Part shown: in pieces, positions 1 to 64,000 of the stretch
Numbering within the stretch: position 1 is the stretch's first letter
Layout of the letters: every line of letters starts with the position of its first letter
IMG/VR virus record: IMGVR_UViG_3300035675_000001
Direction: 5' to 3' (one strand)
DNA from: a virus
Lineage: Duplodnaviria; Caudoviricetes
DNA: 64,000 nucleotides
Translations under genes and position numbers: made by a program
The notes under the pieces: model-generated
What the model was told of the DNA's origin: nothing
Database searches by the model: none
What the model saw: the letters and a program-made list of their open reading frames with translations, nothing else

Positions 1-648
1 GGCGTCGAGCAGGTCTTCCCGATTGCCGTCAACGGCACCGCAGGCATCCCGCAAGTCAGCTACATCGCGGAGTCGGGCACATCCGGGGCCAATGCCGCCT
101 TCGCTTTGGCCGTCGCGGGCACGGTCCTGAACGCCTACGTCCTGACCTGGCTGGGCACGACCATCGGCCTCACGGGCACCGGCACGCGCTCGATGTTCAT
201 TTCGCAGGTGCAGAACGCCCGCACTGACGTAAAAATCACGATCCAAAACGGTCTCGTCACGTCGTTTGGAGAATCCTCGGCGAGCGTCGAAACTTTCGAC
301 AATTACACCCCAGGCCCGCTCACCAATGGTCCGGGAGAGCTGAACCTGATGAGCTACTGGTATGGCACCGGCAACATCAACGGCGGCTACCTGCAAGCGA
401 CAGTCTCCAACGATGCTTATGTCTCCAGGGACAGCATCCAGAGCTACGCCGTTTTTGGAACGGTCATCGGCCCCATCCCCGGACCTGGCACCTTGGCTGG
501 AGGCACGTATTGGTCGAGTTCATGGAACGCCGGGAGCGTAGCCATGAATTACACTGAGGACACCCTGGCTACTTATGCTGCGGGCACGATCACAGTCGGC
601 CAGATTAACGGCGGTGTCGGCTGGGGCAGCGATGGAATTGTGAACTGA
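1..648 (+). CDS. Partial structural/tail-associated protein (5' end outside window)
   Basis: Frame is open from base 1 to TGA at 646-648. G/T/S/Y-rich. C-terminal DTLATYAAGTITVGQINGGVGWG resembles the repeat unit at the end of the 2109-3755 protein. Confidence 0.6.
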   Translation, partial: GVEQVFPIAVNGTAGIPQVSYIAESGTSGANAAFALAVAGTVLNAYVLTWLGTTIGLTGTGTRSMFISQVQNARTDVKITIQNGLVTSFGESSASVETFDNYTPGPLTNGPGELNLMSYWYGTGNINGGYLQATVSNDAYVSRDSIQSYAVFGTVIGPIPGPGTLAGGTYWSSSWNAGSVAMNYTEDTLATYAAGTITVGQINGGVGWGSDGIVN

Positions 649-649
649 T

Positions 650-1387
650 ATGGCAGTCATTAGCAGCAGAGTTTATGGCGACGGAACCAGCGTTCTGATG
701 CGGTTGCAGAACGAGGAGTTCATCCGCCAGTTTTCCTGGCTGAACGGCTGGCAGCGATTGCGGATTGGCGTGCTGTGGTCGGTCCAAGGCAGCGGCACTT
801 TCACTTTGAACAACGCAGGGGTCGGCATCGCCAGCTCGGCCAGCCCGTTCTCAGCGACGCTGGGATTCAAGTCGTCCTCCTGCAAAAACGCCATGATCCA
901 GGCCGTCTCCCTGGATGATGTTTACAGCCCGACCAGCTACGTTTACAACGCGGGCGGCGGCATCCCCTACTACAGCATGACCTTCACGGGAGCTTCACGA
1001 AAAGTTGGAGCGACCTGGGCGGGTGGAGGAGGAAACGGCACCCAATACTTCATGGCCGTGGCTGGCGCTGCGCGGGGATTCTTCTTTGCTGATTTCTGGA
1101 AAAGCGGACTCAGTGGCATGGGCGGGTATTCCTACCTCCCCACCAGCGCGGCGTTGGCGCAGACCAACTGGACGATGAACGACATCTACTACGGGTGCCA
1201 GCAAGCCAACATGGACAGCCTGATCTTGAGAGGAACAACCATCACGCGAACTGCGGGAGGGCAGGGCGACAGCAGCGCCCTTGAAACTGCCGGAGTTTAC
1301 GATTGCCTGAGTATTTGGTGGGATAACGCCGCCGTGCCGCTTGAAATTTACGGCATCGCCGCTTTTGGAGTCCCACTCACATCATAG
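650..1387 (+). CDS. Paralog-array member 1, putative beta-sandwich tail/receptor-binding module (245 aa)
   Basis: N-terminal RLQNEEFIRQ..W..LRIG and C-terminal YDCLSIWWD...PLEIY motifs shared with the next six genes. Confidence 0.6.
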   Translation: MAVISSRVYGDGTSVLMRLQNEEFIRQFSWLNGWQRLRIGVLWSVQGSGTFTLNNAGVGIASSASPFSATLGFKSSSCKNAMIQAVSLDDVYSPTSYVYNAGGGIPYYSMTFTGASRKVGATWAGGGGNGTQYFMAVAGAARGFFFADFWKSGLSGMGGYSYLPTSAALAQTNWTMNDIYYGCQQANMDSLILRGTTITRTAGGQGDSSALETAGVYDCLSIWWDNAAVPLEIYGIAAFGVPLTS

Positions 1388-1389
1388 CT

Positions 1390-2106
1390 ATGTCAGCCGT
1401 TATTGGACAACGAGTTTTTGCGGTTGGCGGCAACCAGGTTTACCTGTCGTTGCGCCAGGACGAATACATCCGCCCGCTGGCCATTGGCTCGGACTGGACT
1501 TGGCTCAAAATCGGCCTTCTGTTCAACATCGTTGGACCGCCCGGAACCCTCGCCTACTCTGATTTCGGCATCGGCGTCTGCAACTACAGCCTGCTCGGAC
1601 CCCAGGGGCTTTTATCCTGGTCGTGCCCAAACTGGTATGGCCGAACATTCAACGCCACGGCTGGAGGCATTGTCACCTACACCGGAGGAGCCAATCCTTA
1701 CTACAACATGAGCGGAACGTATCGCTCTTACCGGCAGTTCAAATCTCGCGGCTGGTGGGGAGGCAATGTGACCACCAAGGCGATGGCCGCAGGCGGAACC
1801 GGCGCACTCCAGCGCCGAAGTATGCACGTTGTTGAAATCGTCAAAGGCACAGACGGAACGCGGGGCTACGGCACGACAACAGCAGGGCTGGTGGTTCAAG
1901 ACTGGACCTTCGACAACCTGCTCGAAATCACCGAAATGTATAACCAGACCCCCTACGTCGGAGCAACCGCCATGCAAGGCGATGAAGCCAGCGGCACGGG
2001 CGCACAGAACGACAACGCAGGGCCGTTGGACGCGATCTCTGTCGCCTGGGCCGCAGCCAACGCGACCCTCGATATTTACGGTATCGTGGTCTATCGAGTA
2101 TATTAA
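1390..2106 (+). CDS. Paralog-array member 2 (238 aa)
   Basis: LSLRQDEYIRPL..GSDW.WLKIG ... LDAISVAW...LDIYGIVVYRVY. Confidence 0.6.
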   Translation: MSAVIGQRVFAVGGNQVYLSLRQDEYIRPLAIGSDWTWLKIGLLFNIVGPPGTLAYSDFGIGVCNYSLLGPQGLLSWSCPNWYGRTFNATAGGIVTYTGGANPYYNMSGTYRSYRQFKSRGWWGGNVTTKAMAAGGTGALQRRSMHVVEIVKGTDGTRGYGTTTAGLVVQDWTFDNLLEITEMYNQTPYVGATAMQGDEASGTGAQNDNAGPLDAISVAWAAANATLDIYGIVVYRVY

Positions 2107-2108
2107 CT

Positions 2109-3755
2109 ATGGCCCAAATCGCTATAAGGCTATTTAATTACATTCCCGACCACTACGTGTTGTTGGGTGGAGAGGAATGGCTTCGGCCCCTGGGTCGGCT
2201 GGGCGACTGGAATCGCATCCGGCTGGGATGTCTCGTCGCCATCCGGCCCAACAGCACAGCCTCGATTTACAATGCAACTTTCACGGTCGGTTTGACCAGC
2301 GGGCGCTACGGCACGACTTCGGGCCACATCGCAGACAATGCCATCGGCATGTGCCTGTGTGGAAATCCCACTCCGCCAAACCTGCGGAATTGGAGCTACA
2401 ACGCCAACTCTGGCTACCCTTACTACGACGTAAACCAAACCGGCCAGTTCTTCCACCGCTACACCAATCCGGTCACCAACGCTCAGACGTATGTGCTCGC
2501 GGCCTCATCGAGCAATAATTTCGGCATCCCGGTCGCTGGAATCGGCTACCGCAAACGCCGATACCCCTTCGTCCTGGACATCCAGCGCACAGGTTCGCTC
2601 TACTCATTCAGGATGCACTTCCCAGGCAACAGTGCCACGATTCTGGCACAAGACTGGGACGCTGGAAAACTGATGGACGCGGTGATGCAGACGAGCGCCA
2701 CGATCATCACCGACAACGATACCTGGTCCTCATCAGCCAACTCGCTCCAAGCCAGCGAAATCAACGGCGCATTCGACACGTTCAGCATCTACTGGAGCCG
2801 TGCAACTTATCCGCTGGAGCTTTACGCCGCGTGCGCCTGCCTGCTCTCCGACAACAACACGCCGCAGAGCACCTACAACCCATTCACGCCAGGCGGATAC
2901 GACTACTACACCGGAGCGCCGGTGGGTAATGCCGCAGGCGTCAACAGCGGCAAAGGCTGGGTCTCCGGCTACAGCTTCCAAGGGACGAGTAACAGCACGC
3001 CTGCTTTCGGCATGGCAGGCACTTCGACCGGCCTCGACGATCCATTCGAGCAGTATGCTTCCGGCACGGCGCTAAGCCTGGCTCTGGCGGCGGGCACCAA
3101 CTGGCCGACAGGTTTCGTCATCGCAGGCACCTATCCCAACCTCAACCCGATCACAGGAATCGGAACTCAATTCTATGGGACCACGGTCGGGATGGACGAC
3201 CAGTTTGACCAATACACCAACGGCACTGTCCTGACCGGAGCCACTTACTACGGAACCAACTGGAACAGCGCCCTCCTCATCGCGGGCACTTACCCCAACC
3301 TCAGCCCGATCACCGGCATTGGAACGCAGTTCTACGGAACCACAGTCGGGATGGACGACCAGTTTGACCAGTATGCCACTGGAACTGTCCTGACCGGGGT
3401 GATGAACGGAGGAACAAACTGGGGCGGTGCGTTCCTGATCGCAGGCACCTACCCCAACCTCGTTCCCTACACCGGCACCGCGTTCTACGGAACCCAAGTG
3501 TTCCCCTCCGATACCTTCGAGACTTACCAGGTCGGCAGCATCGCGGTCATGGCTAATGGCTCGAACTGGGGCGGAAATTTCAATGCCCTCTGGTATGCGG
3601 GCACGACCTATGGAAATACGTCGGCCCAACTCGACATGGGCGGCACGAGCGTCGGGTCACCCTGGGACAGCATGGAGCAGTATTCGCTGGGCACCATCAC
3701 GCAGCTCAACCAGGGCACCGGCTGGGGAAGCTATGGAACCTTTTTCTCTTACTGA
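2109..3755 (+). CDS. Paralog-array member 3 with C-terminal 53-aa repeats (548 aa)
   Basis: LLGGEEWLRPL..GDWNRIRLG ... FDTFSIYWSR..PLELY, then a G/T/Y/N-rich repeat tail. Confidence 0.65.
   Translation: MAQIAIRLFNYIPDHYVLLGGEEWLRPLGRLGDWNRIRLGCLVAIRPNSTASIYNATFTVGLTSGRYGTTSGHIADNAIGMCLCGNPTPPNLRNWSYNANSGYPYYDVNQTGQFFHRYTNPVTNAQTYVLAASSSNNFGIPVAGIGYRKRRYPFVLDIQRTGSLYSFRMHFPGNSATILAQDWDAGKLMDAVMQTSATIITDNDTWSSSANSLQASEINGAFDTFSIYWSRATYPLELYAACACLLSDNNTPQSTYNPFTPGGYDYYTGAPVGNAAGVNSGKGWVSGYSFQGTSNSTPAFGMAGTSTGLDDPFEQYASGTALSLALAAGTNWPTGFVIAGTYPNLNPITGIGTQFYGTTVGMDDQFDQYTNGTVLTGATYYGTNWNSALLIAGTYPNLSPITGIGTQFYGTTVGMDDQFDQYATGTVLTGVMNGGTNWGGAFLIAGTYPNLVPYTGTAFYGTQVFPSDTFETYQVGSIAVMANGSNWGGNFNALWYAGTTYGNTSAQLDMGGTSVGSPWDSMEQYSLGTITQLNQGTGWGSYGTFFSY
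3123..3520 (+). repeat. Intragenic tandem repeat, 159-bp (53-aa) period, about 2.5 well-conserved copies plus degenerate flanking copies
   Basis: gc(a/g)ggcac(c/t)ta(t/c)cccaacct starts at 3123, 3282 and 3441. Unit is AGTYPNL.PITGIGTQFYGTTVGMDDQFDQY..GTVLTG....GTNW..A.LI, with many synonymous differences between copies. Confidence 0.9.
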
Positions 3756-3758
3756 GCA

Positions 3759-4436
3759 ATGGCCATCATCGTCAACACTATCGTTGGAGAGCAGCAGCTC
3801 GAACTGAGAAACGAGGAGCTGCTGCGGCAGATGCCCTGGGGCAACGACTGGCGCTTTATCCGCCTGGGCTTGCGCTGGAGCGCCCAAATGTCAGCCACGC
3901 TGACGAACTTCAACATGATGATGGGGTTCAACGCAGGGACCACCTACGGCTATCGCAGCGCCAACACGGTGGAGTTCATCGGAACCTGCGTCGGCGGCGT
4001 GTCCAAAAGCACCTGGACCTACGCGGCTGGACCGCCTGCCTACTGGTCGTCAAACTGGTATCGCTACTCATATAAAGTCGGAGCAACTGAGTCGATTACC
4101 CAATCAAGCTCTCAGACCTCCTATGGCCCCATCGCTCCCAAGCGCGGGCTGATGTATTTCGATCTGCAAAAGGGCAGCGGCAACACGCTCAATCTGGTCT
4201 GGCAGACTCCGACCAATCCGACAACCGCTCAAACTGACTTCACGGTCGATCAGTTTTATCGAATGATGGAAGTGGATTACGCTCCAACCTTTATCTCAGG
4301 CTGGGCTATAAGCACAAACGCCATGACCTCCTGGGCTTACGCGGGCACCTACCCGTTCGATTCCGTCTCAGTCTCCTGGGACAACGCCATCAACCCGATC
4401 CTGATTTCCGACATGGCGGTAACCCGGTTTTATTGA
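3759..4436 (+). CDS. Paralog-array member 4 (225 aa)
   Basis: LELRNEELLRQM.WGNDWRFIRLG ... FDSVSVSWDN...ILISDMAVTRFY. Confidence 0.6.
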   Translation: MAIIVNTIVGEQQLELRNEELLRQMPWGNDWRFIRLGLRWSAQMSATLTNFNMMMGFNAGTTYGYRSANTVEFIGTCVGGVSKSTWTYAAGPPAYWSSNWYRYSYKVGATESITQSSSQTSYGPIAPKRGLMYFDLQKGSGNTLNLVWQTPTNPTTAQTDFTVDQFYRMMEVDYAPTFISGWAISTNAMTSWAYAGTYPFDSVSVSWDNAINPILISDMAVTRFY

Positions 4437-4437
4437 T

Positions 4438-5124
4438 ATGGCTTTCATCACCCAAACTTACGTCGGAGACAACACCCTCCAGCTTGGCATGGAGGAGTTC
4501 GTGCGCCCGATGGCATTTGGTGCCCAGTGGCGTAAAATTCGCATCGGCTTGCTCTTTGGCGTTTACGGAAATCCTGGCGTGAACACCAGCGTTTATGCTG
4601 GAAGCAACGTCAATCTCTATGTCGGAGTTTGCCAGGGTGTGAACAGCGGATTCAGCAATCCCACTCCCACGGACGCCATTGTTCTCGCCCCTTTCACTTC
4701 TAATTCGGCCCTGAACTATGCCACTACGACTTACTGGTCCGCTGGCTTGAACCCTGGCCGTCTGATTTGGAAATATGGCAGCAGCACTACGACGGTCACA
4801 GGCGGTTCCAACAGCATCTATGGATTTATTCCTCCTAACCGAATAGCCTGGTTTTTCGACTTCGCCATGAATCCCCGCAACGCCTCCTCGGCGCTGCTGA
4901 CTCCCTCGACGTGGATCACCTACACCACACCGTCGAACGTGAGCCGATCCCAATTCCTGGCCTCCATGCAAAACGAAGCTGATCCTGCTCTGAACACGAG
5001 CAACCTGCTATCCGCCTCGCTGACTTACGCTGGAAACTTTTTGCTCGATTCGGTCTGCGTTTGGTGGACGCGCTCAATCCCAACCTTGCTGATAAGCGAA
5101 ATCAGCGTAACTCGTTTTTACTAA
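4438..5124 (+). CDS. Paralog-array member 5 (228 aa)
   Basis: LQLGMEEFVRPM.FGAQWRKIRIG ... LDSVCVWWTR..PTLLISEISVTRFY. Confidence 0.6.
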   Translation: MAFITQTYVGDNTLQLGMEEFVRPMAFGAQWRKIRIGLLFGVYGNPGVNTSVYAGSNVNLYVGVCQGVNSGFSNPTPTDAIVLAPFTSNSALNYATTTYWSAGLNPGRLIWKYGSSTTTVTGGSNSIYGFIPPNRIAWFFDFAMNPRNASSALLTPSTWITYTTPSNVSRSQFLASMQNEADPALNTSNLLSASLTYAGNFLLDSVCVWWTRSIPTLLISEISVTRFY

Positions 5125-5125
5125 T

Positions 5126-5815
5126 ATGGCATACATCGTTCAAAATCTGCTCGTGCCTGACACCCGGCTCCAACTGGGCTGCGAAGAAATTCTCCGCACC
5201 ATGAATTTCGGCATCCAGTGGACTAAAGTTCGCCTGGGCATCCGGTTTTTTGTCCAAGGTGGATCAGCGTTCAACGGAGGCAGCCTTTACGGCGGCGTGT
5301 GCCAAGGCAACAAAGGCTACTCCGCCGTGGACTGCACAGACGTTCTGGCTGCCTGGTTTGGCGCTTCTTCCAACATGCCGAGCGTAGGCTGGATTTACGG
5401 CACAAACACCTTCACCGTCAATTCCGGCGTGAATTTTGTCAGGAAAGTTGGAGCCGTGTGGACCGCAAATCAAGCCACCGGCAGCTATCCCGTCACCTTG
5501 GCCGCGCAGCCCGCCACCAATGTCCTGAACTCAGTTTACTGGGATTTCACTAAACTCTCAGCTTCGACCGTGCAGTGCAGCCAGTGGGCACCTTACAGCA
5601 CATCCGCCAGCGTCAACATGACCCGATACAACCACCTGGCTTCGATGGAAAATGAGCTGTCTCCGGGGACGTTTTCTTCTGCCTACTATCAAAACACAAC
5701 ACCTGCCATGAGCGTTGCCGGAAGCTCCCAGCTATGGGACACTGTTTTTGTGGGCTGGGGAAGAACATGCCCCAACGTCGAGATTCACGACATCACCGTT
5801 CTTCGCTTCTATTAA
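5126..5815 (+). CDS. Paralog-array member 6 (229 aa)
   Basis: LQLGCEEILRTM.FGIQWTKVRLG ... WDTVFVGWGR..PNVEIHDITVLRFY. Confidence 0.6.
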   Translation: MAYIVQNLLVPDTRLQLGCEEILRTMNFGIQWTKVRLGIRFFVQGGSAFNGGSLYGGVCQGNKGYSAVDCTDVLAAWFGASSNMPSVGWIYGTNTFTVNSGVNFVRKVGAVWTANQATGSYPVTLAAQPATNVLNSVYWDFTKLSASTVQCSQWAPYSTSASVNMTRYNHLASMENELSPGTFSSAYYQNTTPAMSVAGSSQLWDTVFVGWGRTCPNVEIHDITVLRFY

Positions 5816-5816
5816 C

Positions 5817-6545
5817 ATGGCCTTTATTGTCCAACGCCTGACGCTCAGTAACCGGCTCCAACTGGCCAAGGAGGACATGATCCGCCCCCTGTCCTTCGGC
5901 ACAAATTGGAACTCGCTGCGGATCGCGGTGCTCATTCAGATCAACCACGCTACAAGCTGGCAGACTGCCACAGGCTATCCGTTCCTGGCACTGGGCGTGT
6001 GCTTGGGCAATAGCCCCATCTTCGCCGGTGACACCACGGTCGATGCTTTTGGATGGGGAGCGGGCAACACCGGACCTACCTGGACAAGCGGGCTAGTCAC
6101 TTGGAGCGCGACTTACAACAGCTTTGCCTCGCCCGCTGGCGGAGGAACTGCTTTCCAGAAAATCGGCTCGTCTATCGTTGCCAGCAATCCAGTAACCGGG
6201 AGCGGCTATACCCTGCAAATGGGAGGCATGAGTTCCCCTGGAGGCACCACTTACCTGAATCGAACTCCCATTTACCTGGACATCACGCGGGGCTACCCAG
6301 CTACCCCCGCGATGAACAACTACACCCTGCTCTGCAATGCCCCATACTCCAACCAAGGAGTTGACCTCGACCCCGGCACTTTTTACGACCGGTTGCAGAC
6401 CTCGACCTTGACCGGCACTCAGATTCAATACAATTCCACGCTGACCGTAACCGGCAACATGCTTTGGGATTCGGTGTTCTTCTCCTGGCCGCGCTTGACG
6501 CCCACTGTTGAAATCGTTGAGCTGGCAGTCGTGCGCTGGGGTTAA
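5817..6545 (+). CDS. Paralog-array member 7 (242 aa; start moved to ATG 5817)
   Basis: ATG at 5817 follows TAA 5813-5815 by 1 nt and gives MAFIVQ like its paralogs. LQLAKEDMIRPL.FGTNWNSLRIA ... WDSVFFSWPR..PTVEIVELAVVRW. Confidence 0.6.
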   Translation: MAFIVQRLTLSNRLQLAKEDMIRPLSFGTNWNSLRIAVLIQINHATSWQTATGYPFLALGVCLGNSPIFAGDTTVDAFGWGAGNTGPTWTSGLVTWSATYNSFASPAGGGTAFQKIGSSIVASNPVTGSGYTLQMGGMSSPGGTTYLNRTPIYLDITRGYPATPAMNNYTLLCNAPYSNQGVDLDPGTFYDRLQTSTLTGTQIQYNSTLTVTGNMLWDSVFFSWPRLTPTVEIVELAVVRWG

Positions 6546-7007
6546 TCACCACAGCCCAACCGGGCAGTATTCCGTGGCCAGACCCGCCTTGGTGTAGCAG
6601 ACACACTTGCAGTATTGGCAGTAGTAGCCCTTGAACTGTCCACACTTGTTACTCTGGCAGACCTGGTAGCGTTGCGCGTGGTCCGCCTTGGACATGACCG
6701 GCATCCCCGCCGCGATCCACCGAGCCATTGACTCCTCAAAATTCTTGACGACCTGCGGCCAGGTGAGCACCGGCAGCGCATTGGGGTCCACTGGCGCACC
6801 GCAGCCCGCGCACCCGCCCGTCCCTTTTGGTTTGACGACCCTGCCGTTGTCCGGCGCGTAATCTGCCGACAGGATCGGCTCGAACTTACGCATGGGGCAC
6901 CCAGCGGAACTCTGGAGCGCGTGCCCGCGCAGACAGACGCCATCCCACTCGGAACAGACCTTGCAATGCTGCTCCAAACGAAAGTAGAAGATTTCTCTCG
7001 GAATCAT
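6546..7007 (-). CDS. Cys-rich metal-binding phage protein (DUF6171-like C-terminus)
   Basis: RYQVCQ..KC......CQYCKC....KA.LATEYCPVGLW plus N-terminal CxxC pairs. Confidence 0.55.
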   Translation of the reverse strand: MIPREIFYFRLEQHCKVCSEWDGVCLRGHALQSSAGCPMRKFEPILSADYAPDNGRVVKPKGTGGCAGCGAPVDPNALPVLTWPQVVKNFEESMARWIAAGMPVMSKADHAQRYQVCQSNKCGQFKGYYCQYCKCVCYTKAGLATEYCPVGLW

Positions 7008-7090
7008 AAATGTTTACAAACAAATTCTTAACTTTTTCTTGGCCTTGAATCCTTTTTGTCCACCTTGGTCAAGTAGGTAGCGCAGAGATT

Positions 7091-8065
7091 ATGGCCTGGA
7101 TTATCGAAAGCCCGGCAATGCGCCGTGTGCATGAACTGACGAAGCAAATCGGACCTTCCACGGCTCCTGTGCTGATCTCTGGTGAGACAGGCACAGGCAA
7201 GGAAGTGATCGCCGAGATGATCCAGTTTTATAGTGAACGGAAGAACAGTCCCTTCATTCGCGTCAACTGCGCGGCCATCCCCAAAGACCTCCTGGAGTCC
7301 GAACTGTTCGGCTCGGTGCGCGGTGCCTACACCGGGTCCATTGTGGACCGGCGCGGGCTGTTCCAGGCAGCGGACACGGGCACGATCTACCTCGACGAGC
7401 TTTCCGAGATGACGTTCGACTTGCAGGCCAAGCTGCTTCGCGTCGTCGAGAACCAGATGATCCGGCGCGTGGGCGACACGGTGTGGAACAAGGTGGACGT
7501 GCGGATCATTTCGTCGATCAACCGGCCTCCCGATCTGTGCGTCGAACTCAAAGTCCTGCGCGACGATCTCTACTACCGCATCGGCACGTTTCACATCCGG
7601 GTTCCCGCGATGCGGCAGCGCGTGCCCGACATCCTGCCGCTCTGCCGCGCCTACCTGGAGAAGTATAGCGCCGAACAAAAGCGCGTGCCGCCTGTCCTCA
7701 GCCCGGAAGTCGTGGCCATCCTCCAGGGCTACCACTGGCCCGGCAACGTCCGCCAGATCGTCAACGAAATGCACCGGCTTGCCGTCATCAGCAAGGCCAC
7801 TGCGCTCCCGGAGGACATCGACTTTCATCTGCAAAAAGAACCTGATTTCAACACGCCGCTGAGCCGCATGGAGCTGATGGAGAAGACCACCATCGAGAAC
7901 GTCCTGATCGAAACCAACGGCAACAAGCTCGAAGCCGCCAAGCGACTGGGCATCGGAAGACAAACGCTCTATAACAAGCTTCACCGCTACAACATCGAAA
8001 CGATCAAAGAAAAACCGCCAGGCGACGAATCACCTGGCGGCAACCAACCCTTCCCTTTGCCGTAA
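7091..8065 (+). CDS. Sigma-54-dependent enhancer-binding protein (NtrC/PspF-type AAA+ and Fis-type HTH), no receiver or sensor domain
   Basis: Walker A GETGTGKE, VNCAAIP..LLESELFG, loop-1 GAYTGS, Walker B IYLDE, RDDLYYR, WPGNVRQ, C-terminal GNKLEAAKRLGIGRQTLYNKL. Confidence 0.93.
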   Translation: MAWIIESPAMRRVHELTKQIGPSTAPVLISGETGTGKEVIAEMIQFYSERKNSPFIRVNCAAIPKDLLESELFGSVRGAYTGSIVDRRGLFQAADTGTIYLDELSEMTFDLQAKLLRVVENQMIRRVGDTVWNKVDVRIISSINRPPDLCVELKVLRDDLYYRIGTFHIRVPAMRQRVPDILPLCRAYLEKYSAEQKRVPPVLSPEVVAILQGYHWPGNVRQIVNEMHRLAVISKATALPEDIDFHLQKEPDFNTPLSRMELMEKTTIENVLIETNGNKLEAAKRLGIGRQTLYNKLHRYNIETIKEKPPGDESPGGNQPFPLP

Positions 8066-8485
8066 TTACGTGGTCGGAGCTGCCGGTTTGGCAGCCGGTG
8101 GTTCCTCACCGCCGCCGAATCCCGTCAACACCAATACCTGCTTGGACGCTTCGCGCAGGCCGACGCCTGCCGCACCGCAGAGCGCACCAAGTTCCCACGA
8201 ACTGTGGGGAATGACGCCCGACTTCGCCAAGAGCCAGTCCGCACCTACACCGATAACCGCAGCCAGAAACGGCCAGGTTACCTTGGGCAAGGACGGAAGC
8301 ACCTTTTTGATGCCAAGCACCACCAGCGGCACCACCAGGACAATCAGCCCGTTCCAGATGTTGACCAGGACGGGGTTGACCGGGGTTGACGCCGCAGGCA
8401 CGGCATTGGTGACTTGGGCGAGGGCCACAAGCGTAAATGCCAGCAGGACGGCGCAGGCCACTGTGATTTGCTTTAGTGTCTTCAT
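8066..8485 (-). CDS. Membrane protein with signal peptide and about 3 TM helices; holin-like candidate
   Basis: Hydrophobic segments IWNGLIVLVVPLVVLGI, WPFLAAVIGVGADWLL and LGALCGAAGVGL. Lies downstream of a lipoprotein gene. Confidence 0.45.
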   Translation of the reverse strand: MKTLKQITVACAVLLAFTLVALAQVTNAVPAASTPVNPVLVNIWNGLIVLVVPLVVLGIKKVLPSLPKVTWPFLAAVIGVGADWLLAKSGVIPHSSWELGALCGAAGVGLREASKQVLVLTGFGGGEEPPAAKPAAPTT

Positions 8486-8486
8486 A

Positions 8487-8530
8487 GTAGTTTACTCGTT
8501 GCCCCACACCGTGGGGCCGAGAGTAACTAC
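8487..8530 (-). promoter_or_regulatory. Long stem-loop filling the intergenic gap immediately upstream of the 8485 start codon
   Basis: GTAGTT(8487-92)/AACTAC(8525-30), ACTC/GAGT and GCCCCAC(8501-07)/GTGGGGC(8511-17), with an ACC loop. Confidence 0.75.
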
Positions 8531-8532
8531 GA

Positions 8533-9024
8533 TTACTGTGCCCCCTGTTTGATCTGGTCGATGCCCTTGAGGCCATCGCTCACACCGTCAACCAGGGCTT
8601 GAGCCAGCATCTTCCACCCGACCTGTTCCTCCAGCCCGGCCTGAACGTATTGCTGGCCAAAGGCAGCGTAGGCTGAAAGCAGAGGCGTGATAATCAACTG
8701 AGCCTCCGGGGTCTTCAACTCCTTCACAGGCAAGGCGTAAATCTTGGCCTGGAGTGCGGACGGCGACATGTTTGTGGACAGGACGAACTCCTGGAGAGCC
8801 GTCTGAACGACGCTGATCCAGGTCACGGAGTTCTTGTCCTTCGTGTAACCATAAACCACTGCGCCAGCGACAGATGTTCGCAGGATCGGGGCGAGCTTTT
8901 CAGCCGCAGCCGGATCGAGCACTTTCTTGCCGGAGGACGTGGTTGTGCAACCTGTAAACACCACCGGTGAGCCAATCGCCAGGATTGCGGTGAGTGCCAA
9001 TGCGAACAGTCTGTTCTTCTTCAT
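8533..9024 (-). CDS. Lipoprotein (163 aa)
   Basis: MKKNRLFALALTAILAIGSPVVFTG|C lipobox. Confidence 0.7.
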   Translation of the reverse strand: MKKNRLFALALTAILAIGSPVVFTGCTTTSSGKKVLDPAAAEKLAPILRTSVAGAVVYGYTKDKNSVTWISVVQTALQEFVLSTNMSPSALQAKIYALPVKELKTPEAQLIITPLLSAYAAFGQQYVQAGLEEQVGWKMLAQALVDGVSDGLKGIDQIKQGAQ

Positions 9025-9035
9025 AGTTTTGATGT

Positions 9036-9539
9036 TTGTTTTCGCGGATCATCCGCCCTGTAATTACTCTGATGGCGAGCACGCTGATACCGAAGCTCAA
9101 GGCCGAGATCGAGGCGCTTGAGGCGCAATACCAAGCTGCCGAGGACCGGATCGAGCGGTCAGGCGGCGTGGACTATCGCGGGGAGCTGGTCACGCTCCGA
9201 AGAAAATTGGACGACAAGCGGCATAAGCTGGAGATGTGGTCGAAACTCTGGCAGGCCGCTGAGTCCAACAGCCGCACCAACGCTGCCAAGCTCATGGTGG
9301 AAGTCCTTCTCGCTGATGACGATGTTGACACCATCGAGGACATCGCCGCCGACTTCGTGGAAGACATCGGGGTGGGTCGGCATGACTGGATGACCAACTG
9401 GGCGCTTTTGCAGGACAAGGGAGAGGCTTTGCCCAGGGTCCAGGCTTACCTGGACGAGTATGGCATCGCCGCCGACGCGCAAAAAGTTGTAAACTTTATC
9501 GACCACATGCTGGTCAAGCGGCCTGGCCGCTGGAAATAA
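9036..9539 (+). CDS. Hypothetical protein with coiled-coil N-terminus (start may be ATG 9072)
   Basis: ORF with genome-typical codon usage. Confidence 0.55.
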   Translation: MFSRIIRPVITLMASTLIPKLKAEIEALEAQYQAAEDRIERSGGVDYRGELVTLRRKLDDKRHKLEMWSKLWQAAESNSRTNAAKLMVEVLLADDDVDTIEDIAADFVEDIGVGRHDWMTNWALLQDKGEALPRVQAYLDEYGIAADAQKVVNFIDHMLVKRPGRWK

Positions 9540-9551
9540 TTTGTAAACATT

Positions 9552-10274
9552 ATGCCTGTAAATCCCTGTGCCATTACCGACATACTGGCCAACGATTACA
9601 ACGAGGCCCTAAAGACGATCAATCGAAAGTTCGCCGCCCTCCAGCGTCTCTCCCAACTCCTGGAACAGATCGGCGACATCAGCGGTTTCATCCCCAACAT
9701 CGGGGCGCTCATCCCGATCTACCTGATCGACCTCAGCTCCTACGCAACCCTGGTCGCCGCGTGCCCCTTCCTGAACTTGCCGAAGTCGCCGAGCACCGAA
9801 GACATCGGCAAGCTCCAAAGCCAGGTCGCTGCCGCCTACGGCAACCTGGTCAGCAAGCTCTACCAGCATCCCTGGCTTCGGATGGGCAGACTCCAGGACC
9901 AGATGAACAAGGTCCAGGGTAAGGTCAACGAAGTGCTCAACCAGGGCACGCAGTTCATGCAGTGTCTCCAAGCCGCGTGCGCCGGTGTGGACGCCGCAAC
10001 CAATTTCGTAAACGAAATCTCGCAGACCGACTTCCAGGAGAACTTCGACACCTACACGCGGCAGTTCCTTGGCAGCAACGGCCAGATCATGAATGACGCC
10101 ATGCAACAGAAGTTTGACCAGGTGCAGGGCGGCATCAACCAGATCAACGAGCTGATGTCACCGCAGCCCCTCGCGGGCGCGGTCGGCAGCCCCGGTGCCA
10201 CGGGTCCGACGATCCCGGACATTGGTCGCGCTCCGCAGATACCCCAACTTCCTCCAAATCCGCCCTCAACCTAA
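9552..10274 (+). CDS. Hypothetical helical protein (240 aa)
   Basis: Clean ORF with a Pro-rich tail. Confidence 0.6.
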   Translation: MPVNPCAITDILANDYNEALKTINRKFAALQRLSQLLEQIGDISGFIPNIGALIPIYLIDLSSYATLVAACPFLNLPKSPSTEDIGKLQSQVAAAYGNLVSKLYQHPWLRMGRLQDQMNKVQGKVNEVLNQGTQFMQCLQAACAGVDAATNFVNEISQTDFQENFDTYTRQFLGSNGQIMNDAMQQKFDQVQGGINQINELMSPQPLAGAVGSPGATGPTIPDIGRAPQIPQLPPNPPST

Positions 10275-10283
10275 AACAGAAAG

Positions 10284-10541
10284 GTGGTGAGAAACATGAC
10301 AGAAACCAAACTGACAGTCGGTGGTAAGGTGGTGTTCGTTGACCCTGTGGCTGTGGCGCACGACGCGCTCATCACGGCCATTTGGGGCGACCCCAACGCC
10401 ACGCCCGCTATCAACATCGTTTACGTGAGTGACGATGAGAAGCGCACCGATCAGTATGGACGGCAGACCGTCCACTACACCAGCGTTGTCCACGAGTCGA
10501 TGCAGTCGGCTCACGGCAACTTCTGGCGTCACGCGGTCTAA
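10284..10541 (+). CDS. Small SH3-like phage hypothetical protein
   Basis: VGGKVVFV...DALITAIWG....INIVYV pattern. Confidence 0.5.
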   Translation: MVRNMTETKLTVGGKVVFVDPVAVAHDALITAIWGDPNATPAINIVYVSDDEKRTDQYGRQTVHYTSVVHESMQSAHGNFWRHAV

Positions 10542-10594
10542 GCCGCGCCCGCAAGCGGAACCCAAAAGGAACCTCCAGAGGCGCGGACCCAACT

Positions 10595-12028
10595 ATGGAT
10601 GACGATTTCAAAGAGCTGTATGTGCCGGACGCCGAAGCGATCCCTGAGAAGGATATTCGCTGGTGGTCCCGCTACATGTCGCGGCGGAAGTTCCAGACGG
10701 AAGCCGAAGCCAGGGAGGAGATTTTTCGCATCCTCCAGCACAACGACACGCAGAGCTGGGCGCACATCTTCGGCCCGCAGGGCGAGCCTAAGAACCGCTG
10801 GGAAGCCGACAACATGCCCCTTTACCAAAACAAATGGGGGCACTGGAAGGTTGGCCGTCCCCTCAGCCACTACCGCCGCCTGGAGCTGCCGGGCGACGCA
10901 GAGGAGCGCGAGCGCCAGAAACAGGTCCAGCAGATTCTCCGGCAGCACCAGCTTCGGGAATACCTCTCGAACAACACCAGCGATTTCTCTGACGGCACCA
11001 ACGGCGAGCCGTCCGCCCAAGCCTCGTTCGCGGGCGATGGCGGCACCAATGTCGGCCTGCCGGACTACAAGTATGCGGAGCGCAAGGAGCGCAGGCACGC
11101 CAAGCTGCGTGCGCTCATCAAACGCCGCGATCCCACGCACCGGTCCAACGTGGACTGGGATGTCCGGGCGCGGGCCGGTATGCGCGAGAGCGAGGAAGAA
11201 GACATGATGAAGGAAGTCTCGGAGCCGCCGCCCACGCTCCAGGCTGTCCCTACCCATCGCACCGAGGAATACCTCGTCACCCGCTACGACGGCCAACACC
11301 TGGGCGCAATTTTCCTGGAGCCGGAGGAGCACATGCCGAAGGTTCCGGTCCTGCTCAAGCTCCATCAGATGTATCCCTGGGTCGCCTGGTGGGGGATGGA
11401 GACCGCCCGCTTCAAGACCAAGGAGCAGGCCGTGGCCCACCTGGTAGCGATTGCCAAGGGCGAGTTCCCCGACAAGCACCACCCTGACCGCCAAGGCCGG
11501 GCCTACATGCAGTCGATGAGGAACCGGGCGCTGGGTGAGATGCCCAGGGAAGTCGAGGAAGCCCACGAGGAGCTGGCCGACGCCGGAGCTTACCCGGACA
11601 ATCCCTTCTCGACCTGGATGACGCTCGACCACACCAACCCGGACGGTGAAGCCGTCTATGAGGCCACACACGAAGTGCGCGTCAACGGCGCTCCCTACTA
11701 TGCCAGCGCCAAGATCACTATTGGCCTGCCGGGCGGACACTGCTGGCTTTACACGCACTGGGCCTTTGAAGATTTCGACCGCTGGACCGACATCCCTCGC
11801 GGCGGCATGAACCAGCAGCCCTACTGCCCGACGATGGAGGACTTGCAGGCGCTCTCCGATGACCTCCAAGCGTTCCTCAAGTCCGTCGAGACCAGGGACG
11901 AGGAGCAGGTTCGTGCGGCCAACGACCTGATCGGATCGAAGATTTACAGCGGCAGGCGCACCGGCTACAGCAAAGGCGTAGTCGAATCCCATGCCGCCGA
12001 GATTGTGAAGAACCTGTTGGAAGCGTAA
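10595..12028 (+). CDS. Tagged polyprotein A (477 aa)
   Basis: Starts MDDDFKEL, has internal MRE|SEEEDMMKEV, and ends AAEIVKNLLEA. Confidence 0.65.
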   Translation: MDDDFKELYVPDAEAIPEKDIRWWSRYMSRRKFQTEAEAREEIFRILQHNDTQSWAHIFGPQGEPKNRWEADNMPLYQNKWGHWKVGRPLSHYRRLELPGDAEERERQKQVQQILRQHQLREYLSNNTSDFSDGTNGEPSAQASFAGDGGTNVGLPDYKYAERKERRHAKLRALIKRRDPTHRSNVDWDVRARAGMRESEEEDMMKEVSEPPPTLQAVPTHRTEEYLVTRYDGQHLGAIFLEPEEHMPKVPVLLKLHQMYPWVAWWGMETARFKTKEQAVAHLVAIAKGEFPDKHHPDRQGRAYMQSMRNRALGEMPREVEEAHEELADAGAYPDNPFSTWMTLDHTNPDGEAVYEATHEVRVNGAPYYASAKITIGLPGGHCWLYTHWAFEDFDRWTDIPRGGMNQQPYCPTMEDLQALSDDLQAFLKSVETRDEEQVRAANDLIGSKIYSGRRTGYSKGVVESHAAEIVKNLLEA

Positions 12029-12043
12029 TCTGTTCTATTGAGT

Positions 12044-12235
12044 ATGGCACATCCAGACGATGGCAAGTTCGTGGTGGTTCAGAACGGGCAGAGAGTGTCC
12101 GGTCAGCTCCACGAGAAGCAAGACACCGCGCAGGCGGAAGCCGCGAAGGTCGAGAAGAAGCGCCCAGTCAACGAGACTGGACAACCCGTGGCCGAATCCG
12201 GCCCGATCAAAGTTGTCCAGAATCTCTATGGCTGA
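12044..12235 (+). CDS. Small hypothetical protein (63 aa), possibly virion-associated
   Basis: ATG 12044 lies 7 nt after TGTTCT. Contains PVNE and PVAES Glu motifs. Confidence 0.5.
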   Translation: MAHPDDGKFVVVQNGQRVSGQLHEKQDTAQAEAAKVEKKRPVNETGQPVAESGPIKVVQNLYG

Positions 12236-13187
12236 GCTGAAACAACTGCGGCCTATCGACGCGCCGGTCACGACAGCGCCTTGGCGAAAGCCAAAGGCGG
12301 ATGTCAAAGATTTACCCGCGCCCCCATCCGCCCCCAAGCCTCCGGCGCAGCCCCCGTCTCCCCCTGCGCCGGAGGCCCAGGCGGAACCCAAGAAAAAGAA
12401 GGGCAAGGCCAAAGCTCAGGCCGAGGCTCCCCCGCCGCCCCCGCCGCCCAAACAGCCGGTGGAGGCACCCCAAATCGACGCGCCCAAGGCCGCGCCCGTT
12501 GAAGTCGAAGTTGTAAACAACGGCAGCCACATCCCGATCCCGATGCCCTACCAGCCGGTCCCGCTGCTGGAAGCCCTGGCGTCGCAGAACCCCATAGTCG
12601 CGGGCGTCATGATCCGGCAGCTCCGCGATCTCCAGGGACCACCCCCAAACACCAGCGACGGAGTGCTGGTGACGATGGGCAAGCTGGCCGATGGCTTCAA
12701 AAACGGTAGGGACGTGTCCGACCAGATGGAAGCCGTGGCGCTCCACCTGACCGGGCGAGGCGACCGGCGTGAACTCCAAGCAGAGCTGGCCGACGTGCTG
12801 GACGACGAGCGTGTGATCGAGATATTCAGGAGCCGGTCCAAGTTTGAGGACTTCCTCCACGGCTGCCTCCGGCGCTCCGACATCAGCGTCACCGAGGGCA
12901 TCGCGGTCCAGGCTTACTTCAATGCCGAACTGGACAAGATTTTCAGCCGCCGATCCAAGCGGGGTTCGGGAGATTTGGTCAGCGGGCGCGAGCCGCATGA
13001 ACTCGTCACCAAGTCCAATCTGCCTGCCCAGCTCCACCGGAAGGAGCTTCAACACAAGTTCAATGACGCTTCACCCCAGGAACGTGAAATTCTGCGGAAG
13101 CTTGGGTTCAAAGTGCAGACAATGGTCGCCGCCAGGCTGACGCGGACCACGACTGAAACTGTCGAACTTGTTGAACCAGAAACGTGA
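12228..13187 (+). CDS. Hypothetical protein with Pro/Ala/Lys-rich N-terminus (319 aa; start at ATG 12228)
   Basis: Start overlaps the end of the previous gene. Helical C-terminal domain. Confidence 0.6.
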   Translation: MAELKQLRPIDAPVTTAPWRKPKADVKDLPAPPSAPKPPAQPPSPPAPEAQAEPKKKKGKAKAQAEAPPPPPPPKQPVEAPQIDAPKAAPVEVEVVNNGSHIPIPMPYQPVPLLEALASQNPIVAGVMIRQLRDLQGPPPNTSDGVLVTMGKLADGFKNGRDVSDQMEAVALHLTGRGDRRELQAELADVLDDERVIEIFRSRSKFEDFLHGCLRRSDISVTEGIAVQAYFNAELDKIFSRRSKRGSGDLVSGREPHELVTKSNLPAQLHRKELQHKFNDASPQEREILRKLGFKVQTMVAARLTRTTTETVELVEPET

Positions 13188-13891
13188 CTCTGAAACCGAT
13201 CAAGGGAATCTTCGACGCCGCCCTCGCAGATGATCCGAGAATCACCAAGGCAGGCAGCTACGCGCTCAATACGACAGGCGGCTGCCAGCAGACCTACGTC
13301 CTGAGCCGCACCGTGCTGGAACGCCGCATCCCAGGCGTCTTTGTCGAATGCGGCACAGCCTACGGCGCTCAGTTGGCGATCATGGCGATGGCGATGGAAA
13401 GGCTTAACGACCGCCGAGAAATTCACGGCTACGACTCATTCGCTGGTATTCCTTGTGCCGGGCCAAAAGACAGTCTCCAGCCAGGCTTGGGTGGGTTTCA
13501 GATGGACCGCAACTTGCCCCTGGAAAAACGCCTGGTCGGAACAAAGTCAATGGTCGCCGACCACGACACCTGCCGGGAGATGTTCTACGCCTGGAAAATC
13601 CCCGGCGTCACGCTTGAGCTGCACAAGGGCTGGTTTCAGCACACTCTGCCAGACAACAAGCTTGGCACCATCGCCTTCCTCCGCCTGGACGGCGACCTCT
13701 ACGAATCCACGGAAATCTGCCTGCGCTACCTCTACGACAAAGTGGCTCCTGGAGGAATAGTCTATGTGGACGACTGGTGCCTGAGCGGACCCGCCAGCGC
13801 CGTTGAAGAACTGTTCGAGGAGCGCAAACTCACCGCGCCGATATACCAAGACAAAGGAGGGTGCGTCGGAGCGGCCTACTGGTTCAAATGA
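13184..13891 (+). CDS. TylF/MycF/NovP-family sugar O-methyltransferase
   Basis: GVFVECGT..G, YDSFAG, KGWFQHTLP, IAFLRLDGDLYEST, GGIVYVDDW. Confidence 0.9.
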   Translation: MTLKPIKGIFDAALADDPRITKAGSYALNTTGGCQQTYVLSRTVLERRIPGVFVECGTAYGAQLAIMAMAMERLNDRREIHGYDSFAGIPCAGPKDSLQPGLGGFQMDRNLPLEKRLVGTKSMVADHDTCREMFYAWKIPGVTLELHKGWFQHTLPDNKLGTIAFLRLDGDLYESTEICLRYLYDKVAPGGIVYVDDWCLSGPASAVEELFEERKLTAPIYQDKGGCVGAAYWFK

Positions 13892-14244
13892 TCGCCATAA
13901 TCGGAACTCCTGACAGCACGACCACCTACATGGCCAACGCCCTGGCCCGGTCGGAAACCAGCTACATCATCGTCTGCAACTCCTCCGACTACACCTACGA
14001 GCCGCCCAAGCCGCCCGACCTCTCCGCGCTCGTTCACGCCTTCAAGCTTCATCAGGTCATGACCGAAGCCGAGGTCGCACTGATGAGGATGTGGAACGAC
14101 CAGCCCACCCGCGAAGGCATCCAGACCTGCCGCGAGCGGCATCGGAATCTGTATTCGTCGATCAAGTCTTTACCGCACTTCCGGTCAAGGTCTGATCGGC
14201 GAATCCCGTGCTGGCGCTCCACCCGCTGGAAAAGCCTGACTTAG
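13888..14244 (+). CDS. Hypothetical protein
   Basis: ATGA overlap with the methyltransferase stop codon. Confidence 0.45.
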   Translation: MIAIIGTPDSTTTYMANALARSETSYIIVCNSSDYTYEPPKPPDLSALVHAFKLHQVMTEAEVALMRMWNDQPTREGIQTCRERHRNLYSSIKSLPHFRSRSDRRIPCWRSTRWKSLT

Positions 14245-14747
14245 AATGGCTCGTTATCTGAGACCGGCTGCTCGTAGTCAGGCACAGGCCCTTCGTAGCC
14301 GTAGTCCACGCAGTCAGGCTTCGAGTCGTTTTGCATGGTCTCCTGGCCAGGAACGACGTGCCCGTTCTCACTGTTCTCCGCGTGAGATAGGGGCTGGATG
14401 TTCCAGATATGGTAACCCTTATCGTGGTCGATCCGGTCCACGGTCATCGAGTCGGGGTTCTGCCCGCGCTTATCCATATAGCCCGTCTCCTGGCACCACT
14501 TTTTGAACTCAGCCAGGGTGATGGTGAAAGCCAGCTTGCGCTTCTTGGCCTTTTGCCGGATCGCGTTCAGGACGTAGGTTTCAGGATGGCGCTCCTTGAG
14601 CTGGCGGGACCGGCACTTCCAACAAAGCCTCAGCCTGCGACCAGTGTTGTTGATCGCGGCCTTATTACGGCACCATTTGGCAGCACACTTCTCCGCCTTG
14701 CTGGAGGCTTTGGGTGCCTTGCGAGTTCGTTTCTTCCGACGCCACAC
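14241..14747 (-). CDS. HNH/His-Me-finger-like endonuclease with N-terminal Zn-binding segment
   Basis: CAAKWC...CWKC followed by MTVDRIDHDKGYHIWNIQPLSHAEN. Confidence 0.65.
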   Translation of the reverse strand: MWRRKKRTRKAPKASSKAEKCAAKWCRNKAAINNTGRRLRLCWKCRSRQLKERHPETYVLNAIRQKAKKRKLAFTITLAEFKKWCQETGYMDKRGQNPDSMTVDRIDHDKGYHIWNIQPLSHAENSENGHVVPGQETMQNDSKPDCVDYGYEGPVPDYEQPVSDNEPF

Positions 14748-14765
14748 GCCTATAAGAACGGAGCG

Positions 14766-15371
14766 TCATTCGATGTGATACTTGCGCTTCATCTCCCGTT
14801 TCCAGTTGGCAAACTCACCCGCCAACTTGTCTTCGTCAACAATGAGCGCGTTCTCCAGATCACCGATGGCCATGACGAGGGTTGTGAAGGTCAGCCCCTC
14901 GACGGTGCGGACGATGAAGAAGCGGTGCTTGCCGGGCACAACCTCCGAAAGATTGCGCTGCTCCAGCCACTCGACCAGCTCCATGTGGAGGTCGTCGAAA
15001 ATCTCCTGCTCCTCGTCGTCCCCTGGCGGGCCGTAAAGCTCCTCCAGGACGGTCTGATGGGCGTCCCACTCGAACCACATCATCACGTCGGCCTCGCGGT
15101 CGTCCGGGCGGAAGGCGGCGTCGAGGCCGCTGTCGCTCCAGGGGTAAGAAGTCGGTCGGCTTTGGACCTTGAACTCGTAGCCCCGGTCCCACAGCGACTC
15201 CATTTCCGCGAACTCCCTGGGGGCCTTGCGCTGCCAGTCTTGCTCATGGCTATTCCAGAGGGAGTCCTTCATCCTGATCTCGACAGTAACCGGCTGATAC
15301 CCGGCGTCTTTCACCAGGTCTTCGTCATCGGTTTCGAGCAAAAACCGGAGGATTGGCTGCGTGCGGTCCAC
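14766..15371 (-). CDS. Tagged protein B (201 aa; GTG start at 15371)
   Basis: MDRTQPILRFLLE|TDDEDLVKDAG carries the same leader and tag as the polyproteins. Divergent from the terminase gene. Confidence 0.6.
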   Translation of the reverse strand: MDRTQPILRFLLETDDEDLVKDAGYQPVTVEIRMKDSLWNSHEQDWQRKAPREFAEMESLWDRGYEFKVQSRPTSYPWSDSGLDAAFRPDDREADVMMWFEWDAHQTVLEELYGPPGDDEEQEIFDDLHMELVEWLEQRNLSEVVPGKHRFFIVRTVEGLTFTTLVMAIGDLENALIVDEDKLAGEFANWKREMKRKYHIE

Positions 15372-15393
15372 AGTTCGTTCTTCCTTGATAGGT

Positions 15394-17457
15394 ATGCCTG
15401 TCGGAAAGGTAAACAAAAAGACGCTCACTGAGCAGGTCGAAGACATTCTGGCCAAAGGGTTACAGGGCGAGAATATCAACGCCATGCTTGCCTCTCTTTC
15501 TCCTTACGCGAGAAAGGTATGGGAGGACATGCTGACCCAGTTCCGTGAGTCCGGCGATTCTGAGCTTTTGGAACAGCTCAAGGTCGCCGACTACACCGAG
15601 AAGCCGCCCACGATGGATGAGTTCCTGACCGATCCTTTCTACCTGGGGTCGCTGATGGTCAAAAGCCAGGACTCCGAGGGCTTGTTCCCCACCTGGAAGG
15701 ACATCCTGGTCAGCGACTTCAACTACGACAGCGCGATCCACAACTGCGTCATCACCGGGTCGCTGGGCATCGGCAAGACCTTCGTGATGGTCACGATCCT
15801 CCTCTACCGGATGCTCCTGGCCACGCTCCTGCGGAACCCCCACAACTTCTTCGGCCTGACTCGCGGCACCAAGATCATCTTCAACCTCCTGTCCGTCACC
15901 AAGGCAGCAGTCACGGAAACGGCGTTCGGCGACGCGCAGAACTTCATGTCGAACTGCCCCTACTTCCTGGAGGAATGCGGCTACGACCCGGACAACAGCT
16001 ACACCAACTTCCGCATCCCGCTGAAAAACTCGCTGATGCTCACAGCCGGGTCCAAGGGCCAGCACTTGCTGGGTCGTAACGTGATCGGCGTGGGCCTGGA
16101 CGAAGGCAACTGGCGCTTGGAAGCGGAGCCGGACACCAAGGCTTACGAGCTGTTCAACGAAGTCCGAAATCGTATCAACAACCGCTTCCGCAAAGTCGCG
16201 GGCTACCTCCCGGCCATCTCGATCCTGGCGTCGTCGGCCAAGGACGAATCGAGCTTCACGGAAACGATCATCAAGGAAATCGACGCGGCCAAAGACCCGG
16301 ACACGCAGAAGGTCTATCGCAACAGCGTTTACAAAATCAAGCGGCACGCCCTCCAGCTTGGACCGCGCTGGTTCAAAGTCGCCTACGGCCTCAAGAACAT
16401 CCCGCCCATGATGCTGGCGGGCTGGTATGACGAGCAAGGCACTCCCACCGGCCAGGACACTCACGAGTCCCCCGCGCCGGGCGCGAGCACTGAGCTGGTG
16501 CCGGAGCTTTACTTCTCCGAGTTCAAGCGCCGACCGCTCAACGCGCTGCGCGACGTGTGCGGTATCAGCACGGGCGGCGTCAACCGCTGGTTCGGCTCAA
16601 TGGTGGATTTCGAGCGTTGCGTCGAGCTGGCCGAGAAAGACGGCGTGCTCTGCCCGGTCACATCCGCCCTGGAGATGATCCCGGTCTCGATGGAGGACGG
16701 CAAAAACATTTGGGACTACCTCGATCACCGCACCTTCCTGACCCGCGTCCAGTCGCAGATCATCCCCAAGCGGCACCCTTACTCCCAGCGTTACGCCCAC
16801 ATCGACTTGGCCACGCAGAACATGGCGGGCCTGGCCGTCTGTCACCTGGTCGGCAAACAACTGATCGAGGGCATGGTTTCGTCCTCCAACCCCGGCGTGC
16901 CCTTCTCCGACTACCGGCTGATCGTGGAGTATGACTTCATCCTGACCCTGACGGCAGGCCAGGTGAAGCCCATCAGCCTGGAGAAGATTCAGAACTTCCT
17001 GCTCTGGCTGGCGACCAAGTGCGGCTACAACTTCGGCCTGGTCACGTTCGACCAGTTCCAGTCGGAGATGAGCCTCCAGATGCTCGAAGCTCGCGGCTTC
17101 AAGGTAGATAAACAGAGCGTTGACCGGAACAAGGACGCCTACATCAACTGGCGCATGGCCGTTGAGGAATTGAGGCTCCGGCCCTACCGGCACCGCCACA
17201 TGATGATGGAAGCCGAAAACCTGCTGGACACCGACAAGAAGGTGGATCACCCGCCCAACGGGTCCAAGGACACGACCGACGCCTGCGCGGGGGCCTACAA
17301 CAACGCCGTCAACAGCGAGGAGAAGGTCACCATCATGAACCCCAACAACCCGCGCATCCACTCCACGCGCAATCTGGAGGGGCTGATCCAGGAGAAACCG
17401 CCTATCGAGATCAACATGCCCCCTGGCTACACCCGCGTTAAGAGCTTCAAAGTCTGA
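15394..17457 (+). CDS. terL: Terminase large subunit
   Basis: Walker A ITGSLGIGKT, Walker B VGLDEG, motif III ILASS, RNase-H-like nuclease AHIDLA ... TFDQFQS ... KVDHPPNGSKDTTDA. Confidence 0.9.
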   Translation: MPVGKVNKKTLTEQVEDILAKGLQGENINAMLASLSPYARKVWEDMLTQFRESGDSELLEQLKVADYTEKPPTMDEFLTDPFYLGSLMVKSQDSEGLFPTWKDILVSDFNYDSAIHNCVITGSLGIGKTFVMVTILLYRMLLATLLRNPHNFFGLTRGTKIIFNLLSVTKAAVTETAFGDAQNFMSNCPYFLEECGYDPDNSYTNFRIPLKNSLMLTAGSKGQHLLGRNVIGVGLDEGNWRLEAEPDTKAYELFNEVRNRINNRFRKVAGYLPAISILASSAKDESSFTETIIKEIDAAKDPDTQKVYRNSVYKIKRHALQLGPRWFKVAYGLKNIPPMMLAGWYDEQGTPTGQDTHESPAPGASTELVPELYFSEFKRRPLNALRDVCGISTGGVNRWFGSMVDFERCVELAEKDGVLCPVTSALEMIPVSMEDGKNIWDYLDHRTFLTRVQSQIIPKRHPYSQRYAHIDLATQNMAGLAVCHLVGKQLIEGMVSSSNPGVPFSDYRLIVEYDFILTLTAGQVKPISLEKIQNFLLWLATKCGYNFGLVTFDQFQSEMSLQMLEARGFKVDKQSVDRNKDAYINWRMAVEELRLRPYRHRHMMMEAENLLDTDKKVDHPPNGSKDTTDACAGAYNNAVNSEEKVTIMNPNNPRIHSTRNLEGLIQEKPPIEINMPPGYTRVKSFKV

Positions 17458-17476
17458 AATCCGTTCTATTGGGAGT

Positions 17477-17869
17477 ATGAAAAACGAACAAGTTGATCGA
17501 CCGCCGCTCGACCCGGAGGCGCTACGCCAGGAGATCGAGGATGTGTTTACGTTCGGCATTCCCGTCACCCCGGAGCAACATCACGCATGTCAACAAATTC
17601 AAAACGCCTGCAAAACCCTGGCTCACGGCATCATGCAGCTCGTGCCAGAGGGCAAGGAACAGACCATCGCCATCAACAACCTGCTGGGAGTGGCCCTGTG
17701 GAGCCGCCACGGGATCACGCGCCGGAGCATCATTGTTGCGGCGGGGGTGCCGTGGGAGGAGGCTGCGCCTGTAGCCACGGAAGTTCACCTGGGGCCGGAG
17801 CCGACGATTCAGGACCAGGTGGAAGCCCTCCAGAAGAAGCAGCAGGGCATCCCCGGCGACAATACCTGA
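17477..17869 (+). CDS. Divergent Acb2/Tad1-like helical-hairpin protein
   Basis: FTF..P.TPEQ..ACQQIQ.ACK.LA..I.QLVPEG.EQ..AI..L...A.W...GI.R aligns by eye with 35048-35323. Confidence 0.45.
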   Translation: MKNEQVDRPPLDPEALRQEIEDVFTFGIPVTPEQHHACQQIQNACKTLAHGIMQLVPEGKEQTIAINNLLGVALWSRHGITRRSIIVAAGVPWEEAAPVATEVHLGPEPTIQDQVEALQKKQQGIPGDNT

Positions 17870-17984
17870 TCTCCGAGGACCGAATCCTCCAGATCAGCAA
17901 TGACATCTCGGAGGACATGTGTTCGGCCAAGGCCAGTGAACTGGTCGAGGTCGTTAAGTATTTCAGAGATGAGTTCGATGACCT

Positions 17985-19142
17985 ATGGAATCAGACACAA
18001 GAGCTAAAGATGACAGTGGGCGGAACGCTCGTGGAGACCGGCCTAAAGCTGATGCAGTCAAGACTGTGTTCGTCTCCGGGTGCTTCGACCTCCTCCACGG
18101 CGGGCACATCGAGTTCCTTACGCAAGCCAAAGCCCTCGGCCAAAAGCTCGTCGTCTGCGTCCCCACGGACGAAGTGATCCAGCGGCACAAGCAGCGCCCC
18201 GCTGCCATGCCCTTGGATCACCGGATGGACGTGCTCAAGTCGCTTTCGATGGTGGACGAGGTTGTCGTCGGCGATGACCCGGACGCGGGGCTGAACTTCA
18301 AAACCAAGTTCGGCGAAATCAAGCCCGCGATCCTGGCCGTCACCGAAGATGACAAATTCGAGGCCGGGAAGCGGAAGCTCTGTAAACGGTTTGGAGCCGA
18401 ATATGTGAAGCTCCCCAAAACCCTCAAATACGAGCCTGTCAGCACAACTGACCTCCGCAACTCTCTCAAAGCCCCGGAATACGTTCCCGTGCGCGTGGAC
18501 TTCGGCGGCGGCTGGCTGGACGTGCCCCGGTTTGCCCGGCCTGACAGCTTCGTAGTCAACTGCGCCGTCACCCCGATGGTCAGCCTCAAGAACTGGGGCT
18601 ACGAGCGCAACGGCGGGCTGGGCGGGTCCGCCGCCTACAACGTCCTGATGGGCAATAACGCCGTCAACACCGAGCTGGAGCTGGGCGTTGGCTGGCAAGA
18701 CCCCGCCGTCATCACCGAGACCGGCCTGTGCTCCTGGGTCTCCGGGCCACGCCCGGTCCTGGACATGAAGACCTCCGGCGACTGGCTGGCGGGCATGATG
18801 GCGCTGGCCTGGACCGGCAAGCCCCACAACACGCCCAGCTTGGTCTCGAACTCACGCAACTGGGACATGATTGCCGAGGCAGGTAAAGTTTGCCGCAATG
18901 CCGTCCGCAGCGGGTCGTTCATGACCCTGGTGACGGGCATCAACCTGAGCTACACGGTTCAGCGTCAAGAGGGAATGGACGAATTGCCCTCTGTCGGCGA
19001 GATCGCCAAAAAGTATTGCGGGGGAGGATTTGGCGGATACGCATTATATTTGTTTACAAATTCGACTAACCGCGAGAGCTTCGTCGCGGCTGGGAGCGGA
19101 CGCATCGCAATCGAGCCGTTCATCCGCCAGCCTGGAAGCTGA
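17985..19142 (+). CDS. Bifunctional cytidylyltransferase-like nucleotidyltransferase (HldE/RfaE-II type) fused to a GHMP sugar kinase (HddA-like)
   Basis: FVSGCFDLLHGGHIEFL (HxGH), then PVRVDFGGGWLD, GGLGGSAA and KYCGGGFGGY GHMP motifs. Confidence 0.82.
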   Translation: MESDTRAKDDSGRNARGDRPKADAVKTVFVSGCFDLLHGGHIEFLTQAKALGQKLVVCVPTDEVIQRHKQRPAAMPLDHRMDVLKSLSMVDEVVVGDDPDAGLNFKTKFGEIKPAILAVTEDDKFEAGKRKLCKRFGAEYVKLPKTLKYEPVSTTDLRNSLKAPEYVPVRVDFGGGWLDVPRFARPDSFVVNCAVTPMVSLKNWGYERNGGLGGSAAYNVLMGNNAVNTELELGVGWQDPAVITETGLCSWVSGPRPVLDMKTSGDWLAGMMALAWTGKPHNTPSLVSNSRNWDMIAEAGKVCRNAVRSGSFMTLVTGINLSYTVQRQEGMDELPSVGEIAKKYCGGGFGGYALYLFTNSTNRESFVAAGSGRIAIEPFIRQPGS

Positions 19143-19183
19143 GATTTCCACGGGCGGAGTGCGTTCGTCCTGGTAGTTATGAC

Positions 19184-19543
19184 ATGGCAGATAATGAGCC
19201 AGCAGCAGTCCGTGTTGAGCTGGTGCCGTATTCGATGTTTGCGGCAACCCCGGCTTATCAGATTGACGCTGAACTCGATACCGGCAAAGAGTCGGTAATC
19301 GTGTTCGGCCTCAAGCGCGACCCTGTTGTCCCCGATCCCACCGACATCCTGTTCACCGTTCCGACCGGAGGCGGCGGACGGTTTGACCTCATCTCGCAAA
19401 AGTTCTACGGCACCCCGGAGCTATGGTGGGCCATCTCGCGCTGCAATGTTGACCTCGACCCGATGATCGGGCCAGAGGTTGGCAGCATCATCCGGGTTCC
19501 AACCCGCCTGCGACTGGCCAGCCTGGGGGTGCTGAATGTCTGA
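19184..19543 (+). CDS. Baseplate/tail-X LysM-like protein (T4 gp53-like)
   Basis: GRFDLISQKFYGTPELWWAI...N....PEVGSIIRVP. Confidence 0.75.
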   Translation: MADNEPAAVRVELVPYSMFAATPAYQIDAELDTGKESVIVFGLKRDPVVPDPTDILFTVPTGGGGRFDLISQKFYGTPELWWAISRCNVDLDPMIGPEVGSIIRVPTRLRLASLGVLNV

Positions 19544-21284
19544 GGCCCTGGCCATCCTCGCCCGCGTGCTGGAGTCCGACGAAGATTTCGTCGGCAAGGA
19601 CATGGACATCCACATGCCCTACGGCATCGGCAGCCGCGTGAAGGTCACCGATGGTGACTACACCGGCGAGCCAGGCACGGTCATGGGCATGGGGAACCTG
19701 GGCAACAACGTGCGCGGCTTTTGGGTCCACCTGGACGGGGCTGACGACGACATCAACAGCGCGATCCTCTACCCCGCCGACCGCCTGGCTCCCGCCCACG
19801 ACCTCAAGTATCCTCCCGGCATCCTCTGGCGCATCACCCAGGGCGAGTTCGCCGGGCGCAAGGCCATCCTGACCGGCACCAACAAGGCCGGAAGCATGTT
19901 CGTTCACGTCGAGGGGCACCCGGACGACTGGCAGATGATTTCCATGCGCCAGAACGAGTTGGAGCCGCTGGCCGAATCCGAGCTGATGGGCGACGAGGAC
20001 GACGTAAAAGCTGTGGCGGGCTACGTCACGCCGGAGTTGCAGCTCGACACCGATCCCAAGTCGAAGAACCAGCAGACTTTTGTTTACGCCTACGGCGAGT
20101 TCATTGGGACCGTTTCCGAAGACCTGGCCACGCCGGGCGACTGGGTGGTGACCTTCGTGCCCAACAAGGGCTACATCTGGAAGCGCGGGTTCAGGACCAG
20201 AGAGGATGCCGCAATGGCGATCTGGCAGGACCGCATCGGCATGAAGAAGCTGCGCGAGGAGGTCGAAGATGACGAGGGCTTCAAGGACGTTTACAGCGGC
20301 GAATACCCGACGTTCAACTTCCTGGTGAAGCGCGATCCGCAGGGCCGGGAGCAGTGGGGCAGCGGGGTGTGGAATGTTTACATCGACGGCTCAGAGCTGG
20401 GCATGGAGCACGTCCCCCACATGTGGATCGGCGAGATCGAAGCCGTGCGCGGCGAGGGCAACCAGCTCCAAGGCTGGCGCATCAGCAACCTGCCCTACCC
20501 GTCATCGCCCAAAGCCATCCCTGAGCTTTTTCCGCAGCAGCTCGACGCCGCCCGCTACATTTGGGGCGAGCGCCTGCGCCCGCGCAACGAGGCCAAGGAC
20601 CATCAGCGAGTTCGCCGCCTGGTCGGCAAGCTGATTGACGAAGCCGATGAGGACGAGCCTGACTTCAAGGAGTTCGCCTTCGATCCCGTGGCCAGCGCCG
20701 TAAGCGCCCTGGAGGGAGCCGGGTTCAAGATCGAGCGAGCCGACCGTGAGGGCGACGACATCTTCCTGCGGTTCACCTGGCCCGCGTTCAACGCCGTCGC
20801 CTACATCAATGGGGCCAAGCGGGCGCTGGAAGCCATCCGGCCTTTCATCAACGTGAGGCACGGCGACTACCGCGTGGACCGGGAGCTGGACGAGCAGGGC
20901 CAGAAGATCGCCCGCATGTTCATCCGCCGAAAGGATGACCAGGCACCCTGGCTCTGGAAGATCGAGCGCATCCCCAACTATTACGACCACAATGTCGCGC
21001 CGGGGGACGTGGTGAACACGTCGGCGGAATACAAGATTTTCTTCAATGGCCAGGAAGCAGGACTGTTCTTGGCACCGAACTATGACGTAGCGGAGCGCGT
21101 CCGGGAGGAGATGGCCCAACTGCACAAGGTGCATGGGTTTTACCCTCCTGGATGGGACGCGCCCGGTAACGCATGGGGCAAGGGCCACGCCATTGAGTGG
21201 TGGAGACGCAACCGTAAAAAGTTAGGCAACGTCGCCAGAAGCAACGAACCGTTTTTTGATCGGGGCCTCCTGGCGACCCGATAA
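19536..21284 (+). CDS. Tagged polyprotein C (582 aa) with KOW/SH3-like repeats
   Basis: MSEALAILARVLE|SDEDFVGKDM and three more tags. IGSRVKVTDGDYTGEPGTV and WRITQGEFAGRKAIL are KOW-like. Confidence 0.7.
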   Translation: MSEALAILARVLESDEDFVGKDMDIHMPYGIGSRVKVTDGDYTGEPGTVMGMGNLGNNVRGFWVHLDGADDDINSAILYPADRLAPAHDLKYPPGILWRITQGEFAGRKAILTGTNKAGSMFVHVEGHPDDWQMISMRQNELEPLAESELMGDEDDVKAVAGYVTPELQLDTDPKSKNQQTFVYAYGEFIGTVSEDLATPGDWVVTFVPNKGYIWKRGFRTREDAAMAIWQDRIGMKKLREEVEDDEGFKDVYSGEYPTFNFLVKRDPQGREQWGSGVWNVYIDGSELGMEHVPHMWIGEIEAVRGEGNQLQGWRISNLPYPSSPKAIPELFPQQLDAARYIWGERLRPRNEAKDHQRVRRLVGKLIDEADEDEPDFKEFAFDPVASAVSALEGAGFKIERADREGDDIFLRFTWPAFNAVAYINGAKRALEAIRPFINVRHGDYRVDRELDEQGQKIARMFIRRKDDQAPWLWKIERIPNYYDHNVAPGDVVNTSAEYKIFFNGQEAGLFLAPNYDVAERVREEMAQLHKVHGFYPPGWDAPGNAWGKGHAIEWWRRNRKKLGNVARSNEPFFDRGLLATR

Positions 21285-21285
21285 C

Positions 21286-21435
21286 ATGACCGAAAGAGAT
21301 GAACAACTTTGGAAAGAAAGAGTAAGCAGGGAACACCCGGAACGCGGGCTGGCTATCATCATACTTGGTAGCACCCTGCTCTACGGAACGCTGACAGTAT
21401 TTTTGTTGATTAAACTTTTTAACTACTTGCTATGA
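21286..21435 (+). CDS. Small AT-rich single-pass membrane protein (49 aa, below the ORF-track cut-off)
   Basis: ATG 21286 to TGA 21435, MTERDEQLWKERVSREHPERGLAIIILGSTLLYGTLTVFLLIKLFNYLL. Stop overlaps the next ATG. Confidence 0.5.
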   Translation: MTERDEQLWKERVSREHPERGLAIIILGSTLLYGTLTVFLLIKLFNYLL

Positions 21436-21917
21436 GCTTTTTAACTGAACGCAAGATGGCGAACACGCTGGACGTGCCCATCGCCCTGCCCGCCACGGAA
21501 CTCAAGATGTCCGATTGGCTGGTGATCGCCACGATCAAGCTGACCGCACCTTCGCGCCTCGCGGTGCGGATGCTCCACTTCAACTTCATCAGCTCGACCG
21601 TGGACTTGCAGAACATCAAAACGGTCAACTACATCAACTCCAGCATGGGCTTGTGCTACGTGGGGCTGTTCCTGAACTACACGAACGGCGACCCCTCGCA
21701 GCTCACCAAGCTCGACAAGGTGAGCGCCAGCAGCCTGGGCGTCTTCACCCGCCTTGGCAATCCGCTCATCATCAGCACGCCCGGCACCTACACCTGGCTG
21801 GCCGTCAACAACGTCCAATACAGCAACCAGAACCCCTACCTCACGGTGACGGACAGCGCGGACTTCCGCGTGAGTTGCACCGGCCAGTGGCGCATTGAAC
21901 TCGACCCGACGCAATGA
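21432..21917 (+). CDS. Putative structural beta-protein (paralog of 25927-26352)
   Basis: TLDVPIALPATEL.....IATIKL ... LGV ... PGTYTW.AVNN shared with its paralog. Confidence 0.55.
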   Translation: MSFLTERKMANTLDVPIALPATELKMSDWLVIATIKLTAPSRLAVRMLHFNFISSTVDLQNIKTVNYINSSMGLCYVGLFLNYTNGDPSQLTKLDKVSASSLGVFTRLGNPLIISTPGTYTWLAVNNVQYSNQNPYLTVTDSADFRVSCTGQWRIELDPTQ

Positions 21918-24900
21918 AGGAAGTGGATGACATCCTGGCCGCGCTCCTGGAGGATGAGGATGACCTCAGCTCCAAGGACGTGTTCTTCCCCAATGACCCC
22001 AAGGCTGTGGACTTCTCCGAGCCGCTGGCGGGCAATGAGGCGAAGCTGCGCCGGGTGTTCACCTGGCTCACGCGCCTGGGGATGACGCCCGCCTTTGGCA
22101 GCGTGCCCATCGGCTGGTATCAACAGGCCCAGTTCGAGGCCATCGACCGGCTGCGGGCGCTGGCCAAGCTCAAGGGCATTGACCTGCGCTGGGTCAAAAA
22201 GAAGAACGAGCACATCCTGGCCTATCACCAGGACCGCTGGGTGCCCATCGCCAAGTTCGGCTGGCGAGATGAGCTGGTCGCCGAAGCGATGGACGACGAC
22301 TTCGACATGAAGGAAGTCACGGGCGGGGCCTTCGATGAGCTGGCCCAGCTTGTAGCCAGCGGCGTCCTGGACCTGAGCGGCAAGGTCGAGCGTGGCAGTT
22401 CCCGCTACGTCCACGAGCGCAGCACCACCTTCGAGCTTTACAACAGCTACAACTGGCCGGACGACATGCCGCAGGAGGAGCGCGAGGCCGAAGAAGTCCG
22501 CATCGACAAGCTCATCAGCGAGCTGGAGAAGTATGTCAGCGAGCGCATCGTTGCCTGGAACCACAAGATTTACCAGGAGTTGGAGAAGGACTACGAGTGG
22601 GCTTACGAGGACGAGAACATCGCCGACACTCTGGAAGCAAACGACTACCACTTCACCGAGGATGGTGAGCGGGATGATGAAGGCCCATTCACCTACCAGC
22701 AACTCCAGCCCGACGCCCAAGAGGCTGCCCGCCAGTGGTGGAAGGACGCCAACGAGCAGGACAACTGGTGGAGCGAATCGACCATTGCCGAGTGGAAGTG
22801 GCTGCTCGACCAGAAGGGATTCCTTGGCGTGGAGATCGCCTTTAGCGGCTTCTGGAGCCAGGGCGATGGCGCTTCCTTCGAGGCCAAGCGGTTTGACGCG
22901 GCCCAGTTCTTCAAGGGCGTCGATCCCCTCGACTTCCCGGAGCAGGACCGCGAGCAGATGAGCGAGTCCCAGGAAGATGACATCCATCCCAAAGACCTGG
23001 CGACCACCAACCCGGAGGACGTGGCTTCCGAAATCCTCCGCCTGGTCACCGCCATTCCGGGCGTGACCGACGTGACCATGACCAGGGGCGCGGTCAACCC
23101 GGAGCACGTCATCATCAACGGCAAGATCAACCTCGACCACTGGGACGCGGGCTACGCCATCGACAAGGCGATCTTCCCGGTCATGGAGAACCCTGCCGTC
23201 GAGATTACTCGCCACACCGCCTTCGCCGCCCCGATGGACAAATATCCGCGTGGCTTCGCCGTGGTGGTCAAGCCCGCGCTGCGCGAGTCACTGCTGGAGC
23301 GTTACGGCGGGGCCGAGAAAGAGCGCCAGATTTTCTACCACGGCACGACCTCCACCCTGCTGCCCAAGATTCTCGCCCAGGGCTTGATTCCCAATCCCAA
23401 GGTCCGCTCCTGGTCCGACGATCCGCACAAGGGCCTCATCCAGCCCTCGCGCCAAAGCCTGGAGGGCATCTACGTCACGACCAACCTGATGACTGCCGTC
23501 TCCGCCGCTGGCCGCGTGGCCCGGCGCGACAAGGCCCACCGGCTGATCGTGGTGATGGAGCTGCAACCCCGCGACCTCCTGGCCGACGAGGATGACATCG
23601 GCGGCACGATCAACGCACTGGCCAACCACATCAGCGACCACGTTTACTCGCACATCTGGCCCTACTTCGCCGAAGTCTATCGAGACCGAATGCGCTACGC
23701 GGAGGAATACGCGCCCCGCGCCGACCAGGCCAAGGCCAAATGGGTGGACGACGCCGCCAAGCAGATGCTCTACAAGTTCGGCCAGAACAGGCCGGAGCTG
23801 GAGACCCGCCTGCGCGAGCTGCTGGCCAACGAGGGCTACCGCATCATGCTGACCCGCATGGCCTCCTATGCGGGCGACTGGGAGAAGGGCTACTGGCACA
23901 GCGAATGGCGGCACCTGTTTGGGACCGACGAGGACGCTCCTCCGGTGCCGGACAAGAACCAGGCCGAAGCAGACTTTCTCGCTTTCAAGGACAAGCTGAC
24001 GCGCACGCTCAAGGGCAAAGCCCGCCCGCTGATGCAGAAGGACTGGAAGCTCAACGTCAGTGGCCGGTCCATGAAGCCCATCGGTTTCGACGGCAGCGAC
24101 CGCATCATCTGCATCGTCGAGGAGATCGACCACTCCGGGCCGGAGTATTACACCGGCATGATCGTCCACTACGGCAAGCCGCCCGAACAGCTCATCAAGG
24201 ACTGGACCGAATCCCACGGCCCCCTGGACAAGCCAGACAGCATTGTTTACAAAAACGCGCAGCAGGAAGCTTTCGAGACGCACGGCCAGGCTTTGGCCCG
24301 CACCGGCGAGTGGGGCACCCAGGCGGCAGGCGGCGTCTATATCGCCCAGGACACCGGGCGCGTGCTCATCGGCTTTCGCTCCAGCGATGTTCTCAAGCCG
24401 CACACCTGGGGCACCTTCGGCGGAGCAATGGACGAAGGCGAAGACGCGGCCACGGCTGCCCAGCGCGAGATGAAGGAGGAGACCGGCTACAGCGGGCCGA
24501 TGGAGATGAAGCTCGTTTACGTTTTCGAGAAGGGCACGTTCAAGTATCACAACTTCGCCGTCATCGTGCCCGCCGAGTTCAAGCCGCGCCTCAACTGGGA
24601 GAACGATGACGCCGAGTGGTTCGAGCCGGGCAAGTGGCCAAGCCCGCTTCACCCTGGCATGGATCAGCTTCTTTCGCGCCTGGGCGCGGTCCAGGAGTCC
24701 GAGGATGACGACTTCGACGTGAAAGAAGTGGCCAAGGTCGATGACGGAATCTTCGTCAACTACACCTACGACTCGCACGACCCCGATGGCCAATACGAGC
24801 AGGTGTGGGAAGACGAGGGACCGTTCGTGTCCATGCAGAGCGCCTACGAGTGGGCGCAGAAAAACCTGTCCCGCGACAAGATCGCCGAGCTGAACATCAC

Positions 24901-25930
24901 CCGCGAAGTCCTGGGCAGCGTGACCGACAAGATCATCGTCGATCAGTTTTGGGGAACCTGGGAGAAGCGCGGCGAGCAAACGGTTCCTGTAAACATTTCC
25001 GAGGCAGCCGATGACGACTTTGAAACCAAGGAGATCGCCGAGTTTGACCCGGACCCGTTGACGTTGACGCGCAACTTCATGGAGACGGCCTACACGACGC
25101 ACGGCGATCTGGACCGCTTCATGACCAAGCTCTCCGAGGTCGTGGACTGGCCCCAGCTCTACGCCGCCTATCCGCGCATGGCTGACATGCCGGTCAAGCT
25201 TTACGGCGGCGTGCCCATGCAGATCGGCTGGGCTGTGAGCAGACCCGGCACGGTTGCAGGCGTCAACCTGGAGCCAGGGCAGACTGTGTTCCTTGTTGGT
25301 CGCCAGGCATTCGATGATGCGCCCAAGCGCCTGGAGCGCCGGTTCGCGTGGGCCATCAAGTGTGCCCTCGACGTGCTCGATGGCCGCAACCCGGACAAAG
25401 AAGCCGCCAAAGAGTGGGCCGCGAGAAAGACCAAGAGCCGCTGGCCCGACGACTACCAGTATGGGTTTGAAAGCCGTGATCCCGACGCCGTAGTGGAAAC
25501 TGCCGAAGACGACTTTGAGGTCAAGGATGTGGGGCTGCCCGGCCAGAACTGGACCTACCACATCTTCCGCTTCCCCACCGCAGCGGCCATCAACTACTTC
25601 GTGGTCGAAGACCCGGCCTTCAAACACGAGCCGTTTGTGACCGACCGCACCGGCGATGAGCTGGAACGCGGCATCCGCCCTCGCTGGCCCAACTGGGACA
25701 AGCTGGGCAAGACGGTGGGCGGTCACACCTTCCCCCGGCGAATGCCGGACAAGGAGCTTCACCAGATCGCCCAGGCGCAGATCAGGCAGTTCTTGAGAGC
25801 GGGCGAATTTCCGCGCCAGGGCTACCGCGACGTGTGGGAATGGATGCGGGATGTGCGCGACACCGGCAAGCCCCATGATCCGCTCCCGTGGGACATCCGC
25901 AGGCGCGGCAATACTTACAGACAGATATGA
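21914..25930 (+). CDS. Tagged polyprotein D (1338 aa) with ART-like, Nudix and other domains
   Basis: Six acidic tags. FYHGTT..LLPKILAQGL..GIYVT (ART/KptA-like) and GTFGGAMDEGEDAATAAQREMKEETG (Nudix box). Confidence 0.8.
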   Translation: MKEVDDILAALLEDEDDLSSKDVFFPNDPKAVDFSEPLAGNEAKLRRVFTWLTRLGMTPAFGSVPIGWYQQAQFEAIDRLRALAKLKGIDLRWVKKKNEHILAYHQDRWVPIAKFGWRDELVAEAMDDDFDMKEVTGGAFDELAQLVASGVLDLSGKVERGSSRYVHERSTTFELYNSYNWPDDMPQEEREAEEVRIDKLISELEKYVSERIVAWNHKIYQELEKDYEWAYEDENIADTLEANDYHFTEDGERDDEGPFTYQQLQPDAQEAARQWWKDANEQDNWWSESTIAEWKWLLDQKGFLGVEIAFSGFWSQGDGASFEAKRFDAAQFFKGVDPLDFPEQDREQMSESQEDDIHPKDLATTNPEDVASEILRLVTAIPGVTDVTMTRGAVNPEHVIINGKINLDHWDAGYAIDKAIFPVMENPAVEITRHTAFAAPMDKYPRGFAVVVKPALRESLLERYGGAEKERQIFYHGTTSTLLPKILAQGLIPNPKVRSWSDDPHKGLIQPSRQSLEGIYVTTNLMTAVSAAGRVARRDKAHRLIVVMELQPRDLLADEDDIGGTINALANHISDHVYSHIWPYFAEVYRDRMRYAEEYAPRADQAKAKWVDDAAKQMLYKFGQNRPELETRLRELLANEGYRIMLTRMASYAGDWEKGYWHSEWRHLFGTDEDAPPVPDKNQAEADFLAFKDKLTRTLKGKARPLMQKDWKLNVSGRSMKPIGFDGSDRIICIVEEIDHSGPEYYTGMIVHYGKPPEQLIKDWTESHGPLDKPDSIVYKNAQQEAFETHGQALARTGEWGTQAAGGVYIAQDTGRVLIGFRSSDVLKPHTWGTFGGAMDEGEDAATAAQREMKEETGYSGPMEMKLVYVFEKGTFKYHNFAVIVPAEFKPRLNWENDDAEWFEPGKWPSPLHPGMDQLLSRLGAVQESEDDDFDVKEVAKVDDGIFVNYTYDSHDPDGQYEQVWEDEGPFVSMQSAYEWAQKNLSRDKIAELNITREVLGSVTDKIIVDQFWGTWEKRGEQTVPVNISEAADDDFETKEIAEFDPDPLTLTRNFMETAYTTHGDLDRFMTKLSEVVDWPQLYAAYPRMADMPVKLYGGVPMQIGWAVSRPGTVAGVNLEPGQTVFLVGRQAFDDAPKRLERRFAWAIKCALDVLDGRNPDKEAAKEWAARKTKSRWPDDYQYGFESRDPDAVVETAEDDFEVKDVGLPGQNWTYHIFRFPTAAAINYFVVEDPAFKHEPFVTDRTGDELERGIRPRWPNWDKLGKTVGGHTFPRRMPDKELHQIAQAQIRQFLRAGEFPRQGYRDVWEWMRDVRDTGKPHDPLPWDIRRRGNTYRQI

Positions 25931-26352
25931 ACGGCTTTGTCACAACTCAGCGTTACGGGACCACATTTGATGTGCCCATCAGCCTGCCGCAGACTGAACT
26001 CCGGCGCGGGCGCTACATCAACTGCGGCCAAATCCGGCTGACGCTGGGCCAGGTCTTGCGGATTCGCTGCCTGAACCTGCACCTGGTCAACATCATCACG
26101 GCCACGGCGCTGCCCGACATTTTCAGCACGCCCCTGGGCATCGTGAGCGCAGGCGTCTATCTCTCGCCGATGATGTGCTCGTCGTCCTGTCTGCTGACCG
26201 CTCAGTCGCCTGGGATCATTTCTGTAAACAGTTTCGCCTACAAGGAATACCGGTCGCCTGGCCTCTATTACTTCACCGTCAGCAACAACACGACGAACGT
26301 GGACGTGAGCGTCGCCCTGACGGGGGTCATCAAGCTGCTCAACTACGCATGA
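25927..26352 (+). CDS. Putative structural beta-protein (paralog of 21432-21917; start ATG 25927)
   Basis: TFDVPISLPQTEL.....CGQIRL ... PGLYYFTVSNN. ATGA overlap with polyprotein D. Confidence 0.55.
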   Translation: MNGFVTTQRYGTTFDVPISLPQTELRRGRYINCGQIRLTLGQVLRIRCLNLHLVNIITATALPDIFSTPLGIVSAGVYLSPMMCSSSCLLTAQSPGIISVNSFAYKEYRSPGLYYFTVSNNTTNVDVSVALTGVIKLLNYA

Positions 26353-26365
26353 AGTTCTATCCCCT

Positions 26366-29281
26366 ATGAGTGACGCACTCGAATCTGCCCTTATCATTCA
26401 GCTCCAGGAGGCGATCAAATGGGGTTCGCCGCTGCCTGCCCCGGAGATCGTGACCGGGCGCATGACCCAAGTCGATCCTGGCCTGCCGTTCAACGTCGTG
26501 GACTACTCCAAGCGCGACCGCGAGTTGCAGCAGCGCGACAACATCATTGCCGCCGCCGTCTGCAAGGTCTCGCTCCATGCCCGCACCGTCTGGAGCGGCA
26601 CCGTGGTCTATCCCCGGCTCCAGGGCGTCCAGGGTGTCACCGACTACACCGGCACCAACATCTTCCTGGGCGTGGACCCGCAAGAGCTGAACTATCCGCT
26701 CCCGGTGAACTACACCAGCGTCATGTATGTCGGCAATGGCAGCGTGCCCTACGACGCAGTGCTCACGACCGACAAAGACCTCTATGGCCGAGACCTGCTG
26801 CTCTACGAGACACTGGCCCGCGCTGCCTCCATCTTCCCCATCGAACCCATCCAGGAGAAAGACCCTGCCGGTGCGGTCATCGGCTCCACCAGCATTTGGG
26901 CCACGGCCAGCGGCACCGACCGCAACGTCACGCCCAACTCCGCGCAAGCGATGGACGTGGCCATGCTCAAGGAGCCGGACATGTATCTGGCCGAGCGCGA
27001 CAATCAGAACGCGGCCTACGTGTCGCGGGTCGCCCAGGCGCTCAAGAACCCGTTCGAGTATGCCTCGCGCATCTACGTGGAAGTCGTCGGGCCTGCCGAG
27101 CGCGAGACTGAGACCTACGTCCTGAGCGAAGCCGTCTTCATTTACGGCCAGGTTTACGCCGCCAACGAGGAGGTCAAATACACCAGGCCGACCATCGACT
27201 CCGGCGCGGACACGGTGACCATCGCTGCGGACGGGACTGCCACGATCTCGACCACCGGCTACCTGTTCGGCAACGGCAACGACGTGGGGCGCATCTTCGT
27301 CCTGGACTCCGACAACCTGCCCTACACGATCACCAACTTCATCAGCACCACCCAGTGCGTGGTCACGACGGACGGTGCCAAGACGGCCACGGGTTTCACC
27401 ATCACCAACACGATCTCGCAGTGGTATCGAGCCAACTACACCACCGGCGACATCCCCTACGGCAGCCCCGCCTGGACGCAGATCAGCGCCCCCAACCTGC
27501 GACAGTTCCTCTCGGAACCGGCGCTCTCCAGCCGCAACCGGATCATCTACAACGTCTCGGCCAAGACCCTCCAGTGGCTCCGGGAAAACCTGGACCTGGT
27601 TCACGTCCCGCAGATCGTCGGCTTCATGATCCCCGGCGTGCTGCCCGGCCAGACCGTGGAGACGGTCCCGCAGGTGCCAGAGACGAAGGACTCCCAGTTC
27701 TGGCGGCAGAAGTCAGGCCGCGTATCGCTCCAGAGCGGCACCTGGCAAAACTTGGCCTCCATCTATCCCACGGCGGGAGCAGCCACAACGGGCGGCATCG
27801 ACACGATGTTTCAGAGCGCCAAGGCGCTCACCCTGATGATGCCCGATACCGCCGCGATCCAGTTCAGCGCCCCCATCTGCCCGCCCGGCACCTATGCCAT
27901 GACGGCGCTGATCCGACCAGCCTCCACCGTTTACATCGCGGGCATCGACCGCGTGGTGGGCGGCACAAGCGTCCCAGCCAACAGTGGCGTCAACTTCAAC
28001 GGGCTGAACGAAGTCATCCAATACAACATCAAGCTGCCCTATGGCACCTGGACGCTGCGGATCGAATACACCAACGACGTGACCGCGCTCACGGACAGCG
28101 TGGGGTTTGGTGTCATTGTCAGCATCCCCGGCCAGATTCTCTTGGGCGACGCCACGCCGCTTTACTTCGCCGATACCAACGGCAATCCGCTGCCCAAGGG
28201 CCTGCTTGTGACCAGCAGTGGACTTGACATCAACGCCCAGGGCCAAGCCTACCCGCTCTCGATCCAATGGACTGCCGGGTCCGGCAAGCTCCACATCCGC
28301 CGCCTCATCTTCTCGTCCACGACCAACCAGACCAGCCATTACATCGTGGACACATCCTGGCGCGGCAAGAACTACACGGCCAAGCTGGACGTGATGGGCG
28401 AACGCGACTGCCCCGACGTGATGCCCTTCCGGTTCTACCTGGCGACAGGCGACAGCAACCCCACCTTCGACCTGACCTGGAAGATTGCCAAAGGCGCACC
28501 CTACGACGCCACACGGACGTATTATCCCGGCGACCAAGTGCTCTATAACGGCATCTACTGGCAAGCGACGGACATCATCAGTCCCGGCGTCTATCCAGGC
28601 AGCTCGACGGACTGGAATCCGCTCAGCCGCGAGCCACAGATTCCGCTCCTGGTCGAAAGCCTGAACCTCCAGTATCTCCGCACCACGGAGGTCACACCGA
28701 TGACCAGCGGCAACCTGGGCTTCCGCCAGGACATGGTTGAGCGGTCGCTGCGCTGCGACCAGGATGCCTACCGGGCCAGCATCAGCAGCGTCGGCAGCAA
28801 CTTTCCTGAGTTTCGCGTCGCCAACGCGACGGGCTACTCCTGGGAGCGTGAATCCACCGAAGCGTGGATGGGCTTCCAGGAGAGCTATAACCCGCGCCTG
28901 CGCGAGTTCCAAGCTGTCAGCGGTGCGATCCTGGAGGGGCGCTACTACGAAGTGCGCGGCACCACCGGGAGCCTCATCTACAACTCTGTCGTCTATGCCC
29001 CCAACCAACGCTTCTACGGCGTGGCCGGGGTGACCACTTTCACGCCTGGTGGTGATTGCACGCTCTGGCAAGTCGGAGCTTACCGGGTTTCTCTCCCAGG
29101 GGATGTGGGACAGCCAGCTTACGTGCCGGACGGGCTGGAGTTCGTTTTGTCAGCGGGAACCGTGGCCGGTTGGTATGCGTCGTATGCGTCCTACCCCACC
29201 ATCCAGACCCTTCAACCGTGGATGGTGGAGAAAGGTATTTATGTGGCGCAGCCGGAGTTCTGGTCGCCGCCGACAATGTAA
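26366..29281 (+). CDS. Large virion structural protein (971 aa) with a CBM5/12-like carbohydrate-binding motif
   Basis: T/G/Y/V-rich beta composition. PYDATRTYYPGDQVLYNGIYWQA...PG.YPG...DW. Confidence 0.6.
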   Translation: MSDALESALIIQLQEAIKWGSPLPAPEIVTGRMTQVDPGLPFNVVDYSKRDRELQQRDNIIAAAVCKVSLHARTVWSGTVVYPRLQGVQGVTDYTGTNIFLGVDPQELNYPLPVNYTSVMYVGNGSVPYDAVLTTDKDLYGRDLLLYETLARAASIFPIEPIQEKDPAGAVIGSTSIWATASGTDRNVTPNSAQAMDVAMLKEPDMYLAERDNQNAAYVSRVAQALKNPFEYASRIYVEVVGPAERETETYVLSEAVFIYGQVYAANEEVKYTRPTIDSGADTVTIAADGTATISTTGYLFGNGNDVGRIFVLDSDNLPYTITNFISTTQCVVTTDGAKTATGFTITNTISQWYRANYTTGDIPYGSPAWTQISAPNLRQFLSEPALSSRNRIIYNVSAKTLQWLRENLDLVHVPQIVGFMIPGVLPGQTVETVPQVPETKDSQFWRQKSGRVSLQSGTWQNLASIYPTAGAATTGGIDTMFQSAKALTLMMPDTAAIQFSAPICPPGTYAMTALIRPASTVYIAGIDRVVGGTSVPANSGVNFNGLNEVIQYNIKLPYGTWTLRIEYTNDVTALTDSVGFGVIVSIPGQILLGDATPLYFADTNGNPLPKGLLVTSSGLDINAQGQAYPLSIQWTAGSGKLHIRRLIFSSTTNQTSHYIVDTSWRGKNYTAKLDVMGERDCPDVMPFRFYLATGDSNPTFDLTWKIAKGAPYDATRTYYPGDQVLYNGIYWQATDIISPGVYPGSSTDWNPLSREPQIPLLVESLNLQYLRTTEVTPMTSGNLGFRQDMVERSLRCDQDAYRASISSVGSNFPEFRVANATGYSWERESTEAWMGFQESYNPRLREFQAVSGAILEGRYYEVRGTTGSLIYNSVVYAPNQRFYGVAGVTTFTPGGDCTLWQVGAYRVSLPGDVGQPAYVPDGLEFVLSAGTVAGWYASYASYPTIQTLQPWMVEKGIYVAQPEFWSPPTM

Positions 29282-29292
29282 AACGTAAACAA

Positions 29293-29976
29293 ATGAAAAA
29301 GCTAACATTATTGCTGGTAACAGCGTTCCTATTCGTTCAAGCCGCGATGGTTCAAGCGGCCTCCTCCGTCACCCTCGCGTGGGACGCAAGTCCTGACGTG
29401 GGCGTGACCAACTACAACCTCTACTGGGGTCTCATGTCGGGCACCAATCACGCGACGACCAACACGGTGCTCACCGGCAACGTGACAGTCTATACGCTGA
29501 CCAATGCTTTAACCCAGCCCAACACCTACTGGTTCTACGTGACCGCCCTGGGCAGCGGGCTGGAGAGCGTGCCCTCCAACGAAATCCGCTACGCCCCGCC
29601 GTATCCGTCGCCGGACCAGATGGCTGGCTTCCGCTACACGACGTTCTGGCAAGGCAGAAATCCGTGGGTGCTGCAACTGGACTGGTTCGCGGTGACCAAC
29701 ATCCCGCTGGCCAACTACCGCATCTACTGGGGCCTGATGAACACCAACAACGGCACCCATACGACCACCAACATCTTGCCGGTCTCCGCGTCGCAGACCA
29801 CCTGCACCGTGAGCAACCTTATCACCGGCAACACCTATTGGTTCAGCGGAGCCGCCGTCTCGACCGACATGGTTCAAGGACCATACTCGGATGAGATTCG
29901 CTACTTCGTTTATCCGATTGCGCCAAGAGGCCCTGGGTCTTTCCGCCAGGTCATCACTGTGCAGCCCGGACAGTAA
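29293..29976 (+). CDS. Secreted protein with two fibronectin type III domains (227 aa)
   Basis: Signal peptide MKKLTLLLVTAFLFVQAAMVQA. VTLAWDASPD..VTNYNLYWG...YWFYVTA...ES.PSNEI occurs twice. Confidence 0.8.
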   Translation: MKKLTLLLVTAFLFVQAAMVQAASSVTLAWDASPDVGVTNYNLYWGLMSGTNHATTNTVLTGNVTVYTLTNALTQPNTYWFYVTALGSGLESVPSNEIRYAPPYPSPDQMAGFRYTTFWQGRNPWVLQLDWFAVTNIPLANYRIYWGLMNTNNGTHTTTNILPVSASQTTCTVSNLITGNTYWFSGAAVSTDMVQGPYSDEIRYFVYPIAPRGPGSFRQVITVQPGQ

Positions 29977-30674
29977 TGTGCCGGGATCAAATTCCAGTCT
30001 GCATCCAGTCCTGCTCGAAGGAGTTCGCCTTCGAGCGGCGAATGGCTTGCCTGGACACTTGGGTTCCGACGTTATCGTCGAAATTCTACCCCATCTTCCT
30101 GGTCGGCAACCCCGACCAGGAAGTTGATTACATCTTCAAGGAGCTAGGCCCTGGCTGCGGCAATTACCTCAGCGTCCGCTTCTGCGACGAGTGGTATGCG
30201 CTCTCCGGCAAGATGAGGCGCTGGTGGGTGTGGGCGCTGGAGCACTTCGACGCGCCCTGGTTTTTCAAGTGCGACGACGACAGCTACGTCAACGGCAGGC
30301 TGTTCAACGATTTCCCCTTTGAGCGTTACGACTACACCGGCCATTTCTACACCGAAACTTACGCCTGGAAGCAGAAACGTCCGCTGGTTGGCAGCGAGAT
30401 TCAATACAAGGCCCACGGCGCGGGCTACAGCCTTTCCCGGCGCTGCGCCAAGCTCGTGTCCGAGAAGCTGGGCGACTGGGAGCCTGGCGGCGAAGACGTG
30501 AGCACGGCCAGGACCATCTTCAACGGCATCCCCGACGTGGTGATCCACGACATGTGGGAACCGCGAGTCGCGCCCTGGGCCAGACTGAACATGCAGCCCG
30601 ACTGGTTGGTCGGCCACGAGATTCGGGGCATGGACATGATGCGCCAGGTTCACCGGAAGGTAGTTAATCCGTGA
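29976..30674 (+). CDS. GT31/Fringe-like glycosyltransferase (galactosyltransferase family)
   Basis: WFFKCDDDSYVN (DDD motif), YTG, GAGYSLSR, GEDV and C-terminal H. Confidence 0.8.
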   Translation: MCRDQIPVCIQSCSKEFAFERRMACLDTWVPTLSSKFYPIFLVGNPDQEVDYIFKELGPGCGNYLSVRFCDEWYALSGKMRRWWVWALEHFDAPWFFKCDDDSYVNGRLFNDFPFERYDYTGHFYTETYAWKQKRPLVGSEIQYKAHGAGYSLSRRCAKLVSEKLGDWEPGGEDVSTARTIFNGIPDVVIHDMWEPRVAPWARLNMQPDWLVGHEIRGMDMMRQVHRKVVNP

Positions 30675-32140
30675 GACTAAAGACGACCTCGCTCAAGCGC
30701 GGCCTGCTCCTCTATCACGGCACCAGCTCGCCGGATTTTGACGAGCGGGCTGGCAGCCTCGCTTTCCCTGCCTGGTTCAGCGAGAAGGAGCGCGTCGCCC
30801 GCTACTTCGTCAACTGGCATGGTGAGCCGGAGCCTTACCCCTACAACGAGGAGCTGCCAAGCTCCGCCCGCATTATTGTTTACAAAGTCTCTCAGCCCAT
30901 CAAGGTGCTCCTCATCCCGGACGGCGAGACGATGGATTACATCCGCGACGAGATGGCGATGGCCGACGACGTTGAAACCCTGGCCGACTGGTGCTGCTCC
31001 AACGGCTACAACGGCTGGGTCATCCCCAACAACTACCCCGCCGAGGGCGGCAGCGACATCATGCTCTGCCGAGACGAGGGCCTGGAGTATGTTGAGACCA
31101 AGGCCCTCAACGAGAGCGCCGAAGACTTCGACAGCAAGGATGTCAGCGAGCCGGACCCGGTGGGGCTGGTTCACAGCATCATCCAGAACGCCGGGATCAC
31201 CGACATCAACGTGAAGCGCACAGGCCGGTCCATGATATTCGACGGCATCCTGGGCCGGTATCCCACGCACACCAGGGACGGCACCAAGATCGAGGTCGCC
31301 GACCTGTGCTACGCCCAGCAAATCTCCTGGAAGATCGCGGAGCTGCCCCAGGTCGAGAAGTGTAACGCGACCACCAACCGGCTGCCGGACGGGCGCAAGA
31401 CGGCTCACTTTTGGGTGCTCTGGCGCGAGGAGACCAACGCGCAAATCCAGATGGAGGCAGAAGAAATTGTAAACAATCTCATCGAGGCCAACAGCGCCCA
31501 CCTGGAGATGGCCACGCGAGCAGCCCGCTGGATTTACCAGCACGACCCTGACTTCTTCGAGGGCGGCTGCGGCGATGTCAACCACGTCATCAAGAAGTTC
31601 CTGGAGACCCAGCAGGTGCCCGTTCGCCTGCTCACCGGCTATGCCGTCTTCGCCCGCGAGAAGGTGCCTCATGCCTGGCTAGAGATTGACGGCCAACAGT
31701 TTGACCCGGTTTACACGCTCCAGCGCATCGTGCCCAAGAGCTACGTGCCCAAGCCAATGGACCTGGGCGACTTCGGGGTGGACGAGGAAAGCGGCTACCA
31801 CGACGAATTAGTCCAGCAGCTCCAGCAGGCCGTGACCCTGGGCGAGAGCGAGGAGGAAGACGACTTCAAGGATGCCTGGAAGGAGCCGGACGCCTGGGAA
31901 TGGATGCGCGACACCTTGCCCGGCCTGGGCTTCCAGTATGAAGACATGGGCATCAAACACTGGTGGAAGAAGGCCAAAGGCGGCAAGCGCGTGCGGGTAT
32001 CCGGCGCAACCAACCCAGGCTGCGTCAACATCTACCGGGAATACATGAACTGGCACATGCAGTGGACCGATGAGGATGCAGAAGTCCAGGTGCCGGTAGA
32101 GCGAGCGTTGGACGTGATCCGCCGCTACGGAGCACTGTAG
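30671..32140 (+). CDS. Tagged polyprotein E (489 aa) with ART-like and papain/transglutaminase-like domains
   Basis: LLYHGTS...PAWFS...A.YF...GYNGW, then LNE|SAEDFDSKDV, GGC...PHAWLEIDGQQFDP and LGE|SEEEDDFKDA. Confidence 0.7.
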   Translation: MRLKTTSLKRGLLLYHGTSSPDFDERAGSLAFPAWFSEKERVARYFVNWHGEPEPYPYNEELPSSARIIVYKVSQPIKVLLIPDGETMDYIRDEMAMADDVETLADWCCSNGYNGWVIPNNYPAEGGSDIMLCRDEGLEYVETKALNESAEDFDSKDVSEPDPVGLVHSIIQNAGITDINVKRTGRSMIFDGILGRYPTHTRDGTKIEVADLCYAQQISWKIAELPQVEKCNATTNRLPDGRKTAHFWVLWREETNAQIQMEAEEIVNNLIEANSAHLEMATRAARWIYQHDPDFFEGGCGDVNHVIKKFLETQQVPVRLLTGYAVFAREKVPHAWLEIDGQQFDPVYTLQRIVPKSYVPKPMDLGDFGVDEESGYHDELVQQLQQAVTLGESEEEDDFKDAWKEPDAWEWMRDTLPGLGFQYEDMGIKHWWKKAKGGKRVRVSGATNPGCVNIYREYMNWHMQWTDEDAEVQVPVERALDVIRRYGAL

Positions 32141-32147
32141 TTAGGAC

Positions 32148-32819
32148 ATGAAGCGCAGTATCCAGGAAATCGGTATGGAAGGCTTTGACGATCCAGGCCC
32201 TCAGCCCAACAAGTGGGCGGGCCGGATGAAGTGGAAGCCGCACGGCAACCCGCGCCTCCATCCCGACGAAGAAGCCGCCTTGGCCCAAGGCCAGCCCGGC
32301 GACATGCCGGAGCCGACCGACATCTCGGCTGACGATCTCCTGGACCGTCCTCCCACCGTCGCCCCTCACGTTTCCAACGTCCAGCCCGTCCGTGGCGGCT
32401 TGGAAGAACCAGGGACCGCAGTCCCGATCAGGCAAAAGAGCCGGTTCGATCTGCCCAAGCCGCAGATGGAGCCGATGCGCTTTGCCGGAGCTGCCGACAT
32501 CGACCGGCTGATGGCTGAGATCAAAGCCGAAGAAGCGAAACCACCGCATCAGCAGAACGCGGCCAAGATCGCTCAGCTCAAAGCCGACGCGATGGAGCTG
32601 ATGTCCCAGGAAGAATCCCAGCGGGTCCAGCGCATGGCGGACAGGCTGATTCCCCGCGTGGACGAAGTGAAGATTTACGCCACGAGCACCAAGCCGTATC
32701 CCGGCTCAACTTCCCGTGAAAAGGAAGCGCCCGCCAAGCCCAAGGCAGGCTGGCAGAAGCTCTGTCGCCACTGCGGCAAACCGAGCGGCACCAAAGACGT
32801 TTGCGGCTGCCGAGATTAA
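32148..32819 (+). CDS. Hypothetical Pro-rich protein with C-terminal Zn ribbon
   Basis: CRHCGKPSGTKDVCGC. GTAGTTA lies 4 nt upstream of the ATG. Confidence 0.55.
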   Translation: MKRSIQEIGMEGFDDPGPQPNKWAGRMKWKPHGNPRLHPDEEAALAQGQPGDMPEPTDISADDLLDRPPTVAPHVSNVQPVRGGLEEPGTAVPIRQKSRFDLPKPQMEPMRFAGAADIDRLMAEIKAEEAKPPHQQNAAKIAQLKADAMELMSQEESQRVQRMADRLIPRVDEVKIYATSTKPYPGSTSREKEAPAKPKAGWQKLCRHCGKPSGTKDVCGCRD

Positions 32820-33070
32820 GTTCCAGGAGGAACGACCTTCTCCGGCTTGCGGCCCTCGAAGATTTGGAGGCGGATGCTCTCCGGCAAGCCTTCATTCCCG
32901 CCCGCCCAGTGAAGCTGTAGCTGGTTCAACCAGGTCAGCACTCCCACTGTTTCCTGGAGCGACTTCTTCTCGTCGTCATTCAGGATGGGGTTGGTTCGGA
33001 GGACGCCGGAGATCACGTCCGCCTGCTTTTTGAAGGGCGTCTTTGTAAACTTTTGCTCTTTGACTGGCAT
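32816..33070 (-). CDS. Small hypothetical protein (84 aa; start ATG 33070)
   Basis: CGTTCT lies 9 nt upstream of the ATG. Confidence 0.45.
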   Translation of the reverse strand: MPVKEQKFTKTPFKKQADVISGVLRTNPILNDDEKKSLQETVGVLTWLNQLQLHWAGGNEGLPESIRLQIFEGRKPEKVVPPGT

Positions 33071-33169
33071 ACACCAGGAAGAACGGCTTTCAGCGAGCTG
33101 GTTTGGGATGCAACTATTTTGTTTACATTTTCGATTGAGCGTGGGATATTGCCCTGGAAATCGTTCTGT

Positions 33170-33526
33170 ATGAAACTGAAACTGACCATACTTGCTGTGG
33201 GTTTGCTCGCCTCCGGGTGCGCGAACCAGTATTACACCGGGGCGTCCGGTCCAGGCCATGCCCAGCTCATGGAGAGCGGGCCGATGACTCTGGTCAACAA
33301 CACGCCCTGCCGCCTCAACGTCACCATCGACAGCGCCCTGGTTTACACCAACGTCGCTCCGGGCCAGACGGTTCCGATCCACGGCTCGGCCTGGGTGCCC
33401 AGGACGCCGGTGATTGTGACCGGCTACGACGACAAGGGCAAATACGTCGGGGCCAACGACTGGATATTCTACAACGGCCAGGCGCAGGTGTGGAGGGTCG
33501 AAGAACTCAAGAAGCCTACTTACTGA
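33170..33526 (+). CDS. Lipoprotein (118 aa)
   Basis: MKLKLTILAVGLLASG|C lipobox. Confidence 0.7.
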   Translation: MKLKLTILAVGLLASGCANQYYTGASGPGHAQLMESGPMTLVNNTPCRLNVTIDSALVYTNVAPGQTVPIHGSAWVPRTPVIVTGYDDKGKYVGANDWIFYNGQAQVWRVEELKKPTY

Positions 33527-33527
33527 T

Positions 33528-35088
33528 ATGCGAGTCCTTGTCGTTGACGAAGCCGCCAAAGCACGAGCCGCCGCGTTGCGGGAATACGTGCTGGCGCACA
33601 AAGAAAACCTGAACAGCCTGGTGGAGCGGATGAGCCGCAGAGGCCCGGTCCCCGGCGACAACCCCAACTTTGTCCTGGAGCTGTTCGACGGCTGGCGAGT
33701 CGTCATGACCCTGGAGCAGCAGCCGCCTCCCCCGGACGGACCAGGCTGGTGCTACCACATCTCGATCTCGGTCGCGCCCCGGCGCGGCGGGGGCGGCGGA
33801 GGCTACCCCAACCCCATCGCCATCGAGCACCAACTGCTGCCGCTCCTGGGCATCAAGGGCACCATCAAAGATGCCGTCAACAGCAAGACGGTCGGCAACG
33901 TCGTCGAGCTATGGTTCAAATACGAAGGCCCGGAATGAGCACCAAGACGTTTGTCGGCATCGGCATCGTCGGCCTGTTCGTCCTGTTCGTGCTGGAGCAT
34001 TACCAGCGAAAGCCCGCTGAGCCGGTCAAGGCTGTATCGACGAATACGACCTCGACCAACAACCCCTATCTCCAGGCCGCGCTGAGCAACGCCCTGATGC
34101 GCGTCCGGGCTGATCTCGCCAAGGAGACCAACGCCGCTGAGATCGCCAAACTCCGGGCTGCGGAGCACTCGATAACGAACACGCTGAAATGAATCTGCCC
34201 GACCTCATCGACATCACTGGACCCCAGGTGGTGGAAGTCCAGGTGAGCCACGACTGCCGCAAGCTGTGGATCAACGTCAACGGCAAGTGCGTGCTGCGCT
34301 GCTGCCAGATTGAAAACCTGGTGACCGAATCCCTCGACCAAAAACCTGTTCTATCTGAGGATGCGAATGCTGCCACAGGAAATACCGAAGACCATCCGCC
34401 AGGCAATGGCGATGGCCAACTACAAGAAAGCCGAGCCTGAGATCAGGTTGGCTTTCATGATCGGTTACCTCTGTGGTGCCGGTGTCTCCAGTCAGATGCG
34501 AGGGAAAGGCCCCAATGCTTTCCGCAGATGGCTGGTGAGCAGGCACAAGGAGGTTGACAGCCTGTGTGCAGAGTTCGACGAGGCCCTGTTGAGAGATGTT
34601 GCCGTCCACTTGGCCACGTTCCAGGCAAAAAAGGCAGCACAGAAAAACTGAACTATGAACGGACAAATCCCAGTCATTCAACGCCCGGTCCAACTCGATG
34701 TCGTCAAAGTCAGCGACACGAAGGAAATGGAGACCGAGATCAACAAGCGCCTCAAAGACGGCTTCCTGTTCCACGGGGACATGAAGATCGTGACGGTGGG
34801 CGGCGAGCTGGTTTACATCCAGGCGATGGTCAAAACCGAAATCGTGCCCATGCAGATGCCCCGTGGTTCGGGCAGCAACATCCTGGTCCCGCAGTGAGGC
34901 TGAACGAGATCATCACCAGCCGCACCAACGGCAAGCAATACCGCGTTACCCGCATTTCAGAGACGCACATCTGGATTCGATGGGTAGCTTACGGCGACCG
35001 CCGTGGGCTATCCCATCGTCTCCTGCGGGAATACGTGGAGGAAAACTATGACCGACCCAACAAGGAATCCCATGCTGAGCGACGCTGA
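33528..35088 (+). CDS. Run of small coupled hypothetical ORFs (33528-33938, 33935-34192, 34189-34440, 34361-34651, 34655-34897, 34894-35088)
   Basis: Abutting or ATGA/GTGA-overlapping ORFs. One (33935) has an N-terminal TM helix. Confidence 0.5.
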
Positions 35089-35323
35089 AATCGAGAATCG
35101 TTTCACCTACCACAAGCCAGTCGGTGACCAGCCCCAACGCTACGAAGCCCTGCGGAACAAGGCCAAGGAACTGGCCCTCATGATCCGCGACCTGTGCCCG
35201 GACAGCCGCGAACGCAGCCACGCCCTGACGCAGCTTGAGGACACGGTGATGTGGGCCAACGCCTCCATCGCCCGCAGCAAGCCCGTCGATCAAACCCCGC
35301 CCCTGCCTGGCCTGGTTTCGTGA
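35048..35323 (+). CDS. Acb2/Tad1-like helical-hairpin protein (putative cyclic-nucleotide sponge)
   Basis: RFTYHKP.GDQ..RYE.LR.KAKELA..I..LCPDSRERS.A.T.LE..VMWANASIAR. The SRE..A.T.LE..MW segment resembles Tad1 SRENACALTHVEEALMW. Confidence 0.65.
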   Translation: MTDPTRNPMLSDAEIENRFTYHKPVGDQPQRYEALRNKAKELALMIRDLCPDSRERSHALTQLEDTVMWANASIARSKPVDQTPPLPGLVS

Positions 35324-36359
35324 GCGCCTGCAAGCACCACTGGGTCCACCTGGAGACCAAGCAGGAGCACAGCAGCTCCGGCTATGGAGAGTTCCATCGC
35401 CGCGACGTGTATCACTGCGACAAGTGCCTGGAGCTGGCCGTGAAGGAGCAGTATTACTACGGCAAGGGAGGCGGCGATACCCATGTGCCGGACTGGTTCA
35501 CCGGCCCGGTCCCTGGACGTGGCAACCGCTACTGATATGCCTGACATCAAAAACGTGAAGGTTGGCCAGACGCTCTACACGGTGCGCCGTGAGCAGGCTG
35601 GCAACACCACCATGCGTCGCACGGCGATCCACTCGGTCACCGTGAAGGAGATTGACCCGCAACTGCGCTGGGTCTTGGCCTCCTGGAATTACAACCCCGC
35701 CCAAAAATACTATGCCCGCCACGTCCGCCAGTGGAAAGTCAACGACCCGCGTAAAAGAGGTCAAGCTCAACCTGGTGTCCACGCCGATCAAAGCCCGGAC
35801 ACGAAAGCTCGTGTGGAAACCAAAACCCCCGACTGGACCTGACCCAATCAAGCCGGAGCAATACCTCGGCTCCTGGGGCACGACCTATAACGCCGAGGGC
35901 GCACGCGCCTGCGGCTACATGTGCCTGCCGGTCCTCCAGGACTTGTGGGGCCGCAAACTCGACGAGGTTGTCATGGCCTACGTCCACGCGCTCCGGCCCA
36001 GTATGGTCCGCATCGCCGACAAGGGCATCAAGCTCGACTCCCGACGCTGGCGCGTCACCATTTGGGTGCGGAAGCACGGACGCAGCCGCTTCGTCAACCG
36101 CATCGAGCAGGAGGTCGAAGTGCTGCTGCCCGAAGGCGTGGCGCACGGTGACGCTCTCCGCCTGGCCCGGCGCTACGGCATCAACTCTCCCCAGGTGAAA
36201 TGGCACCGGGACGCGACCGGCTACACGATGATGTCGGCCTCCCTGGGCGGCGGCTACTGGAAGACCACGGAGAAAGGCTCCGTGAAGTGGAAGTTCAAAC
36301 AAGGCAAACCCAACCCCAAACTCTGGCACAATGCGCGAATTACAAGCTCTCGGCGTTAA
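35320..36359 (+). CDS. Three small hypothetical ORFs (35320-35535 Zn-binding; 35537-35842; about 35775-36359)
   Basis: Coupled ORFs. Start of the third is uncertain. Confidence 0.4.
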
Positions 36360-36966
36360 GAACATCACGGACAAGGCCGACGTTCACCACTCCTTCAAGG
36401 GAGTGAGCTACCTGGATGTTTACGAATCCTACTTCGCGCCAGTGCGCGAACAGACGCGGGTAGTCCTGGAGCTGGGCGTGCTGGCGGGCCACTCGCTCAT
36501 GACCTGGCGCGACTACTTCCCGAACGCCGAGGTTTGGGGCATCGACATCGACCCGGCCTGCAACATGAACCACGGCCCGCGCACCCATGTCGTGACCGGC
36601 AGCCAGGCCGACCCGGAAGCCATCGCCAAGGCCGCGCCCGGCCAGGAGTTCGACATCGTGGTGGATGACGGCAGTCACCTGGTCGTCCACCTGATCGAGA
36701 GCTTCAAGCTGATCTGGCCCCGCGTCAGGCCGGGCGGTTACTACGTGATGGAAGACCTGGGTTGCACCTACTTCGACACCACGCCCTGGTCGAAGGTCTG
36801 GCCGGGCCAGCACTACAACCCGGAAGGCACCGACTTCAACAACAACCGGGCCAAGCTCAACGAGTTCTTTTTCTCCCTCATCCAGCCATTGGACGGCCTC
36901 TACGGGGACGTGCGCTTCGTCCACTTCCATCCCATGCAATGCTTCATCAGGAAGGTGGAGCTGTAG
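36331..36966 (+). CDS. Class I SAM-dependent sugar O-methyltransferase (MycE/TylE-like)
   Basis: YLDVYE.YF...VLELGV..G.SL..WRDYFPNA.VWGIDI...GSQAD...FDIVVDDGSH...GGYYVMEDL. Confidence 0.85.
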   Translation: MRELQALGVKNITDKADVHHSFKGVSYLDVYESYFAPVREQTRVVLELGVLAGHSLMTWRDYFPNAEVWGIDIDPACNMNHGPRTHVVTGSQADPEAIAKAAPGQEFDIVVDDGSHLVVHLIESFKLIWPRVRPGGYYVMEDLGCTYFDTTPWSKVWPGQHYNPEGTDFNNNRAKLNEFFFSLIQPLDGLYGDVRFVHFHPMQCFIRKVEL

Positions 36967-37222
36967 TTACTTTGGCAGTTAGCTGCGAGTGTTTGTGCAT
37001 CACTCGCGTTGTCTAAACCAAAGCCAGCCGCCTGGCCCTCACCTGGCGGCTGGTCCTAAACAGTTGACAGATAAGCAGAAAGACATACTCAAAGTAGCCC
37101 TGGCCTGGACCGTCATTATCGGCTTGGAGGTCGGTTGGATCATCTACCTGTTCGTTTTCGGAGGCCCCCTTCCCTGGCTGGACAAGCCCTAAAAATAATT
37201 TCACTTTTTTGCACTATCCCTC

Positions 37223-37251
37223 TTGACGTGGGACTCGGTTTCGTTTACATT
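37223..37251 (+). promoter_or_regulatory. Sigma70-type promoter TTGACG-N17-TACATT
   Basis: Exact 17-nt spacer ending TCGTT. ATG lies 10 nt downstream with no SD. Confidence 0.8.
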
Positions 37252-37261
37252 CATCACCAGA

Positions 37262-39034
37262 ATGAATGCTACGAACATCACAGTCGAGTCACTGGAAGCC
37301 CTCCTTCACTGGAGCAAACCCACCATCGTCACCAACGCTCGCGGCGTCCGCCAGCTCCGCACTGCCGCTCCCCACGGCCAGTTCTGGTCCCTGTGGCGCA
37401 GCAGCAAACCCGCCCTCCAGGCCCTCGGCGTCAGCCCGAAGCTGGACGGCGACACCTGGATCATCAACTGGTATCAAGACCCGCCCCAGGCTGCCGCCGC
37501 TGCCGCCCGCCCCTTCGTCCTTCCTGAGACCAAGTATGCCTGGTCCGACGAGCAGGTCGCCATCTTCAAGTGGTTCCACTCCGGCACCGGCTCCCTCGTA
37601 GTTCGCGCCCGCGCTGGCACGGGCAAGACCACCACCATCAAGGCCGCGTTCAGCGTCGCCCCCGAAGAAAAGATGCTCTACGCCGTGTTCAACAAGAAGA
37701 ACCAGGTCGAAGCCGCCCAGGCCATCACCGACCCCCGCGTCGAGATCAAGACCCTCCACAGCATCGGCTTCATGTTCATCCAGCAGGTCTGGCCGCAGTC
37801 CAAGCCCACCGACGACGTTGAGATCGACCGCGTGGAGAAGATCGTCGGCGAGCAGCAGCCCAAGGAAGTGAAGACCCAGGTCAAGAAGCTCGTGGCCTTC
37901 GCCAAGAACACCCTCATCAACCCGACCCTGGAGGAGATGGTTGACCTCGCCGAAGAACGCGACATCGAGTGCGCCAACTTCGAGGCCCCGGAGAACGGCG
38001 GCTGGAACCGCATCATGCTCGCCCGCGCTGCCCTCCGCGTGATGGAGCTGTCCAAAGTCCGCGACGCCCAGGGCCGCATCAGCTTCAACGACATGGTTTG
38101 GCTCCCGGTCGCCATGAACTGGACCCGCGCCTGGTTCGACCTCGTGGTTGTGGACGAAGCCCAGGACATGAACCTGCCGCAGCTCACGATGGCCAAGGCC
38201 GCGTGCAAGCACGGTGGTCGGGTGTGCGTGGTGGGCGACGACCGCCAGGCCATCTATGGTTTCCGTGGCGCGGTCAGCGACGGCATGGACATGATGCGCC
38301 GGACCCTCAACGCCGCCGAGCTGGGCCTGACCATCACCTACCGCTGCCCCAAGAAGGTTGTGGCCCTCGCCGCCGCCATCGTCCCCGACTACCGCGCTGC
38401 TGACGCCGCCCCCGAAGGCGAAGTGCTCTCCTGCGAAGCCACGGCCATCAACGCGCAGGTTGTGGTGGGCGACGCGATCCTCAGCCGCTCCAACGCCCCG
38501 CTGATGCCGCTGTGCCTCTCCCTCCTCCGCAAAGGCATCCCGGCCCGCATCGAAGGCCGCGACCTGGGCAAAGCCCTCCTGGACATCGTGGAGAAGCTGA
38601 ACGCCCGCAGCGTCCCCGACTTCCTCCGCAAAGTCGAGCACTGGGCCGAGAAGCAGACCAACCGCTTCATGGACACCAAGCACTTCGAGGAGAAGGCCGA
38701 ACAGATTCAGGACCAGGCCGAAACCCTCCGCGCCATCGCCGAAGGCGCGAGCAGCGTCACCGAGGTCAAGAACCGCCTGACCTCGCTGTTCCAGGACACC
38801 GACGCGAACAGCAAGCCGACCGTGACCCTGAGCACGACCCACAAGGCCAAGGGCCTGGAGTGGACGAAGGTTTACATCCTGACCAAGACCTTCAACAAGA
38901 AGCGCCCCATCAACGCCGCGCCCCAGTCGCCCGAAGCCGCCGCCCAGGAGGCCAAGGAGCAGGCCAACATCTACTACGTGGCCATCACCCGCGCCAAGAT
39001 GACCTTGGTGCTCGCCAACGGGGACGTGCGGTAA
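37262..39034 (+). CDS. Superfamily 1 (UvrD/Rep-like) helicase with extra N-terminal domain
   Basis: RARAGTGKTT, LVVVDEAQD, VGDDRQAIYGFRGA, TYRCP, STTHKAKGLEW, YVAITRAK. Confidence 0.92.
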   Translation: MNATNITVESLEALLHWSKPTIVTNARGVRQLRTAAPHGQFWSLWRSSKPALQALGVSPKLDGDTWIINWYQDPPQAAAAAARPFVLPETKYAWSDEQVAIFKWFHSGTGSLVVRARAGTGKTTTIKAAFSVAPEEKMLYAVFNKKNQVEAAQAITDPRVEIKTLHSIGFMFIQQVWPQSKPTDDVEIDRVEKIVGEQQPKEVKTQVKKLVAFAKNTLINPTLEEMVDLAEERDIECANFEAPENGGWNRIMLARAALRVMELSKVRDAQGRISFNDMVWLPVAMNWTRAWFDLVVVDEAQDMNLPQLTMAKAACKHGGRVCVVGDDRQAIYGFRGAVSDGMDMMRRTLNAAELGLTITYRCPKKVVALAAAIVPDYRAADAAPEGEVLSCEATAINAQVVVGDAILSRSNAPLMPLCLSLLRKGIPARIEGRDLGKALLDIVEKLNARSVPDFLRKVEHWAEKQTNRFMDTKHFEEKAEQIQDQAETLRAIAEGASSVTEVKNRLTSLFQDTDANSKPTVTLSTTHKAKGLEWTKVYILTKTFNKKRPINAAPQSPEAAAQEAKEQANIYYVAITRAKMTLVLANGDVR

Positions 39035-39041
39035 CCCAACC

Positions 39042-39065
39042 AGGGGGCGGGGCAACCCGCCCCCT
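39042..39065 (+). terminator. Perfect 10-bp GC hairpin with GCAA tetraloop after the helicase gene
   Basis: AGGGGGCGGG-GCAA-CCCGCCCCCT. No strong U-tract, so it may be a stabilising or processing stem rather than a terminator. Confidence 0.55.
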
Positions 39066-39079
39066 CAACTCTTACACCT

Positions 39080-39769
39080 ATGATTAAACGCAAGATCACA
39101 GCCCCGGCGATGAAGAACCGCCAGGGCCTCCGCGTCGGCAAGACCATCCTGGAAGTGACCTACTTCGAGGACCGAGTGGGCGTGCCCTGGGCCGAGATGC
39201 GGCCCCTGGTCGCCTCCGCCTTCCGCCACGTCCAGAAGGAAGCCTTCCGCGACCACGGCACCGAGTTCATTCGCCGGTCCCGCGCCTGGAACACGACGCT
39301 CTTTCTCCACAAGAGCAGCCGTGGCTGGTGGGGCCGCAACGTCGGCAGCCGCTCGCGGGTCTTCATCGGCCCGCTCCACCCGGAGCCACGCCAGACCGTC
39401 TATCCCAAGTTCAAGGACATGCCCGTGTTCTGGCACATGGACTGGCGGGAGCACCTGGTCGGCCTCGTGGCGCACGAGCTGTGGCACCGCTGGCAGCCCG
39501 GCCACGGCAAGCCCGCCGAGATGATGTGCGAGACCGTCGAGCAGGACGCCATCGACACCTACCGGCGCGAGCAGGGTTACACCTTCAAGCCAGTGACCGT
39601 TCACCACGAGCCGGGCGAGTTCGCCCGCTGCCCCCAGGAAAGTTGCGTGGATTGCAGGCAGCCCACGCCCTACTGGATGGAGGACCAGCACACCCCGCTG
39701 TGCCAGGGCTGCTGCGACAAGCGCAACCTGGCGATGGCCAAGGCAGCCCGGAATGGAGGCCAGCCGTGA
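39080..39769 (+). CDS. HExxH zinc-metalloprotease-like protein with C-terminal Zn finger
   Basis: LVAHELWHRWQ; CVDC...CQGCC. Confidence 0.5.
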   Translation: MIKRKITAPAMKNRQGLRVGKTILEVTYFEDRVGVPWAEMRPLVASAFRHVQKEAFRDHGTEFIRRSRAWNTTLFLHKSSRGWWGRNVGSRSRVFIGPLHPEPRQTVYPKFKDMPVFWHMDWREHLVGLVAHELWHRWQPGHGKPAEMMCETVEQDAIDTYRREQGYTFKPVTVHHEPGEFARCPQESCVDCRQPTPYWMEDQHTPLCQGCCDKRNLAMAKAARNGGQP

Positions 39770-40044
39770 AGGACCGCGTAGCTGAAACCCTGGACCGGCT
39801 GGCCAAATGCTCCTGGATACTCCAAGCCGTCAAGCGGCTGGGCCTGCCGCCGCGCCCGCCTGAACTGGCCAAGAAGGACGCCGCCGACTTCAAGCGGGAC
39901 GTGCTCTACATCCTGAAACGGATGCCGGGCGGCAACACCGAAGCCAACCGCAAACTGCTCCACGAGCAGATCAACGAGATGGTCAAGTTCCTCAACGAGC
40001 ACGACGAGGACATCCGTTTCACCCCTCGAAAAAAGAAGAAATAA
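39766..40044 (+). CDS. Hypothetical protein (92 aa)
   Basis: GTGA overlap with the previous gene. Confidence 0.45.
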   Translation: MKDRVAETLDRLAKCSWILQAVKRLGLPPRPPELAKKDAADFKRDVLYILKRMPGGNTEANRKLLHEQINEMVKFLNEHDEDIRFTPRKKKK

Positions 40045-40058
40045 ATGCACTTACACTC

Positions 40059-40087
40059 TTGACCTGGGACTTTGAATCGTTTACATT
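40059..40087 (+). promoter_or_regulatory. Sigma70-type promoter TTGACC-N17-TACATT
   Basis: Same architecture as 37223. ATG at 40095, 7 nt after the -10 box. Confidence 0.8.
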
Positions 40088-40094
40088 TCGACGT

Positions 40095-40472
40095 ATGAAA
40101 ATTGAATTACATATCAACGACACCACCTGGGGCCTCTTTGTTGATGGCGTCCAGACTGCGAATGGCTTGGTCGAGGGCGACAATCAGCCCCGCACCTTTG
40201 GCATCCACTCCAAGACCGGCGCGACCGAGTTCTATCTCGATGGCAAGGTCAGCAACCCGGAGCACGCCCGCGATGGCCGCAAGCCCCGCTGGATCACCGG
40301 CGACAAGCTCAAGGACTGGATCATCCACACCGAGACCCCTGCCGAGCGAGCCGCGCTCCTGGCCGACATGATCGCCAGCGAAGCCTACAGCCAGGTCCAC
40401 GACCGGGCCATAGCCGAGGAGCAGGAACGCCGACGCCGCCAGGTCGCGGGCGGGGGCGGGCTGGCCAGCTAA
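40095..40472 (+). CDS. Hypothetical early protein
   Basis: First ORF behind the 40059 promoter. Confidence 0.5.
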   Translation: MKIELHINDTTWGLFVDGVQTANGLVEGDNQPRTFGIHSKTGATEFYLDGKVSNPEHARDGRKPRWITGDKLKDWIIHTETPAERAALLADMIASEAYSQVHDRAIAEEQERRRRQVAGGGGLAS

Positions 40473-40495
40473 ACCGTTCTACCCTCTAAAACGCT

Positions 40496-41407
40496 ATGCC
40501 CAAAATCTGTTACCGGAAGAAGAACTTCTCGCCCGACCGCGTGGACAAGATCGAGAAGGCCAACGTCATCATCGCGGAGTATGCCGCCCAGGGATTCGAG
40601 CTGACCTTGCGCCAGCTCTACTACCAGTTCGTCTCGCGGGGGTTCATCCCCAACAACCAGCGCGAGTATAAGAACCTGGGCGATGTCATCAACGACGCCC
40701 GGCTGGCCGGTCAGATTGACTGGGAATCCATCGTGGACCGCACGCGCAACCTCTCCTCCCTGGCCCACTGGGACGCGCCCACCGACATCATCAGCGCGTG
40801 CGCCAAGCAGTTCCGCATCGACAAGTGGGCGACCCAGCCCCGGCGCGTGGAAGTCTGGATCGAGAAGGACGCCCTGGTCGGCGTCATCGAGGGCGTCTGC
40901 CAGTCCCTCGACGTGCCCTTCTTCTCCTGCCGTGGCTACACGTCGCAGTCCGAGATGTGGTCCGCCGCCATGCGCCTGCGGTCCTACTGGAAGAACAACG
41001 ACCAAGACCCGCTGGTGCTCCACTTCGGCGACCATGACCCTTCGGGCATCGACATGACCCGCGACATCCAGGACCGGCTCCAGGAGTTTGCGTTCGGCAC
41101 CGCTGGCCACAAGATCGAGCTTCGCCGCCTGGCGCTCAACATGCCCCAGGTCCAGCAATACAACCCGCCGCCCAACCCGGCCAAGATCACCGACAGCCGG
41201 GCCGAGGGCTACATCGCCGAGCACGGGGACGAGTCCTGGGAGCTGGACGCCCTGGAGCCGCAGGTCATCGCCGACCTGATCCGCAACGAAATCATGGGCG
41301 TGCGCGACGCGGACAAGTGGGACGCTGCCGTCGAGGAAGAAGACGAGCACAAGCGCCTGCTCTCCGCCGTATCCGACAAGTGGGACGAAATCACTCAAGA
41401 CCTATGA
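40496..41407 (+). CDS. Topo VI-A/Spo11/JetD-like winged-helix + TOPRIM nuclease
   Basis: LTLRQLYYQFV (wHTH with Tyr), VEVWIEKDAL, RGYTS, FGDHDPSG. Confidence 0.75.
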   Translation: MPKICYRKKNFSPDRVDKIEKANVIIAEYAAQGFELTLRQLYYQFVSRGFIPNNQREYKNLGDVINDARLAGQIDWESIVDRTRNLSSLAHWDAPTDIISACAKQFRIDKWATQPRRVEVWIEKDALVGVIEGVCQSLDVPFFSCRGYTSQSEMWSAAMRLRSYWKNNDQDPLVLHFGDHDPSGIDMTRDIQDRLQEFAFGTAGHKIELRRLALNMPQVQQYNPPPNPAKITDSRAEGYIAEHGDESWELDALEPQVIADLIRNEIMGVRDADKWDAAVEEEDEHKRLLSAVSDKWDEITQDL

Positions 41408-43030
41408 CCGACCAACAAGCCATCAAAGAGTTGAAGGCGGAGCTGAAACGCATCGCCGACAAGAACGACGACGAGTGGCGGACCACGGTGACCGTGAACG
41501 AGAAGGGCTGCTACATCGAAGTCATCGAGACCGCCGACCGGCACACCCTGACCGATGGCCGGGGAGCCTCCGTGTCCGAAGCCATCGCCAACCTGAAAGC
41601 CAACCTGCCTGCCGCGTTGGAAAGCTGGGGCTACACGGCATGAACGCGCACCACGAAGCCTACTTGAAGACAGTCGCCGACCGCTGGCTGGTCTGGATCA
41701 CCCCGGCCAGCCGCGTGGGCGGCGAGTGGCCTCTGCCGGTCCCGTGCCGGACGCGCAAGAAGGCCGTCAACTACGCCCGTGCCTGCCGCCTCCAGGGCCA
41801 GGGCACCCGCATCAGCAAGCCAACCGCATGAAACGCTACAAGGCCAGAGTCATCATCCGGGGCGCGATGGATCAGCAGCTCTACGGCACCAAGCCGGACA
41901 GCCTGCGCCGTCGCGCCATCAAGCTCCTGACCGAGCACGAGCCTGGCTGGGGCAGCCTCCAGCCAGAGCAGGTCGTCATCAGCGAGCAGACCGGCTACAT
42001 CAGCGGCAACGAAGCCCAATGGATACCCGTCGAAACCATCTACTACCACGACCTCCCGGAGAGCCAACTGGAATGGAAACGAAAATCGCAAAGCTCTGCT
42101 TCATAGGCGGGCTGGTCATCGGCCTCGCCATCGGCGTAATCGGAACAACACTCTTGACTCCGACGCAGGCCGAGCGCGAAGCCAGGGAGACCCAGGAGCG
42201 TATCCGGGCTGACCAGGACCGGCTGACCGCCATCCGCATCATGCAGTCGGCGCTGGACGCCTACCAACAAACCCTTACCAACCATGCCCCGGAAACCAAA
42301 GAAGTTCGAGGACGTTAGTCACGGGCCGTTCAAGGCGGCGATCCGCCTGGACTCCGAGAGCGGCGTGTTCGAGTGCGAATACGGCGACGAGCGGTTCAGC
42401 TCGCACGAGCTGCCCAAGGTCCGCCAGTGGGCCAAGGAGCGGCTGCGCTCCCTGTCCAGCCTGGCCTGGAAGCCGGTGATGCACGTCAACTTCGACTCGG
42501 CGGACGACCGGGTGAACAACCTCAAAAACTGCGCCAACATCCGCTGCTACATCGAGCGCGGCTACATCGCCTGGGAAGGCAAGAAGTGGCTGTTCTGCCG
42601 GTGGGTCGTGATGCCGCCCGGCCACTACATGTGCTCCGGCCCGGACCCTTCCGAGATGGAGCAGGAGCAGCACCCGATCAGCGCCCAGGACTTGATGGAG
42701 CAGCGCATCGCCCACGCCAAGGACTTCTACCCGGCCAGCGGCATGGGCGCGGCCCTGACCTTCCCCCTGGTCGAGCCGGAGAGCCTGGGGTCCAAGTCCT
42801 ACTGGGTGCCTTACACCGAGGAGCGTTACGCCACGATGCTGGGGATGCTGGACAAGATCAGGGAGCTGCGGGAGCGCATCCACCAGCTCCTCGCCTGCGA
42901 CGAAGGCTGGAATCGCCTGGCAGCCATCGCGGGCAACAAGCTCCTGGCCGCGCCCCAGTCGCCGGAGGATGGCCACAACTCAGCCGGGCACAACTGGCGC
43001 AACCCCGAAGATGCTTCCGACATACCTTGA
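41404..43030 (+). CDS. Run of coupled early ORFs (41404-41643, 41640-41831, 41828-42106, 42073-42318 with TM helix, 42284-43030)
   Basis: ATGA overlaps and genome-typical codon usage. Confidence 0.5.
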
Positions 43031-43039
43031 ACATGGGTA

Positions 43040-43068
43040 TTGACAGCGAAGTCACCTTCGTTTACATT
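43040..43068 (+). promoter_or_regulatory. Sigma70-type promoter TTGACA-N17-TACATT
   Basis: Same architecture as 37223. ATG at 43076, 7 nt after the -10 box. Confidence 0.85.
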
Positions 43069-43075
43069 TTCGCGT

Positions 43076-43510
43076 ATGGCCCACTGCGACCACAAATTCA
43101 TCGACAGCAAAGTCTGCATCAAGTGCGGATGGTCCCCCGGCGAAGCCGAGACCTGGAAGCCCAACGCGAGCCGCGTGGACTACGCCTGCCGCGTCATCGA
43201 GGCGCTGTGCAACCTTTGGAACACGGACGCCGATATGCAGGAGTCTCTGCGTAACGTCGCCCAGGACAAGCTGAACCTGATGTGGCTCAGCGAGCACAGC
43301 GCCCTGGCCCCCGGCCACGAGGCCATCTGCGCCCAGGTGTTTTGGGACACGGTGGTCACCCGGTATCCGTCCAACGGCGTCTATCAGGTCCAGGCGATCT
43401 GGAACGAGACGCTGAACCCGGAGAACAATGCTCAGCGCGTGGTGGTCTATGTGCAGCCCGCCACTTGCGTCGAGCGCATCCAACTCAACCTTAATGCCCA
43501 AGGCCAATGA
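43076..43510 (+). CDS. Hypothetical early protein with N-terminal Zn ribbon
   Basis: CDH......CIKCG. Confidence 0.5.
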   Translation: MAHCDHKFIDSKVCIKCGWSPGEAETWKPNASRVDYACRVIEALCNLWNTDADMQESLRNVAQDKLNLMWLSEHSALAPGHEAICAQVFWDTVVTRYPSNGVYQVQAIWNETLNPENNAQRVVVYVQPATCVERIQLNLNAQGQ

Positions 43511-43841
43511 ACCGCTGCCCCTCTACGATGGCGTCGCCGATGGGCTGCCGCCCGCAGTGCCCTGCGTCCAGTGCGGCTACTGCTGCAAGAAGACGCCGTG
43601 CCCGTTCGGCACCTGGGATGCAAAACGTAAACAATGCGAACACCTGACCGATGACAACCGCTGTGCCATCTACCACGACATCCTCGCAAAGCCTGGTCCC
43701 CTCTGGAGACTCGCTCCAGCCTTTGGGGCCGGATGCTGTATGTCGTTGTTCAATACCCATCGGATTCACCGGATCAGAAGAATCCGTGCGGGCCTTGACC
43801 TGCCTCCTGCTGGGTTTGCTGCGGGAGACATTAAGCGGTGA
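43494..43841 (+). CDS. YkgJ-like CxxCxxCC cluster protein
   Basis: CVQCGYCC...C...CEHL....CAIY. Confidence 0.65.
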   Translation: MPKANEPLPLYDGVADGLPPAVPCVQCGYCCKKTPCPFGTWDAKRKQCEHLTDDNRCAIYHDILAKPGPLWRLAPAFGAGCCMSLFNTHRIHRIRRIRAGLDLPPAGFAAGDIKR

Positions 43842-43992
43842 TGCCATCTACCTGGCCGTCATGCGGGCCGAGACCCTGGCCTCCGAGAACGGTGTCAGCC
43901 CGGAGGAGTTCCGGCGCGTGGCCGAGATCGTGGTCCTGGACTGGCACGTCAAGCGGAAGCAGAACCCGATGAGCTGCCTGTTCGACTGACTT

Positions 43993-46631
43993 ATGAGTGA
44001 CGACGCAACCAGTCCCTATCAGTGCCCGGTCTGCGGGTGGTGGGCCAACGATGACCAGCCCAGCGCCCTGGTGGAGCGCACCGATCCCGTCCGCAACGAC
44101 GCGCACTCCGAACAGTTCGGCGTCGAGGCCCTGGACTGGCAGGAGACCTGGAAGTGTCCCAACGACGGGACCGTGTTCACGTTCCGCAACTCGAACTGCT
44201 GATGAACGCCTCCGATCAAGCCGTGAAGAAGCGCCTGCTGGCCCAGCGGGAGACCAACCCGAACTACGAGCTGATCTTCCAGGAGCCACGCAGTCCCAAA
44301 GCCCCGGAATGGACGCCGGTGGTTCCAGGCACCATGACCACGCTGTCGGACGGCAGCCTGGCCTATCTCTGCAACACGAAACGATCTATGAGCAAGAAAC
44401 GCAAATGCCCCGAATGCAAAGGCAGCGGCGAGAGGCTGGCCCCGCCCAGCTACCCGCCCAAGCGCATGGCCGATGTGCCCCGCTACAAATGCACGGAGTG
44501 CAACGGCACCGGCGTCGAGCAGCACTTTCAGATGATGTTCTGGCGCTACGACCAGTTCCCCTACGTCCTGGCCAGCCGTGGCTTCCTCCAGGACGACGGC
44601 CTGTGCTACTGCCCCAGCTACAACGCCTGCTTCCGGCCCATCAAGGTCATGACGCTGGAGGAGGGCGGCAAGATCGCTCAGGCGCTCAGCCTGCTGGCCA
44701 AAGAGCGTGACCTGGCCCTGGCCAACCTGAACGAAGGCTTCCGCGCCCGGCGCGACGAGATTGCCCCCTGGCTCAAGAAGTCATGACCGTTACCAGCACA
44801 GGCTACTATGGAATCCCAGGTCGCATCGGCGGTCAGGTCCACGCGGTCGTTGCTGGTCGCCCTATCTGCGGCCAGCGCCTCGACCGCCGTTCTGAATACC
44901 AGTGGTGCTGCCACGGCCTCCACTGGGGCTATCTCGAATGCGAAAAATGTAAACGAATCCTGTCCAATGAAGCGCGACGTAACCAGGCGGGACACGATGC
45001 TGGAACTCCAGGGCGACACGGTGCTCTTGGACAACGAGCTGGTGCTGACGATTGTGCGGGTCATCGACGTAAACAAGCAGTGGCTCGAACTGTCCACGCG
45101 CACGCGCAAAAACTGTGAGTCGTGGCCGCTCACGCAAGAGCTGGCCAACCTGCTCAAACCCAGTAAAGACCCAAGAGCCAAATGGACCTTATGAACGAAG
45201 ACAAGCATTGCGAATCATGCGGCTGGATGCGGCCTCGCCGCCCCACCGATCTGAAACAGGAAGCGGGCTACGACAACGCCCGCCACTGGTGCGACCGGCA
45301 CAGCATGGCCACGCTGCCCCTGGCCCTGCGCTGCGGCGGCGACGAGTATGAAGCCTTCAACCAACTGCCCCGGCACCGCGAGGTCATCCCCCAGGACCAG
45401 CTCGTGGAGGGCACCTGGTATGTCGGTCGTGGCCGCAACGCCAACGTGGCGCTGTGGGGCCGGTGCGGCAAGAATGGCAAGCTCACCTTCCTGACCATCG
45501 GCTTCACCTTCCACAACCCCAACGTGAAGGACGAAGGCTACTACCGCGAGCAGCGCCATCACGGCCACGAGACCAAGGAGGGCCAGGTCGTGCGCGAGCT
45601 GGTCTCCTACGGCTGCTTCCAACCCTTCCGCCCGATCTTCGAGGGCCGGACGGTCGAGTCCCTGGGCAGTGAACCTGGATGGGATAAGCACTATGCCAAA
45701 GTCCTCGAAGTGTAATTGTCAGATCAACTACGCCATCTGGTGGTGCTCTACCCATGACCATGAACTCAACGAAGAAGGCCAGTGCTCACGATCCTCGCGT
45801 GTGGCCCAAACCCGGCGACCGCGTGGTCCGCGTCATCACCAACCGCAACGGCGTGCGCGGCGTCTTCCAGCGCATCGTGCTGGAAGTGGTCGGTGACCTC
45901 ATCATCTACACCCGCAAGCGCCGGGAGCGCCCGTGCAAAGCGCACCTGATCGACTGGCGCAAGTGGTGCAAAGAAGCCTCTGTCAACCTCACCCCCATTA
46001 CCTGGTAACCATCAACATAATTGTAAACAATGGCAACTGAACAACTCCAAGATGTGGTGATCTACGAGATCGCCACGCGCAAGGTCGAATCCATCGCCGG
46101 GCGCGACATGAAGACCACCGGCAGCTTTCACACTGTGGACAAACGTCTCGCCACGGTGAGCGAACGCCTGAACGAGCACTACGACTGCATGGCCGTGCCC
46201 GCAGGCAAATACAACAAGGGAGACGTGTTACCCGACCAACCATGAAAGAAGTCCGAATGTCCAAGGCCAAGCTCCTGGCCATCCTCAAAACCAACCGCGA
46301 CGAGCACCGCGACATTTTCCTCAAAGCTCAGAAGGCGTATCGCCAGCGAGCCATCGAGGTTCTTGACCAGCAGCTCCGCCTGGCCCGCGAAGGCAAGTCC
46401 TTCGTCCTGGCCGAGATTATCCAACTGGCCGCGCCAGAGGATCACACCGGCGACTACGACCGGGCCATCAAGATGCTGGAGTTCAGCGTGGACAAGACCG
46501 TGGTCCTGTCCGCCGCCGACTTCTCCAACCTCGTCCAAGACCAGTGGAGCTGGTCCCGGCAGTGGGCGTTCAGCAACAGCCGCTACGTGGACAGCCCCAA
46601 GCTTCGATCCCTGATGTCCGATGAATCGTGA
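43993..46631 (+). CDS. Run of small early ORFs, several Zn-binding (43993-44202; 44202-44786 with CxxCxGxG; 44783-45118; 44967-45194; 45191-45715; 45754-46008; 46030-46245; 46242-46631)
   Basis: Coupled ORFs with CxxC pairs. Confidence 0.5.
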
Positions 46632-47190
46632 GCGCAACGTCGCCCTGGCCCTCCAACGCTTCGACCAGGAATGGGCCGGGGAGGTTGCCCGCGAGAAGAT
46701 CGTATCCACCTGCTCCAAGGGCTGCTCAGCCTGCTGCTCCGAGCCGGTCTATTGCTCCAAGCTGGAGGCCCGGCTCACGCTCCGCTACCTGCCTGATGCC
46801 GAGCGGCCCGGCGTGATCGAGCGCACCCGCGCCTGGCTCACCCAGGCCAAGGCTACGGACATCCTGGACATCGCCGAGCCACACGTCATGGACTACCTGG
46901 CGTGCGGCTTGGTCTGCCCATTCCTCAAGGACAAGCTCTGCCTGGTCTATCCCAACCGGCCCTTCGGCTGCCGGTCCCACTGCGCGGTCGGCCCGGCCAT
47001 CAAGTGCTCGACCGACCGGCTCCACCAGACCTACGCCCGGTCGCCCAAGCTGATCGCGGTCACCGGCGCAGTGATCTTTAGCCAGCAGTCCGAGGGCGAC
47101 CACCTGGGCGTCTGGCTCTCCCGCCTGCTGCTCCAGGCTCCGGTCCAGAGCGAGGCCCATGTGTCGGTGGATGACCTGCGTGGTAGCTAA
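46621..47190 (+). CDS. YkgJ-family cysteine-cluster protein
   Basis: CSKGCSACC ... CPFLKDKLCLVYPNRPFGCR. Confidence 0.85.
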   Translation: MNRERNVALALQRFDQEWAGEVAREKIVSTCSKGCSACCSEPVYCSKLEARLTLRYLPDAERPGVIERTRAWLTQAKATDILDIAEPHVMDYLACGLVCPFLKDKLCLVYPNRPFGCRSHCAVGPAIKCSTDRLHQTYARSPKLIAVTGAVIFSQQSEGDHLGVWLSRLLLQAPVQSEAHVSVDDLRGS

Positions 47191-47193
47191 GGC

Positions 47194-47478
47194 GTGAAAA
47201 AGATCGTAGGTGAAGTTGTAAACGAAAATGACCCGCCCCAGGGAACGGAGCGGGTCACCGAGCCTACTACTACGCTGGCTCCCACACTCACCTATGCCGA
47301 TGAGCGCGAGCGCCAGAGAGCTTTGGAAGTCATCGAGGACTTGATCCAGCGGACTTCTTCGGACGCCTCGCGGGCACTTTACGTGCAGCAGCGCGAGAAG
47401 ATTTTGCGGGCTTCGATCCAGGAGAAACCTTTCCAGGCTGTGCCGACACTGGGGCCTTTCCCTTCCCACGGGCGATGA
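47194..47478 (+). CDS. Hypothetical protein
   Basis: GTG start 4 nt after GTAGCTA. Confidence 0.4.
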   Translation: MKKIVGEVVNENDPPQGTERVTEPTTTLAPTLTYADERERQRALEVIEDLIQRTSSDASRALYVQQREKILRASIQEKPFQAVPTLGPFPSHGR

Positions 47479-48100
47479 GGTTTTCCAGGGCACGGTCGTT
47501 CTGCTTCGCCAGCATGTCCGAGAAAACTACAGCGGCATAGGCGTAGAATCTGATCTCCCGCATATAGTCGTAGCCGCGCATGTTGCACATCCAGTGGACG
47601 ACATCCATCATCTCCTTGTCGTCGGCAAAGTCACCCACCCGCTCCGGCAATCGCTTCACCACCTGGTAAGCGCAGGCGTGCGCGTTGGAGCCGGGATCGC
47701 GGTTCTCGATGGTGACGCCCACGACCGCCTTGTGCTTCCTCCACCACTTCTTGATGGCCTTGGGATCGTCGGCCACGAACGCGCTGACCTCGATCTTGTA
47801 ACTGTCCTGGTTGACGTAGCGGGCGTAGTAGATCGCCGGGACTTTGAACTGGGTCTCAAACTCCTCGACCATCAGCCTGCCCAGGCTATGGAGGTCCGTG
47901 CCGAGCTTGAAGCTGACGCCGATCTTGAACCAGTGGGTCTCGTAACCGGCCTTGGCCCACTCGTCCCGATACTTCTGAACAGCGGCTTCCATTTCGGCCA
48001 GGCTGATCTCGCCCAGGCAATTCTTGCAGGCATCCTCGAACTCGTCGGGCGTGCCGTGCTTGCGCCTAAGCGCCTGCTGCTTTGGTGATAGCTTTTGCAT
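47330..48100 (-). CDS. Hypothetical protein (256 aa)
   Basis: Genome-typical codon usage. Converges on 47194-47478. Confidence 0.55.
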   Translation of the reverse strand: MQKLSPKQQALRRKHGTPDEFEDACKNCLGEISLAEMEAAVQKYRDEWAKAGYETHWFKIGVSFKLGTDLHSLGRLMVEEFETQFKVPAIYYARYVNQDSYKIEVSAFVADDPKAIKKWWRKHKAVVGVTIENRDPGSNAHACAYQVVKRLPERVGDFADDKEMMDVVHWMCNMRGYDYMREIRFYAYAAVVFSDMLAKQNDRALENLIARGKGKAPVSAQPGKVSPGSKPAKSSRAAARKVPARRPKKSAGSSPR

Positions 48101-48563
48101 TGATTTGTGCTTCGATGATGGGCCTGAGTTGCGCGGGTCGGTAGGAAGGCCCTTTCATCCATTTGCCGTCCGCTCTGCGATAACCGTCGATGAACTTGCT
48201 CATGTTGCTGGCGTGGACCTCCTGCCAGCCCGGCTCCAGCTCCGTGCCCATCGCCACGCCATTCCCGATGGAGAAGACCATCAGGTCGAGCGTCGCGTCG
48301 TAAGCCTCCACGATGGCGTCCACTTCATTGGGGAACTGCTTCATCCCTGACGGGAACTCGAACGCGATGAAGTTCTCCGTGGCCCCGCCCCGGTTATTCA
48401 GGTCGATCTCGACACCCCAGGCGTTGGCCAGTTCACACAACTCCTCGGCCAGCCACTTGAGCCGACCGATGCGGACCTCCAGGCTGGGCAGCGTCGGGTG
48501 CGCCGGGCACTCCTGCTGCGCCTTGACCATGAACTCTCTGATCTGTTGTTGCTCGTTTGTCAT
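48066..48563 (-). CDS. MazG-like/PRA-PH-type nucleoside triphosphate pyrophosphohydrolase
   Basis: EELCEL ... DATLDLMVF..G ... EVHASNMSK...DGK.MKGP.Y.P. Confidence 0.8.
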   Translation of the reverse strand: MTNEQQQIREFMVKAQQECPAHPTLPSLEVRIGRLKWLAEELCELANAWGVEIDLNNRGGATENFIAFEFPSGMKQFPNEVDAIVEAYDATLDLMVFSIGNGVAMGTELEPGWQEVHASNMSKFIDGYRRADGKWMKGPSYRPAQLRPIIEAQINAKAITKAAGA

Positions 48564-48934
48564 ATTGGTTGTTGTTCAAACTCTATCCAGAACGAGATTG
48601 GGGCCTTGCGGGCAGCCTGGGGGATGGTCGGCTTGGGAAACCGCTGCCACTCCGGGCAGGTGAAATTGATCTCCACGTCGAGCTTGCCCTCCTTCCAGGT
48701 CAGAATCCACGGGTAGAGACGGCACTCGGTCGGGCGGTATGGATAGACCGAGCAGTGGTTCTTGCCCTGGAGGTAATAGCAGGTGCCGTCCTCCTTGCGG
48801 AGCAGGCGTTGTAGCGTGGTGCCCTCGATGGGCGTCGTGAAGCCGCGCCAGAAATCAGCCTCGCCCGGCATCAGGATCGGCGGGCCAACCGTGGACCGGC
48901 CACAGCAATGGCGCTGGCAGTCTTGGCAGCTCAT
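48560..48934 (-). CDS. YkgJ-family cysteine-cluster protein (124 aa)
   Basis: CQDCQRHCC ... CYYL....CSVYPYRPTECRLYP. Confidence 0.82.
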   Translation of the reverse strand: MSCQDCQRHCCGRSTVGPPILMPGEADFWRGFTTPIEGTTLQRLLRKEDGTCYYLQGKNHCSVYPYRPTECRLYPWILTWKEGKLDVEINFTCPEWQRFPKPTIPQAARKAPISFWIEFEQQPI

Positions 48935-49283
48935 TTTTTCCGGTAGTAGTGGGTCTTGCCGCAACGGCAGAGGTAGCCCTTGCCCTTGAGCTTCTTCATC
49001 ACAATGTTGACGCCGCAACAGCGGGTCGGGCGGGGCAGCGCCATGACGATGCGGGCGCTCACGAGTATCCCATCGCCTCCATCTTCTGCATGACGGGATC
49101 AACAGCCTCGACCACGAGGTCCGACTGTCCCTTGGCCAGCTCGACACGACCGCCCCCGGTCTGGTCGATCAGCCAGCACATCCACTCGGTCTTCCGGGTC
49201 CAGGCCAGCTCGAAATAGAGGTAGGGGTTGTCCTCTTTGGCAGACTCAAAGAGGCGCAGGGCGCGATGTAGCGTTTCTTCCAT
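48931..49283 (-). CDS. Two small ORFs: 48931-49044 (37 aa, Cys-rich) and 49059-49283 (74 aa)
   Basis: MALPRPTRCCGVN...CRCGKTHYYRKK. The 49283 ATG has CGTTCT 9 nt upstream. Confidence 0.4.
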
Positions 49284-49324
49284 ACGGATGGAAGAACGGA
49301 ATCCACGCCCACAGGGCGGCTTGA

Positions 49325-49504
49325 CTACTTGATGGTGTAGGCGACTGCCTGGATGGCAGCCAGGAAGTTGTTCAACGTGCGGACGGCCTTGCTCCGGCGC
49401 GTGTAGCCCTCACCGCACTCGGCGATGACCCGGCCACTGCGCTTGGCGTGCCAGCGCCAGCCGTCCTTGCCCTCGAAGAACTCGATCATGACTTTGTTTT
49501 TCAT
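49325..49504 (-). CDS. DUF1508/YegP-like protein (59 aa, below the ORF-track cut-off)
   Basis: Manual translation MKNKVMIEFFEGKDGWRWHAKRSGRVIAECGEGYTRRSKAVRTLNNF..., matching the W.W....G.+IA..GEGY.....A pattern. Confidence 0.7.
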   Translation of the reverse strand: MKNKVMIEFFEGKDGWRWHAKRSGRVIAECGEGYTRRSKAVRTLNNFLAAIQAVAYTIK

Positions 49505-50286
49505 AGCTCAACTCTTGACTCGGCCAATTCACAGGTTCGGCAGAGAATGTCCATGCTTGGATCAAGCTGGCCCGCAATGACTCGCAAGTATTCCGGGCTG
49601 CGGTGCAGATCAGCGTAGTTCTGGTTCACCAGGTTGCCCAACACATGCTTGAGAGCGTAGTCCATGCAGCAAAGCACAACGTCACCCGAAGGAAGCAGGA
49701 CGTTGCGCTTCATACTCACGCCCCTCTGGCAGCGAATCGGTCCTGGCGCAACTCGCCCCGCCAGCTCAGCCACGTTGCCTGCCCGACTGCTGGGCCAGCT
49801 TCCAATGACCTCCGTGCTCCACCCAAACAAGGCCGCGACGCGGTGGTTAATCTTGCCGAAAAACGAAAAGTGGCAGCCAGGCCGCGCACACTCTTTCAGG
49901 GTCTCAAGGTAGCGGTCTGTGACCTCCAGGTTCATGCGGCCACTGTCATCCGGCAAATGAAGGCTGATCCGATTGGCAGGGACCAGTTTCAGTGTTTCCA
50001 CGTCGTCACGGGTCATTCCTTGCGTCGTCGTAAAGACGGTCACTGGGTTACCGCGCTCAAGCGCGAGCCGAATCATCCGGCCACAATCCGGGTTGATGAA
50101 CGGCTCGCACATGCCGCCAAAATCCAGCTCTGCCTCCCTGGGGAGTTTGCTGAGGCACGTTTGAAACAGCTCCAAGGACATGAAGCGCGGTCCCTGGTAG
50201 GCCCGCGTAATCACGCGCTGTGGGCAGTAGGGGCACGCCACAGGGCACCCCACAGCAGTCGTGATCTCCATGCGCTCGCTATTCAT
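49501..50286 (-). CDS. Radical SAM protein with SPASM/twitch domain
   Basis: CPVACPYC, FGGMCEP.INP, TT.G, G.V.LCC.DY...LGNL...C..C. Confidence 0.88.
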   Translation of the reverse strand: MNSERMEITTAVGCPVACPYCPQRVITRAYQGPRFMSLELFQTCLSKLPREAELDFGGMCEPFINPDCGRMIRLALERGNPVTVFTTTQGMTRDDVETLKLVPANRISLHLPDDSGRMNLEVTDRYLETLKECARPGCHFSFFGKINHRVAALFGWSTEVIGSWPSSRAGNVAELAGRVAPGPIRCQRGVSMKRNVLLPSGDVVLCCMDYALKHVLGNLVNQNYADLHRSPEYLRVIAGQLDPSMDILCRTCELAESRVEL

Positions 50287-50289
50287 AGC

Positions 50290-53200
50290 TCAGCTCTTGA
50301 CGCGACCCGTCTCAACCAGGAACGCCCTGGCCTGGTCCGCATCAAATTGAATGTCATTCAGCTTGTAGCCTGACTCGGCCAGGCTCTTGATCTCCTGGTC
50401 GCTGGCCATGAGCAGCCAGCCCGTGGCGTCGAAGCCGCTCGTGGCCGCAACCGTGGGCAGCGCCTTGGTCTCCGCGACCACAATGCCCTCGTTCATGATC
50501 TGGCCGGAGAAGTGGCTCCAATCCAGGACGGCACCGCAGGCACCGCACTCCTGCATATCGAGGTCGTCGGCGTCGCCCGCCTCGATCCCGTTGAAGCCCG
50601 CCTTGAGGTAGCTGAAATCCGTCATCAGGTCGCCCTGGTGCCCACAGGCCGGGCAGCGCACGATGTGCCGGAGGTCGGGCGTCTTCTGGATGTAGATGAG
50701 GCGCAGCTCCGGGACCAGCTCCTTCCAGTCGGCCTCCTCGGACTCGGCAACTTTGTTTACAATTCTGACATCGTTGATCTGATCCCACGGCCACTCCGGG
50801 TGAATCTTCTCACCATAGGAGATGGCGTAATCCATCGGATCATCCAATGGGTAGTATTCTCCCGACAGTTGCTTGTTGAGCGCCTTCCAGTTGGGCCAGC
50901 GCCGGATCACGTCCCAAGGAATTTCCAAGGTCTCGATCCTGGGGCCGTGCTCGCGGGTGTCGTCATCGAACACGAACTGGACTACCGGCAGGATGTCCTG
51001 CGAAGTGGTCAAGTCCTTTCCTCCGATTTCGTCTTCGGCTGACTCTTGAACCTGGTCGGGCGGAATGAAGACTACATCCACCAACCAGTCCCAGTCATCC
51101 TTGTCCACGTCCCGGCGCGTGCGGCGAGCATAGTCGATCACCCTGTCCTGGACATCACCGCCCTCCTCGAAGCTGTTCTCCACTTCGGCCAGGCTGTTCA
51201 CTCCCAGCTCGCTGTAGGGCACCGTCAGCCAAACACTGTAGCCCCGCTCGCCTGCGCCGAAATCGAAACCCAAACGGAACTGCGGCGGCGGGTCGATATT
51301 CACCACGTCCTTGTGGCCGATGTCCTCCTCGCTCTCGTCCACGTCATGGCCATGAACATCGGCGATGGCCCCCTCGTTGTGGACCCGCACCCGGCGCATC
51401 AGCGACTCGATGGCCTCATTCTTCATGTCGTCGTAGTAGCCGCCCGGCTGCTTGAAGTCCTCGGCGCTGTGGTAGGAGCAACCGCCCAACCAGGCTTCGC
51501 CGCTGAACATCTTGCCGTTGGGCGCGGTCCACCGAGCAATAACGTGAGCGGAGCACCAGCCCCACTCGTTGCCGTTCTCGATCTGCTCGCGTGCCCAGGC
51601 CGCATCCTCCGGCATGGGGAAGTGATCCTCCGGCGTTTCGTCTTCCGGCTCAGCAACCAGGACGACCTCGATCTCCTCCGGCGTGGGCGGCTCGATGTAA
51701 TCGCTGGGCGGGGTGACCTGCTTCCAGTCGGCTTCGTCGTCTTCCTCTTTGAGCAGAGCCTCGACCACATCGTTCGGGTCGTAGTCGCCGTGGCCCAGGA
51801 CATAGCCAGGCTCCTCAACGTGCTCGACCTCGTAGTCGTGGTTCAGGTGGTGCCGCTTGAGGAAGTTGAAGCGGTCCTTCATGTCGAACTCCTCGACGTA
51901 AACCTCGTCCGCCTTGTTGAACAAACTCGACGTGTAGGCAAAGTTCAACGCCTTCTCCAGCGTGGGCATGACGTTGGTGTGATACCACTGGTCGTCATCA
52001 GGCTGGAGACCATGCCAGTTCACTCGGAACCAGATGCGTTGCTCATCCGCCACGTCCTTCCAGTCAGGGTCTTCCTCGCTCTCCTGGTGGTAAGCGCCCG
52101 GAGAGTCCAGGCTGTTGACAACCCGCAGCACTTCCACCGAAGGGTTCTTGGCCGAGAAGATCGCCGCCGCTTCCTCCGCATTGCGAGCGTGGACGCCGTA
52201 ATGGCCCTGACCCACCGTGGACTTGTAATAGACGATGAACAGGTTGGGCTTGCCAGAGTGCGCGGCATCCTTCCAATCCAGGTCATCCTCAGACTCGCGC
52301 ACCGGCCCCCACACATTCTCCGGCCAGTCGGCATTGCCGCCAGCAGCCCTGATCTTTCGGATCAGCTCCTCCGTGAACCGCTTCGGGTTGGTGTAGGTGT
52401 CGTGGTAGATCGGGAAATATCCCTCCTGACCACGGCGCTGATACACGACCAGGTGCCACTGACGCTCGCGCACCGTATCCTCGTCGATCAGAGGCTCGGT
52501 GTGCTCGACGGTCATCATGATGTTGGCCTCCGGCTTCACATCATCGCGCCAGGTGAGCATGTGCCACTTGTCGTCCATGCGGAAGCCCAGGCCCGCCATC
52601 CACTCCAGCAGGCTGTCATCGGAAGCCACGTCCTTCCAATCAGGATCGTCCTCGCTCTCATTGGCGATGGGCGTGAGCTTGAACACGAACTCGTGGTCCG
52701 CGCTGCCGCCAGGTATCATCTGGACCGCTACCTGGTTCTTGAAGGCATACTCCGCCGCGAACGTCACGGCTTTCAACGCCTGCTCATCCTTCACGCTCTG
52801 CTCCAGGTTCGGCTCATTGAACTCGCCGTTGAAGCGCACGTCCCAGGTCCGGTCGGTCGCGTCCGGCTCAGACAAGCCGATGTCCAGCCAACCGAAGGTC
52901 TCCAGGGAACTGATGAACGCCTGCGGGTCATACTGCTTGGCGCGACCGCCTGCCACGCGCTCGTCCCCATTGCTCAGGACCGTTTCCTTCCAGTCAGCCT
53001 CATCGCTCTCCTCCAGGCCGTTCTCGTTCGGCTCGTTCGGATTGCGGTAGGTATCCACAATCTTCCAGCCAGAGTTGTTGTCGAGCGGAACCTCGCGGAT
53101 CAGGCTGCCGTCCGGGTTCACGAGCACGATGGCCTCGGTGCCGAACGGACAATCGTTCAGGTCGATGACGCCCTCGTTGATGAAGTCGCCCAGCTTGAAG

Positions 53201-56200
53201 ACCGTAGCCTGGTCGAACTCCTCTATCCAATCTCCTACTTCATCGGAGAAGTAATGCTTCACATACGGAGTGCCTGGCCGATCCATCAGGGTGAACGGGC
53301 ACATGAACTTCACCCACTCGCTCTCGCCCAGGACCAGCTCTTTCCACGAACCCTCGTCGTCCAGGCTCTCGTGCCAGGAATAGACCGGCTTCATGCTGGT
53401 GATGTGGCGTGCGCGGGTGTCCGGCCAGCGGAAGTTCTCGAACCTGGCGCGGGCTTCTTCCTCGCTCGCTGCGGTCAGCGTGATCTCGAACGGCATCCAC
53501 TTGCGGCCACTGCGGGACACGTAGTTGACCTTGAATCCAACCGGCACAGCCAGCCCGGCATCCTTCATGTCGAAGTCATCCTCGGACTCTTTGACCAGGA
53601 AGCTGCGAGCCTGGCTGCCATCAAAGGGCCGGTAGGTCACGAAGCTTGCGTCGTCCTCCAGGTCCAGACCTTGGACCTCCTCCGGCTTCACGCCCGCCAG
53701 CTTGGGCAGGTGTTCAACTCCGGCCTGGAGCGTGTCCATGTGAATGATGCCGTCGTAGCCCTGGGCCTTGGCGGCTTCGACGTAAGCGGGATTGTCAACA
53801 ATCGCATACGTGTCGATCTCCACGCCGTCGAGCAGATACTCCAGAATCTCCATGCGCCTGCTCTCGATGGCCGCTGGGTCTTCCTCCATCTCGGCCAGGT
53901 CGTCGATGGCGTCCTGGAGGTCTCCCCAATCGCTGATGCAGGTGATGTCGTTGGCCGAGCAGGTGAAGTCCACCGAGTATTCCAGCTTGGTCAGGTGATA
54001 CTGGTAGTTGCCGATCAGCTCGCTCAGGTCATCCCACGAGAAGGTGTTGTTGGCGGGCGCATTGCTAAAGTCCCAGCGCAGGCGCTCGATGGCTTGCCAG
54101 AGCGTGGTCTGCGTCCCCAGGTCGCGCAGGTCCAGCGGCTTCTTCATGCTCAGGCGATACTTGCCCACGTTCGCGCCGGGCCGGAACTCCGGCTGGCCAA
54201 ACAGCTCGTCCCTGGTCGCCGCGAACACGCTGGCGATGTGCGGGCTGGTCGTAAAGCTGGGCGTGCTGCGGCCCTGGCGGGTAACGAACTTGCCCGGCTT
54301 GGGCACCTTCTTCATCCCCCGATAGACCGGCAGCGGATTGCCCTCCGGGTCCGTGATGTCGCCCTCGGCCTCGGCCAGAGCTTCCTCGGTCTGCTCCGGC
54401 TCGTTCTTGAAATCCATGATGGTGTTGTCCTGGTCATCCTTGAGCCGAAGCTTGTCGGTCTGACACTTGGCCATCATCCATTCCCACTGAGCGCCGGTGG
54501 GCGTGCCGCCGTCGATCAACATGCTGTCGCCGGGCTGGATCGCCACGCGCATGTAGCCCCGCGCATACATGGCCCGATAGACCTTGCCCTGCATCGTCCA
54601 ATACTCGCGCTCCACAGCGGAGGGCGGCATGGTGATGCCCAGCTTCCTGGCCGCGTAGTCCAGGTGGTTCGCACCCGCATACTCCGGCTGGCCGTTGCGC
54701 GTGAGCCAGATGTTGACGTGGCCGGTGACCTCCTGGATCACAGACTCACCCAGGCCACGACCGCCATAATACCACCAGTCGTAAACCTGCTGCTGCCAGT
54801 CTTCGTATTGGTCCGGGTCTTCGGGCGGCTCGCCAAACTGCTCGATGGCCCGCGCCATCATTTCCTGCTCGTCCTCATCGCGCTTGGCATACTCCGCGTC
54901 GCGCCACTGCTCATACTCTTTGCGCCACTGCTCGCGTTCAGCTTCCCTGGCCGGACGCCCGCGCTCCCACTCCTCCTCGTCTTTCTTGCGCTGCTGCGGG
55001 GACCGGTAACGCTTCCAGGCATCCAGGGCGTAGCTCAAGGATTTCTCCTTGTCGCCGCGTGGATTGTAAAGCGAGGCCCGGCCTGCTCGCGCCCGGAGAG
55101 TGTCGAGGCGCTGGGCCAGAGCTGGGTTCTTGGCTGCCGCGTGCGGGCACAGCCAGGTTTTGCACGCCAGCGGCTTGTCAGCCTTGCAGCCCTGGGGCGA
55201 CCAATGCTCGCAGCCCTTGCAGCAGAGGGTGTCCATATCGACACCGCCGCCATACTTGGCCTGAGCCAGTGGGTCAGAGTAGATGCCCTCGCGGCTCCCC
55301 AGGCAGGTGACATGGCCCGTCTTGGTGTCGATCTGACAGGGCTTGTGTTTGGCCAGCGCACCGGCTGCCTGGCCATAGAGCTTATTGTAAACTTTTTCCA
55401 ACCGCTCGCGGTCAACGGGCTTGGCCTCCTGGATGGCCACGCGCAGGATGGACTCCAGCATCTCCGGCTCCATCTCCGAGTCGCCCAGGTCCACGGTGAT
55501 CTCCACCAGGTCGTGGTTGTGAATCCAGACCTTGGCGTTCTCAGGCAGCGCATTCTGGATCAGCGTGCGCCAGCCGCCGTAGTAGTCGCCCGCCTCGGCC
55601 CCAGGGTAGGGGATGACCGTGTAGATCGAGAGCTGGTCGTGGCCGGTGGTCGGGTTGCGCTTACGCGAGTCGTAGGCATAGACGTGCTGCTTGTCGATCT
55701 GCACCGGGTGCGCGAGGTCCGGCCACGCGGTCGTGCGGGTAGCCAGGTCGCCTTTGACGTAAAACTTGAAGCCCGCTCGCTTGAGCTGATCCATGACCTC
55801 CAACGCGGCCACGCGGTCCAGCTCGCCCAGGTGCGGGCGGACCAGCTCCTTCCAATCCTCGCTGTCCTCCGGCTCCTCCAACGACTCCATCTCGCCGTAA
55901 ACAATTCCGCGCAAAAGCTTCTGGTAGGGCATCCAGTCGATGGCTGCCATCTTCTTGGAATACTTGTCCTCGCATTTGCCCTCCTCCTCGCCGGGCACCA
56001 ACTCGCGGCACTGCTTGGGCCGCTGCTCGTAGCCAAGCTGGCAGCCGCCCGGTCCCTTGAGTTCGCACCGCTCATACTCGCCGCTGCCGGTCATGAAGCT
56101 GCGCCGGGCGCGGGGCCGGACCATCATCACGTCCTCCTCGGCATCCGGGTTCTGGCCGGTGGGGTCGCCATACCAGGAGTCGATCTCGTAGCGGTCGCTG

Positions 56201-56745
56201 TCGAGCGCGGCCTTGATCTTCTCGCGCATGACGTTCACGTCGGGCGCTCCCCAGTCCTCCGGGCTGGTCATGCCTGGATACCAGGAGCAGCACTTGCCGC
56301 CGCACTTGGCACAGAGGCCGGTGTTCTGCGCCTCGTCGATGAACCGCTTGGCCATCTGGCTGTAAGGCTTGCCGATGACATAGCCCTTGCGCTGGAGCTT
56401 GGCCGGGTAGAAGCCTGGCAGCCGATTCGGACAAATGGTATTGACCGCCTGAGCCTGTTGCTCCCAGGTCGGGGTCTCGTTCTCGCCGAAGCCACGCATC
56501 CGGGTCCAGCCGACCCAGCTATGGGCCTTGCTCAGCTTGCCGTTGCGGGTGAAGACCGGGACGATGAAGTGGACGTAGTAGCAGTCGTCGCCGTAGCGGG
56601 AAGGATCGTGGGCGAAGGCGTGCCATTGCTGGAGCTGCGCGAGCTGCGCCGACTCCTCTGGCACCATCGTCAATTCTTTCCAGCCGCCCTCATCTGGCTC
56701 ATCAGCCTCAATGAGTTGTCGGACGATCTTGTCAGCTTCGTTCAC
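50290..56745 (-). CDS. Tagged polyprotein F (2151 aa) with two Cys-cluster domains, an ART-like domain and many small domains
   Basis: MNEADKIVRQLIE|ADE...WKEL and 12 acidic tags in total. CAKCGGKCC...RP.QCR, CCKGC...CKTWLC, VYRG...SFTTS...A...AQGYDGIIH. Confidence 0.8.
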   Translation of the reverse strand: MNEADKIVRQLIEADEPDEGGWKELTMVPEESAQLAQLQQWHAFAHDPSRYGDDCYYVHFIVPVFTRNGKLSKAHSWVGWTRMRGFGENETPTWEQQAQAVNTICPNRLPGFYPAKLQRKGYVIGKPYSQMAKRFIDEAQNTGLCAKCGGKCCSWYPGMTSPEDWGAPDVNVMREKIKAALDSDRYEIDSWYGDPTGQNPDAEEDVMMVRPRARRSFMTGSGEYERCELKGPGGCQLGYEQRPKQCRELVPGEEEGKCEDKYSKKMAAIDWMPYQKLLRGIVYGEMESLEEPEDSEDWKELVRPHLGELDRVAALEVMDQLKRAGFKFYVKGDLATRTTAWPDLAHPVQIDKQHVYAYDSRKRNPTTGHDQLSIYTVIPYPGAEAGDYYGGWRTLIQNALPENAKVWIHNHDLVEITVDLGDSEMEPEMLESILRVAIQEAKPVDRERLEKVYNKLYGQAAGALAKHKPCQIDTKTGHVTCLGSREGIYSDPLAQAKYGGGVDMDTLCCKGCEHWSPQGCKADKPLACKTWLCPHAAAKNPALAQRLDTLRARAGRASLYNPRGDKEKSLSYALDAWKRYRSPQQRKKDEEEWERGRPAREAEREQWRKEYEQWRDAEYAKRDEDEQEMMARAIEQFGEPPEDPDQYEDWQQQVYDWWYYGGRGLGESVIQEVTGHVNIWLTRNGQPEYAGANHLDYAARKLGITMPPSAVEREYWTMQGKVYRAMYARGYMRVAIQPGDSMLIDGGTPTGAQWEWMMAKCQTDKLRLKDDQDNTIMDFKNEPEQTEEALAEAEGDITDPEGNPLPVYRGMKKVPKPGKFVTRQGRSTPSFTTSPHIASVFAATRDELFGQPEFRPGANVGKYRLSMKKPLDLRDLGTQTTLWQAIERLRWDFSNAPANNTFSWDDLSELIGNYQYHLTKLEYSVDFTCSANDITCISDWGDLQDAIDDLAEMEEDPAAIESRRMEILEYLLDGVEIDTYAIVDNPAYVEAAKAQGYDGIIHMDTLQAGVEHLPKLAGVKPEEVQGLDLEDDASFVTYRPFDGSQARSFLVKESEDDFDMKDAGLAVPVGFKVNYVSRSGRKWMPFEITLTAASEEEARARFENFRWPDTRARHITSMKPVYSWHESLDDEGSWKELVLGESEWVKFMCPFTLMDRPGTPYVKHYFSDEVGDWIEEFDQATVFKLGDFINEGVIDLNDCPFGTEAIVLVNPDGSLIREVPLDNNSGWKIVDTYRNPNEPNENGLEESDEADWKETVLSNGDERVAGGRAKQYDPQAFISSLETFGWLDIGLSEPDATDRTWDVRFNGEFNEPNLEQSVKDEQALKAVTFAAEYAFKNQVAVQMIPGGSADHEFVFKLTPIANESEDDPDWKDVASDDSLLEWMAGLGFRMDDKWHMLTWRDDVKPEANIMMTVEHTEPLIDEDTVRERQWHLVVYQRRGQEGYFPIYHDTYTNPKRFTEELIRKIRAAGGNADWPENVWGPVRESEDDLDWKDAAHSGKPNLFIVYYKSTVGQGHYGVHARNAEEAAAIFSAKNPSVEVLRVVNSLDSPGAYHQESEEDPDWKDVADEQRIWFRVNWHGLQPDDDQWYHTNVMPTLEKALNFAYTSSLFNKADEVYVEEFDMKDRFNFLKRHHLNHDYEVEHVEEPGYVLGHGDYDPNDVVEALLKEEDDEADWKQVTPPSDYIEPPTPEEIEVVLVAEPEDETPEDHFPMPEDAAWAREQIENGNEWGWCSAHVIARWTAPNGKMFSGEAWLGGCSYHSAEDFKQPGGYYDDMKNEAIESLMRRVRVHNEGAIADVHGHDVDESEEDIGHKDVVNIDPPPQFRLGFDFGAGERGYSVWLTVPYSELGVNSLAEVENSFEEGGDVQDRVIDYARRTRRDVDKDDWDWLVDVVFIPPDQVQESAEDEIGGKDLTTSQDILPVVQFVFDDDTREHGPRIETLEIPWDVIRRWPNWKALNKQLSGEYYPLDDPMDYAISYGEKIHPEWPWDQINDVRIVNKVAESEEADWKELVPELRLIYIQKTPDLRHIVRCPACGHQGDLMTDFSYLKAGFNGIEAGDADDLDMQECGACGAVLDWSHFSGQIMNEGIVVAETKALPTVAATSGFDATGWLLMASDQEIKSLAESGYKLNDIQFDADQARAFLVETGRVKS

Positions 56746-57339
56746 GCCTTAACTACAGGCGGATCGACCACTGGCTCTGGCTGCTTGTCGTAAAAGTCGC
56801 GGGCGTTAGCGGTCCAGGTGTGATGGCAGATGCCGCACCGCATCTTGAAGTGCTCACCGTTCACCGGCTTGAACTTGGCCGTCTTCTCCGACAACTCGGA
56901 TTCGCACACCGGACATTGGATCGTCTTGCTCATTGAGGGGTTTATGGGGGACATACGTGCCGGTCACGGCCACTACGGTCGTGCCCGACATGACCACTTC
57001 GGTCGCTTTGGCATCGTATTGCTGCCAGTATTTGTTGGCCTCGACCGCATCCTGGCTGAGCACGCGGTCGATCTCTGTCTGCATGGCGAACAGCTTGGCC
57101 TGTGCCTCGGCGCTGCCCACGATGGCCTCGACCTTGGGGCGCTCCCAAATCTCGGCCACGGGCGGCGGCACATCCTCTTTGTGATTCCAGACTTTGACGC
57201 GGGGTGGGACCGCGCAGAAGAACCAGCGCAGCCGGTTCCACCACACGCGCAGGCGCGGCAGTTTGACTTCGGGGACGAAGCCGCAAGCAGCGGCCACTTC
57301 CAGAGGCATGGCCTTGATCGTCTTGTCGAACAGTCTCAT
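56742..57339 (-). CDS. Two hypothetical ORFs: 56742-56954 (Zn ribbon, CPVC...CGIC) and about 56932-57339
   Basis: Coupled to the polyprotein F start. GGTTCT lies 7 nt upstream of 57339. Confidence 0.5.
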
Positions 57340-57358
57340 GCCCGGTAGAACCAGAAAC

Positions 57359-57748
57359 TCAAGCGGGCTTATGGTTGCCGCTGGAGTGCCGGACCTCGGC
57401 GATGACCGCAGTCATCTCATAGTCCTTGACGACGTGGCCCTCGACGGACCCAAAACCATCCGGGACGAAATGAACTCTGTGGCTGCGAGCCAGCTCCTCG
57501 ATCTGCTCAGCCTCCGGGAATTTCAGGAACTCAACCTCTGCCACGGCCCGCTCACCATCCATCTCAAGTTTGTTTACAATTCCGATGGCGTTGTTGAGCG
57601 TGGGCGGCGTGCCGCTGTGGATCGTCATGGTGCGCTCAGTGATGCGGGGCTGGGCGCGACGGATCGCGGCTTCAATTACTGACCGGGGATACACCCGACC
57701 GTTTTGCGTCTTCTTGTCGGCTACGAGGAGTTGGAACTTCATAGACAT
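57359..57748 (-). CDS. Degenerate homolog of T4 gp21-type (peptidase S77/U9) prohead protease
   Basis: ADKKTQNGRVYP..VIE.AI ... H.G...L.NAIGIV.KL.MDG....AEVEFL ... VHFVPDGFGSV parallels gp21 AD..N.NGR.YP ... HP ... SSRG.GSV, but lacks the SSRG serine. Confidence 0.6.
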   Translation of the reverse strand: MSMKFQLLVADKKTQNGRVYPRSVIEAAIRRAQPRITERTMTIHSGTPPTLNNAIGIVNKLEMDGERAVAEVEFLKFPEAEQIEELARSHRVHFVPDGFGSVEGHVVKDYEMTAVIAEVRHSSGNHKPA

Positions 57749-57890
57749 GAGGGGCGGAAAGGCCCCGCGCCATGCCCAGGATGAAGCTCAGCATCGACGC
57801 GAAGGCCGTGGTGACACAGAACACCAGGATGCAGCTACCAAGCCACACCCAAAAACTGGAGAAGATGAATTTCAGTATCTCAAGCACCAT
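57672..57890 (-). CDS. Small membrane protein
   Basis: Hydrophobic N-terminal half. CGTTCT lies 7 nt upstream. Confidence 0.4.
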   Translation of the reverse strand: MVLEILKFIFSSFWVWLGSCILVFCVTTAFASMLSFILGMARGLSAPHVYEVPTPRSRQEDAKRSGVSPVSN

Positions 57891-57893
57891 GCC

Positions 57894-59084
57894 CTACAGA
57901 ACGCGATTCCAGGTCGCCCGGAATCCGAGCGTCAGCGTGTAGGTGCTGAGCTTGGTCTGAACCGTATCGAAGATGTAGCGCATGACGGTCGTGTTGCCGT
58001 TATACTCGCCCAGGCCGAAGGAGCGCCAGTCTGCCCGGTTGGCCTCACCGACCGCGAAGGTGATGAACTTGTCGCGGGTGTAGCTGCCCGCCACGTAGGA
58101 ACTCTGCGCCCACTGCTGGTTCGCCGTGGTGCCTGCCAGGTTGTAGTAACCGCCGCCGTAGGTCCGCAGCGCCGTGGCGTCGGTCGAAATGTAGATGCGC
58201 CCGTAAAACCCGTTGTTCTCTCCCGGATCGCCGTAGCCGGAGTAGTATTTGCCATCGACCGTGTTGTTTCCGCTGGTGATGTTGCCGCTGCTGTCCACAT
58301 ACCACATCGGAATCCACTCCGCTTGCATTTGGCCCGTGGCCGAGGCCCAGCCCACGATGGGGGACACGCCATAGATTTGTGGCACGTAGGGAGTGACCGA
58401 GGTCGAGACGCTGTATTTGACGCGCAACTGCTGCCCGGCGATCAGGTTGACCGTGGACGGAAGCTTGATGCGCGAGAAGATGTTGCTGCCTGCGCTGGCG
58501 CTCGGTGAGAAGCCGATCTCGTTGTAACCAATCGGCCCGGCCTCGGCGGAGAAGTCGAAAGTCCGGGTGCAGGTCGTGGTGTTGATGATCGTCACCGTCT
58601 GGCAGTTGGGGAGTCCAGTCAGGTAGGTGCTGGTCCGCTTGACCTCGGTGTCCAGGCCGACCTGGTTGGTGTTGTAGAGGATGAAAGTGTCCGGCCCGAT
58701 GGTGTCGGCGGGCGAAACTGTGCAGGCCGTCGTGCTGCCGAACGCGGTGATCCGATAGTTGTTGCCGCTGGTGTCGAGCTTGATGGTCTTGCCCACGTCG
58801 GCGCTGGTGCCCGTCAGGTAGCCGATGGACGACAGCAGCACTGCGCCTGCGGTGATCGTGCAAGTATCTGCCGCAGAATCCAGTTCGGTGACGGTGGTCC
58901 CAGTGCCCGCCACGCCATACGCCCAGCAGGAGTTGATCCGGTTGCTGGCGATCTGGTCGAGGCCCTGGTTCATGATGAGGTTGTGAATCGGGTCAAACGT
59001 CTTGACGACGCGGCCCTTCTCGACCACGCTCACCTGCGCTACCCCGCTCAGCCCGTATCCGATTCCAGCAAGAATTGTCTTCAT
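57894..59084 (-). CDS. Tail/baseplate structural protein (396 aa; start ATG 59084)
   Basis: HNLIMNQGLD...VAGTGT...L..EVKR...FDF.AEAG....NEIG, a typical tail-collar/baseplate N-terminal pattern. T/G/S-rich. Confidence 0.6.
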   Translation of the reverse strand: MKTILAGIGYGLSGVAQVSVVEKGRVVKTFDPIHNLIMNQGLDQIASNRINSCWAYGVAGTGTTVTELDSAADTCTITAGAVLLSSIGYLTGTSADVGKTIKLDTSGNNYRITAFGSTTACTVSPADTIGPDTFILYNTNQVGLDTEVKRTSTYLTGLPNCQTVTIINTTTCTRTFDFSAEAGPIGYNEIGFSPSASAGSNIFSRIKLPSTVNLIAGQQLRVKYSVSTSVTPYVPQIYGVSPIVGWASATGQMQAEWIPMWYVDSSGNITSGNNTVDGKYYSGYGDPGENNGFYGRIYISTDATALRTYGGGYYNLAGTTANQQWAQSSYVAGSYTRDKFITFAVGEANRADWRSFGLGEYNGNTTVMRYIFDTVQTKLSTYTLTLGFRATWNRVL

Positions 59085-59094
59085 ATTGTCCTCT

Positions 59095-59841
59095 CTAAGT
59101 AGATGTGTAGTCTCCGAAAGCCGTGAAGGCCGATGTGCCGTTGGTATCCACGAAAGTTCCCCAGTAAGGCACCAGGAAAGTTGCTGTCCCGTAAGCCTGG
59201 ATCGCCGTGGTTCCGTTGGCGTCCGTGCCCGCGTCCGACGAGAAAACAACCAGGTTGGCCGTGCCGTAAGCTGCCCAGCCCAGCGTGCCCATGCTGTCCG
59301 TGCCGATGTCCAGATAGACCGTGACCGCCAGGTGGGTGCCAAACACGCTCCAGCCAATCGTTCCCGTGCTGTTGGTCCCCATGTCGCCGCCCGGCACAAT
59401 GGCGTTGAAGTGGGTGCCGAAAGCCGCGATGGCCACGTTGCCATTGTTTACAAAATTGAACAGGAGATACTGGCTGATGTTTCCTGGGTTCAGGTCCATG
59501 CCCAACCGGTCGGTGCCGACCAGGCTGGTGATGTCCACTTCGATGACCACGGGGAAGGCGGTCCCGAATGCCTCGATGCCCACGCTGCCATTCTGGTCAA
59601 CCCCGATGTCGGGCACGCCCTCCTGATAGTAGCTGCCGAAGGCGCTGCCGGTGCTCAGGACGCCGAACTGGGGAGGGAAGTCGCCGCCCACGCCCACCCA
59701 CAACCCGTCCTCGTGGAACGAGCCAGCGTCCACGATCTGCGGCGGCGGGAATGTGATCCAGTTGTCCTCTGGTTCCCTGAACACGGAGGACTGCGGGTGA
59801 CCGATGTTCCGGTCACGAAAGCTGCCACGATCTTCTGCCAC
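59095..59841 (-). CDS. Gly/Thr-rich structural protein with short internal repeats
   Basis: Repeats of D..GT..I.AFGT. GTAGTTA lies 4 nt upstream of the GTG. Confidence 0.5.
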   Translation of the reverse strand: MAEDRGSFRDRNIGHPQSSVFREPEDNWITFPPPQIVDAGSFHEDGLWVGVGGDFPPQFGVLSTGSAFGSYYQEGVPDIGVDQNGSVGIEAFGTAFPVVIEVDITSLVGTDRLGMDLNPGNISQYLLFNFVNNGNVAIAAFGTHFNAIVPGGDMGTNSTGTIGWSVFGTHLAVTVYLDIGTDSMGTLGWAAYGTANLVVFSSDAGTDANGTTAIQAYGTATFLVPYWGTFVDTNGTSAFTAFGDYTST

Positions 59842-59844
59842 GCC

Positions 59845-62800
59845 TTAACTACCAGGCGCGGGAACGGGCGGGAGCTTGAAGACCAGGATGCGGGGCTTGT
59901 CGGGGCTGCGGTATCCGTCCGTCGCGCAATCAAATCCCTGGGCGACCAGGATGTAGCGCATGATCTGCGCCTCGCTCATCGTCAACAAAACAGCGTCACC
60001 CGGCTCCATGCTCTTGGCGAGGGAAACCAAGTCATCGAGCCGGGTGCGCTTTCGGGGCCTGGGGATGGGAGGGGGCCAACGGTAAATCTGGAACTCACCA
60101 CTCACTTGATCGGCTGCGGCCTCGGCCCTGGACCGCAGATGGTGGTGATGGCATTGACGTGGCCGTCCAGGCGCTCGCGCTCCTGCTCATAGAGCCGGTG
60201 GAGCTGTGGGTCTCGCGTGGCCCGGTAACCCAAGGCGAGCATGGTCAGGTAGGCCAGCTCTGGCGACTTGGACATCTTGGCCACGAACAGCTTGAACTGC
60301 TCGATGTCCTGGAGCGAAGCCCTGGCCGCTTCCTCGCGCTCGGCCCAGCCTTCCGCCGCCGCTTCGTTGATGACACCGACTGGACCCAGCTTGCGCCGAC
60401 GCTCCAGCTCGGTTTGGATTTGCTCCTGGCAGGTCTGGCTGACAGGCTTGCCGCCGTTCTTCTTGGCTTCTTCCATAGCGAACACTTCCATCAAAGTTTT
60501 GCCCTGTGGCGGAGCCTGACCCGTGGCTCGGTTCCTCCCGTTGACCCACGACTCTGGCCATTTGATTTCGCTCGCGGCGGCGTCCTTGTTGGCCAACCAC
60601 CACGTCGCGTCCTCTATCTGCCACAGGGCATTAAAGACTTCTGCGGGCAGATCGGGCTTCCACTGCTCCATCAGCGCCTCGCGCAAATTGGTAGCCCAGC
60701 TCGTCTGCTTCAAGGTTCCGAACAACCTGGCCCGGCTGCCGGGTTGCGGCAGGTTGGTCAGATCGCTCACATCACACTGAATCAGCTTCTCACCCATGCA
60801 AGACTTTGTTTACAATTTCAATGTGGCACAAGAAAGAAATGGACGGCGTGCCGCGCCAAGGTGCGGGGGCTTGGCGAACCGGAGCTGCCGATCCATCGGC
60901 AGTTCGGCTCCTTTGTTTGTCACGGTGGGCCTTCAACCCGCAGGCCGTAGCCCACTCGATCAGCCTCGCTTACACGCCGTCCAAAAGTAACTACCGGGTC
61001 GGAGCCTTGGCCGGTTTAGGGTCGGGCATCGGCCCACCAGGCGGCACGTCTTTCTGCTCGATGGTCTTCTTGATCTTGGCGCTCGGACCCTTCAAGACCT
61101 CAACGCGCTGCTCGTCGAACCACTGCGGGTCGATGGGCTTGCCATCCTTGAGGTCTTCGGATTCCACGATGACGCGGGTGCAACCATGCAGCCACTCGCA
61201 GCGCCCGACGACGATGCCCTTGTAGCTGGTGATGGTGTCTTTGACTTGGCTTCCTAATTCGATCATGTCTCTCTTTGGGTTGATGGTTAACTTGCCGTAA
61301 TACTTGGGATTGATCGCGGTCTCGGCGAACCGCTTCACAAATTTCTTGGGGATGGTGATGGGCTGCTTCTTGTGGGTGTGGAGGATGTTGCCGGGCAGGT
61401 CGATCCTGATGCCATCGGCATACACAGTCTCGTGGCCCTTCTGCTCCAGCTTCTCGGCTTCGACGTGCGCGACGCCGACGATGCCCTCAATCTCCATCAT
61501 GATCTCGTAGCGATTCATTTCTTGCTCGCCTCCTTCATCTGGCGCTCCAGGTGCGGGTTCATCCAGTCGCGGTTCATGGGCAAATCGCTGAGCAGATTGC
61601 GGATCAGGCTTTTGAGGTATTCGTTCTGCTCGTGGACCTCGTGCTCCCGGCTGAGGATGGCCACGTCGCTGTCCGGCAGGAACCACCACAGGCTCGGCGT
61701 CCGATCATGATGCGCGAAGTCCACCCAGTGGGCCTTCTCGAAGGGCGGGTTGTAGTGGTAGTAGGCGATGCCGAAGTTCTCGACCAGGCCCAGCTCCGGG
61801 CAGGCTTCGTAGTAAACCAGGCAGCGTTCGCTGTGGTCCCACCCGGCCTTCTTGGGCGGCGGCTTGTCCGCAGGCGTGCCTGGAGGGCAGAATTGTTTAC
61901 TTTTCTCGCTCATATCAGTTGAATCCGTGCGGGCTGCCCGTCTGCTGGATGGCCTCCATCTGCCGGAACATTTCACGGACCAGCTCCTTGAGCGGGCCGG
62001 GCAGCTTGTTGGGGTCGATGGCGTGCGCCTGGACCTTGACGTGGACACCCGCCTTCTCGGCTTCCTTGTTGATGTGATCCATGAGGGCGATCAGCTCAGG
62101 CGGCGTTGGGGGCAGCGGTGGACGCTTCTTGCGTTTCCTGGCCATGTTGTTCCTCCGGGTTGATGTGTGGCTGCCTGCCGTCCATGATGCCGCGATCTTC
62201 GCGTTGGCACCGGCACAAGCGATACGGGTTCCCGCCCTTGACCTCACCGCACCGGGTGCAGGTCATCTCCTCGAATCCCCAGGCGAGCTTGGAATAGAAT
62301 TGGGGTTTGTCCTGGCTCATGCTTCACCTTTCACGGCCTCGGATAGAGGCTTAAATTTGTCAACGACGCCTCCCTCTCGCTCCCGGAACTCAAACAGGGT
62401 GCTATACACTGGATTAAGATGAGCAAAAAGACGGGCGACACTCGAAGTCCACGCCTGGTTCAACTTAAAATCGCTGTCCGCGTCCCGGAGCAAAGTTTCG
62501 TGCCGGAGGTATTCGACGACCGTGTAGGCAGAGTAGTGAGCACGGCGCTCGCCTGCGTTTTTTGCCTGCTGCTCAAAGCTAAGGTATAGCTCCCAGTTTT
62601 TCGTGAGCCAGTCATCGAACCCACGACGAAACTGTCCAGGAATGGCGTGGATAAGCTCTATCGAGACTTCCAGCTTCTCATTCACGGCATCTGGCATTTC
62701 GCTCACGATTCACCTTTCACAGCCTGGCGCATCCCGTCCAACTCGACGAGGGCCTTGGCCATTGCGATCTGTTCCTCCTCCGTCCAGGTCCACTCGTGCG

Positions 62801-63032
62801 GACTCATAGTGACCCGGTAGGCGCTGCTGGCCGGATGGTTGGTGTGGAAGGGAGTCAGCACTGCTGGCAGCGTGGTCTTGCTGGGCCGGACCTGCCAGCC
62901 GCCGCTCGTGCCGTAGTATTTGCCGCAGAGATCGCGGAGCTGGTTGCAGAGCACGTTGGCTGACGCCTCGCACTCACACACGATGGGCGGCACCAGCTTG
63001 CCCAGTTTGGAATTGTAAACTTCGTGCCTCAT
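59845..63032 (-). CDS. Run of small hypothetical ORFs (59845-60105, 60102-60797, 60991-61518, 61515-61913, 61915-62145, 62096-62320, 62317-62706, 62703-63032)
   Basis: Coupled minus-strand ORFs. 60991 ends in a common phage SH3-like LG..V.D..T...G.V.G....L.GC....WFDE.R module. 62317 is AT-richer than its neighbours. Confidence 0.5.
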
Positions 63033-63442
63033 TGTTCGAGCTTGGGCTTGGCACCAATCTCCTCGACGCTGATGACCAGGTAGCGCGTGGACCGCCGAAG
63101 CGGGTTGCGTGCGAATGACTCCTCGTAGCGAGCCTTGACCTTCTTGCCGACCAGAGCCTCGATATTCGTGGCCATCTTCGGATCGAGCACACTGAAATGC
63201 CAGACGTTGGCCATCGTCTTGCCGTCCTCGCCCGTGGCGATCCCTTCCATCGCCATGTCGCCCTCCCAGGACTTCGTGGATTTCCAGATGCCCTTGTAGG
63301 AAAACTTGGTGATGGTGCCGACGCGAGTGCCGCTCGATCTGGAGCATCCGCCGCCCGCGCCCAGGACCAGCCCGGCCAGGATGGCGATGATGGCGCAGAC
63401 CACCAGCAATTCGATCAGCGTGAATCCAGTCAGTTTCTTCAT
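63029..63442 (-). CDS. Prepilin-type N-terminal cleavage/methylation motif fused to an OB-fold-like domain (alternative start GTG 63562)
   Basis: KKLTG|FTLIELLVVCAIIAILAGLV, then G.RVG.I.KFS.KG....WEG.....W.FSV.D......L.GK.V...Y. Confidence 0.75.
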   Translation of the reverse strand: MKKLTGFTLIELLVVCAIIAILAGLVLGAGGGCSRSSGTRVGTITKFSYKGIWKSTKSWEGDMAMEGIATGEDGKTMANVWHFSVLDPKMATNIEALVGKKVKARYEESFARNPLRRSTRYLVISVEEIGAKPKLEQ

Positions 63443-63697
63443 AAGCCAATTCCAAAAGCTCTGTTCCGGGGGCCGCGTGACGCAGCGCGAGCACAAATCA
63501 TCCAGCACCAGTCGCGTGTAGCGATGGCAGCGACGACAGTCACCGTGAACGACAATGCCCACAACATTCAGAACGGAAGTCGGCGAGCGCCCTTCTGCTG
63601 GACGCCACCTAGCTTCTGAAAAAACTGTTTACACCCACAAGCCTCTCAGCGCAAGCCGAAAAGTAAACATTTTCGCGTAGGATTCGTGGACAACCCA

Positions 63698-63780
63698 TAT
63701 TGACGAGAAATCAATAGAGTCGTATTCGGCGATCAACCCTTGACTTTTATGGAGTCAAGACCTTTCCTCCGAATACGACT
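63698..63780. repeat. Nested inverted repeats in an AT-rich intergenic region
   Basis: TATTGA-N7-TCAATA (63698-63716). AGTCGTATTCGG (63718-29) / CCGAATACGACT (63769-80) encloses CTTGACT-N7-AGTCAAG (63739-59). Confidence 0.85.
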
Positions 63781-64000
63781 ACGGCGCATACCAGTCGTCA
63801 GGATCGTCCGAACAGCAGCCCCAGCCGATGCCCAGGCGGGCCTTGAGCAGCACGCGCAGGAACCGATTGGCTTTCTCCACCGCGCCACAGTAGGTCCGGC
63901 CATCCCGGTAGATCAGCAGCCTGCACGGGGGCTTGGCCTGTTTGCCCAGGGCGATCTCACCGATAGCGCACACCTGCTGGGCGCAGCAATAGCCGCAGCC
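63779..64000 (-). CDS. Partial YkgJ-like CxxCC cluster protein (5' end outside window)
   Basis: GCGYCCAQQVC...PCRLL....YCG read from the window end. Confidence 0.6.
   Translation of the reverse strand, partial: GCGYCCAQQVCAIGEIALGKQAKPPCRLLIYRDGRTYCGAVEKANRFLRVLLKARLGIGWGCCSDDPDDWYAP

Follow-up and report, generated by a model that had tools for sequence, protein, structure and literature searches.

The window analysed here, a 64,000-nucleotide stretch of DNA from a Caudoviricetes phage that is uncultivated and known only from metagenomes, contains six open reading frames (g1 to g6) that share a short peptide element of the form [L/V/I]-x-E-[S/A]-(D/E)3-5-[F/W..]-x-x-K-[D/E]-[V/L/A]. We located 26 clear copies and one degenerate copy: two in g1, one in g2, three plus the degenerate one in g3, six in g4, two in g5 and twelve in g6. 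The genes and elements are listed below, with a slash marking the putative cut after Glu.

10595..12028, + strand: g1, 477 aa, two elements, acidic tag (MDDDFKEL) right at the start
10595..10618, +: g1 N-terminal tag MDDDFKEL, without leader
11177..11218, +: g1 internal element GMRE/SEEEDMMKEV
14766..15371, - strand: g2, probably 201 aa from GTG 15371, leader DRTQPILRFLLE then tag
15303..15344, -: g2 element FLLE/TDDEDLVKDA
19536..21284, + strand: g3, 582 aa, three clear elements and one degenerate, N-terminal leader MSEALAILARVLE
19563..19604, +: g3 N-terminal element RVLE/SDEDFVGKDM
19965..20015, +: g3 degenerate element LAESELMGDEDDVKAV, read LAE/SELMGDEDDVKAV, with A in place of D/E after K
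20250..20291, +: g3 element LREEVEDDEGFKDV
20634..20675, +: g3 element IDEADEDEPDFKEF
21914..25930, + strand: g4, 1338 aa, six elements
21941..21982, +: g4 N-terminal element ALLE/DEDDLSSKDV, preceded by leader MKEVDDILAALLE
22277..22318, +: g4 element VAE/AMDDDFDMKEV
22958..22999, +: g4 element MSE/SQEDDIHPKDL
24689..24730, +: g4 element VQE/SEDDDFDVKEV
24995..25036, +: g4 element ISE/AADDDFETKEI
25490..25531, +: g4 element VVE/TAEDDFEVKDV
30671..32140, + strand: g5, 489 aa, two internal elements, no N-terminal leader or tag
31103..31144, +: g5 element ALNE/SAEDFDSKDV
31835..31876, +: g5 element TLGE/SEEEDDFKDA
50290..56745, - strand: g6, 2151 aa, twelve elements
56671..56712, -: g6 N-terminal element (Q)LIE/ADEPDEGGWKEL, preceded by leader NEADKIVRQLIE
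55843..55884, -: g6 element SLEEPEDSEDWKEL
53557..53598, -: g6 element LVKE/SEDDFDMKDA
53335..53376, -: g6 element WHE/SLDDEGSWKEL, with E, S, D, D, W, K and L invariant in four homologs
52981..53022, -: g6 element NGLE/ESDEADWKET
52627..52668, -: g6 element IANE/SEDDPDWKDV
52264..52305, -: g6 element PVRE/SEDDLDWKDA
52051..52092, -: g6 element YHQE/SEEDPDWKDV
51715..51756, -: g6 element LLKE/EDDEADWKQV (tag 9), leader-like helix VVEALLKE before the tag
51385..51675, -: g6 module m9 (aa 1691-1787), a folded alpha/beta domain
51304..51345, -: g6 element DVDE/SEEDIGHKDV, modelled as coil with a block pLDDT of about 48-58
51010..51051, -: g6 element VQE/SAEDEIGGKDL
50716..50757, -: g6 element KVAE/SEEADWKEL

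A preliminary description of this DNA had reported about 27 linker copies (2, 1, 4, 6, 2 and 12 per gene); these counts hold with one copy classed as degenerate, all six ORFs gave the translations it stated, and all of its quoted examples were located. Other parts of it required revision. The six genes are not all unlinked, as a gap of only 630 nt, which holds one small gene, separates g3 from g4. Nor does each copy precede a domain of 60-250 aa: consecutive elements are separated by 63 to 754 aa, and the long segments comprise several domains, such as the ART-like region and NUDIX of g4. The idea that the copies lie between domains suits the internal ones, while five (in g1, g2, g3, g4 and g6) are N-terminal. 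The assignment for g2 depends on its start codon, which is most likely GTG 15371 rather than 15485 (GC3 is 0.58 before GTG 15371 and 0.82 after it), therefore making this copy N-terminal.

The segments carrying these elements are diverse. Modules of g4 include a phrog_5162 domain (aa 259-336), an ART/PARP-like region and a NUDIX domain (aa 804-922) whose Pfam match stops 6 residues before the Glu of VQE/SEDDDFDVKEV. The first module of g5 is YHGT (ART-like), and the second has a weak match, below cut-off, to a transglutaminase-like Cys protease fold (E 0.009). ART-PolyVal emerged as a language-model lead (score 0.93), with Pfam negative for ART-PolyVal at E up to 1, and PARP gave a weak match (E 0.026), as did KOW in g3. 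The C-terminal half of g6 (aa 1053-2151) consists of ten unrelated modules of 63-142 aa each. Pfam returned no match to MuF, LPD or peptidase families in the six proteins.

The element is specific to these genes within the window. A strict form of the pattern, searched in all six frames, matched only in the coding frames of g1-g6, and the pattern rule found no copy in the 63 other ORFs (13,016 aa). A looser rule produced 22 matches in the six proteins (5,276 aa) versus 0 in the 63 other ORFs, and composition-preserving residue shuffles of the six proteins yielded 0.51 +/- 0.72 matches over 1000 rounds (maximum 4). Identical residues share a codon across element copies in only 59% of cases, and Ser within elements is encoded by both AGC (11) and TCN (9), indicating selection on the peptide rather than on the DNA.

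Relatives retain the element. It occurs in 5 other contigs of 55-62% GC, and orthologs sharing about 47% identity keep it, E, S, D, W/F and K being its invariant residues; the tags are likewise conserved in the g6 homologs P0007-P0009. G001, a 238-kb relative sharing synteny with the window, bears an N-terminal tag on 9 genes, mostly behind a leader, and at the g2 position it carries a different tagged gene of 127 aa. The internal element of g1 is kept in G001 (GLRE/AEEDFEPKDM) and in L042. The G001 ortholog of g1 (123866-124900) also starts directly with the acidic part (MDELDDFKEI) and has no leader; since both proteins begin this way, they lend some indirect support to the idea of a tag exposed at a new N-terminus.

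The element is one bipartite unit, a hydrophobic-x-Glu site followed by a disordered acidic stretch that ends in aromatic/hydrophobic-x-x-Lys-(Asp/Glu)-(Val/Leu), and it resembles a cutting site for a T4-type head protease with an acidic tag behind it. When 73 elements were pooled, 67 were assignable for P3 and P1', which are the only free observations because P1 was set to Glu by the assignment rule. P3 was L in 29, V in 16 and I in 5 (L/V/I in 50/67) and hydrophobic (L/I/V/M/F/W/A) in 56/67, with A in only 2/67; P1' was S in 27 and A in 17 (S/A in 44/67). The spacing from P1 to K was mostly 8-9 residues. In T4, cleavage occurs at ITE, LTE and LIE sites, and Ser is preferred at P1' in SPN3US (PMC5694885, PMC10052503, PMC9026906), so the inferred residues (L/V/I, E and S/A at P3, P1 and P1') fit known Glu-specific prohead proteases. 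At the N-termini of g2, g3, g4 and g6, the site closes a short propeptide, a leader of 10-14 aa that ends L-L/I/V-E (consensus I-L-x-x-L-L-E); g1 and g5 have none.

Genes in the relatives support the view that this lineage employs a T4 gp21-type Glu-specific protease. Each of the two large relatives, G001 and G002, gave a PF03420 match that exceeded the cut-off. The G001 Peptidase_S77 protein (58 bits versus a cut-off of 27) is fused to a scaffold-like tail, matches the T4 gp21 structure 5JBL by sequence (E 1.5e-6) and is encoded next to a Gp23-type capsid gene. The catalytic protease was seen in these relatives, and the window carries only a gp21-fold paralog:

57359..57748, - strand: gp21-fold paralog, 129 aa, two genes upstream of g6

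Four phages keep this paralog and g6 in the same order. At the nucleophile motif the paralog has VPDG where SSRG is expected, so it is probably inactive. In G001, the acidic part is absent from the capsid protein and the protease-scaffold, and it is thus not required for cutting in general.

The modules themselves are supported as independent units. Those inside one protein have no mutual similarity and are not paralogs, and their order and content vary between orthologs through gain, loss and reordering, with the changes occurring at the element. Among relatives of the modules (mostly of m9), 138 of 149 have no tag, some small ones bear both leader and tag, and some sit inside other polyproteins. 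By sequence comparison, m9 aligns to residues 2-112 of a free-standing 113-aa phage protein and so corresponds to that protein in full. In one AlphaFold model covering two element copies that flank m9, both tags came out as coil of low confidence (block means about 58 and 48-58) lying beyond the fold, and the intervening domain had pLDDT above 95; at tag 9, residues 3-11 formed a helix and the tag was coil.

Taken together, the evidence tips somewhat towards T4 internal-protein-like cargo made as polyproteins. The linker joining unrelated small proteins looks like a T4-type cutting site plus tag, and for this reason dozens of small anti-host proteins are probably loaded into the head of this jumbo phage in the form of a few precursors that can be cleaved. 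Precursors would be synthesised late and enter the scaffold/protease core of the prohead, where the amphipathic leader of 10-14 residues, I-L-x-x-L-L-E, of which the hydrophobic-x-Glu half is the end at N-termini, would act as the T4 capsid-targeting sequence does. A gp21-type prohead protease would then cleave after each Glu and free about 25 proteins from the six genes, and more genome-wide, each starting with Ser/Ala and the acidic tag; many of these products would be small (63-142 aa) and some would be bigger multi-domain pieces. Ejected with the DNA, they may serve as early anti-host effectors, including ADP-ribosyltransferase-like, NUDIX and many unknown modules. The element would thereby serve a lineage of T4-like jumbo phages in addressing and processing head cargo. 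The preliminary description had likewise proposed packaged polyproteins cut during head maturation, a scheme that is partly supported by the S77 protease of the lineage, the fitting P3 and P1' residues, tags outside folds and independent modules.

The acidic part, if retained, may let the protease or core dock on the P' side, serve the inactive paralog as a handle, or signal retention or ejection. A bolder version, to which we give little weight, is a plug-and-play system in which any small protein becomes head cargo on gaining the element, fused genes become precursors cut into a dozen effectors, and the acidic aromatic-x-x-K-D/E stretch is a second signal, read by the catalytically dead gp21-fold protein as adaptor or guard, or used for head retention or ordered ejection.

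The best-surviving alternative, though an unlikely one, is that these are polyvalent proteins that stay uncleaved, the element being a flexible acidic spacer with a docking motif (acidic-aromatic-K-D/E-hydrophobic) that is repeated for avidity, binds a packaging component or host target, and includes the Glu as a part of the motif. Polyvalent phage proteins of 2-15 domains are known, and some, such as N4 vRNAP, are packaged uncut (PMC5512222); disorder of the modelled tags suits a spacer, the g1 tag at the very N-terminus leaves nothing to remove, and the G001 capsid and scaffold proteins do without the acidic part. However, a spacer does not account for an invariant Glu set between a hydrophobic P3 and a small P1', the same junction ends a short N-terminal leader as in T4, and a Glu-specific protease exists in the lineage.

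It is quite improbable that gene fusion left the internal copies behind as scars, neighbouring leader-plus-tag genes having been joined by stop codon loss, with only the N-terminal copies at work and similar tag DNA easing module exchange. Such an origin would account for shuffled module order, for the same module being found both free (with leader and tag) and fused, and for the leader-like helix kept at some internal copies, examples being VVEALLKE at g6 tag 9 and, in a G001 protein, EILRALLE at residue 71. But internal copies are conserved as well as N-terminal ones in orthologs at 47% identity, the codon diversity speaks against recent copying, and most internal copies have lost the leader helix while retaining hydrophobic-x-E-S; a fusion origin is in any case compatible with the cargo explanation and provides no alternative function. 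Equally hard to credit is that some other protease, either from the host or built into the polyprotein as a module, makes the cuts at the element, be it in the cytoplasm or following injection instead of in the prohead, because the proposal of Iyer et al. that polyvalent proteins self-process via their own peptidase domains (PMC5512222) and the weak transglutaminase-like match in g5 are set against the lack of any above-threshold peptidase domain in g1-g6 (Pfam, PHROG) and a site that fits the preference of the S77 protease found in the lineage.

For cargo packaging, the favoured reading, T4 offers a close parallel. Its anti-defence internal proteins are diverse apart from the capsid-targeting sequence of 10 residues, which alone is conserved among them (PMC3012670, PMC9026906), and IPI, IPII, IPIII and Alt, like the putative cargo here, are diverse unrelated small cargo sharing a short N-terminal signal that ends hydrophobic-x-Glu (PMC3012670, PMC9026906, PMC5694885). 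The lineage also shares with T4 an S77 protease with a gp23-type capsid protein; an ADP-ribosyltransferase (Alt) is among the T4 cargo, and the ART lead points to a possible one here. Cargo sizes of about 8-15 kDa are a further likeness, the modules matching T4 internal proteins in size. T4 encodes one protein per gene and removes the signal fully, whereas here up to 12 units make up a precursor and a conserved acidic stretch with invariant Lys follows the site and is predicted to stay on each product. Pfam and PHROG comparisons of the six proteins matched no family of internal head proteins, and homology with T4 internal proteins or with Alt is not seen at the sequence level, so the resemblance is one of working mode and not of descent. 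Some features count against the cargo reading: g5 lacks an N-terminal leader or tag, the acidic peptides are opposite in charge to the basic T4 internal proteins, and the tagged G001 genes lie outside the main head/tail gene cluster. The ip and alt genes of T4 are scattered too.

Other systems share parts of this arrangement. Polyvalent proteins (Iyer et al. 2017, PMC5512222) also place many unrelated effector-type domains on one phage polypeptide, include NUDIX and ART-PolyVal (a lead here), and are predicted to be co-delivered with DNA, as proposed here; that paper reports no repeated conserved linker, the processing by built-in zincin peptidases that it expects found no counterpart among the Pfam matches of g1-g6, and most of our modules fall outside the named polyvalent-associated families. 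No description of such a linker was found in the literature searched, including that paper, in which the word 'linker' has 0 uses. In phiKZ-like phages (phiKZ gp175, 201phi2-1 and SPN3US gp245 ejection/inner-body proteins), a gp21-related protease cleaves numerous head proteins behind Glu, several sites per protein are possible, and SPN3US prefers Ser at P1' and has a diverged protease paralog, both as here (PMC10052503, PMC5694885). Their motif has S/A/G at P3 rather than L/V/I, their multiple cuts destroy long propeptides whereas folded modules in series would be released here, and no acidic tag has been reported in them. Membership in these inner-body/ejection families was rejected on P3 (A in only 2/67) and on the lack of a PHROG match to them. 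DarA, DarB, Hdf and DdrB of phage P1 are anti-restriction cargo in the head, some proteolytically processed, as we propose for g1-g6; unlike here, each has its own gene, incorporation follows an ordered hierarchy, and neither a common linear tag nor a polyprotein is involved.

Should these cuts take place, this would be a dsDNA phage with a true polyprotein strategy, filling its head with dozens of different small effectors at set ratios. The idea of T4 capsid targeting would extend beyond single proteins to cassettes. In uncultivated jumbo phages, the element would then mark out injected proteins at the sequence level, and in laboratory systems it would offer a short portable signal for loading foreign proteins into phage heads. 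Many unknown modules would also become candidate early anti-defence factors, such as the m9-type family of ~110-aa phage proteins, which has no Pfam model and is large, accounting for most of 1,103 matches at E up to 0.001.

Translation of the six tagged genes agreed with the preliminary description of a repeated linker, in which a hydrophobic-x-Glu putative cleavage site is joined to an acidic stretch (the tag) that ends near an invariant Lys. By anchoring on this Lys we located 26 clear copies and one degenerate copy, matching the earlier count of about 27 (2, 1, 4, 6, 2 and 12 per gene):

10595..12028, plus strand: g1, two copies
14766..15371, minus strand: g2, one copy
19536..21284, plus strand: g3, three copies and the degenerate one
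21914..25930, plus strand: g4, six copies
30671..32140, plus strand: g5, two copies
50290..56745, minus strand: g6, twelve copies

The element has the consensus [L/V/I]-x-E-[S/A]-(D/E)3-5-[F/D/P..]-[D/G..]-[W/F/M/V..]-K-[D/E]-[V/L/A], often with a Pro/Asp/Gly-rich stretch directly after it. In a six-frame scan of the window, matches to the strict pattern were confined to the coding frames of these six genes. A looser rule found 22 copies in the six tagged proteins versus none in the 63 other ORFs of the window (13,016 aa), and 0.51 +/- 0.72 matches in residue shuffles of the tagged proteins. Because the Ser codons of the element are mixed (11 AGC and nine TCN) and identical residues among copies use the same codon in only 59% of cases, selection on the element acts at the peptide level, and the same codon diversity ruled out DNA repeat or recombination as the main origin of the linker.

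The phage is uncultivated and comes from JGI wetland metagenomes; its gene content includes phage helicase, topoisomerase-like and tail-fibre genes, and no close relative was found among GenBank phages. A degenerate DNA pattern of the tag matched 42 stretches in IMG/VR; five contigs, of 55-62% GC, were truly related, and the other stretches were rejected as single chance matches in low-GC contigs. Synteny between the window and the related contig G001 (238 kb, 96% complete) extends over ~52 kb, with protein identities of 35-82%. G001 carries ~30 element copies in 13 genes, with the tag N-terminal in nine. The element is also present in syntenic orthologs on contigs L001, L005, L010 and L042. 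In the shared copies of three g6 homologs (~47% identity) the residues E, S, D, W/F and K are invariant, and three distant polyproteins (P0010, P0063 and P0080, the last encoded on a 66-kb phage-like contig) use the variant E-A/G-EEDWKEL.

The linker had been described as preceding each of a series of separate 60-250-aa domains. Copies do separate independent domains in the cases examined, but five are N-terminal, and the stretches between copies range from 63 to 754 aa, with several domains in each of the long ones. At the N-terminus, g2, g3, g4 and g6 have a leader of 10-14 residues (M-x-x-x-x-I-L-x-x-L-L-E type) and, after it, the acidic part; g1 begins with M-DDDFKEL, the acidic part without a leader. 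The N-terminal copy of g2 depends on a GTG start at 15371, which is backed by a GC3 step from 0.58 upstream to 0.82 downstream. Within g4, a NUDIX match ends at residue 922 and the element Glu is at 928. For g6 residues 1655-1830, an alignment with 105 relatives gave a predicted structure with a mean pLDDT of 82, in which residues 30-130 had block-mean pLDDT of at least 97. The tag upstream of this fold was modeled as coil (block-mean pLDDT ~58) preceded by a short helix, VVEALLKE, and the downstream tag also as coil (~48-58). Both tags flanking this module (m9, aa 1691-1787) are thus predicted to be low-confidence coil outside the folded domain.

The folded part of the m9 model superposes on residues 2-112 of a 'phage protein' from AlphaFold DB whose full length is 113 aa (E 8e-8). 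Residues 1040-2151 of g6, searched against the whole library, had 1,103 matches, mostly free-standing 100-160-aa proteins covering single modules, and the tag was absent in 138 of the best 149; P0021 and P0035 were among the few small relatives with leader and tag, and some relatives were embedded within other tagged polyproteins. When g6 and three homologs were cut at their tags, no module resembled another within the same protein, four modules were unique to g6, the common modules differed in order, and one tag-plus-module was inserted in g6 between two segments contiguous in the homologs. G001 carries a different tagged protein at the g2 position. Whether run on whole proteins or on 10 modules cut out of them, Pfam and PHROG searches yielded hardly any matches above threshold beyond NUDIX and phrog_5162. 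Language-model features alone point to ART-PolyVal as a candidate family for g6 residues 790-1052, where Pfam was negative, and g4 has a weak PARP match; together with NUDIX, such modules would suit injected effectors.

Most of the 1,103 matches belong to the family of m9 (51385-51675, minus strand), a large group of free-standing ~110-aa phage proteins with the conserved motifs W-x-W-C, L-G-G-C-S-Y and G-G-Y-Y-D-D-M. Pfam has no model for the family, and a clear solved fold is likewise lacking. Naming m9 by fold was abandoned, as no search gave a usable identity: Foldseek against the PDB returned nothing at E up to 0.001 (top match anti-CBASS Acb4, E 0.09), the best VIA-align Z was 5.9, and matches in AlphaFold DB were limited to unnamed phage proteins. 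Near g6, at 48560-49147 on the minus strand, is a CxxCxxCC gene (PF03692), and g6 itself has CxxCxxCC-like Cys clusters in its first two modules, at aa ~145-250 (E 0.003) and ~508-534.

Element copies were pooled under a rule that fixed the Glu (P1) beforehand and left P3 and P1' free. The Glu opening the acidic run was assignable in 67 of 73 copies, mostly 8-9 residues from the Lys; in these 67, P3 was L in 29, V in 16 and I in five, and the residue after the Glu (P1') was S in 27, A in 17 and D in 11. T4 Alt is cut at ITE-6 and LTE-619 and gp21 has LIE-9, and phiKZ, 201phi2-1 and SPN3US all cleave after Glu, with a P1' preference for Ser in SPN3US (PMC5694885, PMC10052503, PMC9026906). To judge from sequence, the P3 and P1' residues of the element agree with these published sites of the prohead protease family. 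That family, Peptidase_S77 (PF03420, T4 gp21 type), was found above the curated cut-off in both G001 and a second related contig, G002 (102 kb). The S77 gene of G001, at L060:14235-15851, encodes a protein with a sequence match to T4 gp21 of known structure (5JBL) and with a long coiled scaffold-like tail, and a Gp23-type major capsid gene comes next. From this combination in relatives, we conclude that the lineage builds heads the T4 way, with a catalytic protease known from G001 and G002.

In T4, unrelated small anti-defence proteins have in common only a 10-residue capsid-targeting sequence, which carries them to the scaffold core before gp21 removes it by cleavage after Glu (PMC3012670, PMC9026906). 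The simplest account of the tagged proteins would be this internal-protein scheme turned modular. The leader would direct the precursor to the head, the part played in T4 by the capsid-targeting sequence, the prohead protease would cleave between the E and the S/A of each hydrophobic-x-E-S/A, and every freed piece, to be packaged and ejected, would start with the acidic stretch. The T4 capsid-targeting sequence is cut off, whereas here each product would keep an acidic N-terminus. That the tagged proteins are polyvalent proteins that stay uncut, with a docking motif in their spacers, is unlikely. Cleavage by another protease is less probable still, because no peptidase domain scored above threshold in the tagged proteins. 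Gene fusion is a likely origin of the internal copies, since some of them keep a leader-like helix. That they are nothing more than fusion scars is about as improbable as cleavage by another protease; their conservation argues for continued function.

Each part of the modular scheme is already known: prohead proteases specific for Glu, propeptides that target the capsid, polyvalent proteins, and the multi-site processing of giant phages. We did not find their combination described: a conserved bipartite linker, present in as many as 12 copies in one protein and dozens in one genome, that would yield unrelated small proteins with a common acidic N-terminus. Like the preliminary description, our literature search came upon no acidic post-cleavage tag, and it found no case of a prohead protease acting on phage polyproteins. 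Cutting alone does not explain the acidic part. Because it is absent from the G001 capsid protein and protease-scaffold, and because in g1 and its ortholog it stands at the extreme N-terminus with nothing there to remove, it probably has a role of its own, with a P'-side docking site for the protease or core, a retention signal and an ejection signal as candidates.

Two genes upstream of g6 is a small gene with a predicted gp21 fold:

57359-57748, minus strand: 129-aa gp21-fold protein (predicted structure, pLDDT 90.6)

The best PDB match of the model was T4 gp21 (5JBL, E 5e-6, TM 0.68 by query), with herpesvirus proteases ranking next. Aligning the protein to the G001 protease with hhalign gave a probability of 67% with the His aligned, and in the profile alignment V-P-D-G takes the position of the protease S-S-R-G nucleophile motif. 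The kinship is visible by hhalign and fold search only; BLAST gave no significant match to the G001 protease, and no PDB sequence was recovered by profile search. By model and alignment, the protein looks like a truncated, inactive protease paralog, and SPN3US too has a diverged protease paralog (PMC5694885). The gene order paralog, ~155-aa gene, polyprotein is common to four phages, those of the window, G001, L063 and L064. We speculate that an inactive, substrate-binding copy adjoining the largest substrate could be a candidate reader of the element.

Several other genes and signals lie around the tagged genes:

49501-50286, minus strand: compact radical SAM plus SPASM protein, 261 aa, starting 3 nt past the g6 stop
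37200-37275, 40036-40111 and 43017-43092, plus strand: promoter-like element TTGAC-N14-TCGTTTACATT, 6-9 nt upstream of ATG
56750-56760, 19170-19183 and about 8490-8530 (also at 11 genes in G001): TAGTTA, 3-8 nt before start codons
21432-21917 and 25888-26352, plus strand: two paralogous ~155-aa genes, 26-35% identity
7091-8065, plus strand: phage-encoded sigma-54 activator, AAA+ plus Fis-type HTH (E 3e-58), without receiver or sensor domain
650-5815, plus strand: tandem array of six paralogous ORFs of ~230 aa, one of which is fused into a 548-aa protein

SPASM enzymes usually act on peptides or proteins as modifiers, and the Lys-Trp cross-link of streptide is the product of one. The g6 tags of the window are unusually rich in W-K (nine of 12); the homologs have F-x-x-K. 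The radical SAM/SPASM gene was rejected as part of a general tag system because it is missing beside the g6 homologs in G001, L063 and L064. The TTGAC-N14 elements precede the helicase gene and two other genes, and since the listed TTG starts of these three ORFs fall within the element, the ATGs are the true starts. TAGTTA precedes g6, the operon leading into g3, the G001 g6 ortholog and several large probable structural genes, and may be a late-gene or ribosome-binding signal; as a sign of late co-expression, start-proximal TAGTTA and GTAAACA are suggestive only. Each ~155-aa paralog overlaps the start of a large gene, g4 in one case and in the other that of a 971-aa protein with a segment in common with the tail fibre, and both are conserved in G001. 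Pfam and PHROG gave no match for the tandem ~230-aa paralogs, which are conserved in G001 at 131370-135736.

What the first reader, a model, noticed from the sequence alone, without database searches (positions are those of the whole stretch)
12000..56745. Second motif: an amphipathic (A/V)-x-x-I-(V/L)-x-x-L-(L/I)-E helix resembling a capsid-targeting sequence
Seen: N-termini VDDILAALLE (21914), ADKIVRQLIE (56745), ALAILARVLE (19536) and TQPILRFLLE (15371); internal AEEIVNNLIE (30671 gene), VRRLVGKLIDE (19536 gene) and NDVVEALLKE (50290 gene); and the C-terminal AAEIVKNLLEA of the 10595 gene. Each ends at the putative cleavage Glu. Established: T4 internal proteins carry a ~10-aa N-terminal capsid-targeting sequence removed at Glu by gp21. 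Inference: an analogous scaffold-binding leader that loads the polyproteins into the prohead. It can occur at the N-terminus, internally or at the C-terminus.
Basis: partly seen in the sequence, partly recalled or inferred. Interest (0 to 1): 0.7.

Follow-up and report, generated by a model that had tools for sequence, protein, structure and literature searches.

The report
Removable capsid-address helix on phage cargo
Four unrelated late proteins of this uncultured T4-type jumbo phage, among them two giant multi-enzyme proteins, begin with the same 13-residue helix ending in Leu-Leu/Ile-Glu. It is most likely a cut-off address tag that loads them into the phage head, like the capsid-targeting sequence of phage T4, but no experiment has shown this.

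Summary
The motif is real and is a discrete signal. Four window genes (starts 21914+, 19536+, 56745-, 15371-) begin with a 13-residue peptide. It has Ile at position 7, Leu/Val at 8 and 11, Leu/Ile at 12, and Glu exactly at 13, followed by an acidic tag.

- A matrix built only from leaders of other phages ranks these four among the five best 10-mers of the window proteome.
- Two related jumbo-phage genomes give 13 and 17 hits against 0 in reversed decoys. Start-to-Glu distance peaks at 13.
- The leader sits in front of different first domains. In one relative it has no acidic tag.
- Fifty internal tag sites share only a hydrophobic P3, so the helix is not merely part of the cut site.
- A C-terminal form (Glu|Ser, helix, stop) is invariant in four homologues of gene 10595 and recurs in two other phages.
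- Both relatives carry a T4-type S77 protease-scaffold fusion next to a gp23-type capsid gene, flanked in one by leader genes.

Best reading (about 0.6): a removable capsid-targeting peptide, a new variant of the T4 CTS. Packaging and cleavage are untested. This scan noted similar leaders in at least eight other uncultured phages.

The parts
21914..21952 (+). 13-aa N-terminal leader MKEVDDILAALLE of the 1338-aa NUDIX-containing multi-domain protein (gene 21914-25930). Followed by the tag DEDDLSSKDV.
   Evidence: (21.7 bits, rank 1). Orthologue P0003 keeps MSEIDDILKVLLE.
19536..19574 (+). 13-aa N-terminal leader MSEALAILARVLE of the 582-aa four-module protein (gene 19536-21284). Followed by SDEDFVGKDM.
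   Evidence: In the 59%-identical orthologue P0001 the core ILARVLESDED is unchanged.
56707..56745 (-). 13-aa N-terminal leader (GTG start) NEADKIVRQLIE of the 2151-aa protein (gene 50290-56745). Followed by ADEPDEGGWKEL.
   Evidence: 21.2 bits. GTAGTTA lies 4 nt before the GTG.
15333..15371 (-). 13-aa N-terminal leader (GTG start) DRTQPILRFLLE of a 201-aa protein (gene 14766-15371, minus strand). Followed by TDDEDLVKDA.
   Evidence: The 201-aa product is called by independent gene callers. 11.8 bits, rank 5.
11987..12025 (+). C-terminal form: SHAAEIVKNLLEA at the end of gene 10595-12028, preceded by a cut-site-like VVE|S.
   Evidence: rank 4; 17.8 bits. E-S...A..IVK.LLEA-stop is invariant in four homologues of 316-477 aa.
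31457..31486 (+). Internal leader-like helix AEEIVNNLIE (residues 263-272 of gene 30671-32140), with a Met two codons upstream and no acidic tag after it. Status ambiguous.
   Evidence: 19.8 bits with the non-window PSSM. Conserved as ASEIVNILVE and AREIVNYLLE, and it travels with the downstream domain.
20610..20642 (+). VRRLVGKLIDE before an internal tag of gene 19536. An ordinary P-side of a tag site, not the leader motif.
   Evidence: Extra residue before Glu. Not among the profile hits. Conserved in the orthologue.
51745..51774 (-). NDVVEALLKE before an internal tag of gene 50290-56745. An ordinary P-side of a tag site, not the leader motif.
   Evidence: Leader PSSM score -0.1 bits.
57359..57748 (-). 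129-aa protein with the fold of the N-terminal half of a T4 gp21 (S77) prohead protease, 0.6 kb upstream of the 2151-aa leader-bearing gene.
   Evidence: phrog_207 head maturation protease, E 2.6e-5. Atlas structure match to PF03420 clusters, TM 0.83 by query.
56750..56756 (-). GTAGTTA word 4 nt before the start of the 2151-aa gene. The same word at 19173-19179 (+) heads the operon 19184/19536/21914.
   Evidence: The same arrangement precedes a leader gene of the relative G001. The late-promoter reading comes from an earlier scan note.

Best explanation
The motif is a short, removable address peptide. It is a 13-residue amphipathic helix with consensus M-x-x-A-D-x-I-V-x-R-L-L-E.

Inferred mechanism:
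1. The hydrophobic face of the helix (positions 4, 7, 8, 11, 12) docks the newly made protein to the assembling prohead core or to the inner capsid surface.
2. The phage's T4-type S77 prohead protease then cuts after Glu13. Leu11-x-Glu13 is the T4 L/I-x-E motif. The cut frees the cargo inside the head.
3. In the giant proteins the same protease would also cut at each internal [V/L/I/M]-x-E|[S/A]-acidic-tag site, releasing single domains.
4. The same helix can sit at the C-terminus behind a Glu|Ser site. There too one cut removes it.

Shown from sequence: the motif, its fixed length, its independence from cargo and from the tag, its conservation, its use on both termini, and the protease and capsid gene content of relatives.

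Inferred only: binding, packaging, cleavage and ejection.
For: 1. Fixed register. The four window leaders have Glu at residue 13. So do P0004, P0005, P0007, P0012, P0015, P0016, P0017, P0019 and P0022. The start-to-Glu distance peaks at 13 in the window, G001 and G002.
2. Portability. Homologues of gene 21914 put the leader before different first modules. In the gene 10595 family the helix is C-terminal in four members and N-terminal in P0033.
3. Separate from the cut site. Fifty internal tag sites have a median leader score of -6.9 bits, and only P3 is enriched in hydrophobic residues (0.72). In leaders P7, P6, P3 and P2 are hydrophobic in 0.86 to 1.0 of cases. The helical hydrophobic moment is 0.48-0.81 for leaders against about 0.33 for internal sites.
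4. Separate from the acidic tag. G002 has 17 hits of 13 bits or more against 0 in the decoy, and many have non-acidic sequence after the Glu.
5. Head context. G001 and G002 encode a Peptidase_S77 protease fused to a helical scaffold-like tail, directly followed by a Gp23-type capsid protein. Five G002 leader genes flank this pair. One leader protein carries a phage lysozyme domain. The window holds a gp21-fold protein next to its largest leader gene.
6. GTAGTTA lies 4-5 nt before leader-gene starts in the window and in G001.
7. AlphaFold2 on a 12-row alignment predicts a helix at residues 3-13 and coil afterwards.
8. T4 precedent. The CTS MKTYQEFIAE was read from the T4 record. Residues 4 and 7 serve targeting, residues 8 and 10 serve processing, and gp21 cuts after L/I-x-E (PMC9026906).
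Against: - There are no protein-level data: no virion proteome, no observed cleavage, no cultured relative. No match was found in GenBank phages.
That part rests on two relatives.
- There is no detectable sequence homology to the T4 CTS, only shared pattern and position.
- Several tag-bearing proteins have no leader and start directly with the tag (MDDDFKEL...). The leader is therefore not required for every presumed cargo.
- Some leader genes lie far from head genes.
- Leaders could share length through common descent rather than through selection on length.
Confidence: 0.6

Rival explanations
1. The helix is only an extended substrate-recognition or docking element for the protease. It ensures efficient removal of the first residues or activation of the cargo. 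Targeting to the head is done by something else, such as the acidic tags.
For: The helix ends in the cleavage motif. The tags are far more numerous and also stand at the N-termini of leaderless proteins. T4 CTS residues 8 and 10 serve processing.
Against: Fifty internal sites do without the helix. In the C-terminal form the presumed cut (E|S) lies upstream of the helix, not at its LLE. G002 leaders often lack the tag. There is one leader per polypeptide but many tags.
Confidence: 0.15
2. The helix is a docking or oligomerisation peptide for another destination. Candidates are a chaperone, another virion part such as tail or baseplate, a cytoplasmic assembly, or pairing among the cargo proteins themselves.
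For: Amphipathic helices are generic interaction modules. Many leader genes, including those in the window, lie among non-head genes such as fibre, helicase and methylase genes. No binding partner was identified.
Against: The L-L/I-E ending fits the head protease's specificity, and an E|S site accompanies the C-terminal copies. Leader genes cluster around the protease and capsid genes in G002. There is a close functional parallel in T4.
Confidence: 0.15
3. There is no function as a peptide. The match would be chance, composition, shared ancestry of a duplicated N-terminal exon-like piece, or a constraint on the 5' end of near-leaderless mRNAs.
For: The promoter word lies only 4-5 nt before some starts, so the 5' coding region might carry RNA-level signals.
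Against: There were 0 hits in reversed decoys against 6, 13 and 17 real hits. The leader core stays intact in orthologues of 59% (P0001) and 56% (P0003) identity. The Leu codons of the G001 leaders are CTT, TTG, CTG, CTC and CTA, so the conservation is at the amino-acid level (compare). C-terminal copies cannot be 5' mRNA signals.
Confidence: 0.05

Closest known systems
Capsid targeting sequence (CTS) of phage T4 internal proteins IPI, IPII, IPIII and the propeptides of Alt, removed by prohead protease gp21 (Mullaney and Black 1996; review PMC9026906)
   Same: A short N-terminal peptide shared by unrelated non-essential proteins. It has hydrophobic residues at positions 4, 7 and 8, and it ends in L/I-x-E, the gp21 cut site. 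The lineage has an S77 protease and a gp23-type capsid protein. T4 Alt and gp21 also have C-terminal propeptides.
   Different: It is 13 residues long rather than 10, and has no sequence homology to MKTYQEFIAE. A second hydrophobic pair (11, 12) adds one helical turn. In the window it is followed by a conserved acidic tag. It heads proteins of up to 2151 residues built of many domains with internal tag sites. Relatives carry 8 to more than 15 leader genes per genome. There is a recurrent C-terminal form. Function is untested.
Polyvalent proteins of phages and conjugative elements (Iyer, Burroughs, Anand, de Souza, Aravind 2017, PMC5512222)
   Same: They are predicted to be packaged in the head and delivered with the DNA.
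   Different: A text search of that paper found neither 'linker' nor 'N-terminal signal', so it appears to describe no shared leader or repeated cleavable linker. It proposes self-processing by embedded peptidase domains. Here an address helix and T4-type cut sites are the organising features.
N-terminal propeptides of head and ejection proteins of giant phages phiKZ, 201phi2-1 and SPN3US, removed by gp21-like proteases (PMC10052503, PMC9026906)
   Same: Cleavage after Glu by a diverged gp21 homologue. Many internal or ejected proteins are processed.
   Different: Those propeptides are mostly long (about 110-250 residues). The cut motif is S/A-X-E in phiKZ and A-X-E in SPN3US. No short shared leader has been reported for them.
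N-terminal packaging signal of phage P1 DarB (PMC9024508) and cargo-loading peptides of encapsulins
   Same: Short terminal peptides that suffice to bring foreign proteins into an HK97-fold shell. From my own knowledge, encapsulin peptides work at either terminus.
   Different: There is no consensus among P1 Dar proteins and no protease removal is known. Encapsulins are not viruses, and their peptides differ in sequence. The resemblance is functional only.

Membership tests
T4-type capsid targeting sequence | Short (about 10-19 aa) peptide at the extreme N-terminus of the precursor | tested here: met
   13 residues in 4 of 4 window genes. Start codons are supported by independent gene calls and by the upstream GTAGTTA word.
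T4-type capsid targeting sequence | Ends in the prohead protease motif L/I-x-E | tested here: met
   Positions 11-13 read L-L-E, L-I-E, V-L-E and L-L-E. P3 is Leu in 20 of 22 and P1 is Glu in 22 of 22 leaders from other phages.
T4-type capsid targeting sequence | Shared by several otherwise unrelated proteins of one phage | tested here: met
   Four window proteins carry it. Pfam and PHROGs assign the three that were run together no common family, and the 201-aa one matches no family. Pairwise similarity among the four was not tested directly. At least 8 proteins carry it in G001 and at least 15 in G002.
T4-type capsid targeting sequence | Phage encodes a gp21 (Peptidase S77) prohead protease and a T4-type head | tested here: inconclusive
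   Met in relatives G001 and G002: PF03420 at 58-67 bits and PF07068 Gp23. In the window itself only a 129-aa gp21-fold protein is present.
T4-type capsid targeting sequence | Sequence homology to the T4 CTS MKTYQEFIAE | tested here: not met
   Only pattern-level likeness, with hydrophobic residues at 4, 7 and 8. One relative protein starts MKRTAQFIAE, which may be coincidence.
T4-type capsid targeting sequence | Sufficient to carry a foreign protein into the head, and removed by the protease in the virion | not testable with these tools
   Needs fusion and packaging experiments, or virion mass spectrometry.
Polyvalent proteins (Iyer et al. 2017) | Several unrelated effector domains in one phage-encoded polypeptide in a virion or late-gene context | tested here: met
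   Gene 21914 has a NUDIX domain plus a module shared with phrog_5162 and at least five internal tag sites. Gene 50290 has about nine tag sites. A late-promoter-like word lies upstream.

The most novel reading that the evidence does not exclude
Uncultured T4-type jumbo phages may use a two-part code for loading their heads.

- One part is a reversible address helix. It can be placed at either end of a protein and is always separated from the cargo by one protease cut. It may imitate the cleavable C-terminal tail of the protease-scaffold fusion (tail motif [L/M]-V-x-R-L-S behind an x-E|S/A site) and so compete for the same site on the capsid protein.
- The other part is a separate acidic tag that marks where giant multi-enzyme proteins are cut into single effectors.

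This would let a phage load and later eject dozens of unrelated proteins, including 2000-residue ones. The leader would then be a sequence-only marker for the injected arsenal of uncultured phages.
Probability: 0.25. Interest if true: 0.75.

Novelty: new variant of a known kind. Interest (0 to 1): 0.6.

Why it matters
If the leader is a capsid address tag, it marks from sequence alone which proteins of uncultured jumbo phages travel inside the particle and enter the host with the DNA. These are the likely anti-defence and host-takeover effectors, most of them of unknown family.

It would also show three things:
- the T4 CTS principle scales from three small internal proteins to many cargos per genome, including giant multi-domain proteins;
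- the tag works from either terminus;
- address (helix) and cutting marks (acidic tags) are separable modules.

A short portable tag with a matching protease is also a practical tool for loading proteins into phage-derived capsids.

Tried and rejected
- The window phage is not in IMG/VR and has no near match in GenBank phages. No whole genome is held. ENA and NCBI contigs of the phage and its relatives could not be searched through handles. Its own protease, scaffold and capsid genes therefore stayed out of reach.
- One look-up by exact protein failed, probably because of a wrong start codon.
- Single-sequence AlphaFold2 of the 201-aa leader protein gave a useless model, mean pLDDT 45.
- Complex prediction of the leader-tag peptide (alignment A5) against the G001 protease-scaffold fusion (A4) gave no verdict, score 0.00. 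It counts neither for nor against binding.
- The search for related loci with leader alignments failed. One alignment had no conserved stretch. In the other, 299 pattern matches were not confirmed by tblastn because the query is too short.
- tblastn of a leader plus tag against GenBank phages found nothing meaningful.
- The conserved module of gene 21914 occurs in cultured Asteriusvirus phages as a stand-alone 203-aa protein without a leader. It is uninformative.
- Four of the 17 profile hits were unrelated repeat proteins: P0011, P0014, P0018 and P0021.
- Register controls in IMG/VR gave small numbers. E13 had 11 hits, 4 of them clade-like. E12 had 6, 1 clade-like. E14 had 5, none clade-like. 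The result is consistent but weak.
- I first dismissed AEEIVNNLIE as a structural helix. I revised this to 'ambiguous' after it scored 19.8 bits with an independent PSSM.
- Likeness of the leader to the scaffold tail is weak: 3.6 bits over P10-P3, and [ILM]V.RL occurs 8 times in 69,003 residues of G001. I kept it as a lead only.
- Rejected readings: Sec/Tat-type signal peptide (the helix is acidic and amphipathic, not hydrophobic) and an mRNA-level signal (synonymous codon variation, C-terminal copies).
Full report
CONTEXT. The window has 60% G+C and codes densely. Most products match no family. Earlier notes of this scan describe it as part of an uncultured wetland T4-like jumbo phage. The same proteins occur on metagenomic contigs of up to 222 kb. 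No whole genome is held.

OBSERVATION. All eight quoted peptides exist. Two coordinates needed correction. TQPILRFLLE is the N-terminus of a minus-strand gene, 14766-15371, with a GTG start at 15371. Independent gene callers also give a 201-aa product there. 56745 is the GTG start of the minus-strand 2151-aa gene.

Each leader is exactly 13 residues long, with Ile7, Leu/Val8, Leu/Val11, Leu/Ile12 and Glu13. An acidic tag ending in K-D/E-hydrophobic follows. Among all candidate start codons of the window, only five give this pattern. Four of them are these gene starts.

IS IT MORE THAN CHANCE?
It was derived from the same data.
- I therefore built matrices from leaders of other phages only. With 11 such leaders, the best 10-mers among 19,855 residues are the four N-termini (ranks 1, 2, 3, 5) and the C-terminus of gene 10595 (rank 4). 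The shuffle top score averages 11.0 bits, with a 95th percentile of 14.3.
- At 13 bits or more, six-frame scans give 6, 13 and 17 hits in the window, G001 and G002. Reversed decoys give 0, 0 and 0. The distance from start codon to Glu peaks at 13 in all three.
- G002 contributed nothing to that matrix.

RELATIVES.
- The 59%-identical orthologue of gene 19536 keeps the leader core ILARVLESDED unchanged. The orthologue of gene 21914 keeps MSEIDDILKVLLE.
- More distant homologues of gene 21914 carry a 13-residue leader in front of different first modules. One of them (P0005) has a different tag dialect.
- A 30-column profile of leader plus tag was searched against 1.84 billion representative proteins. 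It found seven new proteins of 51-1660 residues. All match from residue 1 or 2. Six have Glu13 and one has Glu12.
- A degenerate DNA pattern recovered two IMG/VR jumbo-phage contigs, which I fetched whole: G001 (238 kb) and G002 (211 kb).
- G001 has at least eight leader genes, including a tandem set at 150-155 kb.
- G002 has at least fifteen. Most encode small proteins of 100-260 residues, and many have non-acidic sequence after the Glu.
- The leader is thus older and more widespread than the acidic tag. It does not depend on the tag or on the cargo.

LEADER VERSUS CUT SITE. At 50 internal tag sites in the window and G001, the ten residues before the Glu score a median of -6.9 bits. Only P3 is enriched in hydrophobic residues (0.72). 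In N-terminal leaders P7, P6, P3 and P2 are hydrophobic in 0.86-1.0 of cases. The helical hydrophobic moment is 0.48-0.81 for leaders and about 0.33 for internal sites. AlphaFold2 on a 12-row alignment predicts a helix at residues 3-13 followed by coil. The helix is therefore an N-terminal addition to a general [V/L/I/M]-x-E|[S/A] site.

C-TERMINAL FORM. Gene 10595 ends in VVE|SHAAEIVKNLLEA.
- Four homologues of 316-477 residues differ in their preceding domains but keep E-S, a short spacer and A-x-x-I-V-K-x-L-L-E-A-stop invariant.
- These proteins start directly with the tag (MDDDFKEL...). A further homologue, P0033, instead has an N-terminal leader.
- The same layout recurs independently...MRE|SAQSIVAVLLEDN-stop and ...QEE|SLAESVVSHLLEER-stop in G002, and ...AEFIAGKLLE-stop in another relative.
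- In both orientations a single cut after a Glu would detach the helix from the cargo. This is the strongest sequence argument that the helix is a removable tag and not part of the protease's recognition site.

INTERNAL EXAMPLES.
- VRRLVGKLIDE and NDVVEALLKE have an extra residue before the Glu. NDVVEALLKE scores about zero and VRRLVGKLIDE is not among the listed hits. They are ordinary P-sides of tag sites.
- AEEIVNNLIE scores 19.8 bits with the 22-sequence matrix and has a Met two codons upstream. It is conserved in two relatives and stays with the downstream domain when the upstream context changes. No tag follows it.
- It may be a leader retained after gene fusion, or a structural helix of that domain. 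I leave it open.

HEAD CONTEXT.
- G001 and G002 each encode a Peptidase_S77 domain fused to a long helical, scaffold-like C-terminal part (538 and 564 residues). A Gp23-type major capsid protein follows directly.
- In G002 one leader gene lies just upstream of this pair and four lie just downstream. This recalls the core and internal protein genes of T4.
- One G002 leader protein carries a phage lysozyme domain.
- In the window, a 129-residue protein with the fold of the N-terminal half of gp21 lies 0.6 kb upstream of the 2151-residue leader gene.
- The word GTAGTTA, read by an earlier scan note as a late promoter, lies 4 nt before the GTG of that gene. It also heads the operon containing genes 19536 and 21914, and lies 5 nt before a leader gene of G001.

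COMPARISON WITH WHAT IS KNOWN.
- The T4 CTS, read from the T4 record, is MKTYQEFIAE. According to the review PMC9026906, ten residues suffice. Residues 4 and 7 matter for targeting, residues 8 and 10 for processing, and gp21 cuts after L/I-x-E. Alt and gp21 also have C-terminal propeptides.
- The present leader shares position, size class, hydrophobic positions 4, 7 and 8, and the cleavage ending. It is one helical turn longer and not homologous in sequence.
- Giant phages of the phiKZ/SPN3US group have mostly long propeptides and S/A-x-E sites.
- A text search of the polyvalent-protein paper, which predicts packaging of multi-domain effectors, found neither 'linker' nor 'N-terminal signal'.
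- Full-text searches found no description of such leaders in uncultured large phages.
- Within this scan, similar CTS-like leaders have been noted in at least eight other uncultured phage genomes. The theme is recurrent in the scan's own notes, though I did not test those cases.

MECHANISM AND LIMITS. I read the helix as a removable capsid address tag (confidence about 0.6). Every step after translation is inferred: docking, cutting and release into the head. The receptor is unknown.
- One complex prediction against the protease-scaffold fusion gave no verdict.
- The scaffold's conserved, cleavable-looking C-terminal tail ([L/M]-V-x-R-L-S behind x-E|S/A) resembles the leader core only weakly. 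That is a lead, not evidence.
- Proteins that start directly with the tag show that the leader is not the only route, if the tags are cargo marks at all.
- Rivals: a pure protease-docking element (0.15), a docking helix for another destination (0.15), and no peptide function (0.05).

VERDICT. It is a new variant of a known kind, and is interesting mainly as a sequence marker for packaged effectors of uncultured jumbo phages.

Noticed in passing
window 57359-57748 (-): A 129-aa protein folds like the N-terminal half of a T4 gp21 prohead protease (Atlas TM 0.83 to PF03420 clusters; phrog_207 E 2.6e-5). It belongs to a family of about 130-143-aa viral proteins. Its role beside the largest polyprotein gene is unknown, and whether it keeps catalytic residues was not checked.
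   Followed up: partly
window 10595-10624 (+); G001 56634, 123866(-), 146255(-): Several tag-bearing proteins start directly with the acidic tag (MDDDFKELYV, MALGDFETKDL, MDELDDFKEI, MTDEDLEFKQL). They look like the already-cut form. This is a second N-terminal class without a leader.
   Followed up: partly
L038:14235-15851 (G001) and L056:7484-9178 (G002): The S77 prohead protease is fused to a scaffold-like helical tail of about 350 aa that is rich in [L/V/I]-x-E sites. The gp23-type capsid gene follows directly, and no separate gp22-like gene lies between them. Near the N-terminus is NIVVE|S, recalling the LIE-9 site of T4 gp21.
   Followed up: partly
L011:13671-14024 (+): A 117-aa protein of a 230-kb relative starts MKRTAQFIAEQLLDDD. 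Residues 7-10 (FIAE) are identical to the T4 CTS MKTYQEFIAE. This may be coincidence or a second, T4-like leader class.
   Followed up: no
G001 about 107350-107800 (-), i.e. L032: The orthologue of window gene 30671 (ART-like YHGT domain) is split over two reading frames in G001. This is a frameshift or an assembly error. It also lacks the middle module present in the window.
   Followed up: partly
L007:1481-5926 (+) versus window 15394-17457 (+): The relative's orthologue of the MJ0330_N-domain protein is 1481 aa, with intein and homing-endonuclease domains (Intein_splicing, LAGLIDADG_3, HNH_3). The window copy is 687 aa and intein-free.
   Followed up: no
G001 150478-154757 and G002 131524-133821 (L056:11524-13821): Tandem arrays of three to five small leader-bearing genes, resembling the clustered internal-protein genes of T-even phages. 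In one G001 member (MSAADIIIENLLG...) Gly replaces the Glu.
   Followed up: partly
window 22286-22966 (+) (residues 125-351 of gene 21914): This module (phrog_5162-like) occurs as a stand-alone protein of about 200 aa in 141 GenBank phage records, mostly 350-kb Asteriusvirus coliphages. In the one inspected record (phAPEC6) it sits among small hypothetical genes.
   Followed up: partly
G001 20048-21109 (+) (L028): A protein starts with a 13-aa leader (MGYVQDILNRLLE) and then carries two more leader-like stretches (AGLLLLE, QPTILSRLLE) within 60 residues. It has no acidic tag.
   Followed up: no
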